From a virus: a stretch of DNA of 64,000 bases. A model generated the notes under the pieces. That model worked only from the letters and a program-made list of their open reading frames with translations. It did not search any database and had not been told where the DNA came from. A program made the translations under genes and the position numbers. Numbering within the stretch: position 1 is the stretch's first letter; each line of letters starts with the position of its first letter. Of the stretch, positions 1-64,000 are shown piece by piece. The stretch lies in IMG/VR virus record IMGVR_UViG_3300024294_000597; one strand, written 5' to 3'.

Positions 1-3000
1 CATGTTCCTGACTATGATATATATTTCTGGGATCGTGGGTTTGGTAATAATAACTTTACTGAATTACAGCAACGTTTCCCACGTATTCAATCAATGAATA
101 CAGAAACATTAACAGAGTTGCATGAACATGCACAGAAGAATTCTACATATAACTATTACTACGTTATCACAAGTGATACGACCGTAACCGATTTTAACTT
201 TGATTATGAGTTTGATTTTTCTTTAACAGAGGCAAGCCGTCAGCAAATTGTTGTATGGCAGAAAACAGACTATAAGAATAATGTACTTGAATATCAAGGC
301 GTAGGCTTATTCAGAAAAGATTTTAATCTATTCACTGAAAATAAGTATCAGCGTTTTGATTTTAGACGCAAAGCATTATATATTCCTTCAGAAGTTATTA
401 AGCCGGTTGAATATGATTTAGTTCGCACAGATAATCTAATGGATTTATCGCAAATTAAATCATGTGATACTGAAATGGTTTGGTTAGTAAGTAATGATGT
501 TGATGATTTTGTCACTGATTATTATCCTATGAGTTATGACAAAGATAATATTCATAACTTTAAAGTCACTATCGGTACTACAGAAGTTCGTAATGGAATT
601 AGATTAGTTCCAAGAAATTACGATGAAGAAAAGCAGAAAGATGTTGACAAAGTACTTGGTACTTTGAAACGTATTCCTGTAATTCATTCAAGCACATTAA
701 AAGGTGGGCTCTCACGTATTGAAACATATCCTACTATTATAGTGGATCCAGCAATAGAATCTAAATTTAATTTAGAACATACATTTGGTTGGTATCCTGA
801 TTTATATGACATGGTATCTGCCCATGTCCTAAGTAAGGGGTTAATTTATATTGCATCCGAATACGATGAATATAATATTAAAGAGCATGAATTAGACATG
901 ACATATATTCCAGACTATGATATATTTTTCTGGGATAAAGGTTGGGGTGAAAGCAATTTCAAAGAATTGCAAGATAAATTTGAACACAGAATTAAAAAAC
1001 TATCTGGCAATGCCTTAGAAGTTCACGAACAAGCAAGAGAACAAAGTAAATATAATTATTATTATATTATTACACCAGATACTGCAATATGGGATTTTAA
1101 ATTCGATTATGAGTTTGAATTTTCTATGACAGAAGAAGCTAGACAGCAAATAGTTGTTTGGCAACGAACAAATAAAGATGGCACACCTAGAGAATACTAT
1201 GGGTTAGGATTATTCAGAAAAGATATTAATTTATTCACAGAAAGTCAATATGAAAAGTTTAACTTTAAACGTAAAGCTATCTATGAAACTGATGAACAAG
1301 TTCGTGATGTAGAATTTCCTATTATTAAAACGACTAATCTATTAGATTTAAATTACGAAGTCGATACAGCAATGTACTGGTTAGTACACGAAGATGTAAA
1401 AGATTTTGACTGTAGTTATTATCCTATGTTATATGATAGTGACGCAATTCATAACTTTAAAGTTAATACATCAACTGGTATGCCTGTGCGTAACGGTATA
1501 AGACTTGTACCTCGTAATCCTAACGAAGAAAAACAAAAAGATGTAGATTTAATCGTAGGTACATTAAAAGAAATAGAAATAGTAGAAGCAAGAACACTAG
1601 AAGAAGCAGTGGAACTTGCAAATAATTATACTTTCTGGATGGTCAATCCTGACTTAAAACTTATTAATCCAATGATAGATGATTATTATCCTGACTTATA
1701 TAATTTAGGTCCAAGTCATATTTGGAAACAACGTTCAAGAAAAGGCAAAGATTTAGGTCATGGCGGACTAGCATTTAGTAATAAAGATTATCATTCAGAA
1801 AATGTTAATCTACATGATGAGTATGGTATGAGAGTGCCGGACAAACATAATATTAAAAAGTATTTCACACGTGATCCTTTCAAAGCGTATAAGCAATCAA
1901 AAGGTAGGGTGTTTTATTGGGTAATAGATACCGCGGTAGAGTTATTAGATACATTTGAATTTGATTACTATCCTGATATCTTTTCTATTGAAAATGTGTT
2001 TGCATTTAAAAGCGAAGAAGGAAAAGAAGCTGGAGTATATCTAGTTCATAGACCTCATCTTGAAAAATTTAATCCAAGTGAAGAAGACTTCTCATTCGAT
2101 AGATTTAAAAATATTATCCGAGTTGATGAGATAGCAAGTAGAGTTGTAGGACATCCTGCATTCTATTTTGATGAAGGTATGTACAAAGAACATGCCAAGT
2201 ATTTTAATGAACATACGAATATCGATGTAATTGATGCAAGTAAAGGACTTGATAAAGCATATATGAAAGCCGCAGGTATGACCAAATCGGGTTACTTCTG
2301 GGCTATCAATAATGATGTAGAATTAACAGAAGATTTCAGTAGAACATATTATGTAGACAGGCATCACAAGTCACACTTTCATGTATGGCCAAAAGAAAAT
2401 CCCTACACTGGTTACGTTCATCAATATGGTGGACTAAGCCTTATACCCACTGCCGCTCTAAAAGAGTTGAAGCCCGATGATGACAAACTTAGAAAAATGA
2501 ATTTCAAGAATAAGAAACCAGTTAAGTCTAAGAAAGCGTCTTCAAAAGATATTGCCTTTGATGTAGTGTTTCTTTCCTATCGTGAAAAAGAAGCAGAAGA
2601 AAATTATGCTAAATTACTTTCACGTGTACCAAATGCAAAACGAGTTCACGGAGTTAAAGGTATCTTTAATGCTCATAAACGTGCGGCTGAAATTGCAGAT
2701 ACTAAAATGTTTTATGTACTGGATGCTGATGCGATAATTACAGATGAATTCGAATTCGAATATTTCCCGACAGTATGGGACGAAGATGCAGTTCATGTTT
2801 GGAAGTCTAAAAATCCTATTAATGGATTGATATATGGTTTCGGTGGACTAAAACTATTCCCAACACAATTAGTGCGTGATGCAAAAGATTGGAACATTGA
2901 CTTTACAACGTCAATTTCAGATAAATTTAAACCAATGCCAGTTGTTGCAAACTACACAGCATTTAATACCAATCCATATGACACATGGAAGTCTGCATTC

Positions 3001-3246
3001 AGAGAATGTACTAAATTAAGTTCAAGCATTATTCACAATCGTAAAGAGGGTGATGATAATGAAAGACTTAATATTTGGTGTACGGTTGCTGATGAGAATG
3101 TTCCCTATGGTAAGTATTCAATAGCAGGTGCAAACGCAGGCAGAAAGTTTGGAAGTGAAAATGCGGGCAACCCAGAAAAATTAGGACTAATCAATGACTA
3201 TGATTGGTTGACTAAACAATTTAAACAGGACTTTAACGATGAGTAA
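1..3246 (+). CDS. Large multi-repeat glycosyltransferase-like (GT-A) protein; 5' end lies outside the window
   Basis: Frame is open from base 1 (HVPDYDIYFWDRGFG..., matching internal YIPDYDIFFWDKGWG). C-terminal module DVVFLSY...RVHGVKGIFNAH...FYVLDADA has a DxD motif; upstream modules are degenerate copies. Confidence 0.65.
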   Translation, partial: HVPDYDIYFWDRGFGNNNFTELQQRFPRIQSMNTETLTELHEHAQKNSTYNYYYVITSDTTVTDFNFDYEFDFSLTEASRQQIVVWQKTDYKNNVLEYQGVGLFRKDFNLFTENKYQRFDFRRKALYIPSEVIKPVEYDLVRTDNLMDLSQIKSCDTEMVWLVSNDVDDFVTDYYPMSYDKDNIHNFKVTIGTTEVRNGIRLVPRNYDEEKQKDVDKVLGTLKRIPVIHSSTLKGGLSRIETYPTIIVDPAIESKFNLEHTFGWYPDLYDMVSAHVLSKGLIYIASEYDEYNIKEHELDMTYIPDYDIFFWDKGWGESNFKELQDKFEHRIKKLSGNALEVHEQAREQSKYNYYYIITPDTAIWDFKFDYEFEFSMTEEARQQIVVWQRTNKDGTPREYYGLGLFRKDINLFTESQYEKFNFKRKAIYETDEQVRDVEFPIIKTTNLLDLNYEVDTAMYWLVHEDVKDFDCSYYPMLYDSDAIHNFKVNTSTGMPVRNGIRLVPRNPNEEKQKDVDLIVGTLKEIEIVEARTLEEAVELANNYTFWMVNPDLKLINPMIDDYYPDLYNLGPSHIWKQRSRKGKDLGHGGLAFSNKDYHSENVNLHDEYGMRVPDKHNIKKYFTRDPFKAYKQSKGRVFYWVIDTAVELLDTFEFDYYPDIFSIENVFAFKSEEGKEAGVYLVHRPHLEKFNPSEEDFSFDRFKNIIRVDEIASRVVGHPAFYFDEGMYKEHAKYFNEHTNIDVIDASKGLDKAYMKAAGMTKSGYFWAINNDVELTEDFSRTYYVDRHHKSHFHVWPKENPYTGYVHQYGGLSLIPTAALKELKPDDDKLRKMNFKNKKPVKSKKASSKDIAFDVVFLSYREKEAEENYAKLLSRVPNAKRVHGVKGIFNAHKRAAEIADTKMFYVLDADAIITDEFEFEYFPTVWDEDAVHVWKSKNPINGLIYGFGGLKLFPTQLVRDAKDWNIDFTTSISDKFKPMPVVANYTAFNTNPYDTWKSAFRECTKLSSSIIHNRKEGDDNERLNIWCTVADENVPYGKYSIAGANAGRKFGSENAGNPEKLGLINDYDWLTKQFKQDFNDE

Positions 3247-4183
3247 AATACAAGAAAGACGGAAGGCCAGATTTGATAAAAGTAAAATAACAAAGTCAGA
3301 CGACCTTTATGATAGCAAAGACCCATCAGTGGATATTAGTTCAGAAGTAGTACAAGATATACCTGAAAGCGAAGCTATTAAAATAACATCTACACCTGGA
3401 AAACGTAGAAAGATTAAACGAGATATACTTGCAAAAGATTATGATTATCAAACTATGGCAGTCGATTATTCAAAAGAAAACGTCAGCCAGCAATTATATA
3501 ATTATAGATGTGCAATGGAGTTTTTAGCACATGTCAAGTTAACGGATAATGATGCAATCGTAGATAGATTTAAAGATATGATTTATAGTTATCCGAATGT
3601 AGATATCAGTTCGTTTGCTAATAAAGAAAATGCACAGTTGTATAGTTGGATTATACAGCAAATGATTTATGTATATGGTCAGAAATACATTGGCGTAGTA
3701 TATCTACTAGGTGGTGGTATAGGCCTATTGGCTTCTATGCTATTAGATACGAAGATGCGTTTTGAAAATATTCGTTCATTTGATATCAATGGTACTGGCC
3801 AATTCTTGGCAGATGAATTACATAAGAAAGAATTACTACAAGACTGGAGGTTCAAAGCAAACACTCAGGATTTATTTGATATTAATTACATTGAAAATGA
3901 ATTTCAAACACGTTTGCAGAGTGGAAAACTTTCAGCACCTTACAAAGAGATACCAGGTACTATTATTAATTGTAGTGTTAGTCATTTAACTAATTTCCAG
4001 GATTGGTATGAAATGATTCCAGATACAAAAAGAGTAATAGTAGTTGGTGAAACTGGTGATGTGCCAAGGCCGTTTCCAAGTTCACAAAATTTCAACTTAA
4101 GATTTCCGATGTCATTTGAACAATACAGCGGAGTGATTACAGTTGGAGATAAACAATTCTTTATGAAAATGGGGCTTAAGTAA
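3239..4183 (+). CDS. Class I SAM-dependent methyltransferase-like protein
   Basis: LLGGGIG glycine loop, IRSFDIN acidic motif II, IINCSVSH; paralogous to the C-terminus of the next ORF. Confidence 0.6.
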   Translation: MSKIQERRKARFDKSKITKSDDLYDSKDPSVDISSEVVQDIPESEAIKITSTPGKRRKIKRDILAKDYDYQTMAVDYSKENVSQQLYNYRCAMEFLAHVKLTDNDAIVDRFKDMIYSYPNVDISSFANKENAQLYSWIIQQMIYVYGQKYIGVVYLLGGGIGLLASMLLDTKMRFENIRSFDINGTGQFLADELHKKELLQDWRFKANTQDLFDINYIENEFQTRLQSGKLSAPYKEIPGTIINCSVSHLTNFQDWYEMIPDTKRVIVVGETGDVPRPFPSSQNFNLRFPMSFEQYSGVITVGDKQFFMKMGLK

Positions 4184-5595
4184 TGAAGCCATATGAAATT
4201 GCAGATAGACTAAATCTACTTTATGGGAATAGTAGACCGATGCTATCTGAGTTAGAAAGAATTGTCAATACTGAGGAACTCAGTAGCGTGTTTACTTTAT
4301 CTTCTTACTTCTTAGGTAAGAAACATAGAGCAAACATGAATGCTCTAATGAATCTTGTTTATGAGAGACAAGTTTGTGATAACACATTCGTCCTGTTCAA
4401 AGTGTTAGACAAAATATCTCAAGACAAAGATTCATTGGATGCATTACGTAACTTCATGGCATGTGAAACTATTGATAGAAAATCAATGTATCTTGTTTTC
4501 AGAGTTTTAAATGGGATGTACCCAAATGAAACAGATGCCTTGGACGATTTAAAAAATATCGTTTGTGCCGAAGATGGCGAGTTTGATAGAGATTTAATAT
4601 TCTTATTGTTTAATATATTAGAGAAATTAATCGATGATGAGGAAGGGTTAGGTGCATTAAAAAATGTATGTGGTAATCATAACTTTATTAAATCACAAAC
4701 TGAATTATTATTCAGAGTAATAATGAATATTGAATATCCTGATGATGAAATATTTAGTGCATTAAAAAATATTATTGCAGTTGATACAGACCCAGACTTA
4801 TTTTTATTGTTCAAAGTTATTCAAGGGTTCGATGAATCAAATGAAGAAATTGCACAAGTTAAAAGTGCAACAATATTTAAGACAAAGATATTTGAATTAG
4901 CACATACCATCACTGAGGGAAAGTATACTATTCCTATGAACATGAAAAAGATGATTAATCGTTTTGAAGGCGATGCATTAACTGATGCATTCAGTAGAGG
5001 GCAATTACAATCTAAATTATGGTTAACAGATATAGTAAATAATTATGAAATTGATTTGGGTAAAACAATATATACATGTGCAGGATGGTATGGTGTTCTA
5101 CCAGCGTTGCTATTTGAACGTTGCAAGATTGAAGGAAATATATACAGTTTTGATATAGATCCAAGTACGGACAATCCAGCAGACACACTTAATAAAGAAT
5201 ATATCATTGACCAAATGAAATTCAAAGCATTTGTTAAAGATGTCGCAGACTTAAAATTCTCAGAAGAAACACTACCGATAAAACATTATAAATACAGTGA
5301 TGCAGTAAAGTTCGAAGTTATGGATACGACACATACAATTGGACAACCAACATGTGTTATCAATACTAGTTGTGAGCATATTGCAGAATTTGATAAATGG
5401 TGGAATGCTATTCCAAAAGGAACGCTAGTGATATTACAAAATAATGATTTTATTGAACATGATGACGAAACTGTTGTTAATACTAAAACAGATGTTGATA
5501 GTTGGGCTAAAGAACTAAACATGTCAAAAGAATTATTCAGAGGAACATTAGCATTAGAGTATTATAACCGTTATATGATTATCGGAGAGAAATAA
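4183..5595 (+). CDS. Methyltransferase-like protein with N-terminal helical repeats
   Basis: CAGWYG, IYSFDID and VINTSCEH in the C-terminal half; about five ALKN...LLFxVI repeats in the N-terminal half. Confidence 0.65.
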   Translation: MKPYEIADRLNLLYGNSRPMLSELERIVNTEELSSVFTLSSYFLGKKHRANMNALMNLVYERQVCDNTFVLFKVLDKISQDKDSLDALRNFMACETIDRKSMYLVFRVLNGMYPNETDALDDLKNIVCAEDGEFDRDLIFLLFNILEKLIDDEEGLGALKNVCGNHNFIKSQTELLFRVIMNIEYPDDEIFSALKNIIAVDTDPDLFLLFKVIQGFDESNEEIAQVKSATIFKTKIFELAHTITEGKYTIPMNMKKMINRFEGDALTDAFSRGQLQSKLWLTDIVNNYEIDLGKTIYTCAGWYGVLPALLFERCKIEGNIYSFDIDPSTDNPADTLNKEYIIDQMKFKAFVKDVADLKFSEETLPIKHYKYSDAVKFEVMDTTHTIGQPTCVINTSCEHIAEFDKWWNAIPKGTLVILQNNDFIEHDDETVVNTKTDVDSWAKELNMSKELFRGTLALEYYNRYMIIGEK

Positions 5596-6903
5596 GTGAA
5601 AAATGCTCGGGTCAGAGACTACATAAACAAAGAAAAGGTAGAAGCAAGGCAAGCCTTGAAGAAATTGCTAATGGAACACCAAGATGGCAAGAGCGACACT
5701 AGTAATTTTTGTGCGGCTCCATTTGCTCATATGTATGTTCACAGTAATGAAGGCCAACGAGTTTGTTGTATGTCTGGTGAAAATAGTTTAGTAACAGATG
5801 ACTTAGATTTAGATTTAGAAAAACGTTGGGGCAATGATTACTACCAAGAGTTTAGAAAACGATTTCTACGTAATGAGAGACCTAGTACTTGTGCGAAGTG
5901 TTATGACATAGAAGATGCAGGTGGCAGAAGCGATAGAATGAATTTCAATGCTATGTATAATCCAAAGATTCAACCAAATGTTGAAACAGGAAATCAATAC
6001 AATGCTCCTTTGGATTTAGATATTAGACCAGGCAATTTATGTAATCTAAAATGTCGTATGTGTGGACCTATATCAAGTTCACAGATGGAGAAAGAAATAA
6101 AAGATAATAGAGTAATACTGAAACCAATGTTAGGTGATGGTATTATAAGAAAATCAAATGTGTTAGAGAATGAATACAATATTGAGTTCTTGTTACAAGC
6201 GGCTGATAAAGGAGAGAGAATTAAGTTCCTAGGTGGTGAGCCAACAATTATGCCAGAAGTAGATAAATTTTTAGATATTCTTATTGATAAAGAATACTTT
6301 GATGTTCCAATACATTTTACAACAAACTGTACGAATAATAATAAAAGGTTCTTAGATAAATTATCTAAGTTCTCAAGGATATCATTTAATTATAGTATCG
6401 ACGGTATAGGCAAAGTAGTAGAATATATTAGAACACCAGTGAAGTTCTCAACAATAAATAAAACTATAAAGATATATCACAATATTGCACGTGGAGATAA
6501 ATTAAAATCACGTAAAAACGTATCAGAAATAAGTTTTACGTTGCAAGCCTACAATCTATTTAATTTATATGATACAGTCGTGTGGGCAAAAGAATTAGGG
6601 GTCACAGTTAGACCAGAAGTTTTAAGAGTTCCTGAATGGGATTCGATACGAAGCATTCCTCTTAGTATAAGAATACCATACTTAGAAGAATTGATTGAGA
6701 GATTTAATAAATGGGATGACGTATATGCTGAACGAGTTATGCCTGCATTGATTTATGCCCAGTCAGACGATAAAGAATATTCTCCATTGCATCTTGCAAG
6801 AGCAACTAAAAGATTTGATAAAGTTAGAGAACAGCATATCAAAGATTTTGTACCAGAAGTTTGGGAAGTTATTAAAAAGGATTATAATGATTTACAGTTA
6901 TGA
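5596..6903 (+). CDS. Radical SAM enzyme (type A, N-terminal auxiliary Cys cluster, twitch/SPASM-like)
   Basis: CNLKCRMC, FLGGEP, N-terminal CAAPF..CC..CAKC; GTG start. Confidence 0.9.
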   Translation: MKNARVRDYINKEKVEARQALKKLLMEHQDGKSDTSNFCAAPFAHMYVHSNEGQRVCCMSGENSLVTDDLDLDLEKRWGNDYYQEFRKRFLRNERPSTCAKCYDIEDAGGRSDRMNFNAMYNPKIQPNVETGNQYNAPLDLDIRPGNLCNLKCRMCGPISSSQMEKEIKDNRVILKPMLGDGIIRKSNVLENEYNIEFLLQAADKGERIKFLGGEPTIMPEVDKFLDILIDKEYFDVPIHFTTNCTNNNKRFLDKLSKFSRISFNYSIDGIGKVVEYIRTPVKFSTINKTIKIYHNIARGDKLKSRKNVSEISFTLQAYNLFNLYDTVVWAKELGVTVRPEVLRVPEWDSIRSIPLSIRIPYLEELIERFNKWDDVYAERVMPALIYAQSDDKEYSPLHLARATKRFDKVREQHIKDFVPEVWEVIKKDYNDLQL

Positions 6904-7975
6904 TGATGTAAGAGTAATACACTTGGAAATTACTGAGAAGTGCCAAGCGGCATGTCCTATGTGTGATAGAAATATACACGGTGGGGCTGATAATCCTAAC
7001 CTTGGACTACATGAATTAACATTAAAAGATATCAGAAAGATGATGCCTCCAGAGTTTGTGAAGCAGTTAGATAGAATTTATATGTGTGGCAACTTTGGAG
7101 ATCCAATTGTTGCAAAAGAAACACTGGAAGTATTTCAATACTTTCGTTCATGCAAGAAAGAACTTACTCTTGGTATGAATACAAATGCCGGAGCGAAGAA
7201 GCCAGAGTGGTGGAGAGAGTTAGCCAAGACATTGGGTAACTGGAGTTATGTTAAGTTTTCATTTGATGGATTGGGTGACACTAATCATTTATATAGACAG
7301 AATGTTAATTGGGATATAGCGTGGGAAAATGCAGTAGCATTTATCGAAGCAGGTGGCAAAGCACATTGGGATTATTTAATCTTTGAACACAACGAACATC
7401 AGGTAGAAGAGGCAAGAGCATTAGCAGAGAAGACAGGGTTTAAGAAGTTTATTCCTAAAAAGACCGGACGTTTCTTTTCAACGATGAAACAAGTTGGCAA
7501 AGATGAACACCAAGCTATGAATAGAAAAGGCGGAACAACGCAGTTACTACAGAAACCTAAGGAAGTTAAGTATCAAAATAAAGCACTAGAAAAGATTGAA
7601 GTGCTTAAAAAAGAACATGGGTCATTAGAAAACTATTTCGATAATGTAGAAATAAGTTGCAAAGTAGCCGCAGAGAAAAGCATATATGTTAGTGCAGAGG
7701 GTTTAATTTTGCCCTGTTGTTGGGTAGCAGGCAGTATGTATAAATGGTGGCAGAAGCCTGGCGAGAACCAAGTATGGGAATTGATACAACAATCAGGCGG
7801 CAAAGATGAGTTCAATGCAAAGGAACATGGAGTCAAACAGGTATTGGGCAATGAATACTTTTCTAAAAGACTTGTTGATAGTTGGGGTAAACCAAATACA
7901 CATGCAGGTAAACCAATGGTATGTTCACAAAAATGTGGAAAACAGTTTGATGCATTTGCGGAGCAGTTTAAATAA
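6887..7975 (+). CDS. Radical SAM enzyme (type B, C-terminal PCCW...CxxxCG)
   Basis: CQAACPMC, CGNFGDP, LPCCW, CSQKCG; start moved to ATG 6887 after AAAAGGA. Confidence 0.9.
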   Translation: MIYSYDDVRVIHLEITEKCQAACPMCDRNIHGGADNPNLGLHELTLKDIRKMMPPEFVKQLDRIYMCGNFGDPIVAKETLEVFQYFRSCKKELTLGMNTNAGAKKPEWWRELAKTLGNWSYVKFSFDGLGDTNHLYRQNVNWDIAWENAVAFIEAGGKAHWDYLIFEHNEHQVEEARALAEKTGFKKFIPKKTGRFFSTMKQVGKDEHQAMNRKGGTTQLLQKPKEVKYQNKALEKIEVLKKEHGSLENYFDNVEISCKVAAEKSIYVSAEGLILPCCWVAGSMYKWWQKPGENQVWELIQQSGGKDEFNAKEHGVKQVLGNEYFSKRLVDSWGKPNTHAGKPMVCSQKCGKQFDAFAEQFK

Positions 7976-9045
7976 TGGCTGAATTAAAACTCAGGATGAA
8001 AGCAGATACTTCATACCACGATATGTATGACAGATACGAGCCTATTGCTGGGAATGATTATATTATCGTTGATTGGATGATGGGGAATACTTGTAACTAT
8101 GCCTGTACTTATTGTGATGATTACTTTCATGACGGCAGTCAGCCTTGGCCTGAGGTAGATGTATTTCTAAAGTTCACTAAAAGATTAACAGACCATTATA
8201 GAGTTGTTGCTCCTGGTAAGAGAATACTATGGAACTTGTTAGGTGGTGAACCTACTGTCTGGCCTAAGTTTGAGGAAGTATTTCATAAGATGAAAGCATA
8301 CGACCCAAATGCTAGTGTAAGAATATTGACTAACGGTTCAAGAACCCTACGATGGTGGGAGAAGAATGCAAACATATTCGATGAAGTTATTATAAGTTAT
8401 CATCCACAAAGTGCAGACTATAAACATATAACAGAGGTATCAAACATACTTACTGACAAGGGAACGATATGTTCTATTCAGTCAGCTATATATCCTCCGT
8501 TAATAGAATTAAATTATGAAGCGGCTCAATATTACCATGAGAATTCTAAGTGCATAGTTCATAATTCGAAAGCATTACAAGAAACATTAGGCAGTGATAA
8601 TACATTTGTATATCCAGAAGGTGCGTTTGATAAATTAAGACAATGGGATGGACAGACAAAGTATCGGCAAGAGATAGATGACGCAGTTGAAAATGAATAT
8701 GAGCATATAATGACAATAAAGAAGTTCAAAAGAAAGAACTTTGGTAAGCAAATGCGATATATAAACACTAAGACGGGCAAATCAGAAGTGTTCGATAATG
8801 CAAATCACATAATGGAACAAGGACATAACTCTTGGAAGGGCTGGAAATGTATGATTGGAATAGAAGCATTGGTTGTTAATTTAAATGGAACAGTAACAAG
8901 TGGTAACAGTTGTTTCTTACACTTGTCTCATGGTAACATAAACAAACCAGACGAAATAGTATTTCCAACTGATGGCAGAATATGTCCACAAACGTGGTGC
9001 AGTTGCGTATCTGACACAGAAGTAACGAAATTTAAGGTGAAATAA
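7975..9045 (+). CDS. Radical SAM enzyme (type C)
   Basis: WMMGNTCNYACTYC, LGGEPT, C-terminal C..C..CxxxxCxC. Confidence 0.9.
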   Translation: MAELKLRMKADTSYHDMYDRYEPIAGNDYIIVDWMMGNTCNYACTYCDDYFHDGSQPWPEVDVFLKFTKRLTDHYRVVAPGKRILWNLLGGEPTVWPKFEEVFHKMKAYDPNASVRILTNGSRTLRWWEKNANIFDEVIISYHPQSADYKHITEVSNILTDKGTICSIQSAIYPPLIELNYEAAQYYHENSKCIVHNSKALQETLGSDNTFVYPEGAFDKLRQWDGQTKYRQEIDDAVENEYEHIMTIKKFKRKNFGKQMRYINTKTGKSEVFDNANHIMEQGHNSWKGWKCMIGIEALVVNLNGTVTSGNSCFLHLSHGNINKPDEIVFPTDGRICPQTWCSCVSDTEVTKFKVK

Positions 9046-9048
9046 ATA
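9042..9048 (+). promoter_or_regulatory. Putative T4-like late promoter (ATAAATA)
   Basis: ATAAATA 4 nt before ATG 9053; the same motif precedes several other genes. Confidence 0.45.
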
Positions 9049-9052
9049 CAGT

Positions 9053-10612
9053 ATGACCAAGAAAAACAATCCAGAATTAGAGAAAAACCTAGAAGAATTT
9101 CAACGTAGAACAGGTGCTCCAACAAAGACATTCTGCCTTTTGCCTTGGGTACATCTAAGCACACGACCTAATGGACATATGCGTGTTTGTTGTACAGCTA
9201 ATGCGAGTTCAGTTGGTCCTACTAATGACAAAGAACACGGCGGAGAAGTTGGTGTTCTAAAAAATGCTGATGGTAAACCTGCAAACTTAAATCACAGCGA
9301 CTTGATGTCAAGTTGGAATAATGATTACATGAAGAATGTGCGTAAGCAAATGCTTAATAACGAAATGCCTCCTAGTTGTATGAAATGTTACAAAGAGGAA
9401 GACGCAGGCCACATGTCAAAAAGATATTGGGAAACAGAATACTGGTCACGCAGAGTAGATATGGAAGAGGTTATCGCCGAGACGGCAGAAGATGGTTCTA
9501 TCCCTCCAAAGATTCGTTACTTGGATTTGCGACTTGGGTCGAAGTGTAACTTGAAATGTATCATGTGTTCACCACACGACAGTTCAATGTGGGTAAAAGA
9601 TTGGATTAAATTACATCCTAGTATTGAAAATGAGTCATTGAAAGAAACTATGCAATGGGGCAATAAAGGCCAGATTGATGGTGCAAGTTATAACTGGCAT
9701 AAAAAGAATGATGCATTCTGGGATCAGTTGTATGACCAAATACCACACATGAAACAATTATACTTTGCTGGTGGAGAAGCAACAATTATTGAAGAACATT
9801 ACACGTTGCTAGAAGAAGTTGTCGAAAGAGGATATGCTCCTGGTATTGAGTTGCGTTATAATTCAAATGGACTTGAAATGCCACAGCGTTTATTTGATTT
9901 GTGGAAACAGTTCAAGCGTGTACGTTTTCATTATTCAGTAGATAGTATTGGTGTAATGAATGATTATATTCGTTATCCAAGTGAATGGGAACACACAGTA
10001 AAGCAGTTTCATCTATTAGACAACACAGGACCTAATGTAGAAGTTACAGTAGCATGTGCAGTTCAGGCTCTAAACATTTATTACTTACCAGACTTTGTTA
10101 AGTGGAAACTAGAACAAAACTTTAAGAAGATTAACTTATGGCCGCTAGGTGCAGGTATGATTAACTATCACTTTGTTTATCACCCACCTCATCTAAACGT
10201 TAAAGTTCTTCCTAACTGGTTCAAAGAAATGACACATAAGAAATATGATATCTTCATCAAATGGTTAGAAGAAAACTGGGAGTTATGTACTAAAGGTTCA
10301 CTAACACCAGTAACATATGAAGATTGGCGCCAAGCATCATATGGTGTGAAAAGATTACAAGGTATGTTGCAGTTCTCAGAGAGCGGTGACTGGTCACGAC
10401 AGCGTATGCCAGAGTTTATTGAATATATTAACAAAATGGATGGGATACGTGAGACTAATTTCAGAGATGTATTCCCAGAGATGGCACCATTGCTAGATTG
10501 GACTCCAGATGACGGAGAAGATTGGGATGGTGAGTTTGATGACAGACTATTAAAAGAATTAGAAGACAACGGTTTTCACGTAAATCAGCAGGAGTTGGAC
10601 ATTGACAATTAA
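9053..10612 (+). CDS. Radical SAM enzyme (type A)
   Basis: CLLPW..CC..CMKC, CNLKCIMC, FAGGEA. Confidence 0.9.
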   Translation: MTKKNNPELEKNLEEFQRRTGAPTKTFCLLPWVHLSTRPNGHMRVCCTANASSVGPTNDKEHGGEVGVLKNADGKPANLNHSDLMSSWNNDYMKNVRKQMLNNEMPPSCMKCYKEEDAGHMSKRYWETEYWSRRVDMEEVIAETAEDGSIPPKIRYLDLRLGSKCNLKCIMCSPHDSSMWVKDWIKLHPSIENESLKETMQWGNKGQIDGASYNWHKKNDAFWDQLYDQIPHMKQLYFAGGEATIIEEHYTLLEEVVERGYAPGIELRYNSNGLEMPQRLFDLWKQFKRVRFHYSVDSIGVMNDYIRYPSEWEHTVKQFHLLDNTGPNVEVTVACAVQALNIYYLPDFVKWKLEQNFKKINLWPLGAGMINYHFVYHPPHLNVKVLPNWFKEMTHKKYDIFIKWLEENWELCTKGSLTPVTYEDWRQASYGVKRLQGMLQFSESGDWSRQRMPEFIEYINKMDGIRETNFRDVFPEMAPLLDWTPDDGEDWDGEFDDRLLKELEDNGFHVNQQELDIDN

Positions 10613-11408
10613 TTATCCAAATATAATTAACGAAGAATTTAAGGATAGGCATAGTTATAGTTTTGATACAGTACCAGATACATTTGTAGATGCATTGATG
10701 AATGAACCTAGATTTCCAGAGTCAGCAAGATTCAGAAAAGTAAAATGGATTTCACATGAGTCAGGTATCCCTTGGTTAGTATTAGATGTACCGAAGTTTG
10801 ACTGGAAAGCATGTTACGATGAAGCAATGGCAGTATACGATGAAGCTATTCAACATAGAAAAAATGATTACGATGAAAGTAACCCTGATGATTACGGACA
10901 CAGAGGCTGGCGTAGTTTAACATTACATGGTTTAGGTAAACATGTATCTCAGCATTGGGATAGTAAAGATGTTAAAGCTATGGGTTTCGATTTTAAAAGT
11001 GAAGAAGAAGTAAGAGAAGCATATCATTGGACAGAGATTGCAGATAAATGTCCTAAGACAGTAGAAATGATTAAGTCTATCCCAGGTTATATGTCATTCG
11101 ATAGAGTTCGTTATATGTACTTAGAACCAGGAGGATACATTACTCCTCACAATGATTATGAACACAATAAGCTAGGACCATTGAATATATCGCTAAACAA
11201 TCCTGAGCATTGTTATTTTAAAATGATTGATGATAATGCATATGTTCCGTGGAAGCCCGGTAAGATGATTAAGATGAATGTAGGACACCAACATGCAGTG
11301 ATGAATGATACAGATGAAGTTAGAGTTCATATGATTGTTCATGGGCAGTATGGTGGTAGAGGTTATGAAGATATTATGTTAAACAGTTGGAATAAAATTA
11401 ATGAATAA
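10602..11408 (+). CDS. Fe(II)/2OG oxygenase, aspartyl/asparaginyl beta-hydroxylase-like
   Basis: RVRYMYLEPGGYITPHND (HxD), distal HAVMN, RVHMIVH. Confidence 0.8.
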   Translation: MTINYPNIINEEFKDRHSYSFDTVPDTFVDALMNEPRFPESARFRKVKWISHESGIPWLVLDVPKFDWKACYDEAMAVYDEAIQHRKNDYDESNPDDYGHRGWRSLTLHGLGKHVSQHWDSKDVKAMGFDFKSEEEVREAYHWTEIADKCPKTVEMIKSIPGYMSFDRVRYMYLEPGGYITPHNDYEHNKLGPLNISLNNPEHCYFKMIDDNAYVPWKPGKMIKMNVGHQHAVMNDTDEVRVHMIVHGQYGGRGYEDIMLNSWNKINE

Positions 11409-13002
11409 ACACACAGACCATCAACGCTCAACCAATTTTATTAAAGCAATACGATGTGCAGTATTAGATACATCTAAAACTATTGGCGATGAAGAAGTAT
11501 CAAACTATAATAGACAAATTACTTACAATTTTCTTAGAAATAATTATAGTCATTATCGACATAAGATTTACGAAGAAGATTCAGTTGATAAGATATTAGC
11601 AGACTTAGCCAACGATCCAAACGAAGAAGATATTGTCCTTCTAGTAGTTCAGGCATATGGTAATATACTATATGACACGTGGCAACCATTGGAGCATGGA
11701 TATAGTTTATTCAGAGAGTATTGTAACTATGATTGGTTAGAAGATGCAAAGGCAAATAAATTCCTATTGATGGGACATATTCTTGACGAACAACACAAAG
11801 ACCGATGGTTTAGATTACACGAACAATGCTTTGTTATCAATTATCCTATGTGGAAAGCTATGGGTAGACCAGCGTTTGGGGACTTTGGAGTTAAACAACA
11901 CGAAGTTAGACAAGCTATTCGTAGCATGGAAAACTTCCACGACGGTCATACACCTAAATATTTGGCACCGGGGCCCGCACAAGAGACAATTAACAGAACA
12001 GGCTTTGGTTGGAACTTAATTGCAAAGAGTTTAGAGGCAGGACTACCAGTAAGAAACTTTGATGAACAGGCACGTAAGACTAAGACATACTTGTATCCAG
12101 AGATTAAAGAGGAACAGGAAGAGTTCAAAAAATTCTTTAGAGAAGGATGTGCAGAGTTTAAACCAGAGGAAAGCAACCTAGGAGATAGCAAAAAAGAATT
12201 CTTACAATATCAGAGTTACACAGTTAAACGCTCACCAGATGCTATATGGGTTATGAATACAGAATCAGTTAATGATGTATACTTTGTTCCTAGAAAGTTT
12301 CCACTAAAGAATATCTATAGCGTAGCCGCAGGATTTAAAACATTTGCATTCTTAAATGGTTGGAACCCTGATACTGATGTAGAGACTGTAGGGATTAATT
12401 ACTTTGATATATCAGCAAACAGTTTAGAAGCAAGAAAGTGGATGCACAATGAATGGGATCCGCAAGACTTTAATCAATACTTAGATTACTTGCATGACGA
12501 ATGGTATAAAACTGATAAAGCGTTGATATCAATATACGAAGACTTTAACTTTGAAGCTCCTAACTGGGATAGTGAAAGAGAAAAGGCAAAAGAGGCATAT
12601 CAGAAAAGTATTCTAAGAATATTTGATACGATGGAAGACTTCTACGCAATGCATGAAAAGGTAAAACATAATCCTAACATCACATATGGTGTTGCTGATT
12701 TATGTAGAAATGCACAGCCTCTTATAGATAGAATTAAACCACACGAAGAAGGATATGACAGTGTGGTGTGGAGTAGTAATTATATTACTACAAGATATAC
12801 AACATGGTTGCTATCATACGAAGAACGTAGAGCAGGCTACAAAGATGTAGTCAATAAAATGTGCGAGAAAAACAAACATCTTAGATTGCATAGTGCAGAT
12901 TGGGATGGGTCTCCTACTAGGGGAATGAAACTAGAAGAAATTAATCATGCGTATGGATATCCGGAAGAGTTATTTTTAAAATGGCGAAGCAAAAAGAACT
13001 AA
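11401..13002 (+). CDS. Hypothetical 533-aa protein, possibly transferase (C-terminal SAM-binding-like segment)
   Basis: Long coupled ORF in the operon; YSVAAGF...INYFDIS weakly resembles Rossmann methyltransferase motifs. Confidence 0.4.
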   Translation: MNKHTDHQRSTNFIKAIRCAVLDTSKTIGDEEVSNYNRQITYNFLRNNYSHYRHKIYEEDSVDKILADLANDPNEEDIVLLVVQAYGNILYDTWQPLEHGYSLFREYCNYDWLEDAKANKFLLMGHILDEQHKDRWFRLHEQCFVINYPMWKAMGRPAFGDFGVKQHEVRQAIRSMENFHDGHTPKYLAPGPAQETINRTGFGWNLIAKSLEAGLPVRNFDEQARKTKTYLYPEIKEEQEEFKKFFREGCAEFKPEESNLGDSKKEFLQYQSYTVKRSPDAIWVMNTESVNDVYFVPRKFPLKNIYSVAAGFKTFAFLNGWNPDTDVETVGINYFDISANSLEARKWMHNEWDPQDFNQYLDYLHDEWYKTDKALISIYEDFNFEAPNWDSEREKAKEAYQKSILRIFDTMEDFYAMHEKVKHNPNITYGVADLCRNAQPLIDRIKPHEEGYDSVVWSSNYITTRYTTWLLSYEERRAGYKDVVNKMCEKNKHLRLHSADWDGSPTRGMKLEEINHAYGYPEELFLKWRSKKN

Positions 13003-14216
13003 AATATATTAAGTTTGATGTTGGTGTGTTACACCTAGAGTTAACCTCAAGATGTAATGCCCTTTGTCCTATGTGTGCGAGAACCACAGGACTAGACCAT
13101 GACGGAGTTGTGTTAAAGAAACGTGATGATTTGCAATTGGTTGATACAGATCCGCAGTTGCTTTATAATATGCTAGAAGAAATGAAACCTTTCTTGCCTA
13201 ATCATGTTTTTATCAATGGCAACTTTGGTGATCCAATTATGTATCCTCACTTACAAGAGGTTATTAAGATGTACATTGATGCTGGTGTTCCACAAGTAAC
13301 GCTTAGTACAAATGGTGGGGTGCATCCAGCAGAGTGGTGGGTTAAACTTGCTAAGATGATGCGTAAACAAGATAAAGTTATTTTTGCTATTGATGGATTA
13401 GAAGATACTAATCACTTATACAGAGTTAACACTAAATGGGATATTATCATGCGTAATGCGAAAGCATTTATAGGAGCAGGAGGATTTGCTAGATGGGATT
13501 ATATTGCATTTGCACACAATGAACATCAGATTGAAGAAGCAAGACAGTTAGCAGATGAAATGGGTTTTATAAAATTTAGATATAAAAAATCAAATCGTTA
13601 TGTAATACCTAAAGATTATAGTGCAGATCCAGATACTCCTAGAGAAGATGAGTCAATAGAAAAGAAAACAACGATTAAGTTTGTATCAAAGCAACACCAG
13701 AAGAAAGACCCAATGCAAAAAGAAACAGTATTAGAAGCACCAAAGAAAACAGATGCATCTAATACTACAAAGAATTTTGAAGCAATACTAAAAGAACATA
13801 AGACATTTGATAACTATGTAAAGACAACACAAATTGATTGTCAAACAGCTAGAGATAAAAGTATCTTTGTAGATTATAAAGGCAAAGTGTGGCCATGTTG
13901 TTGGCAGGGGCATTACTATAGTACAGTAGGCGAAGATAAAGGTACGCAGAAAAGAATAGATGACAGAATTGAGTTAGAAAATAAGTACGGAAAAGACTTT
14001 AATGACTTGTCAAAGCACTCAATTTTTGATATACTTAATACAGAATACTATGCAAAAGACCTAGTTGATAGCTGGCGTAACGAGAGCAAACGTCTATTCA
14101 TATGTGGTAAAACATGTGGCAAAGATTTAGACTTTAGAGGCAATAGCAAGAAGAATTATGAGGACACAGAAATGAAAGATAACGAAGAAAAACAAACGAG
14201 CGTTCATCATGTCTGA
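12981..14216 (+). CDS. Radical SAM enzyme (type B)
   Basis: CNALCPMC, NGNFGDP, WPCCW, CGKTCG; paralog of 6887..7975. Confidence 0.9.
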   Translation: MAKQKELKYIKFDVGVLHLELTSRCNALCPMCARTTGLDHDGVVLKKRDDLQLVDTDPQLLYNMLEEMKPFLPNHVFINGNFGDPIMYPHLQEVIKMYIDAGVPQVTLSTNGGVHPAEWWVKLAKMMRKQDKVIFAIDGLEDTNHLYRVNTKWDIIMRNAKAFIGAGGFARWDYIAFAHNEHQIEEARQLADEMGFIKFRYKKSNRYVIPKDYSADPDTPREDESIEKKTTIKFVSKQHQKKDPMQKETVLEAPKKTDASNTTKNFEAILKEHKTFDNYVKTTQIDCQTARDKSIFVDYKGKVWPCCWQGHYYSTVGEDKGTQKRIDDRIELENKYGKDFNDLSKHSIFDILNTEYYAKDLVDSWRNESKRLFICGKTCGKDLDFRGNSKKNYEDTEMKDNEEKQTSVHHV

Positions 14217-15630
14217 TACATTTTGTATCTTACCTTGGATAAACATATCAACACGTGCCAATGGCGATTTGCGTGTTTGTTGTCATGCCAATCAAGGGCC
14301 TACAAGAGGTATATATAAAAAAGAGAATGGTGAAAATTATAATCTTAAACAAGATAAGATTACAGATGCAATCAATTCTCCTCTTGCAAAAGATATTCGT
14401 AAGACAATGCTTGAAGGCAAATGGCATGCAGAATGCATTAGATGTTTACGTGAAGAAAAAGCAGGCATGAAGTCCAGACGTATCAATGATGGTGAAAGAT
14501 TTGCTCAACATATAACATTAGAACAAGCACAAACACATACCTCAGAAGATGGCAAGATTGATTTAAATCATATTAAACAGACTTACTATGATATTAGATT
14601 GGGTAACTTCTGTAATCTTAAATGTCGCATGTGTTCTCCTATGGATAGTAGTTCTTGGTATGATGATTATGTTAAGATGTGGGGTACAAATAAGTTTAAA
14701 GATACTCATGGTATTGTTGAAATGTACAAAAACAATAAAGGCAGATTTGTTGCACACGATTATGATTGGGTTAAGAAAGACCATTTCTGGGAGAACCTAA
14801 AAGAAAATGTATCAGGTATGCAACATGTATATCTAGTTGGTGGTGAACCTCTTATCATTGAAGAACATTATGATTTCTTAAAGTATTGTGTTGAAGTAGA
14901 TAAAGCAAAAGAAATGACACTTGAATACAATACTAACTTAACTAACATTCAGCCTAGAGCATTAGAGTTATGGAAACAATTTAAGCAAGTTCAGTTTGGT
15001 ATATCAATGGACGGAATAGGGGAGACATTAGAATATGTACGTAACCCACTTAAATCAAAACTGATGGAAAAGAATTTAAAGAGGCTAGATGAAGTTGGAT
15101 TAGAGAAAATGAATTTCAGAGCCTGGATAGCATTTACTATTGGTGCCCTGAATGCTTTTCATTTTACAGATTTCTTAAAGTGGAAGATAGAACAAGACTT
15201 TGCAGTTATATCTCCTATGTTAAAGAATAATCCTAAGCCATTTATTAACGCACACCCAATACATAGACCACATGAATTAGCAACAAGATTTCTACCATTA
15301 GAAGTAAAAGACCAAGTACGAGACAAATGGGAAGAATTTAGAACAGAGTTCAAAACAGAAATAGTAAATAACATTGACTATCATTCACTTGCTAAGAAGA
15401 ACCCTATGGCAATGGGAATGATTAAGCCTGCAAATAAAGAGTGGGCTATAATGAAGATGGACCAATTACTTGATAATAATATTAAGTTCATGTATGATGA
15501 AGATTGGTTCACAGAAGAAAATAATAAGAAGTTCTGGCAATACAATGAAAAACTTGATGGAATCAGAAACGAAAACATGGAAAAACAATTACCAGAGTTG
15601 TATAATGCAATGAAGAAATATAAGGTTTAA
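14209..15630 (+). CDS. Radical SAM enzyme (type A)
   Basis: CILPW..CC..CIRC, CNLKCRMC, VGGEP. Confidence 0.9.
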   Translation: MSDTFCILPWINISTRANGDLRVCCHANQGPTRGIYKKENGENYNLKQDKITDAINSPLAKDIRKTMLEGKWHAECIRCLREEKAGMKSRRINDGERFAQHITLEQAQTHTSEDGKIDLNHIKQTYYDIRLGNFCNLKCRMCSPMDSSSWYDDYVKMWGTNKFKDTHGIVEMYKNNKGRFVAHDYDWVKKDHFWENLKENVSGMQHVYLVGGEPLIIEEHYDFLKYCVEVDKAKEMTLEYNTNLTNIQPRALELWKQFKQVQFGISMDGIGETLEYVRNPLKSKLMEKNLKRLDEVGLEKMNFRAWIAFTIGALNAFHFTDFLKWKIEQDFAVISPMLKNNPKPFINAHPIHRPHELATRFLPLEVKDQVRDKWEEFRTEFKTEIVNNIDYHSLAKKNPMAMGMIKPANKEWAIMKMDQLLDNNIKFMYDEDWFTEENNKKFWQYNEKLDGIRNENMEKQLPELYNAMKKYKV

Positions 15631-15631
15631 T

Positions 15632-16798
15632 ATGGATAATATAGATAAAGACTCTCTCAAGTGGTCACAATATGACTTTACTCAGATACCATTTGATGAT
15701 ATTGTCAAAGTAGGACAACGTACTCTATTATATAGAGATTTGTTTTCAGTATCTTGGTTACTAGGTCGTTTCTGTAACTACAAGTGTAGTTATTGTTGGC
15801 CTTATGCTAGGTCAGATAGAAAAGACCATAGACCTACAGAATTGTGTTTAGCAACTATTGATGAAATAAAGAGACAAGCACGTGCTAATGGATTTAATAG
15901 TTTTCACTTTAGTTTAAGTGGAGGTGAGCCTACATTCCATCCAGGATACCTTGACATGTTGGAGCATCTGGCTAATGACGTTCCTAACTGTAATTATACT
16001 AGTGTACACATGACCTCAAATATATCTCGTAAAATGGATTGGTTTAAAAAGTATTGCGAGATTGTAGGCAAAGTACACCGTGCCAGTATTACTGCATCAT
16101 TTCATAGAGAGTTTGCGGACAAAGTAGAGTTTGCAGATAAACTATTGTTATGCATGGAATATGATGTACAAGTAACAATCAATATGGTTTTAGTACCAGA
16201 TAGATTTGACGTTGATTGGGAGAATGCATTGTACTTTCATAATCGTGGTATAAACGTTACTCTAAAGCCACAGAGTGACCCTACAGCGTCTTTCGTTGTA
16301 AAGGGATATACAGAGAAGCAATTAGAAATTATGCAGAATGGTATGCCTCAACGTGCATACACAGATGATTTACAAAAGACAACAGGCAAAAAGATTATAA
16401 GACCTAAGCCAAAGAAAACTATGTGGAACCAAGACATAATGAATGGTGATGATAAAGGTGTCCCACCAATTATGCAAGTAGAGTTTGAAGACAGCAAGGG
16501 AAAGAAATGGTACATGGACCAAGCAGAACGTTTCAATGCTTTTAACTTTAATAAGTTCAAAGGTTGGGATTGTACGAGTGGGTTTAAAGGTATTATTATT
16601 AGAGAACCTGATGGCTCTATCAAGCGTTCATACAGTTGTTCGGATGAGCCTCTAGGATATGTAGAGAGTGGGTTCAAGTTGTTTGACGCACCTAAAGTAT
16701 GTATCAGTGAGAGTTGCGTATCAAGTGCGGATAGCAAGATACCTAAACGTGCACCAGGCTCAATGGTCAGGATATACCCTAATGAAAAGATTGGATAA
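15632..16798 (+). CDS. Radical SAM enzyme (type C)
   Basis: WLLGRFCNYKCSYC, SGGEPT, C-terminal Cys cluster. Confidence 0.9.
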   Translation: MDNIDKDSLKWSQYDFTQIPFDDIVKVGQRTLLYRDLFSVSWLLGRFCNYKCSYCWPYARSDRKDHRPTELCLATIDEIKRQARANGFNSFHFSLSGGEPTFHPGYLDMLEHLANDVPNCNYTSVHMTSNISRKMDWFKKYCEIVGKVHRASITASFHREFADKVEFADKLLLCMEYDVQVTINMVLVPDRFDVDWENALYFHNRGINVTLKPQSDPTASFVVKGYTEKQLEIMQNGMPQRAYTDDLQKTTGKKIIRPKPKKTMWNQDIMNGDDKGVPPIMQVEFEDSKGKKWYMDQAERFNAFNFNKFKGWDCTSGFKGIIIREPDGSIKRSYSCSDEPLGYVESGFKLFDAPKVCISESCVSSADSKIPKRAPGSMVRIYPNEKIG

Positions 16799-17702
16799 GA
16801 TAGATTTATTTACAAGACATTGTGAGAATAGACAACAGGCTATTCGTAAAGCAAAAGCTATTGTAGATGAAGATGTTATTAAAGTAGGAAGTTCAGTTAA
16901 TATCTTTAATGACTCTTATGACTTTTCAATACTACATGACCAAATGGCATTCATAGAACAATATGACAAGTGGATACATTCTAGTAAAAAGTTTAAGATA
17001 AAAGGGTTAGATAAGTTTCCTATACGATTAGTAACCAATGGTATTACTGATGCATTCACAGACTTCTATGAAAATGCAGTAGACTTAAACGTATTCAGAG
17101 GTGAGTACACGTATCATAAGGACTTAGGAATACCTGTATTAGAATCTTTCTCAGATATAGAAGAAAATATGTTTATTATCATAAGCTATCCATTTAGTGC
17201 TACAGGAAATGTACACCATGATTGGAGTAAGATTATGCGTATATGCGAGAAGAAAAATTGTGAAGTTTTTATAGACTGTTGCTTGTTTGGTGTCTCAGAA
17301 GTCGAGGCCTTGGATTTAAGCTACGATTGTATTACACATGTAGCTTTTAGCTTTAGTAAAACATTTTCAACTGGCGGCCTGCGTACAGGCATTCTATATA
17401 AGAAATTACGTGAACAGACACCATTGCAGTTACAGAATGAACATTACTATACACAAATGGCAGGAATGAAAATACATTCAGAATTAATGAAAGCGTTCAG
17501 TCCTGACTATATGTGTAATAAATACAGAGATAAGCAAGTTGAGTTATGCAAAAAACTAGAGATAGAACCAAGTGATAGTGTTATATTTGGCATAAGCAAC
17601 AAGGAAGAACACAAACACTTTGAAAGGGATGGGTATATTAATAGATTATGCCTGTCTTATGCATTGCAAGAACATGACAAGAAGTATGAGGATTTCGAAT
17701 GA
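16782..17702 (+). CDS. PLP-dependent aminotransferase/lyase-like protein (fold type I)
   Basis: SYPFSATGN, FIDCC, SFSKTF (PLP lysine), GLRTG; start moved to ATG 16782. Confidence 0.7.
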   Translation: MKRLDKIDLFTRHCENRQQAIRKAKAIVDEDVIKVGSSVNIFNDSYDFSILHDQMAFIEQYDKWIHSSKKFKIKGLDKFPIRLVTNGITDAFTDFYENAVDLNVFRGEYTYHKDLGIPVLESFSDIEENMFIIISYPFSATGNVHHDWSKIMRICEKKNCEVFIDCCLFGVSEVEALDLSYDCITHVAFSFSKTFSTGGLRTGILYKKLREQTPLQLQNEHYYTQMAGMKIHSELMKAFSPDYMCNKYRDKQVELCKKLEIEPSDSVIFGISNKEEHKHFERDGYINRLCLSYALQEHDKKYEDFE

Positions 17703-18319
17703 GTGTAGAAAAATTAGATATAGATTTTAATTACAAAAGACTTTTAGGTGAGTTTAAAGGATTAGGAATAGAACAGAAACTTATCGATAACGAAAAACAA
17801 ATAGCAGTTCAATGCAGAGAAGGCATTAAAGGGGAGAAGCAACTATTAGATAGTTGTGGTAGTTTGATATATGATTGGGATGATTATTTTCCTGAGAAAG
17901 ATTATGAAAACTCTGGTCCTAAAGTGCGTGACGTAATATTACAAGAGGAACAGTTTGATTTACTATGTGACCTATGGAAAGATACTTACATAGGGGAAGT
18001 AGTTAATGCGTTAAACGAGAAATATGGAGTCCTGAGAGGTAGATTTATGATGTTAGGTATGAAGACATGCTTAACTTATCATAAAGATAAGACGCCTAGA
18101 TTGCATATTCCTCTAGTAACACATGATGATTGCTTTATGGTTATAGATGATAAAGTATGTAGAATACCATATGGTGGTGTATATAAAGTTGATACAACTA
18201 AAGTACACACAGCCATAAATGCAAGTAAAATACTAAGAACCCATTTAGTGTTTTGTTTACCTAAACCTAAAATAGATAAATCAAAAAGATTACCTTGGGA
18301 AAATACTATACCTTTTTAA
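17699..18319 (+). CDS. Fe(II)/2OG oxygenase, Asp/Asn beta-hydroxylase-like
   Basis: TYHKD, RLHIPL, HTAIN, RTHLV. Confidence 0.75.
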   Translation: MSVEKLDIDFNYKRLLGEFKGLGIEQKLIDNEKQIAVQCREGIKGEKQLLDSCGSLIYDWDDYFPEKDYENSGPKVRDVILQEEQFDLLCDLWKDTYIGEVVNALNEKYGVLRGRFMMLGMKTCLTYHKDKTPRLHIPLVTHDDCFMVIDDKVCRIPYGGVYKVDTTKVHTAINASKILRTHLVFCLPKPKIDKSKRLPWENTIPF

Positions 18320-19197
18320 ACAGCCATTGGTGCTTTTATAAACGGTTCCGGGTCATAACCAACAAGTTCAAAGTCTTCCATTTTAAAATCATCTATTGAT
18401 TCTACAGTTCTGTTGATTTTTAATTTAGGGTATGGTTTAGCAGTTCTACCTAATTGTGTTTTGATTGCATCACTATGATTGACATATACATGCACATCAC
18501 CAAAGATATGATTCAGTTCACCTACACCTAGTTTGCATACATGTGCAATCATATATGTTAATAAAGAATATGATGCAATGTTAAATGGAACTCCTAAGAA
18601 TAAATCTGCACTACGTTGGTACATGTTACAATGTAATCTATTATCATTGGATACATAAAACTGTGCCATAGTATGACATGGAGGTAAAGCCATCATATCT
18701 ATATCACTTGGATTCCATGCATTAAGAATATGCCTACGTGATTGTGGATTCTCTTTAATACCTTTTATTAGTTCAGCTATCTGGTCAACTCTACGTCTAG
18801 CACCGTTGTATGAGCGCCATTGGACGCCATATACGGGTCCTAAGTTCTTTTCTGTATCAGTGTTAGTAAAGCCTAAGTCTTTGCCTTGATTATCTGCATT
18901 AGCAGTCCAGATAGTATTCTTGTCTATAAGTTCTTCTCTAGGTTTACCATAATGAATTTCTGCTAGTCTACGTTCATCACTGGAACCTTCTAAGAACCAA
19001 AGTAGTTCACTGAGTACTGCTTTAAAGTTTACTTTCTTTGTAGTTAGTAGGGGATATCCAGCTTCTAATTCAAAGTTTAAATGTGAAAAAAACTTACTAC
19101 GAGTTCCGGTACCAGTTCTTTCTTGGTCTCTTAGTTCTCCTTGGTTGATAACATAGTATAGCAGTTCTAAATATTCTTCTTCACTCCAATTAGACAT
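18316..19197 (-). CDS. thyA: Thymidylate synthase
   Basis: RTGTGT, ELLWF, GPVYG, ALPPCH, YQRSAD, FNIASY; uninterrupted. Confidence 0.97.
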   Translation of the reverse strand: MSNWSEEEYLELLYYVINQGELRDQERTGTGTRSKFFSHLNFELEAGYPLLTTKKVNFKAVLSELLWFLEGSSDERRLAEIHYGKPREELIDKNTIWTANADNQGKDLGFTNTDTEKNLGPVYGVQWRSYNGARRRVDQIAELIKGIKENPQSRRHILNAWNPSDIDMMALPPCHTMAQFYVSNDNRLHCNMYQRSADLFLGVPFNIASYSLLTYMIAHVCKLGVGELNHIFGDVHVYVNHSDAIKTQLGRTAKPYPKLKINRTVESIDDFKMEDFELVGYDPEPFIKAPMAV

Positions 19198-19642
19198 TCT
19201 TATTCCTCATTTTACTTTTTCTATTTACTCTTTCAACATATACAACAGCCCGTTTTAACATATCGATATCGTCATAAAATCCACCAAGTGTTCTGTTACA
19301 TTTATGACATAGCCAACCTTTGAATTCATCTGTATCATGGTCATGGTCTACACACCAAACACTGCGATTCTTTCCGCCTATCCCTTGTAACTCTTGTTCG
19401 TTCTTTAAACATATAGGACAACAAAAATCTTTAGCAGGTCTTACGTGTTGTTTTCTAAGTCTGGCTCTGACTGTTTGTAAATGCTTTTCGCATTTTTTAC
19501 ATTCATGTCTTTGTTTTCGTATACCAAAGTTTATTCCCCAACTAAAATTGTCAGATTCCAATATCTCATTGCATTTGGAACATTGTTTAAAAGTTGTTTC
19601 TGGTTCTTTATCACCATCGAAAAGATTATTAAAGCTATTCAA
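19190..19642 (-). CDS. Endonuclease VII-family (putative free-standing homing) endonuclease
   Basis: CPIC...VDHDH...GWLCHKCNRTLG plus N-terminal CxxC pairs; overlaps both flanking genes; TTG start at 19642 or 19660. Confidence 0.8.
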   Translation of the reverse strand: MNSFNNLFDGDKEPETTFKQCSKCNEILESDNFSWGINFGIRKQRHECKKCEKHLQTVRARLRKQHVRPAKDFCCPICLKNEQELQGIGGKNRSVWCVDHDHDTDEFKGWLCHKCNRTLGGFYDDIDMLKRAVVYVERVNRKSKMRNKNV

Positions 19643-20159
19643 TTCTCTGCCACACTTCAAATGTACAATGGGGTTCCGGGTGTGGGTTTAATTCTTTACT
19701 TGCTGTTAATTGTGTATAATCTTTTAAATAAGTTGTTATATCACATGTAGTATCCACTGAATGAACACCATCTATCCTTGTCAAATAAATCTTATCACAA
19801 AATTTATAAGCATCATCGTATAAGTGTTTACCACCAATGATGAATATTTCTTTACTAGGGTGTCTTGATTGAATTGCAGTAACAATATTTTCTAATGAAT
19901 ATTCTGTATGGTCATATAAATCATGGGCACCTGTGAATTCATCCATACTCTTAGATGTTATTACGTAATTAATTCTATTCTTAAGTGGGGCTATTTTGCC
20001 TAAACTTTTCCATGTATTTGAACCCATAACAACTACATTATCTGTAGTATGTTCCGAAAACCATTTCAAGTCTCGTTTGATTTTAGCCCAAGGTAAATCG
20101 TTGTTATAACCAATGCCACCGTAACTATCAGCGGCGAGAATCATATTAGTCGCCATCAT
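19635..20159 (-). CDS. folA: Dihydrofolate reductase
   Basis: GIGYNNDLPW, DLKWF, VVMGSNTW, PLKNRIN, FIIGG. Confidence 0.93.
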   Translation of the reverse strand: MMATNMILAADSYGGIGYNNDLPWAKIKRDLKWFSEHTTDNVVVMGSNTWKSLGKIAPLKNRINYVITSKSMDEFTGAHDLYDHTEYSLENIVTAIQSRHPSKEIFIIGGKHLYDDAYKFCDKIYLTRIDGVHSVDTTCDITTYLKDYTQLTASKELNPHPEPHCTFEVWQRIE

Positions 20160-20490
20160 CCTTCTCCTGTTTCTTATTGGACTTAGTTTCTAAGTACTCT
20201 ATGAAATGATTATTTAGTATCTTTTTCACATTCATTACTACGTTTTGCCTAATAGCAGGCATATCAATGAATACTTGGATATCTTCTATTGCATCGAATT
20301 GCTCTACAAGTCTATCCCAACTAAAATCATTAGCAACAGGTAAAGGATTTAGTAACTCATCGCCTTTGAGGACGACATGCTGACCGTTCGCTAGTTTAAC
20401 ACTTATGCTTTTAACAAAAGCTGAAGGAATACTTACTGGAAATATCTCTTCCATTACTCGGTCGAATTCTCCTTCTCTATCAAATTCCAT
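20146..20490 (-). CDS. Hypothetical protein
   Basis: Coupled ORF, 114 aa. Confidence 0.6.
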   Translation of the reverse strand: MEFDREGEFDRVMEEIFPVSIPSAFVKSISVKLANGQHVVLKGDELLNPLPVANDFSWDRLVEQFDAIEDIQVFIDMPAIRQNVVMNVKKILNNHFIEYLETKSNKKQEKDDGD

Positions 20491-20759
20491 TATGATAATT
20501 CGTCCTTGTCTTTCATAGAATCAATATGCTCTATTGCGGCTAAGATTACTGCACCTGCTTTAATGAGGTTTTCTTTATAATCATCCGCTGTTGGTGGAGT
20601 AAGCATAGTGGCTCTCCGGGTGTTCTGTACAAGATAGTAAGAAGCTATTGCAACCCAATCATTGGGTGTGTTCTTAATATCTAATTCTGAACCTGGCATA
20701 TCTGTATGCTTTTCACGTTCACGTGTAATTGCATCTAATATTTCACTACGCTTACTCAT
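20490..20759 (-). CDS. Small helical protein, possibly MazG-like NTP pyrophosphohydrolase fold
   Basis: Start MSKRSEIL at 20759; ERE...W...ENLIKAGAVILAAIE resembles phage MazG-like proteins, but the catalytic ExxE is not evident. Confidence 0.4.
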   Translation of the reverse strand: MSKRSEILDAITREREKHTDMPGSELDIKNTPNDWVAIASYYLVQNTRRATMLTPPTADDYKENLIKAGAVILAAIEHIDSMKDKDELS

Positions 20760-20763
20760 AGTT

Positions 20764-21402
20764 TTACATCTCCGCTGAGGTTGTTTTTGCCGCGATAGCT
20801 TCCTTAGTAGTACCTTTTGGTCTACCTCTACCACGTTTAGGGGCTTCTGCCGCCTTTTGTGCCAGAGTTGGATCATATCTAACTGCCTCTGCACGTTTCT
20901 TTTCAGCTTCATTTTCTAATAGAATAGCCTGCTGTAAAAGATTTTGTGCGATTGATTTGTTATCTTGTTCACTATTTAGTGCAACTTGTTCATCAATCCT
21001 TTCGCCTGGCATTTCGCCAACATCTTCTGCTGGTCTTTCAGCACCATCGGCAATCCTTTCCATTTGTTCGAGAATATCTCCTAATGGAATTTGCTTTTGC
21101 GGAGTTGGTTGCATTATCACTGCATCCACTGGTACCTTTTTCAAGTGACCTCTGGTATGTAGTGATTCTAACATTGTTTCCCCATTCCAAAATGTTTTAC
21201 GTTGAAGTGCCTCATGCAATGAATTTGCCGCTTGGCCTTCTGGCGATACGATAGCCGCCATAAAATCATCATGGAATTTGTCTTGCAACATGTCCGAGTA
21301 AACTACTAGAGCATGTTCCTTGTCTTCTGGTATTTGCATAAAGACTACACTTAGGCGTTGACCTGTGCCTTTATGTCTACCAATGTGTTTAGTAATTGCC
21401 AT
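20764..21402 (-). CDS. Hypothetical protein with C-terminal AT-hook-like motif
   Basis: 212 aa; PKRGRGRPKG near the C-terminus. Confidence 0.6.
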   Translation of the reverse strand: MAITKHIGRHKGTGQRLSVVFMQIPEDKEHALVVYSDMLQDKFHDDFMAAIVSPEGQAANSLHEALQRKTFWNGETMLESLHTRGHLKKVPVDAVIMQPTPQKQIPLGDILEQMERIADGAERPAEDVGEMPGERIDEQVALNSEQDNKSIAQNLLQQAILLENEAEKKRAEAVRYDPTLAQKAAEAPKRGRGRPKGTTKEAIAAKTTSAEM

Positions 21403-21696
21403 TTAACTAGCCGAACCTTCGCCCGTAGTTTCAGCAGGTTGTTCTCCTGCCGCCTCACCAGCCGCGTCCGCCGCCGCTTTTTGTTGTGCTTGGACATGGT
21501 CAACGAATGCCTTCACTTTGTTGGCGATTGCTCCAACTGATGATAATTCCGCGGCTTGAAAAGCGCCACGCTTTGATGCTAAGTCAATAATATTGTAAAT
21601 ATTAACCAAGTCATTTACTGTTACCGAAGGTTGTTCTGATTGAACTTCCTCTGGATTTTTGTTTGCTTCTGTCATTGTTGTATACTCCTTTGACAT
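21403..21696 (-). CDS. Hypothetical protein
   Basis: Coupled ORF behind a sigma70 promoter; a downstream start after AAGGAG is likely. Confidence 0.6.
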   Translation of the reverse strand: MSKEYTTMTEANKNPEEVQSEQPSVTVNDLVNIYNIIDLASKRGAFQAAELSSVGAIANKVKAFVDHVQAQQKAAADAAGEAAGEQPAETTGEGSAS

Positions 21697-21739
21697 TAGA
21701 TTATTATATATAATAGAATAACTTAATTATTCAACTACT

Positions 21740-21768
21740 ATTATAACAAATTGAGGGAACGAAGTCAA
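21740..21768 (-). promoter_or_regulatory. sigma70-type promoter TTGACT-N17-TATAAT
   Basis: Directly readable on the minus strand. Confidence 0.75.
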
Positions 21769-21782
21769 TACTTTATTTGAAA

Positions 21783-22325
21783 TTATGCTATAATTTTCAC
21801 GTATTCTTCCGGCCAATCCAGATATCTGAGCCAAACCTGGTGCCTGACTTTCATTGTAAAATTCTTTTGAGCCATTAAACTAAAGAAATTTGGTTTGATT
21901 GGTGTTTTGACTGGCTTAATATCAGTACGTGAGCCTTTAGTTGTATTACATTTTTTACATGCCGTCACCATATTTTCCCAACCAGACTTACCACCTTTGG
22001 ATCTAGGTTTAACATGGTCCAAAGTCAAGTCTTTATGATTAAAAGAATCCAAACAATATTGACAAGTGTAATGGTCACGTATGAATACATTTTTACGTGA
22101 AAAGTTTATACCTTCTCTATCTTGGGATACATATTCACGTACTGCAATTACGGCAGGAACTTTCATAGTATGACTAGGCGAATGTACTTCCCAATCATCA
22201 TGCCATTCTAATACATTAATTTTATCCAACCAAATGAGTTTAATACTTTCTTGCCATGTTAAAGTAGAAAGTGGCGAGAGGCATAAAGGTTTGTAGTCCG
22301 CATTTAGTAGTAAGGTATCGCTCAT
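21783..22325 (-). CDS. HNH endonuclease (McrA-like)
   Basis: RDHYTCQYC, TLDHVKPRSKGG, WENMVTACKKCN. Confidence 0.9.
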   Translation of the reverse strand: MSDTLLLNADYKPLCLSPLSTLTWQESIKLIWLDKINVLEWHDDWEVHSPSHTMKVPAVIAVREYVSQDREGINFSRKNVFIRDHYTCQYCLDSFNHKDLTLDHVKPRSKGGKSGWENMVTACKKCNTTKGSRTDIKPVKTPIKPNFFSLMAQKNFTMKVRHQVWLRYLDWPEEYVKIIA

Positions 22326-22347
22326 TAATGATATTTATTCTCGTATG

Positions 22348-22369
22348 AAAAGGGAGTTTTATACTCCCT
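22348..22369 (-). terminator. Rho-independent terminator
   Basis: AGGGAGT-ATAAA-ACTCCCT followed by TTT on the minus strand, after the vWA gene. Confidence 0.65.
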
Positions 22370-22374
22370 AGTAT

Positions 22375-23697
22375 TTATGCGGCTTCTTTGTGGTAGTAAG
22401 CGTGTTCACCGAACGGTGGGACGATTGAGTCACTGCCATGAATTACAAATAGTGTATCACAGTAATTTGGATTACCCCAACTACCAAATGGGTATCCATC
22501 AGTAAACATTACAAACTTATCAGGATTGATATCGTTTTGTTCCATGAAGTTAAAGTTACATTCAAAATCAGTACCACCTCCACCAACGATTTCATAATCT
22601 TTGATTTCTTCTTGGTTCATCGGAGTAAACTCCTTGAATGAAAATTCATTAACCTCAGTATCGAAAGTCCAAACTCTAAGTCTAAAGTCCTGAAACTGTT
22701 GCATGATGCCTCCAACTTCACCCATGAAGTCAGCTAACATTTTATTATCAATAGAACCTGAAACATCAAGTCCGATACCTAAGTCAACCATAGTATCATT
22801 GTCTTGACCTGGAAGATAAACACCCATAGACCTAGATTTCCTTGATTGACGCATCCATGTAAAATCTGATTTAAGTAAACTTAAAATAGATGTATTAAGT
22901 AACTGTCGCCAATCCATTTTAGGTTCTGTCATAGACTTAACAAGTCTTTTGATATCACCAGGCATATTACCAGCACCAGCAGTTTGAGCCGCTTGAATAA
23001 CAGCCTGTTTCATTTGGTCTTTAAGTTGTTTTGCTTCCTGTTTAGAAATTTTGATAGGCGCTTTACGTCCTGTAGGATCGTTACCACCTGTGCCACCTGT
23101 TTCATCATTGCCATTACCCATGATATGTTGGTCAAGTGTTTTTTTGTCTTCACCTTGACCTGTTTGTTTCAGATGTTGATAAATTTCCTCAGTGTATTTA
23201 CCATGATACTTAGGATCGAATAGTGCAGATTTTGGCATAACACCAATTCTACTTTCAACACAACCTTGATTAACTTTATAGTCAGCGGCTACATTCCAAA
23301 GTTGAGCATCACGATCCTCCTCTTCAAAATCGAATAGACGACCGCCCTCACCACAATGGTCATATACACAGTGAAGAACCTCATGACCTACTACAAAGTC
23401 AATCTCTTCCGGTGTTAAAGTTCTGAAAAAATCACAGTTATAATAAAAATGTTTGCCATCAACTGCGGCTGTTGGGCACCATTCTGCCTCAACTAGTTTT
23501 AATCGTGTAGCAAGTGTACCAAAGAACGGATGTTTGATAAGCATACGTACTCGACCGCCGACAATCATTTCTTTTACTTCTCGGTCAGTGTATTCGAATA
23601 CTACGGGTTCTTCTGAATTTTCATCTACTTCAATGCCTGCATCTTTCAATACATCATCTACTATTTCATCAACTGTTTTCTGATTTGATACTTGCAT
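22375..23697 (-). CDS. vWA domain / metallopeptidase-like protein (DUF2201 type), MoxR partner
   Basis: HEVLH zincin motif, DVSGS MIDAS, GGGTDF, FTDG; likely start MQV at 23697. Confidence 0.85.
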   Translation of the reverse strand: MQVSNQKTVDEIVDDVLKDAGIEVDENSEEPVVFEYTDREVKEMIVGGRVRMLIKHPFFGTLATRLKLVEAEWCPTAAVDGKHFYYNCDFFRTLTPEEIDFVVGHEVLHCVYDHCGEGGRLFDFEEEDRDAQLWNVAADYKVNQGCVESRIGVMPKSALFDPKYHGKYTEEIYQHLKQTGQGEDKKTLDQHIMGNGNDETGGTGGNDPTGRKAPIKISKQEAKQLKDQMKQAVIQAAQTAGAGNMPGDIKRLVKSMTEPKMDWRQLLNTSILSLLKSDFTWMRQSRKSRSMGVYLPGQDNDTMVDLGIGLDVSGSIDNKMLADFMGEVGGIMQQFQDFRLRVWTFDTEVNEFSFKEFTPMNQEEIKDYEIVGGGGTDFECNFNFMEQNDINPDKFVMFTDGYPFGSWGNPNYCDTLFVIHGSDSIVPPFGEHAYYHKEAA

Positions 23698-23730
23698 GTG
23701 AACGTTACCTTTATCTTTCATTATGTATAC

Positions 23731-23759
23731 ATATTAACACGATTCGCTGTATTGTCAAG
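23731..23759 (-). promoter_or_regulatory. Class G promoter CTTGACA-N6-CGAATCG-N3-TAATAT
   Basis: One of five copies with a fixed GANTC site and 16-bp spacer. Confidence 0.8.
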
Positions 23760-23940
23760 TTTTCAATACTTCATTAATCGCATTACGTTCTTTAATTAGT
23801 TGTTCCCTGGTTAAAGCAAACTTAGTGTAATAATCCATATCACTTGTAGTAATCTTATGATATTTACCATCCCTATTGCCTTTTACGTATTTAACTGGCA
23901 ATGACACATTTGATAGACTAGACAATGTAAGCACTCCCAA
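23755..23940 (-). CDS. Hypothetical protein
   Basis: 61-aa ORF; its stop TGA lies inside the -35 box of the next promoter. Confidence 0.45.
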   Translation of the reverse strand: MGVLTLSSLSNVSLPVKYVKGNRDGKYHKITTSDMDYYTKFALTREQLIKERNAINEVLKT

Positions 23941-24202
23941 TATGAGCAGAAGGTCTATTATGCTCTACCGGCTTAGTAGCATATTCATCTGAACCAGGAA
24001 CATATACACTTTCCACCATATATTCTACATCTTTTCCTAACATAGGGACTCTAACACCTCTGTCCAATATCTTTTGTATGATATCTTTAGCATGGTCACT
24101 ATCATAAGCAAACACTGATAATTGGTCAACTTCTCCAGCTGGAGCATCAACAGGTCTAATGTTTACTATATAGTCATTTTTTAGCGATTTTAGTGTTATC
24201 AT
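23918..24202 (-). CDS. Hypothetical protein
   Basis: 94 aa, AGAGAG ribosome site, own promoter. Confidence 0.6.
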   Translation of the reverse strand: MITLKSLKNDYIVNIRPVDAPAGEVDQLSVFAYDSDHAKDIIQKILDRGVRVPMLGKDVEYMVESVYVPGSDEYATKPVEHNRPSAHIGSAYIV

Positions 24203-24232
24203 TTGGTCTCTCTTTATTGTTAATATACTTAT

Positions 24233-24260
24233 ATTATACTACAGATTTACAACCTGTCAA
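24233..24260 (-). promoter_or_regulatory. sigma70-type promoter TTGACA-N16-TATAAT
   Basis: Perfect hexamers; spacer has AAATC rather than GAATC. Confidence 0.75.
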
Positions 24261-24283
24261 CCTTTTGAGAGATAAAAAACTAA

Positions 24284-25432
24284 TTATTTTATCAAAATAC
24301 TAGCATTTGTGCCACCAAAACCGAAAGAATTGCACAATACAGAGGTTATTTCTGCACGTTCTGACTTACTACGTATGTTTGGACTATAACCTTCTTCAAA
24401 CGCTTCTACGTTCACCGTAGGCGGTATAATAGCGTGTTTTAGAGACATAATAGACATAGCAAGTTCTACAGAACCAGCGGCGCCCATACAGTGTCCTAAC
24501 TGTGATTTGTTAGCAACTATGGGTACATCCTGTAATCCTAATCTATTGATAGCATCTAGTTCCGCATAATCTCCCATAGGTGTTGATGTTCCGTGTACAT
24601 TAATAAGACTAGGTGTTGTGTCTTTTAAAGCATCTTTCATGCATTCTTGTACAACCTTGCCGTCAGGATGAGGAGCAACAGTTTGATAGGCATCATTATT
24701 GATAGCATAACCATCAATCTCGCATATTGTATTGTCCGTCTTATGTTTACTCAATAAGAATAACGCACCGCCTTCACTTAATACTAATCCATCACGTTGA
24801 GTATCATAAGGTCTTGATGCTTTTTCTGGTGTATCATTATATTTGGTTGATAAGGCTCTGAGTTTTCCCATCTGTTTGAATGCATCTGGGTGTATAGTTT
24901 TATCTACAGAACCTGCTATTACATTATCTACCATACCCATTTCAATCATCATGGCCGCCCATATAACACTATAGATGCCTGTGCTACATGCAGTCAAGGT
25001 CATTGCACTAGCACCAGTTAAACCATATTTCATGTTTATATTATGTGCAATCATATCAGGACAATAGTGATAAATGTTATCAGCATTTTCCTTATTTGAC
25101 TGTAAAATTTCTAAGTACATAGAGAAGCCCGGAGATACAATAACACCTGTACGACTTTTATCTAATCCATCTAAGTTTATTTGACTTGCTAATGCTAAAG
25201 CCCATTGATTTGATTCTGGAAGTCTATCACGTTCTGACTCAGTTATGATAGGATATTCTTTTGCATCGAAATGAAACTCTCCAGCTACTTTGCTTCGTGT
25301 CCATCTACTTTCATTTGGGTCAAACTTTGTAATTGGCCCATATGCTACTTTGTTATTGGTAACTCCTTTCCATGTTTCCTGTAAATCACCGAAGGGCGTG
25401 AAACATGAAAGGTCGTTAATATATACGGTCAT
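24284..25432 (-). CDS. fabF: Beta-ketoacyl-ACP synthase II (FabF-like)
   Basis: TACST (Cys), VHGTST and GHCMGAAG (His, His), SRPYD, NSFGFGGTN. Confidence 0.9.
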   Translation of the reverse strand: MTVYINDLSCFTPFGDLQETWKGVTNNKVAYGPITKFDPNESRWTRSKVAGEFHFDAKEYPIITESERDRLPESNQWALALASQINLDGLDKSRTGVIVSPGFSMYLEILQSNKENADNIYHYCPDMIAHNINMKYGLTGASAMTLTACSTGIYSVIWAAMMIEMGMVDNVIAGSVDKTIHPDAFKQMGKLRALSTKYNDTPEKASRPYDTQRDGLVLSEGGALFLLSKHKTDNTICEIDGYAINNDAYQTVAPHPDGKVVQECMKDALKDTTPSLINVHGTSTPMGDYAELDAINRLGLQDVPIVANKSQLGHCMGAAGSVELAMSIMSLKHAIIPPTVNVEAFEEGYSPNIRSKSERAEITSVLCNSFGFGGTNASILIK

Positions 25433-26204
25433 ATTTTAAATCCGTTGCTATAATGTATTTGATGATTAATCCTGTTGGATCAAATTGATACCACTTCTCT
25501 TGTGTAGTGTAACTTAAACTGTTATTATGATGGTTATTATGCCAACCTTCACCGAATGTGATTAATGCTAAGAACCAGTTATTCTTACTATCATCACCTG
25601 TATCGTGTTCTGGCTTACCAAATATGTGTAGTAAATGTACAATACCAAATGTACCTACCCAAAATTGATACACGCCTGTAATACCTAATACATATCCCGG
25701 TAAGATTGGATCGATAAGAAATAGAATAATCATAGCAACTGTAATAATTTGAAAATAATAACGTTGCATAAATCTTACTTGCGGATCCATATATAAGTCT
25801 TTAAAAATTCTACGTTCAGGAGGAAAGTCTTCATAGAAACCCATTAAGTTTTCCCACCATGATTTTTCTCTTGGACTATGTATGTCCATACCTTCTACAT
25901 CGGAATATTTGTGATGTAATCTATGTCCACCTATCGTTGCTAATGGTTTACCTGGAAAGCCTAATGCGCCCCACCAGAGCAATAGTACCTGACGTTTCCT
26001 TCCAGTCTGATAACTTCTATGTGCCCAATATCTGTGCCAACCTGCAAATCCACCTATCATAGTTGTTATACAACCCCATGCAAACGAGTACCAAAAATAC
26101 TCTGGTGCGGTTATAATACTAAAGAGTAATACCAGGTGCAAAACAATCCATAGTGTTCGCATCTTCCAACCATAAGTATATTTTTCTAGTAGACTTTTAA
26201 TCAT
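25416..26204 (-). CDS. Membrane fatty acid desaturase (delta-9-like)
   Basis: His boxes HRYWAH, HRLHH, GEGWHNNHH; hydrophobic segments. Confidence 0.9.
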   Translation of the reverse strand: MIKSLLEKYTYGWKMRTLWIVLHLVLLFSIITAPEYFWYSFAWGCITTMIGGFAGWHRYWAHRSYQTGRKRQVLLLWWGALGFPGKPLATIGGHRLHHKYSDVEGMDIHSPREKSWWENLMGFYEDFPPERRIFKDLYMDPQVRFMQRYYFQIITVAMIILFLIDPILPGYVLGITGVYQFWVGTFGIVHLLHIFGKPEHDTGDDSKNNWFLALITFGEGWHNNHHNNSLSYTTQEKWYQFDPTGLIIKYIIATDLKYDRIY

Positions 26205-26811
26205 GTTTTTCTATCCTCTCTCCTGTTCTAAAGTTTCTCCAATTAAACTTCCAAACATCTTGCTTAATCCCATACAATGGGAAATCTTTATGTAATAGAG
26301 TTAGCTTATCTTCGTGTGGCCATGCCACATAAGCAAATCTCCATATCTTGTGCATCGTGCCACTTCTATCTTCACTGTGGTCTTGTGATGCTGTTGTAAC
26401 CACACAATCTGTGGCTCCTTGTTCATGTGCCCAATCTACCATAAAAGGAACTAATCTTGCAAATCCAAACTCATGATACATTCTTCTAGTATTCTGTCTA
26501 TCGTCTGCCATATTACGCCACTCAGGTAGTGTTGCCAATCTATAGTTTATCATATAACATGTATCATGTACATGTGGCAAGTAATGTGCACCTGCCATTG
26601 ATACTATCTTATCCTCGTGATAAACAAACCACCAGTTCTCTTGTGAACCCCATTTGCCAAACTTCAATGCTTTGAGACTAGCATTATTTAGTATACCTGC
26701 ATCACCACACTTATCGCAGAATTCTTCTAAGTCTGCTTTTAATGTGCTATCGTATTCTACTACTTTAAATTCGTAACCCTCTGCACCAGTGAATGTTTCT
26801 AATACTTTCAT
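26197..26811 (-). CDS. GNAT-fold acyltransferase-like protein
   Basis: IVSMAG strand and YRLATLPEWR (motif A-like), then FARLV...WAHEQG. Confidence 0.5.
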   Translation of the reverse strand: MKVLETFTGAEGYEFKVVEYDSTLKADLEEFCDKCGDAGILNNASLKALKFGKWGSQENWWFVYHEDKIVSMAGAHYLPHVHDTCYMINYRLATLPEWRNMADDRQNTRRMYHEFGFARLVPFMVDWAHEQGATDCVVTTASQDHSEDRSGTMHKIWRFAYVAWPHEDKLTLLHKDFPLYGIKQDVWKFNWRNFRTGERIEKHD

Positions 26812-27533
26812 TTCTTAGCCAATAACATTGGAATATAATATTTACCAGCCCAATCAGTTAGGTCATCACGTGACATATCAAGTCTTGCTGAATACTTGTG
26901 ATGTATGTCGTGACATCCCTCTCCCATCATCCAGATGTTTGAAAAGCCACCTAATCTAGCAGGCCCACCCTCTTTGTGTGCTGAGAAGTTTAACCAAGTA
27001 AGTGCTACCCACATGTGAGTAAAGTTAAATGCTTGCCATACAACTAACCACGGGCTGATTATTAAATGTATTAATGTGAATAATGCATATAGTTTCCAAT
27101 AGTTTCTATCAACATAAACTACATCACGTTTCTTTAATAGAAAACGTAAACTAATATAATCCTCTGGCGTCTTATAATGTCCTAACCACATTTTCCAGAA
27201 GCCTAGGTCAGCTGGATTATGCGTGTCCTTATCTGTATCTGAATTCTTATGATGATTTAAATGAGAGTACACATATTGTATTGGACTTCCATTTGCACTC
27301 ATAATAATACCATACAACATTGCATAGCGTCCTACGATATGAGGAACAAATTGGTCATGACATAACCATCGATGATATGCAATCTGTGACAATGCATTTG
27401 TTACACAACCATATAAGGTAAATGTTAATGCAAGTTGCCAAGATCCACCTGTAATAAAGTATGCCGGTATACCAATTAAGGTAATTGCTAACATGAAAAA
27501 TACTTTTACTGTTACTTTATTTTGATATGTCAT
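26808..27533 (-). CDS. Membrane fatty acid desaturase (second paralog)
   Basis: HRWLCH, HLNHH, GEGCHDIHH. Confidence 0.88.
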   Translation of the reverse strand: MTYQNKVTVKVFFMLAITLIGIPAYFITGGSWQLALTFTLYGCVTNALSQIAYHRWLCHDQFVPHIVGRYAMLYGIIMSANGSPIQYVYSHLNHHKNSDTDKDTHNPADLGFWKMWLGHYKTPEDYISLRFLLKKRDVVYVDRNYWKLYALFTLIHLIISPWLVVWQAFNFTHMWVALTWLNFSAHKEGGPARLGGFSNIWMMGEGCHDIHHKYSARLDMSRDDLTDWAGKYYIPMLLAKK

Positions 27534-29209
27534 TACTTCTTTAGTGATTCCTCTAATACTTCTTCGTGGCTTTTGCCATCAAACAAAAACTTTCTATGCC
27601 AATCGTATGCATGTGGAGCCAAATCGCCTTGTGCCTTACTTAATTTCTTGCAATACTCGAACATTATATCTGCTTTGTCTAACAGTTCTTTCTTAGTATT
27701 TAGTTCAACTGAATCATCAAAACACCCCATAGCAGTGGCTACATTCATCCACATATAATCAGGATATAAACTATTACCTATATGATTGTCAGGGTTTCTA
27801 TACTCTTCCCAACATGCTTTGGCATGATTGTGCTTCTTGCCATACTCTTTTTGTTTCTTCCAGAAATTAGTATCTTCTCTATTTGATAATGTATAATGAT
27901 ATGCAATAAAGTTTGCAGTATGGTCTTCTAATTTATTCATACTCTTATTATATGCATGTACACTTCCAGGTGATATAGTTTTATCCTCGTCCCATGCACG
28001 TTTTACTAATCTATCTAATATCTGTATGCCCCATTGTGTTATGTATAATGCATTACCTTCCATTGGTTCAATAAATGAATGACTCATTCCGATGCTTAGT
28101 ACGTTTTTATTCCAAGGAGTAACCATACGTCCTGCCTTCCATGAAATATGTTTTGGTGGTTTGATAAACTCATAACCTTCCCAATATTTCATAAACTTTG
28201 CTTTTGCATCTTCGACAGATATTTCAGTCTTATCAAAAATATAACCTGAACCCATTCTGTTATATAATGAAATAACAAAGTTCCAGCCTTCGTCTTGTGC
28301 ATACGTTTGTGTATACGGTTTGAATTCGTTATATATGTCCTTGTACTTTAGTGGACCAACAATAGCATCTTGTGTATGAATAAAATCGTAATCATGCCAT
28401 TCATTATTCATCCCATCCACTAATACTTTGTGGAAGCCTGAACAATCGATAAACAAATCACCTTCATGTTCTATGCCATCTTCCATTATTAGTTTTGTAA
28501 TGTATCCATCCTCATCTTTAATGATATCTTTGACATCACCAATGGAATGATTAACCCCTTTTGGTATGGCAACTTTATCTCTAATGATTTCTGGAAATCT
28601 ATTTGCATCTAAATGATATGTATATGCTGACCAGTCACCGACTAAGCAGTTATCATCCATATCAAATGGTGCCTTGTTACCTTTCATTAAATAATGTTGT
28701 TCATGCATATCCTCTGAAAGTTCATTAATGTTTTTTCTACCATCACGTACTAATTGCAACCAATAGTCGTTCCACTTATCATTTACTCCGGCTTCGCCTT
28801 TAGAATTAGTAAAGTAATCATCTGTAGTAAGTTGTCCATAAAAACTTCTGGTTAGATGTTTCTCAGGTAGTGCGAATGAAAATGAATAGTATTGTACATC
28901 TTCCTTTGGTGCATTCCAATGGTCTGTTACATGGTGTCGTTTACCTGGTGTACTCCAACCAACAAATTTGTTACCTAATTTATAAACTGAATTAGTATAA
29001 CTCATCCAGTCTCTTTCCTCAAGACCCATTGTTGATAATAAATCATTTACTTGAGGCACTACACTTTCACCTACACCTATTGTAGGAATGTTATCACTCT
29101 CAATTAAAGTAATGTCTAACCACGGGTGCTTATTTTTCATGTAACCTGCAGTGAACCAACCGTTTATTCCACCACCAACGATTACAAGTTTTTTTAGTTT
29201 GGCTTTCAT
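27533..29209 (-). CDS. Flavin-dependent tryptophan-halogenase family protein
   Basis: IVGGGING, IGVGES, YKLG (catalytic Lys position), FIDCSGF, FIEPME; WxWxIP is diverged to WNFVIS. Confidence 0.85.
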   Translation of the reverse strand: MKAKLKKLVIVGGGINGWFTAGYMKNKHPWLDITLIESDNIPTIGVGESVVPQVNDLLSTMGLEERDWMSYTNSVYKLGNKFVGWSTPGKRHHVTDHWNAPKEDVQYYSFSFALPEKHLTRSFYGQLTTDDYFTNSKGEAGVNDKWNDYWLQLVRDGRKNINELSEDMHEQHYLMKGNKAPFDMDDNCLVGDWSAYTYHLDANRFPEIIRDKVAIPKGVNHSIGDVKDIIKDEDGYITKLIMEDGIEHEGDLFIDCSGFHKVLVDGMNNEWHDYDFIHTQDAIVGPLKYKDIYNEFKPYTQTYAQDEGWNFVISLYNRMGSGYIFDKTEISVEDAKAKFMKYWEGYEFIKPPKHISWKAGRMVTPWNKNVLSIGMSHSFIEPMEGNALYITQWGIQILDRLVKRAWDEDKTISPGSVHAYNKSMNKLEDHTANFIAYHYTLSNREDTNFWKKQKEYGKKHNHAKACWEEYRNPDNHIGNSLYPDYMWMNVATAMGCFDDSVELNTKKELLDKADIMFEYCKKLSKAQGDLAPHAYDWHRKFLFDGKSHEEVLEESLKK

Positions 29210-29211
29210 TT

Positions 29212-30576
29212 TTACTCCACAAATTGTTCTTTGACTACGTGTCTCTGAACTTTGCCCATAGGATTTCTAGGTAGTGGATCTTTGGTAATAACAATTTCTT
29301 TAGGTAATTCATACTGAAATAATTTATCTTTAACAAAGTCCATCAACTCAAGACTATTTATCTCACTGTCCGCACTGACTACTGCAACAATTTCTTTTTC
29401 CCCTAGTCCTCTATCACGATATGTAACACAAACTTCGTTAACCTCTTCATGAGGTAATAACATATTTTCAATTTTAATAGGCGATACATTGAAACTGTTT
29501 ACTTTTATTAAATCTGTTTTACGTGATTTATAAAATAAAAGATTATGCTGAGTTTCTAATACATCACCAGTACACCAATAGCCATCATCATCTATAGGTG
29601 TTTCTTGATTCAGATATCCTTCTGTAACACAACTACCTTTAATCCAAGCAACACCATATCTATCTAATTTGAAATCATAGTTATCAGTAATATGAATTTG
29701 TAAAGGATGTGGATCATCTGGAGTTGCCAAGTGTGTAAACATTGGTACATGTGTTTCAGTACAGCCATACAAGTTTCTTAATGCAGGTGCACCTTTATCA
29801 AATAGTTCTTGTAGCATTTCTTCCGGACAAACTGTACTACCAAAACCTAACTCACGCCAATGAGACAAGTCTGCGTCTTTCCAACCACGTGTCTTAGACA
29901 GGGCCAACATCATTGCAGGAACCATAATACCTATCGTAGGTTTCATTTCGTTACAAATCTTAATAAACTTTCTGGGATTAAACATTTCACAAATTACTGT
30001 ACACCCTTTCATTAAACCAGGAAGTGTATAAAGATACAGACCACCAATAGTCCAAGGAGGAAGTTGTGAGAGTATTACATCATCAGATGTTAAAGTTTGA
30101 ATTAGAATGTTTTGTATTGAGCCTTGGACACATGCCATTCTAGTATGTGGGACTGCCTTAGGCTCTCCTGTAGTACCGCTAGTAAATATAACAGTATATA
30201 AATCATCTGCACCTTTGGCAAATACTAATCCTTTGTTATGAGGTTTTAGATTAGATGCATCATCCTCATTTAGAATAATATGATTTGGTTTACTGGCATT
30301 CTCAATACGAGATACCATACCTTCAGTTAGATTTGGCATAGTGGGCATGAATGTGACTCCTAACATATCACAAGCTAATACCATTCTTACATAATGATAT
30401 TCTTTTTCACTTGAAAATAGTAGACGCTCACCAGGCCTGATGGCAGTAGACAACGTAGCACCTAGTTTTTCAACACTGGTGATTAGTTCGTTGTATGTAT
30501 AACTCTTATCGTGGCAAATCAGGGCAGTCTTGCTACCGTGATTCTTTGCCTGTGCTTTTATTGTTTCCCAAATCAT
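29212..30576 (-). CDS. AMP-forming acyl-CoA/acyl-ACP ligase (ANL adenylation enzyme)
   Basis: FTSGTTGEPK, YGCTE, TGD, LPRNPMGKV. Confidence 0.9.
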   Translation of the reverse strand: MIWETIKAQAKNHGSKTALICHDKSYTYNELITSVEKLGATLSTAIRPGERLLFSSEKEYHYVRMVLACDMLGVTFMPTMPNLTEGMVSRIENASKPNHIILNEDDASNLKPHNKGLVFAKGADDLYTVIFTSGTTGEPKAVPHTRMACVQGSIQNILIQTLTSDDVILSQLPPWTIGGLYLYTLPGLMKGCTVICEMFNPRKFIKICNEMKPTIGIMVPAMMLALSKTRGWKDADLSHWRELGFGSTVCPEEMLQELFDKGAPALRNLYGCTETHVPMFTHLATPDDPHPLQIHITDNYDFKLDRYGVAWIKGSCVTEGYLNQETPIDDDGYWCTGDVLETQHNLLFYKSRKTDLIKVNSFNVSPIKIENMLLPHEEVNEVCVTYRDRGLGEKEIVAVVSADSEINSLELMDFVKDKLFQYELPKEIVITKDPLPRNPMGKVQRHVVKEQFVE

Positions 30577-30581
30577 ATCTA

Positions 30582-30610
30582 ATTATAACAAAAAAAGGGA
30601 GAGAAGTCAA
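30582..30610 (-). promoter_or_regulatory. sigma70-type promoter TTGACT-N17-TATAAT, probably giving a leaderless transcript
   Basis: The -10 box ends 5 nt before ATG 30576. Confidence 0.75.
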
Positions 30611-30624
30611 CACCTCTCTCCCTT
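30590..30624 (-). terminator. Rho-independent terminator overlapping the promoter
   Basis: AAGGGAGAGA-loop-TCTCTCCCTT followed by a T run on the minus strand. Confidence 0.75.
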
Positions 30625-30647
30625 AAAACGCAATAAAGTGTCTGCTC

Positions 30648-31775
30648 TTATGCGTTATGAGCCTCGATAATTAGCTTACCGTATTTCTTAAAGAACTCCT
30701 CGATACAAGGAACCTTCCTAGGCTCAAGTGGAAGTTTGTAAACTTTTAGTGCAGTACGACCACCTAGAACAATCATTTCAGTTTCAAAGTTATCCATCAT
30801 GAACCTGAAAAAGTTATCAGCCATTTTGTACAACTCATCCATTTTGCCTTTGTTTTTCTCTGCATGTTCTTTCAACTCATAACATAGTGAAGCAGTTAGT
30901 GAGAACATAGCTGAGATTTCCTTAGCTTCCCTAGACACCGTTTTTACCTTACCATTTAAGATATCAGTTGGATTAGGAAGTTTACCAGAAATTGCTCGGT
31001 GAGCCATAAACTTAGTAGCAACACCATCACCAACAGTACCAGCAATTAAGTCATGCAGTTTACTATCATCGATATTTTCATCTTTCATTGGCATCAACTG
31101 TGATGCAAAAGTCCATGAACGAGGAGTTGCGAAAGCCCGTGATGCAGTTCGTGGGTCAAAGTTAAACAAGTCCATCTTATTAGATGTTAAGTAACCAACA
31201 ACATCAGAATGGATTTTGTTTTCAAGAGCCCAAGTCTGCCAATCTTCAAAGTCAACACCCATTTCTAAGTGAACGAAACGGTTAGCAAGTGGGCTTGGCA
31301 TACGATAAGCAACACCTCTATCACTCTCACGGTTACCAGCGGCAACAATAAGAACATTATCAGGTAGAGTGTAATTACCTAGACGCCTGTTAAGAATAAG
31401 TTGATAAGCCGCCGCTTGTACTGATTGCGGTGCTTGGTTCATTTCATCTAAAAACAATACAATGTTTTCAAACTGGTCAGCAAGTTCCTGACTAGGCAAA
31501 TCAGACGGTGTCGCCCAATCCATAGTATTTGTTTTCTCATTATAGTATGGGATACCTCGTAAATCAGTAGGTTCCATAAGAGCAAGTCGTAAGTCAATCA
31601 TATAACCTGAACGCTCTTGTGTGATTGAATCAACAATCTCAGATTTACCTACTCCCGGAGGACCCCAAATAAAGACGGGTCGTTGACGATTAAAAGCATA
31701 ATTAATTTCAGCTTTAATATCACTCGGACGTACAATTCGTACATCCATATCATTCATTGAAACTTGTGCAGACAT
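30648..31775 (-). CDS. MoxR-type AAA+ ATPase
   Basis: GPPGVGKS Walker A, LFLDE Walker B, AAGN, LANRF, TPRSW; likely start 31775. Confidence 0.9.
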   Translation of the reverse strand: MSAQVSMNDMDVRIVRPSDIKAEINYAFNRQRPVFIWGPPGVGKSEIVDSITQERSGYMIDLRLALMEPTDLRGIPYYNEKTNTMDWATPSDLPSQELADQFENIVLFLDEMNQAPQSVQAAAYQLILNRRLGNYTLPDNVLIVAAGNRESDRGVAYRMPSPLANRFVHLEMGVDFEDWQTWALENKIHSDVVGYLTSNKMDLFNFDPRTASRAFATPRSWTFASQLMPMKDENIDDSKLHDLIAGTVGDGVATKFMAHRAISGKLPNPTDILNGKVKTVSREAKEISAMFSLTASLCYELKEHAEKNKGKMDELYKMADNFFRFMMDNFETEMIVLGGRTALKVYKLPLEPRKVPCIEEFFKKYGKLIIEAHNA

Positions 31776-31809
31776 ATTTTCATTTCCTTTGTTTTGTATC
31801 ATTAACTAT

Positions 31810-31838
31810 ATAATAGCACGATTCGTGATTCTGTCAAG
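31810..31838 (-). promoter_or_regulatory. Class G promoter CTTGACA-GAATCA-CGAATCG-TGC-TATTAT (two GANTC sites)
   Basis: Directly readable. Confidence 0.8.
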
Positions 31839-31866
31839 TTTTTTGACCTAAATAAATGAAGTTTTT

Positions 31867-32256
31867 TTAAATTATATTGGAAATGCCATATATGGTGTGT
31901 TTTTGCTCAACCCAGTCTTGTAATCCAAGTAAGGATATCTCTGCGGCTATGCTTTCTTCAAACACTCGTAATCTATGGTTAGTAAGGATATATGGACTGT
32001 TAAGGTATCGGTCTAAGACGAGAATCATCTTACCCGTTTGGTCAATCTTAAGATTGATACCAACTGAATTAGTATTTTTGATTACGTACTCTTTGAAATG
32101 TGACTTTAGTATACCAGCACCAAATGATGTTAATCTAAAGTTCTTATCATTTTCAGAAGAACTAATGAAAATATCATTTGTACGAAACTCTTTACGGCCT
32201 GCTTTTCGACCTTTAGTGTTATCATTCAGATACTTTATTAGTTCATCTTTTAACAT
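31867..32256 (-). CDS. Hypothetical protein
   Basis: 129-aa ORF co-oriented with neighbours. Confidence 0.6.
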   Translation of the reverse strand: MLKDELIKYLNDNTKGRKAGRKEFRTNDIFISSSENDKNFRLTSFGAGILKSHFKEYVIKNTNSVGINLKIDQTGKMILVLDRYLNSPYILTNHRLRVFEESIAAEISLLGLQDWVEQKHTIYGISNII

Positions 32257-32263
32257 TTAACAT

Positions 32264-32554
32264 TTAGTCTAACTCAAGTTTTTCGCCCTTAGTCAAGACA
32301 AAAACTTCAAAATCATCGCAACGAAATAAACTGTTTAGTCTCTGTGCCAGATTGATAGCATGTCCTGGATTAGAGAACGATACTTTTTTATATTTTGGTC
32401 CTGGGAAATTAACTAATGAGTTCAAGCTACGTAGATTTATTGCTACTCCTTTGTGGAATACCGCATACACGGCATCTGCTTTTAGGACTTGCTCACTACG
32501 ATATGTTTTGTTATCCGTATGCTCAAGTAGAATTGTAGGTTTAGGTCTTGCCAT
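32264..32554 (-). CDS. Conserved-looking phage hypothetical protein (MARPKP...)
   Basis: AAGGA ribosome site; two late-promoter motifs upstream. Confidence 0.7.
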   Translation of the reverse strand: MARPKPTILLEHTDNKTYRSEQVLKADAVYAVFHKGVAINLRSLNSLVNFPGPKYKKVSFSNPGHAINLAQRLNSLFRCDDFEVFVLTKGEKLELD

Positions 32555-32583
32555 ATGAAATCCTTGTTAATTATTACTACATG

Positions 32584-32630
32584 TATTTATCAAAATCTCT
32601 GAATATATATACGTAGTTAATGTATTTATA
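32584..32630 (-). promoter_or_regulatory. Tandem T4-like late promoters (TATAAATA 32623-32630; ATAAATA 32584-32590)
   Basis: Exact T4 late consensus in an intergenic region. Confidence 0.6.
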
Positions 32631-32632
32631 CG

Positions 32633-33904
32633 TTACTTGCCTCGTGGTGTGTTCCTTTGGTCAAGCCAGCCTTGCAATTCTACTCTGTCTTTTTCAGTAA
32701 GTATAAAACTAAATTCAAGTTCTTCGTACCCAGTAAATTCATCACCACGCTTAACTTTAAGTGTCATTGTTTCACCCGGAAACGAATGCAGACCTTCTTG
32801 CATAATATTCATGGGTCCGTATACTTTTTTACCATTTATCTCTAAAAAGAAATCACCAGTACGCAATCCAGCTTCATAGGCTGATGAATCTTCATTATCA
32901 TCCATGAATGCATACATCATATGCCTGTCCTCTCTAGGCAAATCTAACATTTCCATTTCTTTTAATTCTTCATATGTATATATTTTAAATGTAAAAGGAA
33001 GTTCGGCATATGGTACCCAATCAACTACGTCTGAAACATGAGTTTCTAAAATGTAATTCATTGCACGTTGGGCAATCTCAGATTGAACAGCTAATCCAAC
33101 ACCATCCCATCCTGGTATTGCTCTACCTGGTGACAAAATACTTAGTATAACACCTGCAACTTTGCCGTCTGTAGTTATAACAGGACCTCCACTATTGCCT
33201 TGATTGACAACTGCATCTACTTGTAGATGTAATGTATAAGGACCAGTACCAAATCTATTTACATATGTAATTGCACCTACACTCGCAGTATATGGTAAAG
33301 ACATTCCATGACCAATGACAACAACTGGATCACCTTCTGTTATATCTTTTCTGGAATCTTCTATAAATTCTAATGCTTCCCATTCTTCATTATCTTTCTT
33401 TTCAATTTTAATAACTGCAATATCGGCAACTGGATCAAACCCAATGATTTCACCGTCATACGGCCACCATTCAGTTGCAGTGTTTATTTGAAGTTTAAGA
33501 TTTAATGGAAGTTCTGATTTGCGTTCTATAACATGATAGTTTGTTACAATGTAAGCATGTTTATCTGTTACTTTGGCAAAGAAGCCCGTGCCCTGCCCGC
33601 CTAGATTTTGCACAAATGCATTATCTGATGGCATGAGTTTTACCTGTACGATACTCTTATAGCTACGGTTGATTGCGTGTTTAATGTCACGTTCACCATC
33701 GAATCCCTTGCCATTAAATACGACACCATTAAGGTCATACAGAAAATCACCTGTATCTCGTCCAAACTGGTCGTATGACCAGCCTATTCCTTTATGTATG
33801 GATTCTTGTATCTCTCTTACATATGAATTAGTAACAAATGAAAACACCACTGCCACTAATAATAACCCTGACCACTTTAACAACTTCTTCATCATTAGAA
33901 TCAT
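32633..33904 (-). CDS. HtrA/DegP-like serine protease with PDZ domain and N-terminal membrane anchor
   Basis: TNYHV, DIAV and GNSGGP triad; AYEAGLRTGD PDZ; hydrophobic N-terminus. Confidence 0.9.
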   Translation of the reverse strand: MILMMKKLLKWSGLLLVAVVFSFVTNSYVREIQESIHKGIGWSYDQFGRDTGDFLYDLNGVVFNGKGFDGERDIKHAINRSYKSIVQVKLMPSDNAFVQNLGGQGTGFFAKVTDKHAYIVTNYHVIERKSELPLNLKLQINTATEWWPYDGEIIGFDPVADIAVIKIEKKDNEEWEALEFIEDSRKDITEGDPVVVIGHGMSLPYTASVGAITYVNRFGTGPYTLHLQVDAVVNQGNSGGPVITTDGKVAGVILSILSPGRAIPGWDGVGLAVQSEIAQRAMNYILETHVSDVVDWVPYAELPFTFKIYTYEELKEMEMLDLPREDRHMMYAFMDDNEDSSAYEAGLRTGDFFLEINGKKVYGPMNIMQEGLHSFPGETMTLKVKRGDEFTGYEELEFSFILTEKDRVELQGWLDQRNTPRGK

Positions 33905-33919
33905 AAAGATTCTCCTTTA

Positions 33920-34108
33920 TTATGATTGGAATTGTCCTCCGTCTAGTGTTATGTTCTTATCCTTATCACTCTCTTTTAATTCTAGTAGAAGTTGTGCTAA
34001 CTCACTTTCAACGCCGTTTGCAATGTCTATTGACAAACGAATACTTGTCTCGCCTCGTAAATTTGCCCTATTTACAATAGCAATGAAATCTTTTAAGTTT
34101 TTATACAT
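33920..34108 (-). CDS. Hypothetical protein
   Basis: 62 aa ending LDGGQF; coupled to the upstream gene. Confidence 0.6.
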   Translation of the reverse strand: MYKNLKDFIAIVNRANLRGETSIRLSIDIANGVESELAQLLLELKESDKDKNITLDGGQFQS

Positions 34109-34602
34109 TAATCTTGTTTACTAGCCTTTAGTACCTCTGCCTCAAGTTCTGATTTGGTCTTGAACGGACCGACGAATTCATAATTATCCAATGTTTCTAG
34201 TTTGACACAGTAAGTATTTCTCCATACTCCGCTAAAATGTAATCCATAATAACCAGCCGCATAAAATGTCTTACTAGTGTCACTTTTTGTATACACAGGT
34301 ATCTGTTTTCCTTGAACAGTTTGCATACCTGAGTTACATGCCTTGTGTTTACACGGATAACCTTCAACTTCGTCTAGTGCCTTTCCGTACTCTACACTTT
34401 CAATCTTCTTAACAAGTTTTGGTGTGAGGATAGTTTTGCCATATTTTGTAGTTAGAGCATCGAGGTCTAGGTAGTCAACACCTTTGTTCCTCGTGATTAC
34501 TTCAAAGTTAGCATCACTGTCCCCTTTCCTAATAGTGCCAAGTTTAACACCAGCATCTTCTAGGATCCAAAACTTATCTTTTATAATTTCTGTTGTATAC
34601 AT
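34108..34602 (-). CDS. Hypothetical protein
   Basis: 164 aa; preceded by ATAAATA at 34652-34658. Confidence 0.65.
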   Translation of the reverse strand: MYTTEIIKDKFWILEDAGVKLGTIRKGDSDANFEVITRNKGVDYLDLDALTTKYGKTILTPKLVKKIESVEYGKALDEVEGYPCKHKACNSGMQTVQGKQIPVYTKSDTSKTFYAAGYYGLHFSGVWRNTYCVKLETLDNYEFVGPFKTKSELEAEVLKASKQD

Positions 34603-34678
34603 ATAATACCCATTGAAACCATTTGTACAAAGAGTTAACTTCGTACAAATGTATTTATCCTTTTCGTCTGTTCATTTT

Positions 34679-35650
34679 TTATTTTTCGTTGATTTGACGT
34701 TCAAATTCTCTTAAACGTTTGAATACACTCATTAACTCAATAAGTGTTGGCCATGCTTTAAATAGATATTGAAGTGAGCCTTCTACTCTACCAAATGCAC
34801 GAATAATCTGTTGCATTACACCAAGTGTTACAACGCCTGCTACAATAGCCGGTGCTAAGAACACATAAGCACTTAGTACGTTTGCTTGTAAGTATGTAAT
34901 ACGTCCTACATTAAAATACAAATAACGCAAGTAAGATTTAAAGTGAATACTACGAACGCCATCAAACAATTCGTTAATAGTCTTTGGTCTCACAGTTTCA
35001 TCATCTTCTGCAATAACTAATATCTTTCGATATGCGGCTTCTTTCTTTTGTAAGTCATATTCAACTCCTACTAATCGTAGTAACCAACCTAGTCCAATTA
35101 AGAATAGTGTACCACCTACTGACCAAACAATAGCACCTGTAATCAATCCATATTGCCAATCTCCAAAGAAGAAGATAGGAATACCTACTGATAAACCAAA
35201 TAGAATAGGAACGAACTGAACTAGAACCATAATCGATTCAATAAAACTTGTACCTAGTCCTTCCATAATACGACTAAACTTAATAGTATCTTCTTGTACC
35301 CTTTGTGCGGCACCTTCAATAGTTCTTGCTTTATCATATACTGAATGATACCATTCAACCATTGCCGTACGCCATCTAAACAAATAGTGTGCTGTAAAGT
35401 AACTTACTAGCACTGCAATAGCAACATATATCATTGCTAGATAGATAAACGTTCCTAAGCTGGCCCAATATTCACCTATAGTGATTGCATTAGGTGTTGC
35501 TAAAGCCGTTTGAATCATATCATAAAACTGACCAAACCATTCGTTAATCTTAACATCAATCTCAACTTGTATCCAGAGTGATGATAAGATTAATGCTGAC
35601 CCTAACCAGGCCCATAAGGACCATTTCTTTTCTGTAAAAAATCTAAACAT
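34679..35650 (-). CDS. sbmA: SbmA/BacA-family peptide transporter
   Basis: FRWRTAM, IEGAAQRVQEDT, QKKEAAYRK, ELMSVFKRLREFE; multiple TM helices. Confidence 0.88.
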   Translation of the reverse strand: MFRFFTEKKWSLWAWLGSALILSSLWIQVEIDVKINEWFGQFYDMIQTALATPNAITIGEYWASLGTFIYLAMIYVAIAVLVSYFTAHYLFRWRTAMVEWYHSVYDKARTIEGAAQRVQEDTIKFSRIMEGLGTSFIESIMVLVQFVPILFGLSVGIPIFFFGDWQYGLITGAIVWSVGGTLFLIGLGWLLRLVGVEYDLQKKEAAYRKILVIAEDDETVRPKTINELFDGVRSIHFKSYLRYLYFNVGRITYLQANVLSAYVFLAPAIVAGVVTLGVMQQIIRAFGRVEGSLQYLFKAWPTLIELMSVFKRLREFERQINEK

Positions 35651-36404
35651 TTTCTTTTCCTTTTAATATTTCCCAAGTATCTTTATAGCTTTCTACTTGA
35701 TAACTCTTTCCATTTACCAATAGCTTCACTGCTTCTGATATATCATAATCGTTACCACCATGCATAGTCTTATCACCTATAAAGATAATTTCATCTAAAT
35801 CATTAAAATCTTTAATGATTTGCTGTTTTCCTTTACCTACTGGCATAATATCTAGCCCTGTCTCACCGGCTACTTGGGCTACTACTTTCTCTGAAACCAT
35901 AAAATTATCGTTGAATTTCTTTGCGATAGTCCAACGTTCTTTTGTTTCAGTGTCATACTTTACGTATTCTTCTCTTTGTTCCGTTGTTGCACCCCTGCCA
36001 ACAACACTAAAATTCATTAGACCTGGCCTTGCATCAAAATGATTACCAGTTCTAGTAGTAAATTCACTTTGGAATAACTCTCTATCCAAAAACAACTGAG
36101 GTACTTTTGCTAATACCCAATCGTTGTTATATATGTTGATGCCGTTTTCCCATACTGAATTACCGCTACAATTATATACTCTTTCTACTGAGTTAAATAA
36201 GTCTTGTCCTATTTGTTCAATAGTTTTTGGTGCATCACTTCCTGTGGCTAAGTATACTTTATTTTCTTTTATGAATTCATTGAAAAATTCTAGGAACTCT
36301 GGATCTATTTTACCCCTACTTGGTGTTAAGGTTCCATCAACATCAAATATGTATTTGCGGTTCATGTTCTTGAATGCCTCAATATCTTCATTAGTTATAT
36401 TCAT
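35643..36404 (-). CDS. HAD IIB hydrolase, eukaryotic-type phosphomannomutase-like
   Basis: FDVDGTLTPSR, NFSVVGR, FIGDKTMHGGNDY. Confidence 0.8.
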   Translation of the reverse strand: MNITNEDIEAFKNMNRKYIFDVDGTLTPSRGKIDPEFLEFFNEFIKENKVYLATGSDAPKTIEQIGQDLFNSVERVYNCSGNSVWENGINIYNNDWVLAKVPQLFLDRELFQSEFTTRTGNHFDARPGLMNFSVVGRGATTEQREEYVKYDTETKERWTIAKKFNDNFMVSEKVVAQVAGETGLDIMPVGKGKQQIIKDFNDLDEIIFIGDKTMHGGNDYDISEAVKLLVNGKSYQVESYKDTWEILKGKENV

Positions 36405-36408
36405 TATA

Positions 36409-37410
36409 TTATCCGTGAGGATATGATTTGTTTAAGATAGCGGCCATTTCATCAGGCGCTTTAGATAAGTTCTGTAAGTCCCACACCCCACACCACTTTA
36501 GAAAGTTAACACCGACGCCATTGATATTCTTAGGCTTACTTGCTTCTGCTATAGTCTCTACAAAATCTACTTTTAACTCTGTAGGCTGTGCAGTCAAGTC
36601 AATAAGTTTTACATTGCGTTCATAGTCTTCACGTACTGTATGCTCATCACCATGATGGTCAGTCCATTTCTGTAACATGAAGTTATTCCAATTAAAACCG
36701 CCTGTTGCTTTATCTTCAAATGCTTCAATCATACCTGTCTTATTGCGTGAACCCTTTTTACGTACACCAGGGTATGCACTAAAGATATTATCCGATGTAT
36801 CACCACGAATACACTTCTCAAACAGTAACCACTCAGGGTCTGGAGCAGGGAGAAGTTCTTTAGTCTTTTTGTCTTTCATTGGTGTCATGTTCTTATCATC
36901 TTTGAAGAAGCCTTCTTTAGTAATGATACGATTTTGTACACCATCATAAATCTTTACATTGTCTGTGACTAGTTGCATGTAATCACTGTCACTTGATACG
37001 ATAATATGCTCATCGTCTGGATGTGATTCAATAAACAAAGCAATCATATCATCTGCTTCTGCTTGTTTATTATGTAACATAGTACAATTAGTCTTTTTAT
37101 CTAAGAAACCAATCATATCATCATACGCATCAAACATGATTTGATTTTCTTCTTGCTCACGTACTGATAATGACTCACGTGCAATCTTGCGATTAGCTTT
37201 ATATGGCGTGTAAAAGTCTTTACGCCAACTACGTCCTTCTAAACAAAATACTGCATGGTCGGCATTGAATTTGTTATAACACATTTTGACGCTTGACATC
37301 ATAATGTGAAAAGCCATACCGATTTTCATATCGACATTAGCACCACGCATTGCCACGTGTTTTGCTCTATGATACATGTTGAAACTATCAACAAGAATAA
37401 ATGTAGCCAT
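36409..37410 (-). CDS. rnh: T4 RNase H-like 5'-3' exonuclease
   Basis: SWRKDFY, YKANR, EADD, SSDSD, GDTSDNI. Confidence 0.88.
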   Translation of the reverse strand: MATFILVDSFNMYHRAKHVAMRGANVDMKIGMAFHIMMSSVKMCYNKFNADHAVFCLEGRSWRKDFYTPYKANRKIARESLSVREQEENQIMFDAYDDMIGFLDKKTNCTMLHNKQAEADDMIALFIESHPDDEHIIVSSDSDYMQLVTDNVKIYDGVQNRIITKEGFFKDDKNMTPMKDKKTKELLPAPDPEWLLFEKCIRGDTSDNIFSAYPGVRKKGSRNKTGMIEAFEDKATGGFNWNNFMLQKWTDHHGDEHTVREDYERNVKLIDLTAQPTELKVDFVETIAEASKPKNINGVGVNFLKWCGVWDLQNLSKAPDEMAAILNKSYPHG

Positions 37411-37442
37411 TAGTAGATCCTCTTAGTTTTATATACAGTACT

Positions 37443-37472
37443 AGAATAACACACTTTGTGTTACTTGTCAAG
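37443..37472 (-). promoter_or_regulatory. sigma70-type promoter CTTGACA-N17-TATTCT
   Basis: Directly readable; -35 overlaps the upstream stop codon. Confidence 0.65.
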
Positions 37473-37932
37473 AATATTCGGCAGTGTCATCACCGGTTTT
37501 TAGTCTTTGAATGATTACACCATCTTTACTTTTAGTGTCTGCACTTTTAGTGGTACCTTCATCATCTTCAAGTCCTTCCATTACAATGTTCTTACATAAA
37601 TCATTGAACCAGTTGTCAACAATAGTATCATTGTCAGAACCTTCATAGCCATTATTAGCAAGATACTCTACAAAGTCTTCGTTAAAGTCAATCTCAAAGA
37701 AACCTGAACCGGGTTTATTAAGTTCAAGTTCCATCTTTAATACTTTAACCCAAGGCTCTCCTTTTAAAGTAGCAACTTTTTTATCATGGTCATCGTTTGT
37801 AATATGGCCATATTTTAAATCAAGTCCAGCTAACGCAATGTCACGTTCTTTTTCGTTACTTAATTTTTTCGCTTGTATTCTATCAGTTTCTTCTTCTGAC
37901 TTGAACCAAGTGTTTGGTTTCATTATATCCAT
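37468..37932 (-). CDS. Hypothetical protein
   Basis: 154 aa (KGEPWV...WFNDLC). Confidence 0.65.
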   Translation of the reverse strand: MDIMKPNTWFKSEEETDRIQAKKLSNEKERDIALAGLDLKYGHITNDDHDKKVATLKGEPWVKVLKMELELNKPGSGFFEIDFNEDFVEYLANNGYEGSDNDTIVDNWFNDLCKNIVMEGLEDDEGTTKSADTKSKDGVIIQRLKTGDDTAEYS

Positions 37933-37937
37933 AATTA

Positions 37938-38276
37938 TTATCCTTTCAATTCAGGCACTGCCTGTATTAATTCGTCAATCCCTCCCTTGATATAAAGCAT
38001 ATTCTTATATCCATTATTCTTAAGATACTTTGTTACTTGTTCTGACTTTGTACTGTCTTGGCATAAAATCAAACACACAATATGTGTAGGCGCCATTTCA
38101 ATTTGGTCAGGTATTTCATACATTGAAATATTAAACGTTTGTTTAACAACTCCTGCACTTTTACGTTCTTCTGTATCTCTGATATCGACAAGAATATAAT
38201 CTTGTTTCTCATACCATTCATCAACGAATTCTGTAACTGTAATTCCTAAAATTTCTTCATTAGTTTTATAAAACAT
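37938..38276 (-). CDS. Rhodanese-like domain protein
   Basis: LVDIRDTEE, LCQDSTKS active loop, YIKGGI. Confidence 0.75.
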   Translation of the reverse strand: MFYKTNEEILGITVTEFVDEWYEKQDYILVDIRDTEERKSAGVVKQTFNISMYEIPDQIEMAPTHIVCLILCQDSTKSEQVTKYLKNNGYKNMLYIKGGIDELIQAVPELKG

Positions 38277-38279
38277 ATT

Positions 38280-39425
38280 TTAGCATCCTCTATTGATTTC
38301 GGCTTCTAGTGCATCCGCATCTTCGTTCTGTACGCCGTTCCACCCTATTTGTTCCCATGGGACATTCTTGTCACCAAAGTGTCCATATGTACAGTTCTCA
38401 CTATACTTATAAAAATTAAATAAATCAAATCTATCAATGATACCTTTAGGTGTCAAGTCGATATTGTTTCTAATAAACTTTTGAATTGAACGATTATGCC
38501 CGTTACTATCAACATAGATACTAGTTGGTTCCTTAACACCAATAGCATAGCTTAATTGTATATTACACCAATCTGCCATGTTATCTGCTACAATATTCTT
38601 TGCTAACCATCTTGCCATATAAGCCGCTGACCTATCTACTTTCGTAGGATCTTTTCCACTAAAAGCACCCCCACCGTGAGGAGCAAAACCCCCATAGGTA
38701 TCCACGATAATTTTGCGTCCGGTGAGTCCTGTATCACCATCAGGGCCACCAATAACAAACTTGCCAGTAGGATTGATATGCCATATAGTATCTTTATCAA
38801 TTAAATCTCCCATTACATTATTAACTGCTTCACCAACTGTGCTTTTAAGAAGTTGCTCAGAACCCTCAGTATGTTGTGTACTTACAACAATCTGGTCAGC
38901 ACGTTTTACTTTACCACCTTCATATTGTAAACTTACTTGTGATTTCGCATCTGGTAATAGAAATTTATAAGCAGTATTTCGTTTCTCTTTGAGGTCTTTA
39001 AGTATCTCATGTGCGTAATGTATCGGAGCAGGCATCATACTATCTGTGTGGTTACATGCATATCCGAACATCAACCCTTGGTCACCAGCACCGAAATCAT
39101 CAGTACCTAGTCCAATGTCTCCACTCTGTGAATGAATTTCATTATAAATTTTTAATTTATTCCAATGAAATCCCATTTGTTCATATCCAATTTCTTTAAC
39201 TTTATTACGTATAATACGTTCAACAGTCGCATCTGTTAGATTAAAGTTTTTTACTTCGCCCGCTACCGTTACATGGTTGGTGGTTACAAGTGTCTCAATG
39301 GCTACACGTGTTGTTTCATCACCCTTCTCAAGTCCAGCGTCAACTAGTGCATCACTAATTTGGTCTGCTACTTTATCTGGGTGCCCATCACTGACACTCT
39401 CGCTTGTAAAAATATAGTTATTCAT
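38280..39425 (-). CDS. metK: S-adenosylmethionine synthetase
   Basis: FTSESVSDGHPDK, GAGDQG, GGGAFSGKDPTKVDRS. Confidence 0.97.
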   Translation of the reverse strand: MNNYIFTSESVSDGHPDKVADQISDALVDAGLEKGDETTRVAIETLVTTNHVTVAGEVKNFNLTDATVERIIRNKVKEIGYEQMGFHWNKLKIYNEIHSQSGDIGLGTDDFGAGDQGLMFGYACNHTDSMMPAPIHYAHEILKDLKEKRNTAYKFLLPDAKSQVSLQYEGGKVKRADQIVVSTQHTEGSEQLLKSTVGEAVNNVMGDLIDKDTIWHINPTGKFVIGGPDGDTGLTGRKIIVDTYGGFAPHGGGAFSGKDPTKVDRSAAYMARWLAKNIVADNMADWCNIQLSYAIGVKEPTSIYVDSNGHNRSIQKFIRNNIDLTPKGIIDRFDLFNFYKYSENCTYGHFGDKNVPWEQIGWNGVQNEDADALEAEINRGC

Positions 39426-39437
39426 TTTAACTCCTTA

Positions 39438-39542
39438 TTAATATCCAGCTTCCCGAATTCTTTGTTCAAGTCCTGTTTTGTCTTTGACTTCATAATCTTC
39501 ATCATGCCTTGAGGCAGTACCATCATCATGTGCCCCATGCAT
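39438..39542 (-). CDS. Possible 34-aa peptide (MHGAHDDG...)
   Basis: Fills the gap between queE and metK; ATG overlaps the end of queE. Confidence 0.3.
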   Translation of the reverse strand: MHGAHDDGTASRHDEDYEVKDKTGLEQRIREAGY

Positions 39543-40464
39543 TTCCGAATAAGTTGATGTGTAATCTGGGCGTGAAACGCCACCCTTTCTCCATGCAAAG
39601 TTGGGCCACCTGCTTGACTGTAAAATCATATCCTTCACTTCTACCGCCCATTGGCATACAATAGACAGGGCACTCAACGCCCGCTTTCCTGTATAGTTCA
39701 ACAGCTTTATGCACTTCATCAACATCAATAGCATCAGCAACAACAAATTTGAGATAGATATCGCTACCATCAACAAGAGCATACTCATGAGCCACATCAG
39801 GCTTAATAGCAGTATCCCAAGATTCTCCAGAAACGGATAGCTTAGGCGAACAACTCCATGTGACTTTAATGCGGTCATTGTCTGTGAGATAGTCAAATAA
39901 CTCGTTGTGTAATGCTTGTGTAGTGTTTGTTTCAAATGTGACATTTTTTAAGTCCTTCATACGTGGATGTTCGAATAGTTCTACGTACAATCGTTGCCAC
40001 GCCAACAACGGTTCGCCTCCTGTTAAAATTAAATGAATGTCTTGTCCATTGTCTTGAGTCCATTTTCCTTCTGGAGTAAGCGATAATAGATGCTCTACTA
40101 CTTCATCAATAGTTTTGTCCATCACTAAATGCTTAAACTCTGGATAGATACTTGCATAAGTGTCACATCCTGTATGTATGATGGGTAAGTCTTCAAATTT
40201 CTTTGTAGTTTCATGTACACCATCTTTAATTAATTGTTCTACTTCTGGATTATAACGTGTCTTCTCTCTGCCTCGCTCAAGACCAAAGTTTTGACAACGT
40301 AAATTACAGCCGAAGGTTCGTAGGAATACACTAGGTACTCCTACAAACTTGCCTTCGCCTTGTACAGAATAAAATGCTTCTGAATATCTCAATTTCATAG
40401 CTGACTTTTTGTTAACTGCTTCGTAAGAAGGATAACCTTTTTCAAATACAGGTGCGCCTATCAT
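39526..40464 (-). CDS. queE: 7-carboxy-7-deazaguanine synthase (radical SAM)
   Basis: EAFYSVQGEG, FLRTFGCNLRC...CDT, LTGGEP, ETN, SPK, PRLH. Confidence 0.92.
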   Translation of the reverse strand: MIGAPVFEKGYPSYEAVNKKSAMKLRYSEAFYSVQGEGKFVGVPSVFLRTFGCNLRCQNFGLERGREKTRYNPEVEQLIKDGVHETTKKFEDLPIIHTGCDTYASIYPEFKHLVMDKTIDEVVEHLLSLTPEGKWTQDNGQDIHLILTGGEPLLAWQRLYVELFEHPRMKDLKNVTFETNTTQALHNELFDYLTDNDRIKVTWSCSPKLSVSGESWDTAIKPDVAHEYALVDGSDIYLKFVVADAIDVDEVHKAVELYRKAGVECPVYCMPMGGRSEGYDFTVKQVAQLCMEKGWRFTPRLHINLFGNAWGT

Positions 40465-41162
40465 CTTGGTGCAAACTCCTGTTGTAGTTTAATGTTATCC
40501 ATAAATTCTGTTTTTACATGTGCATTCTCAAAAAAAGAACCTTTGAGAACAGTTGTTTGTGTAAGACTACTATGAGCCATTATACCTCTATTCTCACAAC
40601 AACCATGTGTTGCTTGAATATACACACCTACATCATCTGAGCCTGTAACTTTACGAATTTCTCTGTTTATGTCCATTGCTAGTTCTTCTTGTAGTGTACC
40701 ACGCCTTGCACACCATTGTGCAATACGAGTATACTTGCTTAGACCAATAAGTTTGTCTGCGGCAATGATACCAATGTATGCAACACCTTTAACAGGTTGA
40801 TGATGATGTGAACAGACACTTGTTAGTTCCGAGCGAACAACAAGCATACCTTCATACTTGTCACCTGTTACATTATCTGGTTCATTAGGAAATGCAGTTG
40901 CAGGAGGGGGTAATTCATACCTACCTGCCATGAGTTCGTTGATATACATTTTAGCTAAACGTCTACCTGTATCCATTGAATTTGGATCAGTTTTTCTGTC
41001 TATTACTAAACTGTCTAATACGCCTTCAAACTTTTCAGTGAGTTCGTCTATAAGATTTTCTTTATCACCTTTTTCGATAATATCTGATATATTATCTCCT
41101 GCCCAATAACGAGCGCCCGAGGCATCTAATCGTGCCTTTAATATTTCGGAAGTCTTTTTCAT
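40461..41162 (-). CDS. folE: GTP cyclohydrolase I
   Basis: SVCSHH, IGLSK, LQEEL, HGCCENRG. Confidence 0.93.
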   Translation of the reverse strand: MKKTSEILKARLDASGARYWAGDNISDIIEKGDKENLIDELTEKFEGVLDSLVIDRKTDPNSMDTGRRLAKMYINELMAGRYELPPPATAFPNEPDNVTGDKYEGMLVVRSELTSVCSHHHQPVKGVAYIGIIAADKLIGLSKYTRIAQWCARRGTLQEELAMDINREIRKVTGSDDVGVYIQATHGCCENRGIMAHSSLTQTTVLKGSFFENAHVKTEFMDNIKLQQEFAPR

Positions 41163-41224
41163 TTATACTATGTTCCTTATCTATATTGTTGTGTATGGTG
41201 GAAAACCCACCCATATACAATACT

Positions 41225-41253
41225 ATTATATACGAGTGGGTCTGTAATGTCAA
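41225..41253 (-). promoter_or_regulatory. sigma70-type promoter TTGACA-N17-TATAAT for folE-queE-metK
   Basis: Perfect consensus. Confidence 0.8.
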
Positions 41254-41271
41254 TAGCTAATTTAAAATAAA

Positions 41272-41574
41272 TTAATATTGATATGGTTCGTCATTATATC
41301 CAAGTCCAGTTCTAGCTGTTTCTGTGATAGAACCCATGTCTTGTGTATCAACTACAACCAAGTCATTAACTGTTGAAAGATTAACATAACCTCTTGTGGC
41401 TGATGTTGAGCCTAAAGCGTCACCTCTATGTGTTGCACCAGATGTTGGTAAGTCTTGCGTTGATTCCGTAATATTACCAAAGTCTGCCATTTCACGCATA
41501 TCGATTGAACGTCTTACTTTAACCTTTGGACCAAGCCCTGTGTTATTCATAATCAGTGTTCTATATCTTGCCAT
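41272..41574 (-). CDS. Hypothetical protein (probably late)
   Basis: Start MARYRT after GGAG; ATAAATA at 41626-41632. Confidence 0.6.
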   Translation of the reverse strand: MARYRTLIMNNTGLGPKVKVRRSIDMREMADFGNITESTQDLPTSGATHRGDALGSTSATRGYVNLSTVNDLVVVDTQDMGSITETARTGLGYNDEPYQY

Positions 41575-41618
41575 GTTGTATTCTCCCATAAAAGTGATAG
41601 CGAGTGGGAGACCCACTA

Positions 41619-42689
41619 TCATCTGTATTTATGCAATTCTTTAACTAAATTATCAACAGAGTAAAAGTTTCTTACATTTTCAATTTCTTTTGACATTGCA
41701 TCTTCCATGTCAGAGTTTTTATTCATTAAGATACGAATATGTGTCTTAATTTGTTCTATGTTTTCTTTTACTGCATCTAAACTAGTTGTCCATTCGCTAG
41801 GATATTTGAACGTATCAGACCACATTTCTGTATATGATAGTCTATCTGGTACCAATGGGATAGCACCAACTACAAGTCCTTCAAATACAGATATACCTAA
41901 AGTTTCTTGTAAGTTAGCACTAAACACCATCTTTGCCTTACCAAGCATCGTGTGGTATTCTTCTTTCGATAAATTAAGTTCTTGACACTTCACCCAATTA
42001 TACTCGGGCATTTGCTCTGCAAGATAGTCAAAAACTTCTGGTTGCTTTTCAGGCGCTAACCTGTGAGGAAATAAAATAGTATCCTCTTTTGCCATACCCT
42101 TATAGTCTGCTAAATCGCTTTCTATATATTCCATAGGCCAACCCACTTGTCGTATAGAGTGAAGGAGTTGCCGGTCGATATCCCTATCGTCTTCAAAAAA
42201 TGTCTGGGTAAAAAGGTCAATATGAAATCTAGTTGCAAAGAAGTTATCATCGAAACATTCATACATTGACATTTCAGCATTTCGAACCCATGGACGGTTC
42301 CCTATTAATCTACCTAAAAAGTCATGAGGGTCATACGAACCCGCATGCCACATACCCCCAATCCGGATATCAATACCCAACAGTTCAGCCATATATTTTA
42401 ATTGGATAACTGTTGGGTTCCAAGCATCAGTGTACAGAAAATAATCACCATCTTTAATTTTGCCTTCACAAAACAGTTGTGAAATTTTTGTAATCTGTGC
42501 CGCCTTGTAGATATTAGTACCACCGAAATTCAAAAAAGCACCGGGTGTAGTGGCTTCGGGAATGCCTGCACTAGGGCCGTCTATCACCGTCACATTCAGT
42601 CCGTTGTTTTTTAGAACAGTTGGGAAATGTGTCTTCCATTGCTTAGTGTAGCGGGATTCAACACTTTCCAAATCTACAAGATATATCAT
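41619..42689 (-). CDS. GT-B glycosyltransferase associated with the deazaguanine module
   Basis: FPHRLAPEKQ, QETLGISVFEG, PDRLSYTE (GT4-like signature). Confidence 0.8.
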   Translation of the reverse strand: MIYLVDLESVESRYTKQWKTHFPTVLKNNGLNVTVIDGPSAGIPEATTPGAFLNFGGTNIYKAAQITKISQLFCEGKIKDGDYFLYTDAWNPTVIQLKYMAELLGIDIRIGGMWHAGSYDPHDFLGRLIGNRPWVRNAEMSMYECFDDNFFATRFHIDLFTQTFFEDDRDIDRQLLHSIRQVGWPMEYIESDLADYKGMAKEDTILFPHRLAPEKQPEVFDYLAEQMPEYNWVKCQELNLSKEEYHTMLGKAKMVFSANLQETLGISVFEGLVVGAIPLVPDRLSYTEMWSDTFKYPSEWTTSLDAVKENIEQIKTHIRILMNKNSDMEDAMSKEIENVRNFYSVDNLVKELHKYR

Positions 42690-42692
42690 TCG

Positions 42693-43259
42693 TTACTCCT
42701 TTAGGATACTATAAACTTCGTACCCTTGAGATTTTAGTTTAGCAGAACCACCTAAGAAAGTCAAGTCCATAATACTTGCTATTCCTATAGTCTCTCCGCC
42801 TAGTCGTGTAATCAATGACGTTACTGCTTCCAGTGTTCCACCGGTTGCAATAACATCATCAAGTACTAAAACACGGTCGCCGTCTAACACTGAATCAGAT
42901 TGTAGGTGTAGTTCGTCTGTACCGTATTCAAGTTCGTATTCTGTAAAAATAGTTTCGCCTGGTAGTTTACCTTTTTTTCTTGCCATCGCAAATGGTCTAT
43001 GCATTTCTGCACTAAGGGCTCCTGCTAATGGGAATCCACGTGCATCTAATCCAACTATGCGATTGTAGTTATATGCAATTTCTGTTTCATATAACCAATC
43101 CTGAATGAGTGACATTACCTTAGATAGTCCTTGTGGCGTATTAAAAATACTTGCCATATCTTGGTACATAATACCAGGTTTAGGATGATCCGGTATAACT
43201 CGGACCATATCCTGTATATCCTGTGTTATTAATTCTCTGTAATCAGGTGTCATACTCAA
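42693..43259 (-). CDS. apt: Adenine phosphoribosyltransferase
   Basis: PDHPKPGI, GLDARGF, RKKGKLPG, YELEYG, VLDDVIATGGT. Confidence 0.93.
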   Translation of the reverse strand: MSMTPDYRELITQDIQDMVRVIPDHPKPGIMYQDMASIFNTPQGLSKVMSLIQDWLYETEIAYNYNRIVGLDARGFPLAGALSAEMHRPFAMARKKGKLPGETIFTEYELEYGTDELHLQSDSVLDGDRVLVLDDVIATGGTLEAVTSLITRLGGETIGIASIMDLTFLGGSAKLKSQGYEVYSILKE

Positions 43260-43704
43260 TCAACGCCCCATTTTCTCCGTCTTCGGATACTTCAATTTTA
43301 ACACTACGATTAGGATATTTCTCTGCAATCTTATCGAACAAATCATCACTCATCATTTCACATGACTTGTAATCTAGTTCTAAAGTTTTCTCTGCATATA
43401 GCTTCTCTAACCAACGTTTAAATTGGATAAACTCAATATCCCTGTCGTTGTGCGTGACTGTAATTGCTACACGAAAATGAAAGATATGTCGATGAGGATA
43501 TCCTAGAAAACTAACGTCATACTCATCGCCAGTTGCCAACGCAGGGTCATCAAGTGCCGCTGGATATTTGTGTATACCTTCTTTCTGAAACGTAACCCAA
43601 ATCCATCTTGTTGCATTCTGTTTTTGTTTTTTAATATCGTCTGCCATATTTGCCTTTCTACTTTCGTCTAACATAAAGTCGTAATAACCTTTTCTATTGG
43701 TCAT
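43243..43704 (-). CDS. queD: QueD-like 6-carboxytetrahydropterin synthase (phage type)
   Basis: EGIHKYP, HRHIFHF, IEF, SCEM, VSEDGENG T-fold pattern; context with folE/queE. Confidence 0.7.
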   Translation of the reverse strand: MTNRKGYYDFMLDESRKANMADDIKKQKQNATRWIWVTFQKEGIHKYPAALDDPALATGDEYDVSFLGYPHRHIFHFRVAITVTHNDRDIEFIQFKRWLEKLYAEKTLELDYKSCEMMSDDLFDKIAEKYPNRSVKIEVSEDGENGALIEYDT

Positions 43705-43897
43705 CTAGTTGCTCTTGTTCTTTTTCAAGTGCTACAATTTCTTCTTTAATTCTCATCTTTTCTACTTTCTTAACCTGAACATCTTGATACTTATTATAAT
43801 CTTTTGTAATCTGATTGTCAAGTGCCCGATGTACCTCTCTGAGTTTTTCTAATCGGCGTCCTTTCTTTTTAGCGAATGCTCTTTGTCCTTTTGCCAT
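43694..43897 (-). CDS. Small coiled-coil protein, YdcH/DUF465-like
   Basis: LREVHRALDNQI...KKVEKMRIKEEI; start after AAGGAGG. Confidence 0.55.
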   Translation of the reverse strand: MAKGQRAFAKKKGRRLEKLREVHRALDNQITKDYNKYQDVQVKKVEKMRIKEEIVALEKEQEQLDDQ

Positions 43898-43916
43898 TAT
43901 TTCCTCCTTGGTTGAA

Positions 43917-45458
43917 TTAGCTAAACAAGTCTGAAACAGTATCAGGTGTATCATACTCTTTACGTTTACCTTTGACTGCTTCCACAAACTCATCTGTCTT
44001 TGTATTTGCATCTTCGAACTCCATAAAATCTGGAGTTGTAGATATATTTTGAACACGTGATCCTTGACATTTGCGTAAAAATGCTTTGAAGTCTGATAAC
44101 ATGTTCATTGGATCATCTGATACAAATAATTCTTCAACAAATTTTGCAAAATACAATACTGTATCAGGCACAACATCACTTAACACATTAGTTTTGCCTA
44201 AGTTCATGTTGTGTATATCAATCTTATCATGTAACATTTCATATTCATGGTCAAATCTACGTAATGCATCTTGCATACCTTTGATATGATACTCTGTGTT
44301 ATGTGCTTGAATTAATATATAAGATAGACTATCCCAACTTGATTTGGCTTCTTTTTTGTTTCTATTCAACATGCCTGGTTGCATGTAATTGATATCTCTC
44401 ATATTAAGTCGAGAACCAATTTCCCCATCATACATCCAAGGTTGATCCGGATTAGAAATATCTTGTCTCCAGTTCAACTTCTTAGTCTTGTAAGACCAAG
44501 CGTTTCCATTCAAGTCGGGATAATCATATGCTAAACCTTTAGATGCAGTTATATATGGAGAAGCCGCATCAAAAGATATAGTGATATTTGGATTAACATG
44601 TTTTCGTAGTTGTCTCTGTATAGCAGTTAAGAAACAACCCCACGGGAGAACACTAATGCCTAGTGTATGTATCCAAACATCGTCACCTGCTAACATACCA
44701 TCATCACGCATTGTGATTAATCGTCTTAGCAGAAGTTCTGCATCACCGGCATGGTCGCCAGCCATAGCCCAACCTTCAAATGCTCTATCACCATATACTT
44801 TTGGGTCATTGAACTTTTTGACTGCTTGGTACCATTTCTCGCTTGTTTCCCAATTAGCACCATGTAGTGTATTGAGAAATTTAGTCTTACCGGGAATACG
44901 ATTGTCGATAAAAAATTGATGATTAAAGATTGTCTTTTCTAAACATTCATCTGCTGTTTTAAGACCTGTCTTATCACGATACTGCGGAAGATATCCCCAC
45001 ATAGGAATATCAAGTGTCATACTATAATCACAGTATTCTTCTAACCATGTCATAATACTACAACGTGTCTTTTGCCAATCTGCACCAGTTTCGAAATTAC
45101 TCCAGTCTAGCTTCCAAGCACCACTACCAATTTGATAGCCGCCTGAATCACCTACTAATACTGTGTTTTCTCTATCACGGTTAACGACCATACCATCATC
45201 AATTTTAGAACCTTCTAAATCAAGATTGGCATGCCCTGCGGAGTAAAGACCATGAGCGTAATGTACATAGCCTTTATCTTTATCCAAGATATTTAATCCA
45301 TCTAACCCGTGTTCAAATCCTTTAGGGATACGTTCTGGTGGGAACATATCTGTCTTGTCCGCATAATGCTGAGAGATTTTGCGAACATAGAAATTTGAAA
45401 TAGCCGGCAAAAAGATTGCATAACCGGAACTTAGATTATTTTTACCTAAGTCTTTCAC
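43917..45458 (-). CDS. dpdA: TGT-fold transglycosylase, probable DNA 7-deazaguanine insertase (DpdA-like)
   Basis: GDSGGYQ, MTLDIP, IHTLG, ISFDAASP; located between the sliding clamp and queD. Confidence 0.7.
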   Translation of the reverse strand: MKDLGKNNLSSGYAIFLPAISNFYVRKISQHYADKTDMFPPERIPKGFEHGLDGLNILDKDKGYVHYAHGLYSAGHANLDLEGSKIDDGMVVNRDRENTVLVGDSGGYQIGSGAWKLDWSNFETGADWQKTRCSIMTWLEEYCDYSMTLDIPMWGYLPQYRDKTGLKTADECLEKTIFNHQFFIDNRIPGKTKFLNTLHGANWETSEKWYQAVKKFNDPKVYGDRAFEGWAMAGDHAGDAELLLRRLITMRDDGMLAGDDVWIHTLGISVLPWGCFLTAIQRQLRKHVNPNITISFDAASPYITASKGLAYDYPDLNGNAWSYKTKKLNWRQDISNPDQPWMYDGEIGSRLNMRDINYMQPGMLNRNKKEAKSSWDSLSYILIQAHNTEYHIKGMQDALRRFDHEYEMLHDKIDIHNMNLGKTNVLSDVVPDTVLYFAKFVEELFVSDDPMNMLSDFKAFLRKCQGSRVQNISTTPDFMEFEDANTKTDEFVEAVKGKRKEYDTPDTVSDLFS

Positions 45459-45461
45459 GCT

Positions 45462-46217
45462 TTAATTACCTGATTTAGCTGGTAAGATGTATTCGTATAG
45501 ACCTAATCCGCTATCTACTTGAATCATCATTGCACCTTGGTCTGAGATTTTAACACTCATTGTGCTAGTATCACCAAGTTTCAAAATTGTAAGTACAGTC
45601 GATAGAGGGAAACTCCAACCAGTGTTTAGTTCACCGTTAACATTCTGTGCGAATGGAAGTTCTACTCTGTCTGTTGAACGGTCACCGATAAAGAATTTCA
45701 GTACACCGTCTACTGTCTTAACAGTAAAGAGTGGATCAAATGCTCCTAGAATACCTGCAAAGTATTGTAAGTCTTTGATTGCTTTTTGTGTTGGCATAAC
45801 TTCAACGTCCCATTTGGCACCTTTAAAGTTTGCTGTTTTAATCTGTGCATCAACAAGTTCACTTACGATTACACGATAAGTTGATTGCATTGCACCTTCG
45901 ATTGAGAATGATAGTTGTGTAGGGACCATTTCGCCATTGCGTTCCTCATGTCCAACTTCTACACCGGCTTTAACTGATTTACCTTCTCTATCTTCACCTT
46001 CATAGTTTAGATAACCGTTGAGTACGCCTAGTCTACCAAGACCAAACTTGCCTTTGAATTCGTTAACTGGTGTATGTAGTTTGCCTCGTAACACCACTGT
46101 TCTATCGTCATCCATAGCATCAATCGTTGTACCAGTATCATCTGTAGTGACTTTAGCCGCTTGAATGATACCTAACGAATGAGTATGCTTAACAATATCC
46201 TTTAAAATATCCTGCAT
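45462..46217 (-). CDS. DNA polymerase sliding clamp (gp45/PCNA-like)
   Basis: Size, beta-rich pattern, C-terminal YEYILPA, adjacency to polB. Confidence 0.7.
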   Translation of the reverse strand: MQDILKDIVKHTHSLGIIQAAKVTTDDTGTTIDAMDDDRTVVLRGKLHTPVNEFKGKFGLGRLGVLNGYLNYEGEDREGKSVKAGVEVGHEERNGEMVPTQLSFSIEGAMQSTYRVIVSELVDAQIKTANFKGAKWDVEVMPTQKAIKDLQYFAGILGAFDPLFTVKTVDGVLKFFIGDRSTDRVELPFAQNVNGELNTGWSFPLSTVLTILKLGDTSTMSVKISDQGAMMIQVDSGLGLYEYILPAKSGN

Positions 46218-46246
46218 TTTCTTTCTCCTTATGGTTTATTAATACT

Positions 46247-46275
46247 ATATTAACACTATTTGCTATCAATGTCAA
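46247..46275 (-). promoter_or_regulatory. sigma70-type promoter TTGACA-N17-TAATAT
   Basis: Directly readable upstream of the clamp. Confidence 0.65.
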
Positions 46276-46801
46276 TACCCTTTTTAGTTTTTCCTGCTAC
46301 TGGATTATCTACCCAATGTATTTGGTTTGGAGGCATAAAACCCCATATAAACCAAGCATTACCGAATGTAGGCGAACCTTTTCCAGTAAAATCAATACGA
46401 TAATTATACACAAGTGCGGACATTCCTTTGTCCATAAACATCTTCCCTCGTCTTGCTCCCTGAAAACTTGTCACGGGAAGTAACAAAGCAAACGGCTTAT
46501 CTAATGCATAACAATGCTCTAAGAATTGGTCTTTCTTGCTATACGGTGGATTAGTTATAATGCCATCATAGACATCACTCCGTGTACAATCAAAGAAATC
46601 CCTACCATCAGACCCAACAATATTATAACCGTATTTGTTGAATCCGGAAACAATGCTACCGCTTTTTTCACTAGTCGCTTCATAATAAGTCTTATCCTTA
46701 TCTAAATATTTTAGCAGAGGAAGTATTTGATCCTCTGGTGTATAGCATTCATCAGACGCTTCATTAGTCGCTCTACGATTAATTAAGTCAGTATATGACA
46801 T
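46256..46801 (-). CDS. Small N6-adenine DNA methyltransferase-like protein
   Basis: DECYTP, DFF, ITNPPYS. Confidence 0.75.
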   Translation of the reverse strand: MSYTDLINRRATNEASDECYTPEDQILPLLKYLDKDKTYYEATSEKSGSIVSGFNKYGYNIVGSDGRDFFDCTRSDVYDGIITNPPYSKKDQFLEHCYALDKPFALLLPVTSFQGARRGKMFMDKGMSALVYNYRIDFTGKGSPTFGNAWFIWGFMPPNQIHWVDNPVAGKTKKGIDIDSK

Positions 46802-47553
46802 TATTTTATTCTCTCCAATTTAGGTGCAATAAAATCTCTTATCATTTCTTCATTAGTTTCATCATTGAAATGATTACCATCGCATGTAATATCTTTATCG
46901 GCATACTTCTTTGTATAATACTCATGTGCATTTGTACCATCAAAGTCTATATACAATGATTTCTGTAGCATTGATTCAAATCCAGGATAGTTATAGAAGT
47001 CCCACGATTTGTGCCATGTTACAACCTTTATATCTAATAGTTTGCATAATTTAATTGCCTGATACACATCTAACATGCCCCAAAACTCTGGTGACATATG
47101 ATTTGCCGCCATCTGTTCTTGTGTTTCTTTCCAATGCTGAAAAGTTTTTCTAGTTTTTGCAAACCATTCTTCTTCCATATCTTGCGTTAATGCTCTCATA
47201 AATTCATATATCGATGCAGAATCTTTATAAACATCATCTTCGATGATAGACATATCAGTGACATGTTTTATCTTTAGATAAGGTTCTGTAAGACATTTAA
47301 AGTTTAATTCTGACCTATTGTTTACTAACTCCATTAACAGAATATCAATGTTATATTTTTCTTTTAAGTATACAATCTTATTTAGGTAAAGTTCTGTGCC
47401 CTTGCTAGAACATGCTGAATTAACAAACGACATGTTTGTTGTATATTTCTCTAGCCATGTTTCAAATGGCAATGCTAAATTGTTTTCTCCGGTCTCTTTG
47501 TTATGGTGACAACCTACACTATAACTAGACCCTACTATTCCTACATTGTGCAT
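46801..47553 (-). CDS. SGNH/GDSL hydrolase-like protein
   Basis: VGSSYS block I, DGNH block V; start MHNV at 47553. Confidence 0.6.
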   Translation of the reverse strand: MHNVGIVGSSYSVGCHHNKETGENNLALPFETWLEKYTTNMSFVNSACSSKGTELYLNKIVYLKEKYNIDILLMELVNNRSELNFKCLTEPYLKIKHVTDMSIIEDDVYKDSASIYEFMRALTQDMEEEWFAKTRKTFQHWKETQEQMAANHMSPEFWGMLDVYQAIKLCKLLDIKVVTWHKSWDFYNYPGFESMLQKSLYIDFDGTNAHEYYTKKYADKDITCDGNHFNDETNEEMIRDFIAPKLERIK

Positions 47554-47554
47554 A

Positions 47555-50350
47555 TCAAAAATCAAACAGATTGGTGAATTGCTCAGACGCATCAGCATCA
47601 CTTAAGTCCCACTTAAGAACACCAATAAGATTATCTAGTTTCTTATCAATAATTGTTGATTCCATTAAATCATCATCAAAAGGAAGTTCTTGAAACCATT
47701 CAGGAATACGCTTTTCATCAATTGGAATTGCAACACTTGTCATTTTTAAAGCGTTTGGTTTAAGTTTACATACAATAGTCTTCATACCATCGGTAATTTC
47801 AACAGAATATTTGTCACCATGTAATTCACGTAGTGTATTCCAATTCAAAGCCGCACTAACATGTCCCGGCAAGTGTACTTTATCTTTTTTGCTATTATTT
47901 CCCTCTAGTTTGAAATCTTTGCCTTGTTGCTTTGCAATCTTTTTTACTTTATTTCTATACATAGTAAGATTATTAACACGTTTAGGAGTACCTTTCTCCC
48001 AACCAGGCTTTGCTCTGAATTCTTTCTTAAATATCTTAACCATATCGATTACGTTTTGTTCTGTACCGTCTGTTAGAATTGTAACAAGAACATCACTCAA
48101 AAAGTTCTGCATATAATCAGGAGTATCACTACGTTTTAAATCGAGACCCATAGCTTTTACTTTACCAGGTTTACCATCTACGTCTTTTCTTACGCCTTCA
48201 TCATCAAAGATAAGCATTGCGTATCGTTTCTTCTTAATGAAGATACCCATAGTTGCACAGTTCTCTCGACCCGCCGCAATAATCTCACCTTGTTTGCGTG
48301 GAGCATTAAAGAAGTCTTTCATAAAGTCAGGGAAACTTGCATTGACTTGATTTGCAATTTCATCGTACAGTTCAATAACTTTTTCTTTAGTCCATTCAAT
48401 CTTACCTGCATCAATGTCTTCCTTGTAAACAGGATACATAGAATAATAGATACTATCTGTATCACCATAGATAATGGACTCGCCTTTGTAATCATAAGTA
48501 CCAGCGATTACTTCATTAGTTTTAGCACCCATGTGTCTTGTAATACAACGACCAGATAGAGTTGTACTTTGACCAATACGTTTGTCATAAAATCTACAAC
48601 CAGCGTTCAAAATCGCACCATACAAACTGTTCAAGTTAATCTTCTTAACTAGCTGTCGTTTATCCCAAAATGTAATAGCTTCTTTGTCGCCATCTTCAAT
48701 AGCTTTTTTCTTGTTTGCTTGTAGTATCTTACGTTCAGCATACCAACGTTCTAATAAACTAGGAATGATACCTTGTACGTCTTGTTTTAGAATTGTACCA
48801 TTGGCAGTAATTGCCCATTGCAAGTCACTTTGAAATACTAAGTTGTGTATCTCTGCGCCTGTCATTTCATTTCGAACATCTTTATTATCTTCTAATACAA
48901 GATTAATCTTTTCTGTTTTATCTTTTTCATTAACAAGTCTAAATTCTTCTGCACTAAACGTATCTTCCCAAGCCTGCGCCGCACCAAAGCCTTTACCGCC
49001 ACCTCGTCTACCATTAGCAATTCTATCACCAATCATTTTTTCTGTTAGAGTTGGTTCGAGTTGTGCAACAATAGTTTCTGGAGACATATTTAATGCACGA
49101 ATAATAGATGGATAGAGTGAGTTAATATCAATACCTGATACCCATCGTTGAATTCCAGTCTTTGGATCTGCAACAAAGGCGCCCGCGGCTTTCTGTTTCT
49201 CTGCCGCTTCTAACTCTGCGTCAGTGGGTTCAATATCTTCTTCTGTCCAGTCACGCTTCTTTCTATCTGGAACAACCATACCTCGTCTATGTGCTTCATT
49301 AATGATTGCTTGTTCTGTAACTGCAACTGCACCCATAGTTGTTTTGATATTAACTGTATTGTCGTGTGCAATTTCATTTGCTAAATCAATAAATTGTAGC
49401 TTCTTATCCATTTCACCAAGAAGTGCAACGTCCTGTCTGTTGTATTCAACAAACTTATAGAAGTCTCTGTTATACAATTGGTCTAGTGTGCCTTCATATG
49501 CAATTTTCTTTTCACCAAGTTCGTATTCGCCGATAGCATCAAGTGAGTACGAATGCATTTCGTGGTATGTATACTTACGATAAAGTTCAAGATAGTCTAG
49601 GTGAATTCGCCCTGACAAATCATATGTAATTTGTTCTCTGCCATATTTGACTACTTTTCTTTCATGCGGAAGCAAGTCCCATAAACACAGTTTGCGTGTA
49701 TGTGATTTACTCATCATGCGAGTAATACGTCTAACTGTATATGGAATATCAAAACCTTCTGAGTTCCAACCTGATAAAACATCTGCATCATCAATCAATG
49801 CAATGAAATCATTTAACATATCTACTTCATCAAGATATAAAAATGTATCATCAAATTGATTACAAATGCGTTCTGCTTCTTCAAGTCCTTCTCCCTCTTG
49901 CATATGTTTAGGAGGGATAGCGAATGTTACAAGTTTATCTAACCACTGTAGATAAACAGTGATTGCAGTGATAGGCATAAAGGGATCCTCTGGTGGAGCA
50001 AATCCCTTATCTGCATCAAAGTCTACTTCGATATCAAAAAAAGCAGTATGTAGCTTTGGAGAATCTACACCGTTGTAGTTCTCACTTAAGCATCTTACTT
50101 CTGGTTTGATATCGCTTTCGTATAGTGACTTACCTGCATTTATTCTTCGTTCTTTGTGTAGGTCTTTGAGCCGTTTACACTTTACTTCACGGACTTTATC
50201 TCCGTGAATACTTAAGTGTTGTCCTCGAGGATCTTTCACATAGAAAGTTCGCCATGCAGGGAAATCGTTATAGACACGTTTTCCATCGACACGTTCTATT
50301 ACTTGAACAATGTCTTTATCTCTATTGTAATAAGCGTCTACATAACTCAT
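47555..50350 (-). CDS. polB: DNA polymerase family B
   Basis: FDIE, GWNSEGFD, DINSLYPS, KINLNSLYG, YGDTDS, KKRY; no intein. Confidence 0.97.
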   Translation of the reverse strand: MSYVDAYYNRDKDIVQVIERVDGKRVYNDFPAWRTFYVKDPRGQHLSIHGDKVREVKCKRLKDLHKERRINAGKSLYESDIKPEVRCLSENYNGVDSPKLHTAFFDIEVDFDADKGFAPPEDPFMPITAITVYLQWLDKLVTFAIPPKHMQEGEGLEEAERICNQFDDTFLYLDEVDMLNDFIALIDDADVLSGWNSEGFDIPYTVRRITRMMSKSHTRKLCLWDLLPHERKVVKYGREQITYDLSGRIHLDYLELYRKYTYHEMHSYSLDAIGEYELGEKKIAYEGTLDQLYNRDFYKFVEYNRQDVALLGEMDKKLQFIDLANEIAHDNTVNIKTTMGAVAVTEQAIINEAHRRGMVVPDRKKRDWTEEDIEPTDAELEAAEKQKAAGAFVADPKTGIQRWVSGIDINSLYPSIIRALNMSPETIVAQLEPTLTEKMIGDRIANGRRGGGKGFGAAQAWEDTFSAEEFRLVNEKDKTEKINLVLEDNKDVRNEMTGAEIHNLVFQSDLQWAITANGTILKQDVQGIIPSLLERWYAERKILQANKKKAIEDGDKEAITFWDKRQLVKKINLNSLYGAILNAGCRFYDKRIGQSTTLSGRCITRHMGAKTNEVIAGTYDYKGESIIYGDTDSIYYSMYPVYKEDIDAGKIEWTKEKVIELYDEIANQVNASFPDFMKDFFNAPRKQGEIIAAGRENCATMGIFIKKKRYAMLIFDDEGVRKDVDGKPGKVKAMGLDLKRSDTPDYMQNFLSDVLVTILTDGTEQNVIDMVKIFKKEFRAKPGWEKGTPKRVNNLTMYRNKVKKIAKQQGKDFKLEGNNSKKDKVHLPGHVSAALNWNTLRELHGDKYSVEITDGMKTIVCKLKPNALKMTSVAIPIDEKRIPEWFQELPFDDDLMESTIIDKKLDNLIGVLKWDLSDADASEQFTNLFDF

Positions 50351-50611
50351 TTACAGGGTGCGTCCTACAGTCTCTAACACTTCTTCAACATCAGCAAAGT
50401 CTTGTTTTGCTTCTGTTAGTTTTGCCTTATGTGCTAGGCTAATCGCTTTATTTAGAACACCTGGTTTGATATCAAACTCATCTGCGATTGCTTTAACTGT
50501 ATCACGTAGACCACCTTTAAGGTCTTCACATTCCTGTAAAACTGAACAACCTTCATCCACGAGTTGTGTTAGTTTTGCTTTGTCTTCTGGACTTAATGTA
50601 TCGATTGACAT
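50351..50611 (-). CDS. Small dsDNA-binding protein (T4 DsbA / GapR-DUF2312-like)
   Basis: 86-aa helical protein, LRDTVKAIADEFDIKPGVLNKAI. Confidence 0.55.
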   Translation of the reverse strand: MSIDTLSPEDKAKLTQLVDEGCSVLQECEDLKGGLRDTVKAIADEFDIKPGVLNKAISLAHKAKLTEAKQDFADVEEVLETVGRTL

Positions 50612-50630
50612 ATAGTTGCCTCCTTAGGTT

Positions 50631-50664
50631 AAAAAAGAGCGCCCTATTTCTAGGACACTCTTTT
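50631..50664 (-). terminator. Rho-independent terminator
   Basis: GAGTGTCCTAG-AAA-TAGGGCGCTC-TTTTTT on the minus strand. Confidence 0.7.
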
Positions 50665-50693
50665 ATAATACATTAAGTGACTACGAAAGTCAA
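50665..50693 (-). promoter_or_regulatory. sigma70-type promoter TTGACT-N17-TATTAT for the polB operon
   Basis: Directly readable. Confidence 0.6.
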
Positions 50694-50696
50694 TAG

Positions 50697-52496
50697 TTAT
50701 TTTCGTTTTTTTCCATGTGAACCGCAACTTGCGTCCATTAGTTTCTGTGCTACTACATCGATTTTTGCAAAGTCTGAGTCAGTTAGGTCAGACATTTTCT
50801 TTGGATTAGATTTTAGTTTGATGTTCTTACCACCAACTGAGATAGAGTCACCAGCTTTCTTACCTTGCTTAGCCGCTTTATCTAGTTCTTTGTAGAATTC
50901 ATTGTACTCTGACATTGCAAGTCTAGCCGAATTGTTAACAATTCTGTCTGCTACATCGTCTGCATTGAATACTTTTTTCTTACTTGTTGGGACAGCACCA
51001 CCACTAACACCAGATAGTTTGTTTTGCATACCAATTGCCGCCGCTTTCGCAACACCACCGATACCTTTACCTACTGCTTTTGTGATTGGTGAATTCTTTA
51101 CTGCTTTGCCAACTGCGATACCCTTTTCAATGCCTCTAGCTGTTTTAATTGCTGTTTTCTTATCCATTCCTGCTTTAGCCGCCATACCTACGCCTACTTT
51201 AGCAAGTGTGCCTAATTTGCCCTCTTTAAGTGAGGACATAGCAAAGTCGGCAATCTTTAACATACCAGCTTTAGTTTTTAGCATGTTGTCAATTTTTTCT
51301 TTGTTAGCATCGTTAACTTTATCATAAACTTGTGTAACAGCCGATGCAGTAAATAAATCTACTTTCATCTGGCCATCATCAAATTTAACAGGCATATTTT
51401 GTTTGTCTGCTACGATTTTCTTTAGAGTATCCATTGCACCTTCTTCAATCATTGCTGATTCTTCTACTGCCAAATGTGCATCGATACCAGCAGTTGATTT
51501 CATCTTCCAATGTTCAGCCGCCTTTTTAGCCGCTCCGTATGAGGTAGTCGCATGACATTCGTGTTTGCCTTTTTTAGCATGTACACAAATGTATGGTTTT
51601 TCATCTGCTTCTGAAACTGATTCATTTGCGTGACCAAGTTCTGCCATTCTTTTAGCAACAATATCTCTAACGTCTTTGTTACCTTGTTCTTGTGCTTCGG
51701 CCATATCATCTAATAATTCATCATCAAACACAAAAGACATAACCATATCAGTTGTTTCGTCATTTGCTTCACGTGGTTCATCCATGAATTCATTATATTT
51801 TGAAACTGCCTCAGCATATTCTTCTTCTGGTTGACCATCATATTTCATTAGTCCGCCAATCATAGTACCTTCTTTGATACCTGATGCTTTGGCTTCTGCA
51901 TTAAGTGATGCTATTCTACGCATAAGTTCTGCTTTTAATTCTGGGTCTTTGCTTGTCTCAGGGTCCAACTGAATGTCTTGTAATGCTTTTCTTTTTGCAT
52001 CGTAATCATCTTGGGTGAGCGACCCTGCTGATTCTTCCATGCTTTCTTCTGCGTCTGGCTTGTTGGCCATCACTGCATCATAGTCTGCCATTTCTTCATC
52101 GTTTGGCATTTCCTCTGCACCTGGAACATTCATGTCCATACCGCTCATTTCACCATCTTCTGGTTCTTCGGGAGACATATCAGGCGCCATGTCCATGTCG
52201 CTTGGTGCTTCTGGATCCATCGATGGGATTTCACCAGGCATATCCATAGCCGGAGCCTGGTCATTACCTAATTCTAGTGTATGCATACGAGCCGCTAGAC
52301 TATCAGACATACGTTCATATGCCTCATAAGACTTATTATGCTGTTGTGAAAATGTTAAGGCTAAATCATGAACCGCATCACGGGCATTCTTTCCACCTTC
52401 TAATTCTGTTTTGAGTTGTTCCGTACCACGGTTTAAGTAATCTTCAAACTCATCGTTGTTGATTACAAAACTCTCTGTTAATTGTGTAAGTTTCAT
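50697..52496 (-). CDS. Acidic modular protein, probable internal head protein
   Basis: MKLTQLTE N-terminus, M/P/D/E-rich linker, repeated xxE-[SAG] sites, late operon. Confidence 0.55.
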   Translation of the reverse strand: MKLTQLTESFVINNDEFEDYLNRGTEQLKTELEGGKNARDAVHDLALTFSQQHNKSYEAYERMSDSLAARMHTLELGNDQAPAMDMPGEIPSMDPEAPSDMDMAPDMSPEEPEDGEMSGMDMNVPGAEEMPNDEEMADYDAVMANKPDAEESMEESAGSLTQDDYDAKRKALQDIQLDPETSKDPELKAELMRRIASLNAEAKASGIKEGTMIGGLMKYDGQPEEEYAEAVSKYNEFMDEPREANDETTDMVMSFVFDDELLDDMAEAQEQGNKDVRDIVAKRMAELGHANESVSEADEKPYICVHAKKGKHECHATTSYGAAKKAAEHWKMKSTAGIDAHLAVEESAMIEEGAMDTLKKIVADKQNMPVKFDDGQMKVDLFTASAVTQVYDKVNDANKEKIDNMLKTKAGMLKIADFAMSSLKEGKLGTLAKVGVGMAAKAGMDKKTAIKTARGIEKGIAVGKAVKNSPITKAVGKGIGGVAKAAAIGMQNKLSGVSGGAVPTSKKKVFNADDVADRIVNNSARLAMSEYNEFYKELDKAAKQGKKAGDSISVGGKNIKLKSNPKKMSDLTDSDFAKIDVVAQKLMDASCGSHGKKRK

Positions 52497-52726
52497 TATT
52501 TTGCTCTCTTAATCATTGGACTCTTGACAGGCTTATTGTAAACTAAATTACCTACATTAGCAGAAAAACCCATCTTATAGTTCTTTTGTTTCTTACCAGG
52601 TGTCAAATACCCATATGGGTCTACTGCCTTTTTGGCATCCTTAGCTTTCGTACCCGGTGTCATTGGCATAGCCACACCTGCAAACGCTCCACTAAAATTT
52701 TCACCTAATAATTCTGTTAATTTCAT
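52496..52726 (-). CDS. Small basic protein, probable internal head protein
   Basis: MKLTELLGE start 5 nt after late motif ATAAATA (52732-52738). Confidence 0.55.
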   Translation of the reverse strand: MKLTELLGENFSGAFAGVAMPMTPGTKAKDAKKAVDPYGYLTPGKKQKNYKMGFSANVGNLVYNKPVKSPMIKRAK

Positions 52727-52750
52727 ATTACTATTTATCAAATTAATTAA

Positions 52751-54073
52751 TTAATTGGAATTTACTAGTTCATTGAAGTGTGGGAAGCACTCTGAATATG
52801 AGATTTTGCGTCTATCTTCTAATATTTTAAACTGTTTTTGTGCTATTAGCTTAGTTTCTACTGGCACTTCGCTTTCTACTAGTGATTTCATTGTCTTCAT
52901 TAATCTAATATATCTTTGTTTTTTATAGAAATTACCAGACATATTCTGAAAATATTCTATTTGTTCTTCTATTGCATCTGCATGATGTGGCTCTAATGAA
53001 TCTACTGCTAAATGCACTGGATTATCTACCCAATTCTGATGCATTAATATTGTCTTATCGTATTCATACTTATTTATTTTATCATTAAGGTACACTAAAA
53101 AATCTTTGAAGTAGGGAAGACTTAAACTATTGTGGGCGCAACCAAAACCAATAATTAGATTATCAATATCCTTTGATTTCTCAAAAAATAAATCTAAGTT
53201 TTCATCCCATTTATTAAAATCTAATCCCCACCTAATCAATTCACTCTGCTTATTTAATGCTTCACCTGATAGTTGCATTTCGTAACGTATATTTGGAGTT
53301 CTATGTACTAGTTCAATAAATTTATCGAATTTCTTTTTAGGGAAGTTTAAATTTGTTGTAACAGTGATTACTACTATTTGTCCTTCAGTGTGAGTGTCAT
53401 TGATGTTTACCATAAATTCTTCAATAAACTTAAACATATGGTCAGTAAAAAACGGCTCTCCGCCTAGTAAACTAAAGTTAACATGTCCTTGTCCTACTAA
53501 TTTCTTATCCCAATAATCATTTAAAATATTCAGTGTCTTATCAAACATTGCATCATCTGTATCTGGAAAACGCTGACCTACTTCTTTTTGCCAACGAGTA
53601 CTAGAACCAGCCCAACAATATACACACGCCATGTTGCATTTATTTGTTAATTCTATTTCAATAAACTTGAAGTTGTCACGTTCCATCATATCTCTATGAA
53701 ATTGTTTAGCCATGTTTGGATGATTGCCAGCTTTTTGTAAACGCATTCTCCACGGATAATCGTAATTACTGTTATATGATGTTCTAACACTCTCTCCGCC
53801 TGCATCTTCTGTTCTCCAACAACCTGAACAATCTGTACTGCGGGTGCCTCCACTTAATTCATACTTTCGTTGTTGTAGTATAGGATGATTAAATAAAAAA
53901 TCTTCGGTAAGCGTATCTATGTCAAATGTTAGTTCTTTCATTTGCTCAGGCGTATGTTGTGTTTTACAACACCACTTTACTGTTCTTTGAGGTAAGGATA
54001 TTATAATGTCGTTCCAGTTTTTGAAACACATTGTATTTTTTAAATTATGAAGATTTGGATTTAGTTCATTCAT
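52751..54073 (-). CDS. Radical SAM enzyme (type A-like)
   Basis: C..W..CC..CSGC, CNMACVYC, LGGEP. Confidence 0.9.
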   Translation of the reverse strand: MNELNPNLHNLKNTMCFKNWNDIIISLPQRTVKWCCKTQHTPEQMKELTFDIDTLTEDFLFNHPILQQRKYELSGGTRSTDCSGCWRTEDAGGESVRTSYNSNYDYPWRMRLQKAGNHPNMAKQFHRDMMERDNFKFIEIELTNKCNMACVYCWAGSSTRWQKEVGQRFPDTDDAMFDKTLNILNDYWDKKLVGQGHVNFSLLGGEPFFTDHMFKFIEEFMVNINDTHTEGQIVVITVTTNLNFPKKKFDKFIELVHRTPNIRYEMQLSGEALNKQSELIRWGLDFNKWDENLDLFFEKSKDIDNLIIGFGCAHNSLSLPYFKDFLVYLNDKINKYEYDKTILMHQNWVDNPVHLAVDSLEPHHADAIEEQIEYFQNMSGNFYKKQRYIRLMKTMKSLVESEVPVETKLIAQKQFKILEDRRKISYSECFPHFNELVNSN

Positions 54074-57000
54074 TTTTTCTTTGTACGCAGTAGCTTTTTA
54101 GGTTTCCCATCCTTGTCTACGTCATTACCAAACTTTTTAGCTTGTTTAGTAATTTCATTGGGTCCTACATCAACTGTGGTATTTATACCTGGTACGACAC
54201 GCCCTACGCCTGCCGCCTCTTTAACATCTTTTCTACTGAATACTTTTTTAATTGCTTGTACTGTATTGGCTGTAGTCGTTGTGTGATGTTTAATTGCGAT
54301 ACCACCTGCTGATTGCCATCCTTTGACATTCTTACCAAAATCATCAATTAACAAGTTCGGTGTACCGTCTTGCTTAGTTGCATATTTTGATTTGTTATGG
54401 TCAATGATAACTTGCTCTGGTTTAAAGAAGTTTAAATGTTTTCTCACCCACTCTCTTTTACCAGGATCCACGTTTGGATCGTTTGCAAGAGGGGAACTTA
54501 ATATTTTATATTTGCCTTTTGTGGCTTTAATTGTGTTGAGCAGTTCTTTATGACCTGCTAGTGTTGGCAAATCTTCCCAGAAGTTTGGAGTATTAACAAT
54601 CTTCTTAAGTGCTTTGCCTATTTGCTCTTTTGGTATGTCTCTGTATGATTTGACATTCATAATTCTAGCCCACTCATTAAAGAAATCAACCAATACGCCA
54701 TCCATATCCACATATACATCAGGAGTATTATCTTCTAATAGTCTTTCGAAATCTTCATCTAATGATTTTTTATTCATCCAATTATCATACTTGCTTTCAG
54801 CCCAATTTGCAACCTTTTTCGTATCTGTTTTTACCCATGGTCCTCGATGCATGAATTTTGCTGAGATAGATACTTGTTTACCGAACAGTTCTTTTGGATG
54901 AAGTATGGATATATGATAAAGTCTCTTGTCATTATCAACACCTGTGACTTCAACTTCAATTTGTTCATACTTCTTACCAGCAAACTTGACATTATGTCCT
55001 GTCATAAACTTGCCTACTGCTTCTAATACTATGGTTTCTTTAACTGGAACTTTATTTAACAAGTCTTCCTTGCTTAGTTTGTAGTTAGATTTCATCCACT
55101 CATCTTTTAAATCAGCAATCATCTTACCAAGATTAGGACCAGCTACATAACCTCTTGCTAGTAAGTCTTTACCATTGATTGGGAAGTCTGGTTGTTCAAA
55201 TCCGTGTACTGCATCATATACATCATTCTTGCCATGCATGTTTGCCCATGCAAGTAAATGATCCTGTGAGGCACCATTGATAATCATATCTTGTGCTTGT
55301 TTTGGATTGATGTTTTCACCTTTGTGCTTGATTAAGAAGTCAAACATTTCTCTATCGTAATTGCTCATCTTCCAATCTCTTGCAATACCACTACTGTCCA
55401 GCATTCTTGCAAGGGCAATAATAGGTCCTGTAGGCTCACCTAGTTTAGCTGGATTGATACCTTCAAGTCCAATCTTACTTGATACGCCTGTCTTGTTCAT
55501 CCATTCAAGTGCTTCTTTGGCACTCGAACCCATTAACAATTTGCTCATTTCTTGCCAAATTCTTTCAACAGATAAACCTGTCATGCCATCTGCATTATCT
55601 TTGATTGCATTTAATGTGACATCGTCCCACTTTGGACTATCTAACTTAGATTGAAATCTAAAGTATCTTAAGATACGCAAATAATCTTCTTTAATTCTTT
55701 CTTCTGGATCCCCTACGAACCTACTTACTTTATCTTGCAAGTCGTCCATACCACCATTGTAATCATGTACTGTACCGTCAATGTCCATTGACATTGCGTT
55801 GTATGTTAAGTCTCTACGTTTGGCATCTTCTTCCCATGAACGTACAAATTCTACATCAGCATGTCTACCATCAGTATTTGTATCTGCACGTAGAGTTGTT
55901 ATTTCAAAATCTTCACCATCGATAACCGCAGTTATTGTACCATGCTCTATGCCTGTAGGAATGTGTCTGATACCTTCTTTGTCAAGCATAGCAATCATTT
56001 CATCCGGTGTAGCATCTGTGGCAAAGTCAATATCTTTTGGCTCTTTACCTAATGCAATATCTCTTACAGCGCCACCTACTATTCTGACTTCATATTGATT
56101 CTTTTTAAATACTTTATCTAGCTTACGAATAGCCTGGGTAATGATAGGTTTGACGTTCAATGCTTCTTCTCTTAATGCTGATAACATAGTGTTCAGTGCT
56201 TCATTAACTCTTTCGTTTGTTTGTGGATAACGGATCATTGTTTCTCTAAAACGAAAGTCTTTGTTGCGACCTTTGTTTGGTACAAAACCAAAACGCTTGT
56301 AAAACTTAATCAGTCTATTCTTATTCCCACCAAATGCATCATCTGGTGTTAGTGCAATAATGGCGCCTTCTCTATCCATTCTATCAACGATATTTTGCAT
56401 TTCTTTGGTCCCTTGACCAGCATTGCGTTCATCGCCTGATACTTCAATCTTAGATAGTACATAACCTTTTTTAGCATCGCCATGTAACGATACTTCAACT
56501 TCTTCGCCTACGTAGGCTTTGACTGTTTTAATACCTTGTGCCTTGTATGCTTGAAGTCTATGGTTGCCATCTAATAGATATCCATCGTTGCCTATTACCA
56601 TTGGGGGGAATTGAGATGTGTCTGCTTTTTTATATTTTTCAACATTTGCCTGACTCATTCCATCGCTCTTTACTGCTGTTGGTATCTTATCAACTTGTAC
56701 GTCTTTTAGTTTAAACCCTTTATGAGATAGAACAAACTTTGACCAGTCTGAGTTTGGATCCATTGCGCCCGTATGTGTGCCTTGCATTTCTTTTGATAGT
56801 TTTGTCAACATTTGTTGTGATGATATTACTGAATTAGCAAGTTTAACTTCTTCTTCGACTTGAGAATTTGCTATTGCTTTAAGTTCATCAGGTAACATAT
56901 TGATAGCTTCTTTTCGTAGACTAGCTTTTCCATTTTTCATAACTCTTAACAGGTCAGCCTTTTCTGCATGGTAAACTTTAGCAAACTTAGGATCGTTCTT

Positions 57001-57813
57001 GCCGATATCTCTGCCATTGCTTATCAAATCGGCATATTTAACTGTTTGTGCTTCTGCACTAACACCTGCAAGTTTATCTCTGTCTATGCCTTTGCGTACT
57101 TTTCTATTACCGTCTTCTGGTTTACTTACATCAGTAAGTTCAACAACTAGTTTTGCAATCTGAGGACCAAATTCTCTTGTTACATCTGCTGGTGTAACAC
57201 TTGTATCTTCTACTGTATCATGCAACAAAGCGGCACACTGTTGATTCACAGAACCACCTGCCTGTTTAACGATATTTCTCACTTCATCTAAGTGTACATA
57301 GTATGGTTCACCAGTGTACTTTCTCTTGTGGTCTTTGTGAGCCTCTTGAGCAAATTGTTCTGCCTTTGCTATGATATCCATTGATTCGTCCTCTGTGTAG
57401 ATATCTTTGAAGTATACACTAGGAAACTTTAATGTCAAGGATAAAAGTTCATGAACATCAACATTTGCACGTAAAATATTAATATCTCTACCTGTATTCA
57501 AAGCGGCCAACCACCGATGATGTCCATCTATAATCCAACTGTCACTACTTGCTAGTAGAGGTTTTGGGTTCTGGCCGTCATATTTTTTGTTCTTTGTAAG
57601 TTGTCTTTCAACACCTTGGTCTGAAAATTCTTTTTGTATTGGTTTTAAATCTTTTGCACTTACGACTTGTGAAGTTAGAGTTACGCCGTTCTTTTTAAGA
57701 TAAGATTTATATTCGTCATAGTCTGTAGATTTCACTTGAGGCATTTTGTCCCTTGTGATACCCATAGTATCTTCTGGTTTAGGCTTCTCTATTTTGAATT
57801 CAGCTAGGCGCAT
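54070..57813 (-). CDS. Multi-enzyme protein: ParB-like, RelA/SpoT-type HD hydrolase, ParB-like, GNAT, CCA-adding tRNA nucleotidyltransferase, unknown, HAD 5'(3')-nucleotidase
   Basis: IIDGHHRW; HxxxxRK..GEPY..H and ALLHDTVED...KYADLISN; LLDGNHRL; RNAGQG...FYKRFGF; VGGAVRD, DIDFAT, DAKRRDLTYNAM, EDYLRILRYFRF; YVDMDGVLVDF, LIDD. Confidence 0.88.
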   Translation of the reverse strand: MRLAEFKIEKPKPEDTMGITRDKMPQVKSTDYDEYKSYLKKNGVTLTSQVVSAKDLKPIQKEFSDQGVERQLTKNKKYDGQNPKPLLASSDSWIIDGHHRWLAALNTGRDINILRANVDVHELLSLTLKFPSVYFKDIYTEDESMDIIAKAEQFAQEAHKDHKRKYTGEPYYVHLDEVRNIVKQAGGSVNQQCAALLHDTVEDTSVTPADVTREFGPQIAKLVVELTDVSKPEDGNRKVRKGIDRDKLAGVSAEAQTVKYADLISNGRDIGKNDPKFAKVYHAEKADLLRVMKNGKASLRKEAINMLPDELKAIANSQVEEEVKLANSVISSQQMLTKLSKEMQGTHTGAMDPNSDWSKFVLSHKGFKLKDVQVDKIPTAVKSDGMSQANVEKYKKADTSQFPPMVIGNDGYLLDGNHRLQAYKAQGIKTVKAYVGEEVEVSLHGDAKKGYVLSKIEVSGDERNAGQGTKEMQNIVDRMDREGAIIALTPDDAFGGNKNRLIKFYKRFGFVPNKGRNKDFRFRETMIRYPQTNERVNEALNTMLSALREEALNVKPIITQAIRKLDKVFKKNQYEVRIVGGAVRDIALGKEPKDIDFATDATPDEMIAMLDKEGIRHIPTGIEHGTITAVIDGEDFEITTLRADTNTDGRHADVEFVRSWEEDAKRRDLTYNAMSMDIDGTVHDYNGGMDDLQDKVSRFVGDPEERIKEDYLRILRYFRFQSKLDSPKWDDVTLNAIKDNADGMTGLSVERIWQEMSKLLMGSSAKEALEWMNKTGVSSKIGLEGINPAKLGEPTGPIIALARMLDSSGIARDWKMSNYDREMFDFLIKHKGENINPKQAQDMIINGASQDHLLAWANMHGKNDVYDAVHGFEQPDFPINGKDLLARGYVAGPNLGKMIADLKDEWMKSNYKLSKEDLLNKVPVKETIVLEAVGKFMTGHNVKFAGKKYEQIEVEVTGVDNDKRLYHISILHPKELFGKQVSISAKFMHRGPWVKTDTKKVANWAESKYDNWMNKKSLDEDFERLLEDNTPDVYVDMDGVLVDFFNEWARIMNVKSYRDIPKEQIGKALKKIVNTPNFWEDLPTLAGHKELLNTIKATKGKYKILSSPLANDPNVDPGKREWVRKHLNFFKPEQVIIDHNKSKYATKQDGTPNLLIDDFGKNVKGWQSAGGIAIKHHTTTTANTVQAIKKVFSRKDVKEAAGVGRVVPGINTTVDVGPNEITKQAKKFGNDVDKDGKPKKLLRTKKK

Positions 57814-57824
57814 TTAAAACAATC

Positions 57825-58964
57825 CTAATTTTTAATATTTCTATCTAAGCTGGCTAAATTTGCGTTTGCATTTTTGCCAAAGTTACTCTTGTTTAATTGC
57901 ATTTTATTTACAATTTTCTTGAAGCCTTCTTTAGTTCTTAGATATTGTTTAATGATTTCTTTTTGTTCTGGTCTTGCAATATCATGATACGCCATTGTAA
58001 ATCTTTTCGCAAGTTCAGGTGTAACTTTAATTTCTTCATTATCTTTAAATTTAATTGGAAAAGGCATATTATCTGCACGTGCGGCTAAGTTATCTAATAC
58101 TCTCAAAGGATCAGATTGTTTAACAGGCTGACCTTTATTATATTCTACGATTAGATAAAAATCATCTTCGTTAGATTCGTGTATCTTATTATATACGTCT
58201 GCAAGTTCTCTTGCATTTATTCCATGCATGGTACGAGAAATATCAAATGCGTATCCACTTACACTTTGTCTGTTGCCTTTAGAAGTCACAAGCCTATGTA
58301 ATGCATCTAGGGCCGCCTTCATATATCTTTCTGGTACATTTAATATAGCTTTATCAGGATGACTAAAATCTTCTGGTAAGGCATAATCTGCAATATTCTG
58401 TCCTAGTCTTTTTGTTTTTTGTTGTAAACTACGTAACTTCTTAATACCTTTACCAGTTGTAATTGCAACCTTAAACATACCTTTAAGTACATCAACTGTT
58501 GTCTTTGCCAACACAGCCATAATAATTAATTCTGCTAACGGAGGGACTGAACCAAAATCTTCACTAACATCTACAGTGGACTCTACTGGAAATTCTTTGT
58601 TTGATGTTTTGAAGTTCTTTTTACGCATGACAGTTTTTGCAACTAAGTCTAGTTCTTCGTTGTCTCTGTCCCATTTCAATACAAAAGGAATATTGATATC
58701 ACTTTCTAAGTCTTTCATCACTGCCTCAGCATCAGGACCCATCTGTGCAATTGGTTTACCCCAACGCTTGTATTCTTTTTTAAACAAATTTACCAACTCA
58801 GGCATAGTGATTTGTTGACCATTACGGTCATCGTTTGCTCTATCGATAAAGTGTCTAGTGAATTCTACATCGATGTTGAGACTAGAAAACAAATTATCTA
58901 ATGCTTTTTCTAAAGCATTTAATTGAGTGTTAGTTATTGGTTGTTCTACTTCATCTAATCTCAT
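57825..58964 (-). CDS. Modular hypothetical protein, probable internal head protein
   Basis: MRLDEVE start; FTRHFIDR...KTVMRK domain (RelE/BECR-like look); C-terminal domain shared with 50697..52496. Confidence 0.55.
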   Translation of the reverse strand: MRLDEVEQPITNTQLNALEKALDNLFSSLNIDVEFTRHFIDRANDDRNGQQITMPELVNLFKKEYKRWGKPIAQMGPDAEAVMKDLESDINIPFVLKWDRDNEELDLVAKTVMRKKNFKTSNKEFPVESTVDVSEDFGSVPPLAELIIMAVLAKTTVDVLKGMFKVAITTGKGIKKLRSLQQKTKRLGQNIADYALPEDFSHPDKAILNVPERYMKAALDALHRLVTSKGNRQSVSGYAFDISRTMHGINARELADVYNKIHESNEDDFYLIVEYNKGQPVKQSDPLRVLDNLAARADNMPFPIKFKDNEEIKVTPELAKRFTMAYHDIARPEQKEIIKQYLRTKEGFKKIVNKMQLNKSNFGKNANANLASLDRNIKN

Positions 58965-58965
58965 T

Positions 58966-60087
58966 TTATTTTCCCTTTTGTGACTTCAAAACTTGTATTT
59001 CTTTTTGCAATACTTCTATTGCTTTAGTAAGTCTTGCCAATTCTTTTTCTTGTTTATAGTCAGCTTTGTCGCCGTCTCTTTCATTCTTTTCTACGTCTGC
59101 CAATAAAGCCGATAACACATTGTCTGCCTGCGGATATTTAGTTTTCAACTGAACCAATGCTCTTGCAGTTTTAGGGTCAAACCCTTTTAACAAATCTTCT
59201 GATTTTTCTTTTTCTTTAACAGGAGTTGGTTCATTCCTACGTTGATTAACTTTGGAAGGATCCATACCTAATTCAGATGCTTTACGATATTTTGCCATTG
59301 TTTTGAGTGCGTATGCTTTCTTTCTGGCTCGTCTTGCCATTGCAGGCGATAATGCTTCACCCATATCCTGCATTAGTTGTGCTTCCATAAGAGACTCATA
59401 CAACGAATGCTCTTCCCAATTTTCATTTGTAATTCCTTTTTGTAATTTATTTTGAAATAATTGCATTACATCTTTTGGAATATTAGGATTGCCATATAAA
59501 TCTTGTAAAATCTGTTCTAGTGTTGACTCGTCTGCCTTCGCAATCATGTCACGAATTTGGGTAGCACTATTAATTGCCTGTCCTCTTATTTCGAACTTAA
59601 ACGTAGGTACTGTAGTAATATATGAATGGTCACGCAATGGTTTAGCATTCTCAATCCCAGGCCATTTTTGCATATGAGCAGGTTGTCCTTTTTTAGCACC
59701 TCTAGTTAATAGAGCCATACCAGTGTCTGGGAAGTTAAATCTAGGGTCTTCTGCCATATCTTTCTCTGATACTGCATAAACTATTACGGTCTTATCTGGG
59801 TCAAATCTGTCTGTAATCTCTGTAGCAACATAAGGAACTTTACATTGAACGATAGAATTAGGGTCTACACCAGCTAATTGCATCATCTTTTTCTTCTCTT
59901 GGAATGTAAAGGGAGACTTATGATTATCCGTTTTATCAGAAGATGCAATAAATACTTGTGCACCTTTATATTGTTGTTTTAGATACTTGAATACTTTCCC
60001 ATGTCCAATGTGAAATGGGTGAAATCTTCCTGGATATATTACAACAAGATTGCTGTTTTCGTTCTCAAATAAGTCGTATAATCTCAT
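58966..60087 (-). CDS. HIGH-motif nucleotidyltransferase (cytidylyltransferase/NMNAT-like)
   Basis: YPGRFHPFHIGH, SPFTFQEK, INSATQIR; MRLYDLFE start. Confidence 0.8.
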   Translation of the reverse strand: MRLYDLFENENSNLVVIYPGRFHPFHIGHGKVFKYLKQQYKGAQVFIASSDKTDNHKSPFTFQEKKKMMQLAGVDPNSIVQCKVPYVATEITDRFDPDKTVIVYAVSEKDMAEDPRFNFPDTGMALLTRGAKKGQPAHMQKWPGIENAKPLRDHSYITTVPTFKFEIRGQAINSATQIRDMIAKADESTLEQILQDLYGNPNIPKDVMQLFQNKLQKGITNENWEEHSLYESLMEAQLMQDMGEALSPAMARRARKKAYALKTMAKYRKASELGMDPSKVNQRRNEPTPVKEKEKSEDLLKGFDPKTARALVQLKTKYPQADNVLSALLADVEKNERDGDKADYKQEKELARLTKAIEVLQKEIQVLKSQKGK

Positions 60088-60117
60088 GTTTTTCTACCTA
60101 TAATTAACTGCTATGTG

Positions 60118-60124
60118 TATTTAT
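60118..60124 (-). promoter_or_regulatory. Putative late promoter ATAAATA heading the M-[RK]-L gene block
   Basis: Intergenic, just downstream of a terminator. Confidence 0.55.
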
Positions 60125-60133
60125 CTTTATTAT

Positions 60134-60160
60134 AAAAAAAGACCCACTCAGAAGTGGGCC
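60134..60160 (-). terminator. Rho-independent terminator of the early small-gene block
   Basis: GGCCCACT-TCTG-AGTGGGTC-TTTTTTT. Confidence 0.8.
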
Positions 60161-60189
60161 AGTTAGTTCACAATATGAACAAGGAGACT

Positions 60190-60288
60190 TTAAAAGAAAA
60201 AGTATATATTCAGTGAAATCATAACACCTGTTAGTGCTAGACCAAAGATAGTGCTTTTATTGAATTCTAGGCTATTTGGATGTCTCAT
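60190..60288 (-). CDS. Unlisted 32-aa single-pass membrane peptide
   Basis: GAGG ribosome site; MRHPNSLEFNKSTIFGLALTGVMISLNIYFFF*. Confidence 0.6.
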   Translation of the reverse strand: MRHPNSLEFNKSTIFGLALTGVMISLNIYFFF

Positions 60289-60296
60289 GTTACCTC

Positions 60297-60494
60297 TCAA
60301 TCTAAATCGCATTGCCAATACTTACCATCATACCAAGCACGAAGCCCGCCCAATGGATAATCCGTATGTTCAAAGAATATGTAAGGACGGCCCTTTGCAT
60401 CAATTTTCTGTTCTATGATACTGGCTTCTTCTAAAGGTATTAGACGTTCAGCACCAGTATCTTCGTAAACTGCACTATTAAAAATGCGTATCAT
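60297..60494 (-). CDS. Small early protein, paralog 1
   Basis: MIRIFNSA...PYIFFEHTDYPLG...WQCDLD. Confidence 0.7.
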   Translation of the reverse strand: MIRIFNSAVYEDTGAERLIPLEEASIIEQKIDAKGRPYIFFEHTDYPLGGLRAWYDGKYWQCDLD

Positions 60495-60495
60495 C

Positions 60496-60735
60496 TTACG
60501 CCGCCTCTCCGAAAAGTTTGCTCATGTTTGAAAATACTACATTATAAGCATTTGCTTCATACTCATAATTATCCCAGAAGTTATCATCATCATTGCCTGA
60601 TGCACAATGCTCTTCCCAAACACGGTTCATTGCGTTCATTCCTTCTAGTGCATCGCCACGACCAAAACTTTCGATTGTCTTCCAAGCATCTTCAAAACTT
60701 GGTGTTGCTTCATAAAAACTAGGGATTCTAAACAT
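60496..60735 (-). CDS. Small early hypothetical protein
   Basis: 79 aa behind a class G promoter. Confidence 0.7.
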   Translation of the reverse strand: MFRIPSFYEATPSFEDAWKTIESFGRGDALEGMNAMNRVWEEHCASGNDDDNFWDNYEYEANAYNVVFSNMSKLFGEAA

Positions 60736-60768
60736 ATTATTCTCTCTCTTTTGATTAACTATACTTAT

Positions 60769-60797
60769 AGTATACAGCGATTCGCTATTTTGTCAAG
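60769..60797 (-). promoter_or_regulatory. Class G promoter CTTGACA-N6-CGAATCG-N3-TATACT
   Basis: Directly readable. Confidence 0.8.
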
Positions 60798-60800
60798 TTT

Positions 60801-60989
60801 TTAGTCTAAATCACAAGACCAATGTTCGCCATTATATTCTGCCTTTAACGAACCCATGGGGTAATCGCTATGCTCAAATAAGATATAAGGAGAACTATAT
60901 ACTGGACAAATCTTTTGTGTCACTATGTTTACTTCATCTAGTGACAACCAACGTTCTCCGGGGATAGCTGAATTAAAAATACGAATCAT
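60801..60989 (-). CDS. Small early protein, paralog 2
   Basis: MIRIFNSA...PYILFEHSDYPMG...WSCDLD. Confidence 0.7.
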   Translation of the reverse strand: MIRIFNSAIPGERWLSLDEVNIVTQKICPVYSSPYILFEHSDYPMGSLKAEYNGEHWSCDLD

Positions 60990-61015
60990 TTGAACCTCTC
61001 TCTGATTACTTAATT

Positions 61016-61044
61016 AATATAGCACGATTCGTTAATTTGTCAAG
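61016..61044 (-). promoter_or_regulatory. Class G promoter CTTGACA-N6-CGAATCG-N3-TATATT
   Basis: Directly readable. Confidence 0.8.
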
Positions 61045-61045
61045 T

Positions 61046-61516
61046 TTAAACTAGACTTGTACGGGTATCGCCTTCAATTTTAAGGACGCATTCGCCTGTA
61101 CTAAGGTTATCGACATTACCAACAAACTTACCAATAAGATGTTCATATTCTGTTCCTTCCTGAAATCCACCAACTATATAGCCACGTTTCATATACCAAT
61201 CACCTTTGTCATTCTTACGAACAACATTATCAAGGTACAAAGTATCCCAACCTTTTGGGTCGTACTCTTTTTGTGATTGTACGTATTCTGATTCAAAGTT
61301 ATCTTCAACTTGATAACAATCAAAGAAGTTTTCTTCGTATGCTTCGTTTGAAGATGTAACTAAATCTATAACGGAAGAAGCCTCATCATAATTGCTGGCT
61401 TCAACAACATAGGTGCTACCACCTTTGTTCTTCCAATAAGAAGTAACACCATCCCAATCTGAATCATGGGCGGCATAGTTTTCACGGATAGCAGTTTCGA
61501 TAACAAATTTGTTCAT
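61046..61516 (-). CDS. Early hypothetical protein
   Basis: Start MNKF after AAGGAG; RENYAAH..W...YWKNKGG. Confidence 0.7.
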   Translation of the reverse strand: MNKFVIETAIRENYAAHDSDWDGVTSYWKNKGGSTYVVEASNYDEASSVIDLVTSSNEAYEENFFDCYQVEDNFESEYVQSQKEYDPKGWDTLYLDNVVRKNDKGDWYMKRGYIVGGFQEGTEYEHLIGKFVGNVDNLSTGECVLKIEGDTRTSLV

Positions 61517-61540
61517 AGCTTTCTCCTTCATTATGTATAT

Positions 61541-61569
61541 AATATATCATGATTCGGAGATATGTCAAG
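61541..61569 (-). promoter_or_regulatory. Class G promoter CTTGACA-N6-CGAATCA-N3-TATATT
   Basis: Directly readable; -35 contains the upstream stop codon. Confidence 0.8.
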
Positions 61570-62398
61570 TTTTTAATAGATGTTTTACTACTTCTTTTTG
61601 AAAATTCAACCCAGGATGAGCGCCAGTTACGATGCCTGGTGTGTATCCATGCACTAAAGTATGATGAAATTTAGCTATATCTAGTATATCATTGCCTAAA
61701 TCTAGTGATAATTCAGAGTTTTCTAAGTATCTTTTATGTCTGATACTGAATAAAAGTGAAGGATTAACTATTGAATATTTAATTTTATGTTTGTCTAAAA
61801 ATTCTTTTATAATAGTTTCTTCTTTTGGTATATCTTCATGTACTATTTCATTCCATTTCTTATCTATAATTTCTAGCAATGATTTATCTAAATCTTTAGT
61901 CATGGCTTCTTTAGTAGATGCATTTATATTGATATATTGCTCACCATCATATACAGAAAATCTAGGATGATGAAAGCCGAATATGTATATATGTTCAGGT
62001 TTATGCCTTGAATGTTCAACCCAGTTTTCAATTAGTCGCCATACCATATCAGCGCCTGAACCAGCAACACCAAAGTTCTTTGTTTTAAAATCTATTTGCT
62101 TTTCTAGTATATGAGGCCATGTATGATGAAGTGGTAATCCAATTCCCATTGTATGACTACACCCAAAACACCATACCTCGTTAGGTTGGTTTTCTAAATG
62201 ATAGTCTTCATTAGACCTAAAACCATAATTGTTTAGACGTATTTCTAGTGTTAGCAGGTCATTCCAAGTGTAGTCTTCATCGATATTGAAATGCTTATGG
62301 TATTTTTCAGGAAGTTGTTGTAGATTATTTAATTCTGGTATATCAGCTTTCGATATTTCAGGACCTAGGTGGCGTCCCATTAACAACTGGTCGTGCAT
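61565..62398 (-). CDS. SGNH hydrolase-like protein
   Basis: NNYGFR, FGCSHTMG, NFGVAGSG, HPG. Confidence 0.65.
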   Translation of the reverse strand: MHDQLLMGRHLGPEISKADIPELNNLQQLPEKYHKHFNIDEDYTWNDLLTLEIRLNNYGFRSNEDYHLENQPNEVWCFGCSHTMGIGLPLHHTWPHILEKQIDFKTKNFGVAGSGADMVWRLIENWVEHSRHKPEHIYIFGFHHPRFSVYDGEQYININASTKEAMTKDLDKSLLEIIDKKWNEIVHEDIPKEETIIKEFLDKHKIKYSIVNPSLLFSIRHKRYLENSELSLDLGNDILDIAKFHHTLVHGYTPGIVTGAHPGLNFQKEVVKHLLKT

Positions 62399-62973
62399 TA
62401 TGAATTGTTTGGGTTAAAAATATGTTTGAAGGCTTCGCTGTTCTTTGCTTCATTGACATTTTTTATTGAACCCATGTTGATTAGTACTGTATCTCTGTGA
62501 TATTCTCTAGTATTTTCATATGAATGAAAACTAGTGGTTGATGGAACAAACGACATTGCACGATTTTCTTTCCATTCTACTTGCCCAACAATTCTACTGA
62601 ACTCAGATGCGTCTTCATGAAATAGTGTTCCTTGATTGAATGCTCCAACATATAACACTGTAGACAATCTTTTCCATGGTGAATCGATATGATTTTTATA
62701 CTTAGCGAATGGTATTTGTCTGTTAGCCCATATGATATAATCATTTGGCGTCATTTCTCGGTCTGATGCATTCGGCACCTGCTCAAGTAATTTATTGCGT
62801 ATATTCTGTAATTCATTACCAAAGACATTTCTAACTTCATCTGCTTCTGGTAATGCCTGTAAGCCACCGTACATGTGTTGCATGTTTTCTTTAATTCTAT
62901 TATATAACTCTTGAGGTAAAAAGTTATCAATTATTACATAGGGGAACGGTTTCTCAAAATACTGAATATCCAT
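62398..62973 (-). CDS. Fe(II)/2OG oxygenase
   Basis: PFPYVIIDNFLP, HID, GT, SFHS, R. Confidence 0.75.
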   Translation of the reverse strand: MDIQYFEKPFPYVIIDNFLPQELYNRIKENMQHMYGGLQALPEADEVRNVFGNELQNIRNKLLEQVPNASDREMTPNDYIIWANRQIPFAKYKNHIDSPWKRLSTVLYVGAFNQGTLFHEDASEFSRIVGQVEWKENRAMSFVPSTTSFHSYENTREYHRDTVLINMGSIKNVNEAKNSEAFKHIFNPNNS

Positions 62974-63381
62974 TTAATCTATCCTGACTGCCTTTGCGTT
63001 TATTTCTTGCTTACCACCGTAATCTCTAACTGCGGCTTTGATGGCATCTTCTGCCAATACGCTACAGTGAATTTTTACTGGAGGCAACGCCAGTTCTTCA
63101 ACTATTGTTGTGTTCTTAATTTCTTGTGCTTCATCTAATGTCATACCTTTTAGCATTGTTGTTACCATGCTTGAACTAGCAATAGCACTGCCGCATCCGT
63201 ATGTTTTAAATTTTGCATCTTCTATAATTCCTTCATCGTTTACTTTTATTTGTAAACGCATAACATCACCACATGCAGGCGCACCTACCATGCCTGTTCC
63301 AATGTCAGGGTCTTTTGGATCAAATTTGCCTACGTTACGTGGATTATTATAATGGTCTAACACTTTGTCTGAATAAGCCAT
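62974..63381 (-). CDS. iscU: Fe-S cluster assembly scaffold
   Basis: YSDKVLDHYNNPRNVG, APACGDVM, GCGSAIASS, LPPVKIHCS. Confidence 0.97.
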   Translation of the reverse strand: MAYSDKVLDHYNNPRNVGKFDPKDPDIGTGMVGAPACGDVMRLQIKVNDEGIIEDAKFKTYGCGSAIASSSMVTTMLKGMTLDEAQEIKNTTIVEELALPPVKIHCSVLAEDAIKAAVRDYGGKQEINAKAVRID

Positions 63382-63411
63382 AATATTTCCTGTATGATTA
63401 TATAATAGTAT

Positions 63412-63951
63412 TTATGTTGTTTTACTAATAATTTTATCTCGTAATGACTCGAAACTTTCACTGTTGACTGACAGTCTAAAAAGTATTCTTGCTGAGTCAC
63501 CATTAGTAACACCATGTTTTTTAGAAACATTTATTAATGCTTGTGTATAATGATGTGTTGTATCGCTTTCTTGAAAACGTATCGGTGCTGGGTTATCACC
63601 TATCATAATGTTTATTGAGCATTGCATACCGTAATCACTATGAAATGGCAAAACAAAATTCGGTACCATATGATAGTACTTGAATTTTGCATCTGTTATT
63701 TCGAATAAGTCACAAATTTCCATACCGTAATCAAACTCTTTAACATTTAAGTCTGCTACTTTGAAGCCTTCATCATCGTAGTCTTCTACACCGAATGAAT
63801 TCATAATCTTTTTGAAGTATTCTTTATCTTTGCGCCACTCTGCAAACCTAGGGTCTGTATATGTTTCAACTGTATGTTTATACTTTTCCCATCCAGCCCA
63901 TAGTTTATCCTTGTCAAAGTTATAGTTTATGTGATGTATATCATTTTGCAT
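63412..63951 (-). CDS. Cupin / Fe(II)-2OG oxygenase-like protein
   Basis: LPFHSD, HGVTN, RILF. Confidence 0.6.
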   Translation of the reverse strand: MQNDIHHINYNFDKDKLWAGWEKYKHTVETYTDPRFAEWRKDKEYFKKIMNSFGVEDYDDEGFKVADLNVKEFDYGMEICDLFEITDAKFKYYHMVPNFVLPFHSDYGMQCSINIMIGDNPAPIRFQESDTTHHYTQALINVSKKHGVTNGDSARILFRLSVNSESFESLRDKIISKTT

Positions 63952-63970
63952 TTTCTATCCTTTGCAAACT

Positions 63971-64000
63971 TGGCTCCCGAAGCTGGACTCGAACCAGCGA
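63971..64000 (-). tRNA. 3' part of a tRNA with encoded CCA, probably tRNA-Asn (truncated by window end)
   Basis: Minus strand reads TCGCTGGTTCGAGTCCAGCTTCGGGAGCCA: T-arm, acceptor 3' strand, G discriminator, CCA; anticodon is not in the window. Confidence 0.8.

Follow-up and report, generated by a model that had tools for sequence, protein, structure and literature searches.

A GANTC box at a fixed spacer position in promoters of an uncultured marine jumbo phage, a putative site for host GcrA

Among phages and transposons, promoters sensitive to Dam methylation at GATC are known from P1 (cre), Mu (mom) and IS10 (pIN), and in these systems, through a short methylatable palindrome, expression follows the element's state of methylation or replication. 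In alphaproteobacteria, control by GcrA and CcrM is, to our knowledge, confined to chromosomal cell-cycle genes. A full-text literature search found no paper on a phage promoter class built around a GcrA box. The GcrA-activated, CcrM-methylated sigma70 promoters of Caulobacter crescentus, e.g. PcsM, are well described (Haakonsen 2015 PMC4647560; Wu 2018 PMC5887438; Wu 2023 PMC9976885), and their GcrA boxes cluster at -20 +/- 1 (PMC9976885, PMC4647560). The non-template strand of the scaffold used for cryo-EM of the Caulobacter GcrA-RNA polymerase complex, into which consensus promoter elements were engineered, reads TTGACA-N6-CG(m6A)ATC-N5-TATAAT (PMC9976885). On the face concerned, positions -22 to -17 are free of base-specific contacts with RNA polymerase (PMC9976885, discussion). 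T4-like phages, for their part, carry promoter-early/stem-loop (PeSL) cassettes (Arbiol 2010 PMC2839356; Comeau 2014 PMC4122927). Here we describe promoters of an uncultured marine giant phage, a jumbo phage of the T4 superfamily, that resemble each of these systems in part; the window analysed is a stretch of 64,000 nucleotides.

Promoters with a GANTC box in the spacer

The sequence-only reading had drawn attention to five promoters of the form CTTGACA-N6-CGAATC[GA]-N3-TAnnnT. All five lie on the minus strand where it had placed them, match the pattern exactly and have a 16-bp spacer:

23731..23759, minus strand: GANTC-box promoter with CTTGACA, 16-bp spacer, CGAATCG, GANTC at 23741-23745, TGn and -10 TAATAT; DUF2201 gene downstream
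31810..31838, minus strand: GANTC-box promoter, GANTC at 31820-31824; drives the MoxR-like AAA+ ATPase gene
60769..60797, minus strand: GANTC-box promoter, GANTC at 60779-60783, -10 TATACT; 79-aa gene with no assigned function
61016..61044, minus strand: GANTC-box promoter, GANTC at 61026-61030, -10 TATATT; 62-aa gene
61541..61569, minus strand: GANTC-box promoter, box CGAATCA, GANTC at 61551-61555; gene of about 156 aa

The promoter at 31810..31838 carries an additional GAATC within its N6 (31827-31831). In each of the five an UP-like A-tract lies upstream, and a Shine-Dalgarno sequence and an ATG follow 25-45 nt downstream; a TG stands one base 5' of the -10 hexamer in four and directly abuts the hexamer at 60796. 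With the transcription start predicted as 7 nt past the -10, GANTC occupies -21 to -17, and -22 to -18 where the spacer is 17 bp. Base composition predicts about 0.01 exact occurrences of TTGACA-N6-CGAATC on both strands of 64 kb, as against the 5 seen, and the 71-kb contig (G000) holds eight exact sites (the five of the window and three more), all on the coding strand and just 5' of genes. Across the class, the box takes the form (C/A)GAWTC(G/A). The promoters are already near-consensus and may not need an activator. A tRNA scan of the window found none.

Six further promoters that had been cited for comparison (-35 T at 21768, 30610, 37471, 41253, 46275 and 50693) do have 17-bp spacers and lack GANTC. 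The proposed division, 16-bp spacers with GANTC and 17-bp spacers without, holds as a tendency but fails as a rule: the intergenic promoter at 24260, TTGACA-16-TATAAT, is a good promoter with a 16-bp spacer and no GANTC, and 17-bp spacers also occur in GANTC promoters, in one on the contig (C1:849) and in two of a relative described below (G001), with the distance from box to -35 kept.

The genes that follow these promoters comprise two with recognizable domains and an array of small genes closed by a hairpin:

22375..23688, minus strand: gene for a DUF2201_N metallopeptidase with a VWA-like DUF2201 domain (PF13203, E 3e-36; PF09967, E 3e-15)
30648..31802, minus strand: gene for a MoxR-like AAA+ ATPase (AAA_5)
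60297..61516, minus strand: array of four small genes (61046-61516, 60801-60989, 60496-60735 and 60297-60494)
60141..60160, minus strand: hairpin resembling an intrinsic terminator, with 8 pairs and then a T run, closing the array

The first three genes of the array (61046-61516, 60801-60989 and 60496-60735) each have a GANTC-box promoter of their own. None of the four has a family match; 60801-60989 and 60297-60494 are paralogues. In a scan from 59900 to 62000, the only good terminator was the one at 60141-60160; the DNA directly 5' of each of the three array promoters had none. This layout of genes, which is our basis here, suggests that the GANTC-box genes are early.

Both the arrangement and the promoters recall PeSL cassettes, in that near-consensus sigma70 promoters are repeated before small genes without known function, the upstream part is A+T-rich, the Shine-Dalgarno sequence and start codon fall within the conserved unit, and homology between related phages breaks at promoters. 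In published PeSLs, however, the spacer is 17 bp long and holds no conserved word, whereas the phage class mostly has 16-bp spacers with GANTC, and the stem-loop upstream of PeSLs is not evident at the window sites. The likeness to Dam-sensitive promoters lies in the short methylatable palindrome within promoter DNA; those systems differ in site and methylase, in that their sites lie in -10 or -35 hexamers or in operators, and in not having the site at one set place in the spacer for a sigma cofactor to read.

The agreement with Caulobacter is the closest in detail. As in the cryo-EM scaffold, six bases separate the -35 hexamer from CGAATC in the same strand orientation, and as in Caulobacter GcrA promoters, which are likewise sigma70-type, the spacer GANTC is centred at -19/-20 relative to the predicted start. 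The phage flanks fit YGAKTCK, as does the GcrA preference in Caulobacter. The match to YGAKTCG that the sequence-only reading had pointed out is borne out: all eight contig sites fit YGAKTCK/YGAKTCG on one strand, as do 26 of 28 boxes from an unbiased IMG/VR sample (see below) for YGAKTCK. The commonest flank is C (G on the other strand); a 3' purine also marks box-less promoters of the class, so that only the 5' flank is informative. The differences are that the phage promoters do not lie on a chromosome, that they join the box to a consensus -35, TGn, -10 and A-tract, where the cryo-EM scaffold owes its consensus elements to engineering, that the usual spacer length is 16 bp, not 17, and that the box centre is limited to A or T, a narrower range than the published GcrA tolerance. 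Judged on their letters, the phage boxes have the position and flanks of GcrA sites of the upstream type.

Conservation of the box in relatives and in unrelated contigs

A complete relative of 342.6 kb (G001) is 80-90% identical to the contig at the nucleotide level and syntenic with it. At the same spacer position, its members of the class carry CGAATC (10 promoters), AGAATC (6), CGATTC (2) and TGATTC (1). The orthologue of the promoter at 23731..23759, at 88555 in G001, keeps GAATC with its flank now A, and that of the promoter at 31810..31838, at 80842, reads AGAATC; only the flank has changed in either case. The promoter at 61541..61569 also has an orthologue, at 48160. In 15 further relatives, GAWTC is exactly in place in 41 of 61 class members and off by one base in 2. 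The box centre is always A or T, never G or C, and a flip of the centre goes with a change of preferred flank. Scanning IMG/VR, across unrelated contigs, with a pattern in which GANTC was not required yielded 131 unique promoters. Of these, 28 have a GANTC beginning at position 8 of the spacer, 3 have one at position 7 and 4 at position 1; no other spacer position has any.

These data bear on whether the box is a passenger or a structural element with no reader of its own, kept alike between copies by PeSL-type cassette recombination or serving to tune the twist or bending of the spacer. Homology between window and G001 begins a few bases 5' of the -35 at several sites, indicating that promoter and gene move as a unit, as described for PeSLs (PMC2839356, PMC4122927), and the likeness of the promoters extends well outside the box, reaching from the A-tract as far as about +15. 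Yet the six bases beside the box vary freely in G001 and the other relatives while GAWTC stays at its fixed position, the box itself changes only in its flank or by a palindrome-preserving flip of its centre, unrelated contigs have GANTC only at spacer positions 7 and 8 and in a few cases at 1, and published PeSL consensus sequences contain no conserved spacer word. We consider such a passenger quite improbable. Because GAWTC is constant while the N6 varies and the flank and centre change, the box is judged to be under selection, and the sequence comparisons support a position-fixed GANTC as opposed to a copied stretch.

A second question is whether the box is read by a different small, sequence-specific protein, i.e. 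an early or virion-borne phage regulator or a host factor, that switches the promoters on or off regardless of methylation. Most genes of the phage have no known function, the link to GcrA sites comes from sequence and not from experiment, and a GcrA-like DNA-binding domain is not restricted to the Alphaproteobacteria, since a Neptuniibacter genome has one in an ORF of 339 aa. Moreover, the box is missing from promoters that are identical in all else, in about a fifth to a half of cases, as expected of a separately regulated subclass. On the other hand, 5-7 conserved base pairs with a flippable centre are less like the operator of a helix-turn-helix dimer than like the site of a monomer that reads GANTC, the complete relative yielded no GcrA-like domain, and the agreement with GcrA in register, orientation and flank would have to be a coincidence. 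On balance, a reader of this kind is unlikely.

The frequency of GANTC bears on a third explanation, in which methylation is sensed without GcrA: N6-methyladenine at -20/-18 might itself alter polymerase binding, or the box might be a retained target of host GANTC restriction-modification. The window contains 98 GANTC sites against about 200 expected; observed/expected is 0.56-0.66 overall, yet GANTC is about twofold enriched in non-coding DNA. A 400-kb SAR11 sample is depleted too. Strong avoidance of GANTC and several other short palindromes in the phage is consistent with restriction pressure, and methylation-sensitive promoters that need no dedicated reader are known for Dam sites. Since GATC, AGCT and GCWGC are depleted as much as GANTC or more, the depletion of GANTC may be simply restriction avoidance. 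Against GcrA-free sensing, the polymerase lacks base-specific contacts over this part of the spacer (PMC9976885), and to keep some 20 sites open to cleavage in each genome, all at one place, would carry a high cost if they had no other function. We regard this explanation as very improbable.

Searches for GcrA, CcrM and the host

A search of 185,579 bacterial and archaeal species genomes for the promoter pattern gave no match, and hence did not reveal an infected or mis-binned assembly of a host. No promoters of the phage architecture were found in 41 SAR11 genomes or in the single-cell genomes of the candidate host introduced below; the one conserved match is intragenic. TTGAC-N8-GANTC does not occur in HTVC008M, a cultured SAR11 myophage, and the class is missing from Atu_ph07 and Phosso, phages of GcrA-bearing hosts; six matches in Atu_ph07 were rejected, five lying inside genes and the sixth having no -10. 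Two stretches of the window showed no near-identity to cultured phages, and a distant search with one promoter gave chance matches only. A search of the phage for AsiA gave no match, nor did it in control genomes, so that the negative carries no weight.

The sequence-only reading had allowed for a GcrA-CcrM circuit encoded by the phage itself. Pfam models and our own HMMs built from marine GcrA and CcrM detected no homologues in G000-G005; a single weak PF01555 match was rejected as CcrM, its coordinates mapping to a radical-SAM gene region. As neither the contig nor its complete close relative carries gcrA or ccrM, that version of the proposal is not upheld, and only the circuit of the host is available.

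The proposal of an alphaproteobacterial host fared better, as genes independent of the promoters point the same way, first among them a transporter gene:

34679..35650, minus strand: gene for an SbmA/BacA-like transporter, a clue to the host

It is 90-92% identical in amino acids, and about 80% in nucleotides, to genes in single-cell genomes of uncultured marine alphaproteobacteria, and in a tree the phage gene is sister to a tight clade of these (support 100/92). The SbmA/BacA-like gene is the only one that matches there, which indicates that in these genomes it is chromosomal. Their G+C content is 35-37%, against 35.8% in the phage. The phage MetK is closest to the same single-cell lineage (58-59%); MetK matches from a wide scan were dropped as a host clue, the top ones probably being mis-binned contigs in archaeal bins. 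Partial single-cell genomes of this lineage encode GcrA in four of five cases and a CcrM orthologue in four of five; the CcrM scores 511 bits to PDB 6PBD, and the GcrA DNA-binding domain closely matches 5YIU. SAR11 is similarly equipped, with GcrA in 39 of 41 genomes and a CcrM-size methylase in 40 of 41. Pointing elsewhere, the phage IscU shares 83% identity with IscU of gamma/betaproteobacteria, and no IscU was found in the alphaproteobacterial candidates tested (G263, G149 and G290). Given that IscU is very conserved and was not found in any of these three, we treat it as contrary evidence but not as a verdict. The gene evidence makes a marine alphaproteobacterial lineage carrying GcrA and CcrM the best candidate for the host.

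A proposed role for host GcrA

We propose, with a probability of roughly 0.55, that host GcrA reads the spacer box of strong sigma70-type phage promoters that form self-contained promoter-gene cassettes of the T4-like early type. The phage would then probably borrow host GcrA to switch on its first genes. In such a scheme, GcrA would ride on domain 2 of sigma70 and dock its small, monomeric DNA-binding domain in the major groove of the spacer, on the face away from the polymerase, where it would read GANTC, best once methylated by CcrM. The box would thus supply one more contact with the host holoenzyme, allowing phage promoters to compete better at the start of infection. That GcrA is the reader and that the box sites are methylated is our inference.

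The sequence-only reading had gone on to suggest methylation gating, and from it one may construct a timing device. DNA packaged while CcrM is active would arrive methylated, so that GcrA-loaded polymerase would start transcription from the box promoters immediately; progeny DNA, replicated and unmethylated, would lose the GcrA boost, giving an early-to-late switch; and the box promoters would read out the cell-cycle stage of the host. Such epigenetic timing of phage genes, with early-to-late switch and cell-cycle read-out together and the box doubling as a host marker, is doubtful.

If host GcrA does read the box, a virus exploits a sigma-factor cofactor and possibly the methylation clock of its host. 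The promoters would constitute a ready, strong and compact natural set of GcrA-box promoters for biochemistry, and the box would provide a simple sequence marker by which uncultured phages that abound in the sea and in fresh water could be assigned to hosts among the alphaproteobacteria.

A GANTC box in the spacer of phage promoters

The placement of a GANTC-containing word, CGAATC(G/A) or a variant of it, in the spacer of a set of phage promoters is correctly observed and far above chance. The string TTGACA-N6-CGAATC has five exact matches in the window, all on the minus strand, where base composition predicts ~0.01, and three additional sites lie at the start of the 71-kb contig of the same phage (G000), beyond the window.

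Box promoters of the window, located by the T of the -35 element
23758, minus strand, exact TTGACA-N6-CGAATC match
31837, minus strand, exact TTGACA-N6-CGAATC match
60796, minus strand, exact TTGACA-N6-CGAATC match
61043, minus strand, exact TTGACA-N6-CGAATC match
61568, minus strand, exact TTGACA-N6-CGAATC match

On the minus strand each of the sites runs through an A-tract, CTTGACA, six variable bases, the box CGAATC(G/A), three bases and TAnnnT, with a spacer of 16 bp. The three bases between box and -10 are TGn at four of the five sites, and at 60796 TG abuts the -10 directly. Downstream of the box promoters, at 25-45 nt, come a Shine-Dalgarno sequence and an ATG. A generic promoter scanner placed the three sites near 61 kb at the top of its ranking (11/12). 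The sequence-only reading had set these five promoters against six others with 17-bp spacers and no GANTC, and both groups are as it described. The rule that a 16-bp spacer goes with a box and a 17-bp spacer with none holds within these groups but is not absolute, because the promoter at 24260 has a 16-bp spacer without GANTC and the G000 site C1:849 carries a box in a 17-bp spacer.

An IMG/VR motif scan matched >100 stretches, mostly from contigs of 33-41% G+C; most of these are full promoters including a -10 element that was absent from the query, often with two to four promoters in tandem. The complete relative G001 (342,607 bp, with terminal repeats) and the window are syntenic and 80-90% identical in nucleotide sequence. 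The G001 promoter class, defined as AAAAC-TTGACA-N16-TAnnnT with the box read at spacer positions 7-12, includes three members without GANTC alongside several box forms.

Box forms in the promoter class of G001
CGAATC, 10 promoters
AGAATC, 6 promoters
CGATTC, 2 promoters
TGATTC, 1 promoter

The G001 orthologues of the promoters at 23758 and 31837 carry AGAATC, with GAATC retained and the flank altered. Among 61 promoters of 15 further relatives, picked by a pattern without the word, GAWTC stands at the exact box position in 41 and one base off in two; apparently orthologous sites in two relatives, G004 and G005, differ in the box centre, A versus T. Of the 131 unique promoters returned by a second IMG/VR scan, also queried without the word, 28 have a GANTC beginning at spacer position 8, three at position 7 and four at position 1; it begins at no other spacer position, and ~0.4 are expected per position. 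Because the six bases adjoining the box vary freely, the conserved unit is a 5-bp interrupted palindrome with preferred flanks. Such a unit is what a small GANTC reader leaves as its footprint, unlike a copied block or a long operator.

Genes and cassettes behind the promoters

The two genes that the sequence-only reading had named, for a MoxR-like AAA+ ATPase and a DUF2201 metallopeptidase/VWA-like protein, are each preceded by a box promoter, and the other three box promoters precede small genes without family matches. The small-gene array ends at a terminator.

60141-60160, terminator closing the small-gene array

Two paralogous small genes in the cassette array (60297-60494 and 60801-60989, minus strand; 65 and 62 aa) both begin MIRIFNSA. 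The layout is similar to that of the PeSL early promoter-gene cassettes of T4-like phages (PMC2839356, PMC4122927), and from it we infer that the genes behind the box promoters are early. At several sites the stretch of the window that is homologous to the closest relative starts just a few bases before the -35, and at 23758, 61043 and 61568 homology with G001 begins or ends within a few bases of the promoter. Promoter plus gene therefore behaves as a mobile cassette, like the mobile unit described for PeSL elements. That the box is a cassette or structural feature without a reader is an improbable alternative.

At most box promoters the -10 hexamer forms an inverted repeat with the adjoining downstream bases (window 23715-23740, 60750-60775 and others; G001 sites), for example TATACT-ATA-AGTATA (ATTATGTA/TACATAAT), and the downstream arm co-varies with the -10 variant. 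These repeats may form a dyad operator that covers the start site, may fold into a 5' hairpin, or may be chance palindromes of A+T-rich DNA. A second promoter family on the minus strand (21730-21775 and 30572-30617) has a 17-bp spacer and combines TTGACTTC with a pyrimidine-rich TCCCT stretch, TTTGT and TATAAT; its two window sites are near-identical, and it is conserved in G001 (90543).

Candidate readers of the box

GcrA prefers TGATTCG, more broadly YGAKTCK, and the boxes of the promoters it activates either cluster tightly around -20 or are scattered between +2 and +30 (Haakonsen et al., PMC4647560); upstream boxes lie at -20 +/- 1 and -30 +/- 2 (Wu et al., PMC9976885). Read on the other strand, the boxes of the window are CGATTCG or TGATTCG, which is the published optimum. 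AGAATC(G/A) reads (C/T)GATTCT on that strand, the flipped forms CGATTCG and TGATTCG fit YGAKTCK directly, and 26 of the 28 boxes in the unbiased set fit as well. The 5' flank is informative, being C or A in 24 of 25 GAATC sites versus 61% of box-less promoters, and the 3' purine carries no weight, since box-less promoters of the class have a purine there too. The non-template strand of the GcrA structure scaffold reads TTGACA, N6, CG(m6A)ATC, N5, TATAAT (Wu et al., PMC9976885). In the phage promoters, too, CGAATC follows the -35 after six bases, and it does so on the same strand; a 16-bp spacer brings the box one base closer to the -10, and the 17-bp variants match the scaffold geometry exactly. 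The centre of the phage box is always A or T, a narrower choice than GcrA accepts.

The best reading, to which we assign a probability of roughly 0.55, is that a GcrA-type box supplements already strong host-type promoters and would let them engage an alphaproteobacterial host's sigma70 holoenzyme in its GcrA-loaded form. A phage-encoded GcrA-CcrM circuit is not supported. The Pfam GcrA model had no match in five relatives (G001-G005) or in phages Atu_ph07 and Phosso; PF01555 gave a single sub-threshold match, mapped by coordinates to the radical-SAM gene region; and custom HMMs made from five GcrA sequences of marine low-G+C origin and five CcrM sequences had no match in the open frames of G001 or of the contig (best E-values 0.39 and 2).

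Recognition of the same word by a different small reader is the likeliest of the alternatives, yet itself rather unlikely. The GcrA DNA-binding domain exists outside the Alphaproteobacteria in another protein context, because in a genome of the gammaproteobacterium Neptuniibacter (G018:C22:4780-4920) this domain alone matches above the Pfam cut-off (29 bits) within a 339-aa ORF.

Similar-build promoters in other phage contigs, L275 (IMGVR_UViG_3300031659_000314) and L223, carry AGATCT or GGATCT, which contain the Dam site GATC, at about the GANTC spacer position, a hint that other lineages put a different methylation site there. Methylation sensing without GcrA is the least likely account of the boxes. 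Methylation gating and cell-cycle sensing, as first proposed, are attractive and purely inferred.

Host evidence and word usage

The window has 35.8% G+C, and its positions 1-63235 are identical to sequence of the IMG/VR virus record G000 (71,008 bp; completeness judged 19%). The last 765 bases (63236-64000) are absent from that record, which has no match to them; the source of the window must be a longer assembly of this phage. The family B DNA polymerase of the phage has its nearest counterparts in Sinorhizobium phage Phosso (48%) and Agrobacterium phage Atu_ph07 (45%), followed by Rak2/GAP32-type jumbo phages. Metabolic genes are abundant and include a radical-SAM array, tryptophan halogenase, ketoacyl synthase, MetK, ThyA, FolE, IscU and a CCA-adding enzyme fusion. 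The strongest clue to the host comes from an auxiliary gene of an unusual kind.

34679-35650, minus strand, SbmA/BacA-type inner-membrane peptide transporter gene (Pfam E 9e-140)

Its product is 90-92% identical to proteins of one Rhodobacterales bin and of ten single-cell genomes that carry the label uncultured Alphaproteobacteria, and 80-84% identical to those of SAR11 and SAR116. In a maximum-likelihood tree the two phage copies are sister to precisely this clade (support 100/92). The gene is chromosomal in those genomes, because it is the only one that matches the phage at the DNA level (~80%), within assemblies of 1.3-2.3 Mb. At sampled loci this candidate lineage has 35-37% G+C, similar to the phage, versus ~29-31% in SAR11; phage MetK is 58-59% identical to its MetK, 55% to that of SAR11 and 52-54% to others. 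Its partial genomes carry GcrA in four of five and a CcrM-size methylase in four of five; a full-length alignment of the methylase with Caulobacter CcrM (PDB 6PBD) scores 511 bits, and the DNA-binding and sigma-binding domains of its GcrA align to Caulobacter structures. Among 41 SAR11 genomes, GcrA occurs in 39 and such a methylase in 40. The streamlined roseobacter lineage HTCC2255/NAC11-7, which we take to have about the same genome size and G+C as the candidate lineage, is a lead only.

The IscU (NifU_N) gene (62974-63381, minus strand) conflicts in its origin with this clue: it is 83-84% identical to gamma- and betaproteobacterial IscU (Pseudomonas, Methylophilales, Oceanospirillaceae) and was not found in three low-G+C alphaproteobacterial candidates (G263, G149, G290). 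No bacterial assembly searched contains the box promoter, and the same build was not found in the 41 SAR11 or nine candidate-lineage genomes, where the sole conserved match lies inside a gene. Because TTGAC-N8-GANTC is absent from the cultured SAR11 myophage HTVC008M, and the promoter class from Atu_ph07 and Phosso, the box is a trait of this uncultured aquatic clade and not of all phages of GcrA-bearing hosts.

Among interrupted palindromes of its kind, GANTC ranks first or second in depletion in the phage, with an O/E of 0.56 for the contig and 0.66 for G001. It ranks first in a 400-kb sample of a SAR11 genome (0.70). In phage non-coding DNA it is about twofold enriched relative to control words. 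The pattern fits a CcrM/GcrA setting, for which it is weak evidence, because GATC (49 observed versus 210 expected), AGCT (87 versus 210) and above all GCWGC (0 versus ~42 in the window, 0 versus ~202 in G001) are avoided at least equally. GAGCTC is almost absent from the window and G001. The avoidance of GATC, AGCT and GCWGC looks like restriction avoidance, a signature that could help to identify the restriction systems of the host.

Follow-up and report, generated by a model that had tools for sequence, protein, structure and literature searches.

A conserved operon of marine jumbo phages with a predicted role in acyl-chain tailoring

The 64,000-nt window analysed here (IMG/VR record IMGVR_UViG_3300024294_000597) is part of the genome of an uncultured marine jumbo phage and carries an accessory operon encoding an ANL-superfamily ligase, a flavin-dependent halogenase, a GNAT-fold protein, a FabF-like ketosynthase (KS) and two membrane desaturases. 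We propose, with a probability of roughly 45%, that this operon, together with phage-encoded carrier proteins and a PPTase, constitutes a minimal thiotemplated acyl-tailoring line in the infected cell.

A conserved gene island in jumbo phage genomes

The DNA polymerase of the window phage was assigned to phrog_262 and its nearest relatives were jumbo phages; a complete relative had direct terminal repeats and a genome of 342,607 bp. In all loci compared, the cassette was located between genes for a MoxR-like ATPase and a DUF2201/VWA protein (Table 1). Among 80 loci, this slot was found full, variant (occupied by other genes or by cassette variants) or empty, and in sister phages devoid of the cassette the ATPase gene directly adjoined the DUF2201 gene. 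The cassette is an auxiliary (accessory) gene island in a bona fide phage genome. Its six tightly coupled minus-strand genes (24284–30576), whose ORFs had been placed correctly in the initial annotation, are at most 2 nt apart and overlap by up to 17 nt. The described arrangement of abutting or overlapping genes behind a single promoter, with a terminator upstream, was indeed present, and the terminator/promoter element was retained in relatives with compensatory changes in the stem. The –35 box of this promoter is situated in the loop and 3' arm of the hairpin. Only 5 nt separate the end of the –10 box from the ATG of the ligase gene, suggesting that the cassette mRNA is leaderless or near-leaderless.

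Table 1 Features of the cassette and its flanking genes (positions in the window)
Feature	Position	Strand	Evidence or remark
MoxR-like AAA ATPase	30648..31802	-	Upstream flank, slot boundary, outside cassette
Terminator-like hairpin	30595..30624	-	13-bp stem and T-run; ends MoxR-like ATPase gene
Sigma-70-type promoter	30582..30610	-	TTGACT-17-TATAAT, TG upstream
ANL-superfamily acyl/aryl acid ligase, 454 aa (core gene 1)	29212..30576	-	Pfam AMP-binding 6.4e-47, AMP-binding_C 1.8e-07
Flavin-dependent halogenase, tryptophan-halogenase family, 558 aa (core gene 2)	27533..29209	-	Pfam Trp_halogenase 4.3e-88; phrog_2928 1.7e-90
Membrane desaturase, SCD-like, 241 aa (accessory)	26808..27533	-	His boxes HRWLCH, HLNHH, HDIHH invariant
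Virus-specific GNAT-fold acyltransferase-like protein, 204 aa (core gene 3)	26197..26811	-	AF2 model and structural matches
Membrane desaturase, SCD-like, 262 aa (accessory)	25416..26204	-	Pfam FA_desaturase 3.4e-11; SCD1 7e-20
FabF-like beta-ketoacyl synthase (KAS II type), 382 aa (core gene 4)	24284..25432	-	Pfam ketoacyl-synt N and C, ~1e-26
DUF2201 metallopeptidase-like/VWA protein	22375..23721	-	Downstream flank, slot boundary

The concern that these genes might never co-occur in related genomes was dispelled: wherever a cassette locus was not truncated, the four core genes were found together and in the fixed order ligase–halogenase–GNAT–KS, as seen in 20 loci identified via the GNAT and in 25 of 80 identified via the ATPase. 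The core was complete in all lineages, which have diverged to 41–60% identity, while individual modules were swapped between lineages, namely a halogenase allele (L053) and a block of GNAT and desaturase (L057). Orthologous cassettes contained no, one or two desaturases of three types in three positions; the desaturases are accessory, not core, components. No isolated phage in the collection possessed a genuine ligase or KS homologue, the matches being unannotated records or host-type fabB/fabF.

Catalytic residues were invariant across 18–20 orthologues, and the dN/dS values of the cassette genes (0.06–0.25), indicative of purifying selection, were similar to those of the flanking conserved genes. 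Furthermore, at least 90% of the cassette's words were recovered in six seawater metatranscriptome runs, and one RNA library yielded a single 5.7-kb contig spanning five genes and part of the sixth, although such contigs may also originate from carried-over DNA. The contigs broke at the upstream hairpin, with upper ends at 30555–30566 in three runs, and their ends matched the predicted promoter and terminator. Depth in the RNA libraries differed 3–6 fold between neighbouring gene blocks. The cassette is one conserved and selected phage operon, probably transcribed, rather than a chance juxtaposition.

Core enzymes and accessory desaturases

The catalytic motifs highlighted in the initial annotation, that is the P-loop of the ligase, Cys149/His280/His314 of the KS and the three His boxes of either desaturase, proved intact in the window and invariant among orthologues. 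Based on its sequence, the ligase is a member of the ANL superfamily. Its P-loop (A3, TSGTTGxPK), the A5 glutamate E274, the A7 aspartate D338, the A8 hinge residues R352/D355 and the A10 lysine K442 were invariant in 20 orthologues. The best PDB matches were feruloyl-CoA synthetase, 4-coumarate-CoA ligase, malonyl-CoA synthetase and MenE, with a benzoate ligase also among the PDB neighbours; all NCBIfam matches, including those to substrate-specific equivalogs, scored far below their cut-offs, the best being PRK06187 with 207.6 bits against 476.

The halogenase matched Trp 5/6/7-halogenases (~1e-57) and VirX1 (7.1e-49) in the PDB, and its GxGxxG motif (GGGxxG), K77 and E381/E384 were invariant in 20 orthologues. 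In the alignment with Thal, which stops at query residue 456 of 558 and thus leaves the C-terminal region uncovered, YK77LGNKF corresponded to YK79M and FIEPME to FVEPLE. The catalytic lysine (K79 of PrnA, RebH and Thal) and the conserved glutamate are both retained. The canonical WxWxIP motif is replaced by G-W-N-F-V-I-S in the window enzyme and by W-x-F-x-I-S/P/T in 20 of 20 orthologues.

The 204-aa protein showed no match in the Pfam, NCBIfam or PHROG sequence families. According to its AF2 model (pLDDT 91.9), it is a GNAT-fold protein: fold matches reached a Foldseek probability of 1.00 (E 1e-5), the best VIA match a Z of 11.7 (rmsd 3.5, 143 residues aligned) and viral GNAT-like clusters an Atlas TM of 0.75. 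Its structural neighbours formed a flat list of about 50 generic GNATs (Z 10.2–11.7), among which FeeM (2g0b; Z 10.5, rmsd 4.0, 159 residues) did not stand out above the others. At the site that, judged by eye, is equivalent to the Q/RxxGxG/A CoA-pyrophosphate motif, the family consensus reads R-G-M-A-S and the window protein W-R-N-M-A-D. A profile search revealed 136 representative relatives. In one of them (P0247/L047) the GNAT shares a polypeptide with an ANL domain and a KS comes next; P0206/L048 and L065 are fused to or neighbour a Trp_halogenase, and L078 and L133 adjoin short ANL proteins. Since these associations recur in unrelated contexts, they suggest that the GNAT is functionally tied to the other core enzymes. 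Further members of the family adjoin radical SAM or oxygenase genes and lack a ligase or KS.

From its sequence, the KS can be classified as a two-domain, thiolase-fold condensing enzyme of the FabF/KAS II type with an intact Cys-His-His triad. C149, H280, H314 and K309 were invariant in the orthologues, and the best PDB matches were of the FAS type (FabF, 8e-57). Nevertheless, the score of 256.8 bits fell below the cut-off of the FabF equivalog (TIGR03150, 493.75). The closest relatives comprised about 90 metagenomic clusters of at least 54% identity, followed by bacterial FabF at 33–35%. The His boxes (HX4H, HX2HH, HX2HH) and the similarity to SCD1 assign both desaturases to the SCD type. 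The 241-aa desaturase, which is missing from four-gene cassettes, gave no Pfam match on its own; its family profile matched the acyl-CoA desaturase SCD1 (5e-15), and PF00487 was detected in relatives sharing 53% identity. In the 262-aa desaturase, the boxes HRYWAH, HRLHH and HNNHH were invariant.

Carrier proteins, predicted pathway and alternative readings

The initial annotation had seen no ACP and therefore assumed that host ACP or CoA would be needed. Within the window the former observation holds, but a PP-binding gene was detected on the same contig, 5.4 kb before the window start. Moreover, PP-binding genes occurred in 10 of 11 KS-containing cassette records and in none of 15 relatives (as long as 270 kb) that lack the cassette, the records being related, mostly fragmentary contigs that are not phylogenetically independent. 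Radical SAM genes were abundant in cassette and cassette-less records alike. Within the phage clade, an AcpP-like ACP (LGADSIDTVEIV; ACP1) is encoded along with other carrier proteins, and the complete 342.6-kb relative and one more cassette record also possess a PPTase of the AcpS type, so that reliance on host ACP no longer has to be postulated. The AcpP-like ACP would match the FAS-type KS, and a cognate carrier thus appears to be available. The operon itself contains no carrier-protein gene; the nearest are 27–48 kb away, and because of this distance and the location of some beside radical SAM genes, the carrier proteins may serve other pathways.

The search of the remaining genome, proposed for ACP, PPTase and flavin reductase, was thus successful for the first two within the phage clade, whereas PF01613 flavin reductases gave no match in the complete relative and four other records. 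A nitroreductase-family gene adjoins ACP1 and is a candidate flavin reductase. Genes for FabD (malonyl transferase), FabG (ketoreductase) and FabA/Z (dehydratase) were not found in the complete relative, nor does the operon contain a thioesterase gene. Given these gaps, much must come from the host, and the term "full assembly-line operon" used at the outset went too far.

We envisage that the ANL ligase would convert a fatty or aryl acid into the acyl-AMP and load it onto CoA or a holo-carrier protein, whereupon the FabF-like KS could add C2 units from host malonyl-ACP and, where present, the SCD-like desaturases would introduce double bonds. The halogenase, supplied with reduced flavin by the host or another reductase, may act on an electron-rich carbon of the acyl or aryl unit or of the amine acceptor. 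Finally, the virus-specific GNAT would offload the acyl group to an amine. The predicted product would be an N-acyl compound bearing a halogen, such as a lipo-amino-acid-like molecule; overall, an N-acyl product that derives from an acyl chain and may be halogenated is still the best reading. The alkyne/polyyne-type logic invoked initially could not be upheld as the conserved function, because the desaturases (none, one or two per cassette) are dispensable and variable in type and position. A thiotemplated desaturase/alkyne cassette (JamABC, polyyne) was likewise rejected, as desaturases are absent from many orthologues and the operon has no ACP.

Alternatively, the cassette might remodel membrane lipids, its auxiliary metabolic genes boosting or editing the fatty-acid pool of the host. 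The ligase would then bring free fatty acids back onto ACP or CoA, the KS elongate them and the desaturases raise unsaturation, while the GNAT would form an N-acyl (ornithine-lipid-like) membrane lipid and the halogenase play a minor or separate role. A KS of the FAS-type KAS II rather than the PKS type, desaturases resembling SCD1 and an AcpP-like phage ACP are consistent with this scenario, as is the lack of reductive enzymes of the phage's own, by which the chains would go through host FAS II. Lipid desaturases are also known auxiliary genes of cyanophages. We nonetheless consider remodelling rather unlikely: the desaturases, the most obvious membrane editors, are dispensable, whereas halogenase and GNAT are fixed. 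Moreover, the halogenase gene is translationally coupled, located mid-operon and under purifying selection, and members of the GNAT family accompany halogenases in other elements as well.

A bolder version of the proposed tailoring line, which we regard as unlikely, is that a lineage of marine jumbo phages makes its own halogenated lipo-amide during infection with phage-encoded carrier protein, PPTase, ligase, KS, halogenase and GNAT, the GNAT taking the acyl group directly from the ANL adenylating domain, and that this compound is released to act outside the cell as a toxin, deterrent or signal. If true, a virus would itself be the source of an ecologically active small-molecule natural product.

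Modification of a macromolecule appears improbable. The GNAT would in this case place an acyl group, possibly halogenated, on a lysine or the N-terminus of a phage or host protein or on another polymer, resulting in virion lipidation or host takeover, and the MoxR-ATPase/VWA pair might take part. Many of the top GNAT neighbours are protein N-acetyltransferases (Pat, RimI, NatA) and the cassette always lies between the ATPase and VWA genes. However, the flat structural list singles out no protein acetyltransferases, the adjacent ATPase–VWA pair of the sister phages implies that the pair works without the cassette, and no candidate substrate gene accompanies it.

It is very improbable that unrelated auxiliary genes with no common pathway have gathered in a recombination hot spot. 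Although the variable content of the ATPase–VWA slot and the module swaps (L053, L057) are in line with such a site, the core has kept its order and completeness across lineages at 41–60% identity, its genes are translationally coupled under one shared promoter, and two of the associations, an ANL::GNAT fusion with a KS behind it and a GNAT next to a halogenase, are seen again in unrelated contigs. That the GNAT is a regulator which acylates the ligase at its catalytic A10 lysine, in the way Pat/AcuA enzymes modify acetyl-CoA synthetase, can scarcely be credited: its structural neighbours do include Pat-type GNAT domains, among them PatZ (9it0) and one in complex with the C-terminal domain of acetyl-CoA synthetase (4u5y), and ANL enzymes are its commonest partners, but several of these (341 aa, 308 aa and the P0247 fusion) lack the C-terminal subdomain and hence the target residue, and Z-scores fail to separate Pat from other GNATs.

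Comparison with known systems

The proposed acyl-tailoring line can be likened to several known systems. In the cyanobacterial jamaicamide pathway, JamA-JamB-JamC and the halogenase JamD combine an ANL enzyme, a His-box desaturase, a carrier protein and a flavin halogenase with a downstream KS, and this starter cassette provides a halogenated unsaturated acyl starter. In this composition it resembles the phage system. In the phage, however, the desaturases are optional and SCD-like, the carrier gene is tens of kb away, the KS is free-standing and FabF-like instead of part of a PKS module, and a GNAT is a fixed member. The mycobactin lipidation genes mbtK-N encode the FAAL MbtM, the ACP MbtL, the acyl-ACP dehydrogenase MbtN and the GNAT N-acyltransferase MbtK, and they follow the same logic as proposed here, in which a ligase charges a carrier with the acyl chain, a double bond is introduced and the chain is finally passed to an amine by a GNAT. 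The phage cassette additionally contains a KS and a halogenase, membrane di-iron desaturases replace the acyl-ACP dehydrogenase and the phage GNAT has no sequence-family match.

The N-acyl amino acid synthases FeeM/NasY and the LuxI-type synthases exhibit a GNAT-like fold, as does the phage protein, and use acyl-ACP, a donor that would fit the co-occurring phage ACPs, but the phage GNAT has no Pfam match to the corresponding families. Bacterial KAS II (FabF), which acts with AcpP and AcpS, shares fold and triad with the phage KS, and the phage clade likewise encodes an AcpP-like ACP and an AcpS-type PPTase. Compared to cellular FabF, the phage KS is 33–35% identical, about 30 residues shorter and unaccompanied by FabD, FabG and FabZ.

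VirX1 of cyanophage Syn10 is likewise a phage-encoded enzyme of the Trp-halogenase family. Homologues from cyanophages and pelagiphages are 26–33% identical to the window halogenase. A cyanophage cluster containing a halogenase, for which a halogenated amino-acid/sugar metabolite was predicted (Iyer et al. 2021, PMC7824862), shows that biosynthetic clusters with such an enzyme have been predicted computationally in phages before. In contrast to the cassette described here, none of these halogenases has a ligase, GNAT or KS linked to it.

Composition and conservation of the cassette

The initial annotation had proposed a phage-encoded biosynthetic mini-cluster of six genes, and all six open reading frames were recovered, all of them in the same orientation. 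Neighbouring genes were separated by gaps of at most 2 nt or overlapped by 1–17 nt.

Genes of the cassette in the window
Gene product	Coordinates	Strand	Length
ANL ligase	29212–30576	minus	454 aa
Trp-halogenase-family flavin halogenase	27533–29209	minus	558 aa
SCD-like desaturase	26808–27533	minus	241 aa
GNAT-fold protein	26197–26811	minus	204 aa
SCD-like desaturase	25416–26204	minus	262 aa
FabF-like ketosynthase (KS)	24284–25432	minus	382 aa

Pfam searches matched AMP-binding and AMP-binding_C in the ligase, Trp_halogenase in the halogenase, FA_desaturase in the larger desaturase and both ketoacyl-synthase domains in the KS, which was assigned to the FAS type by family and structure matches. 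The smaller desaturase gave no match in a single-sequence Pfam search; it carries three His boxes, and a profile built from this protein and its relatives hit the acyl-CoA desaturase SCD1 at 5e-15 (7e-20 for the larger paralogue). The closest structures of the ligase were aryl and short-acyl CoA ligases, so that the starter could equally well be an aryl or a fatty acid.

The window encodes a family-B DNA polymerase (PHROG phrog_262) whose nearest isolates, at 41–48% identity, were jumbo phages, e.g., Sinorhizobium phage Phosso, Agrobacterium phage Atu_ph07, GAP32 and CBB. The record that contains the window is a fragment of 71 kb; a relative (L007) with 83–92% identical cassette proteins has a complete genome of 342,607 bp with direct terminal repeats. 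All holders of the cassette originated from marine or seawater metagenomes. When related loci were collected from the GNAT side, the order ligase–halogenase–GNAT–KS was found in 20 out of 20, between genes for a MoxR-like ATPase and a DUF2201/VWA protein. A survey from the ATPase side comprised 80 loci, many of them near-identical contigs from different samples, so that the counts are not independent. The full core was present in 25 loci, and another three ended after the ligase where the contig was cut off. Seven loci carried reduced ligase-centred variants with a 341–348-aa ligase devoid of the C-terminal subdomain, mostly accompanied by the GNAT and sometimes by the halogenase or a second ANL fragment. 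The cassette was missing from 17 close relatives (ATPase 78–85% identical), most of which had the ATPase and VWA genes directly adjacent, and from 26 distant ones. The genes thus do co-occur in related genomes. Because the flanking MoxR/VWA genes also persist where the cassette is missing, the idea that the cassette depends on them was dropped.

Cassettes contain no desaturase, a single one (preceding the GNAT or following the KS) or a pair, of three types in all, indicating that the desaturases are accessory. An alkyne/polyyne logic, as suggested earlier, was therefore not upheld as the conserved function: desaturases are dispensable and absent from many orthologous cassettes. At one locus (L053 12595–14268) the halogenase allele was only 65% identical to that of the window, compared to 84–93% for the neighbouring cassette genes, and its dS of 1.7 exceeded their values of 0.3–1.0. 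The allele marks a module swap within the operon and shows that modules have been exchanged.

Among 18–20 non-identical orthologues, the catalytic residues were invariant in the KS (Cys149, His280, His314, Lys309), the ligase (P-loop, Glu274, Asp338, Arg352, Lys442) and the halogenase (GxGxxG, Lys77, Glu381/384), as was every His box of the desaturases. Lys77 of the halogenase aligned with Lys79 of Thal, and the WxWxIP motif was altered to W-x-F-x-I-S/P/T in all orthologues. Free L-tryptophan was not adopted as the halogenase substrate; the ThaL alignment stops at query residue 456 and leaves the C-terminal region uncovered. Pairwise dN/dS ranged from 0.06 to 0.25 across all six genes, resembling the flanking genes. 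We conclude that marine jumbo phages do carry this cassette as an accessory operon and that it is conserved.

The interval from the KS to the VWA gene varies as well. Four-gene variants (L011 11816–13407) encode here a conserved 271-aa protein to which no family was given, also present in reduced ligase + GNAT variants, and a 176-aa protein with an HD-type (H...HD) motif recognized by eye. The corresponding region of the window (23755–24260) contains a 94-aa ORF (23918–24202) with no family match, preceded by a perfect 12/12 TTGACA-16-TATAAT promoter (24260–24233). The closest relatives (L006–L008) have only 48 bp at this position, indicating a small insertion specific to the window's genome.

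Predicted promoter and probable transcription

The upstream terminator and consensus promoter described in the initial annotation were both recognizable in the sequence. A hairpin with a 13-bp stem, followed by a T-run, separates the ATPase stop (30648) from the ligase ATG (30576); TTGACT is located within the hairpin loop and 3′ arm and is followed, 17 nt on, by TG-n-TATAAT. The same layout precedes the ligase in all cassette variants, with varying stem sequences and preserved complementarity. Because the –10 box of these variants ends 5–9 nt upstream of a conserved Met-Ile start, the cassette mRNA is predicted to be leaderless or near-leaderless. In a relative without the cassette (L062), this element precedes another gene; the hairpin-promoter element hence belongs to the slot rather than to the cassette. 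Near-consensus sigma-70 promoters with the –10 box ending 5–9 nt before the ATG, and without a Shine-Dalgarno sequence, were seen at 30582/30576, 31810/31802 and 23731/23721 of the window. Judging from these sequences, the phage may make use of leaderless mRNAs generally.

At least 90% of the sampled words of the cassette were present in six seawater metatranscriptome runs. A single 5,705-nt contig from one RNA library covered positions 24852 to 30556, contigs ended at 30555–30566 in three RNA libraries, and a separate contig began at 30639, inside the ATPase gene. Neighbouring gene blocks differed 3–6 fold in depth in four of four runs, and the listed contigs left gaps within the KS gene (about 24200–24800). 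These contigs are consistent with transcription from the predicted promoter, while neither proving it nor excluding DNA carry-over. The cassette is probably expressed.

Elsewhere in the window, a 156-aa Endonuclease VII/HNH-type gene (19190–19660) separates the genes for DHFR and thymidylate synthase; in relatives these two genes directly overlap. An RNA-library contig (depth 75) joined 19208 to 19644, omitting exactly the 435-nt endonuclease element. An Rfam search of this element gave no match and no intron. From its sequence, the element looks like a free-standing homing-endonuclease polymorphism.

Carrier proteins and the partners of the GNAT

The statement that no ACP was visible held for the window, where no PP-binding gene occurs, but not for the contig, where a PP-binding gene lies 5.4 kb ahead of the window start and adjoins a radical SAM gene. 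The complete relative (G001) has three PP-binding genes. Next to the gene for its AcpP-like ACP (LGADSIDTVEIV; 79 aa; near 34.1 kb), an IscA/HesB-like protein and a flavoprotein of the nitroreductase family are encoded (L043 5029–6364, G001 33.0–34.4 kb). The flavoprotein is a candidate for the flavin reductase that the halogenase otherwise lacks. Two carrier proteins are of the GIDSLDSIE type, and the one at 245 kb adjoins a radical SAM gene. The suggested search for ACP, PPTase and flavin reductase thus succeeded in part: relatives yielded PP-binding genes and, near 316.0 kb in the complete relative, an AcpS-type PPTase, but no PF01613 flavin reductase. The latter, FabD, FabG-type SDR and FabA/FabZ were absent from the complete relative and the four fragments searched, and no second KS was found in the complete relative.

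PP-binding genes were present in 10 of 11 records with a KS-containing cassette, compared to none of 15 relatives lacking the cassette (records of up to 270 kb) and none in one record with ligase and GNAT only; the PPTase was seen in two cassette records only. Records with and without the cassette are both rich in radical SAM genes, so that the presence of carrier proteins follows the cassette and not the radical SAM arsenal of the clade. Very numerous throughout the clade, and located at 1–18319 in the window, radical SAM genes numbered 10 in the 71-kb own record (G000), 17 in the complete relative and 15–19 in cassette-less relatives. A radical SAM enzyme (~309–324 aa) accompanied the GIDSLDSIE-type carrier (77–78 aa in G000 and G004) at G000:C1:2210–3279 (5 kb before the window start), near 245.1–246.2 kb in G001 and near 66.3–67.4 kb in G004. 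This pair was seen in cassette-bearing phages only and may share the chemistry of the cassette.

The GNAT assignment stood at the level of fold, the protein being predicted at pLDDT 91.9 from an alignment of 20 homologues, but not at that of sequence family, as no Pfam, NCBIfam or PHROG model matched. Its closest structure clusters were viral. An exhaustive profile search retrieved 136 representative relatives, and the alignment, used as a back-translated pattern, found no relative in 185,579 prokaryote genomes. Several relatives are associated with other core enzymes: P0247 (L047) is an ANL domain fused to the GNAT with a KS directly after, P0206 (L048) a GNAT fusion followed by Trp_halogenase; L065 contains a short ligase, GNAT and halogenase, and in loci of the L078 type and L133 a short ANL protein adjoins the GNAT. 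P0166, P0162 and P0158 have radical SAM or oxygenase neighbours without ligase or KS. These neighbourhoods identify an adenylating enzyme as the recurrent partner, which favours a biosynthetic donor–acceptor relation.

In L047 (903–8588) the fusion measures 578 aa, and genes for an iodothyronine-deiodinase-family protein (PF00837) and a beta-propeller lactonase lie a few genes downstream; the locus is possibly a counterpart, cellular or viral, of the core trio that has a further halogen-related enzyme. The ANL proteins of L078 (11266–14635) and L133 (5078–6606), 308–341 aa long, lack the whole C-terminal subdomain. A second ANL fragment (227 aa) lies nearby in L078, and a paralogue of this fragment, 53% identical, is encoded at another place in the complete phage genome. 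Such pairs may represent an adenylating enzyme that is unusual in being split or completed by the GNAT.

Proposed chemistry and relation to known systems

Assigning to each enzyme the usual chemistry of its family, we infer as the most economical reading that the ligase would activate and load an acid, the FAS-type KS would extend the chain with malonyl-ACP from the host, the optional SCD-like desaturases would act on it, the halogenase would operate with flavin reduced by the host, and the GNAT would offload the acyl group onto an amine. We give this general load–extend–tailor–offload scheme a probability of roughly 45%. Membrane remodelling by the same enzymes is an unlikely alternative explanation, and acylation of a macromolecule appears less likely still. 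That the six are simply unrelated genes is improbable. Least credible is a regulatory, Pat-like GNAT, against which the truncated ANL partners argue, as they lack the subdomain bearing the A10 lysine.

Literature searches revealed no description of the cassette; the nearest item was a predicted halogenated-metabolite cluster in cyanophages (PMC7824862). The halogenase was the only enzyme with homologues in isolated phages, namely cyanophages including Syn10 (VirX1) and pelagiphages (26–33% identity). The cassette gave no blastn match in 50,697 phage records, and tblastn with KS and ligase against the same records returned unannotated records or host-type fabB/fabF only (23–35%), hence no genuine isolate homologue. 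The KS belongs to a large, purely metagenomic clade on contigs of up to 338 kb, with an immediate drop to bacterial FabF at 33–35% identity.

A whole clade of giant marine phages keeps under selection, and apparently transcribes at sea, a multi-enzyme set for loading, chain extension, tailoring and offloading, with its own carrier proteins and PPTase. If a discrete halogenated acyl compound is made, viruses would count as a direct source of organohalogen or lipid natural products in the sea. The virus-specific GNAT, repeatedly fused to or paired with adenylating domains without C-terminal subdomain, could represent a new coupling of adenylation and acyl transfer, and the natural four-, five- and six-gene variants offer a comparative series for the chemistry. 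Auxiliary genes of phages mostly encode individual enzymes that supplement the metabolism of the host; the cassette is a new variant among phage-encoded biosynthetic and auxiliary gene sets. Compared by function and not by sequence, its closest analogies are presumably the JamABC/JamD starter cassette of jamaicamide and the mycobactin mbtK-N lipidation locus.
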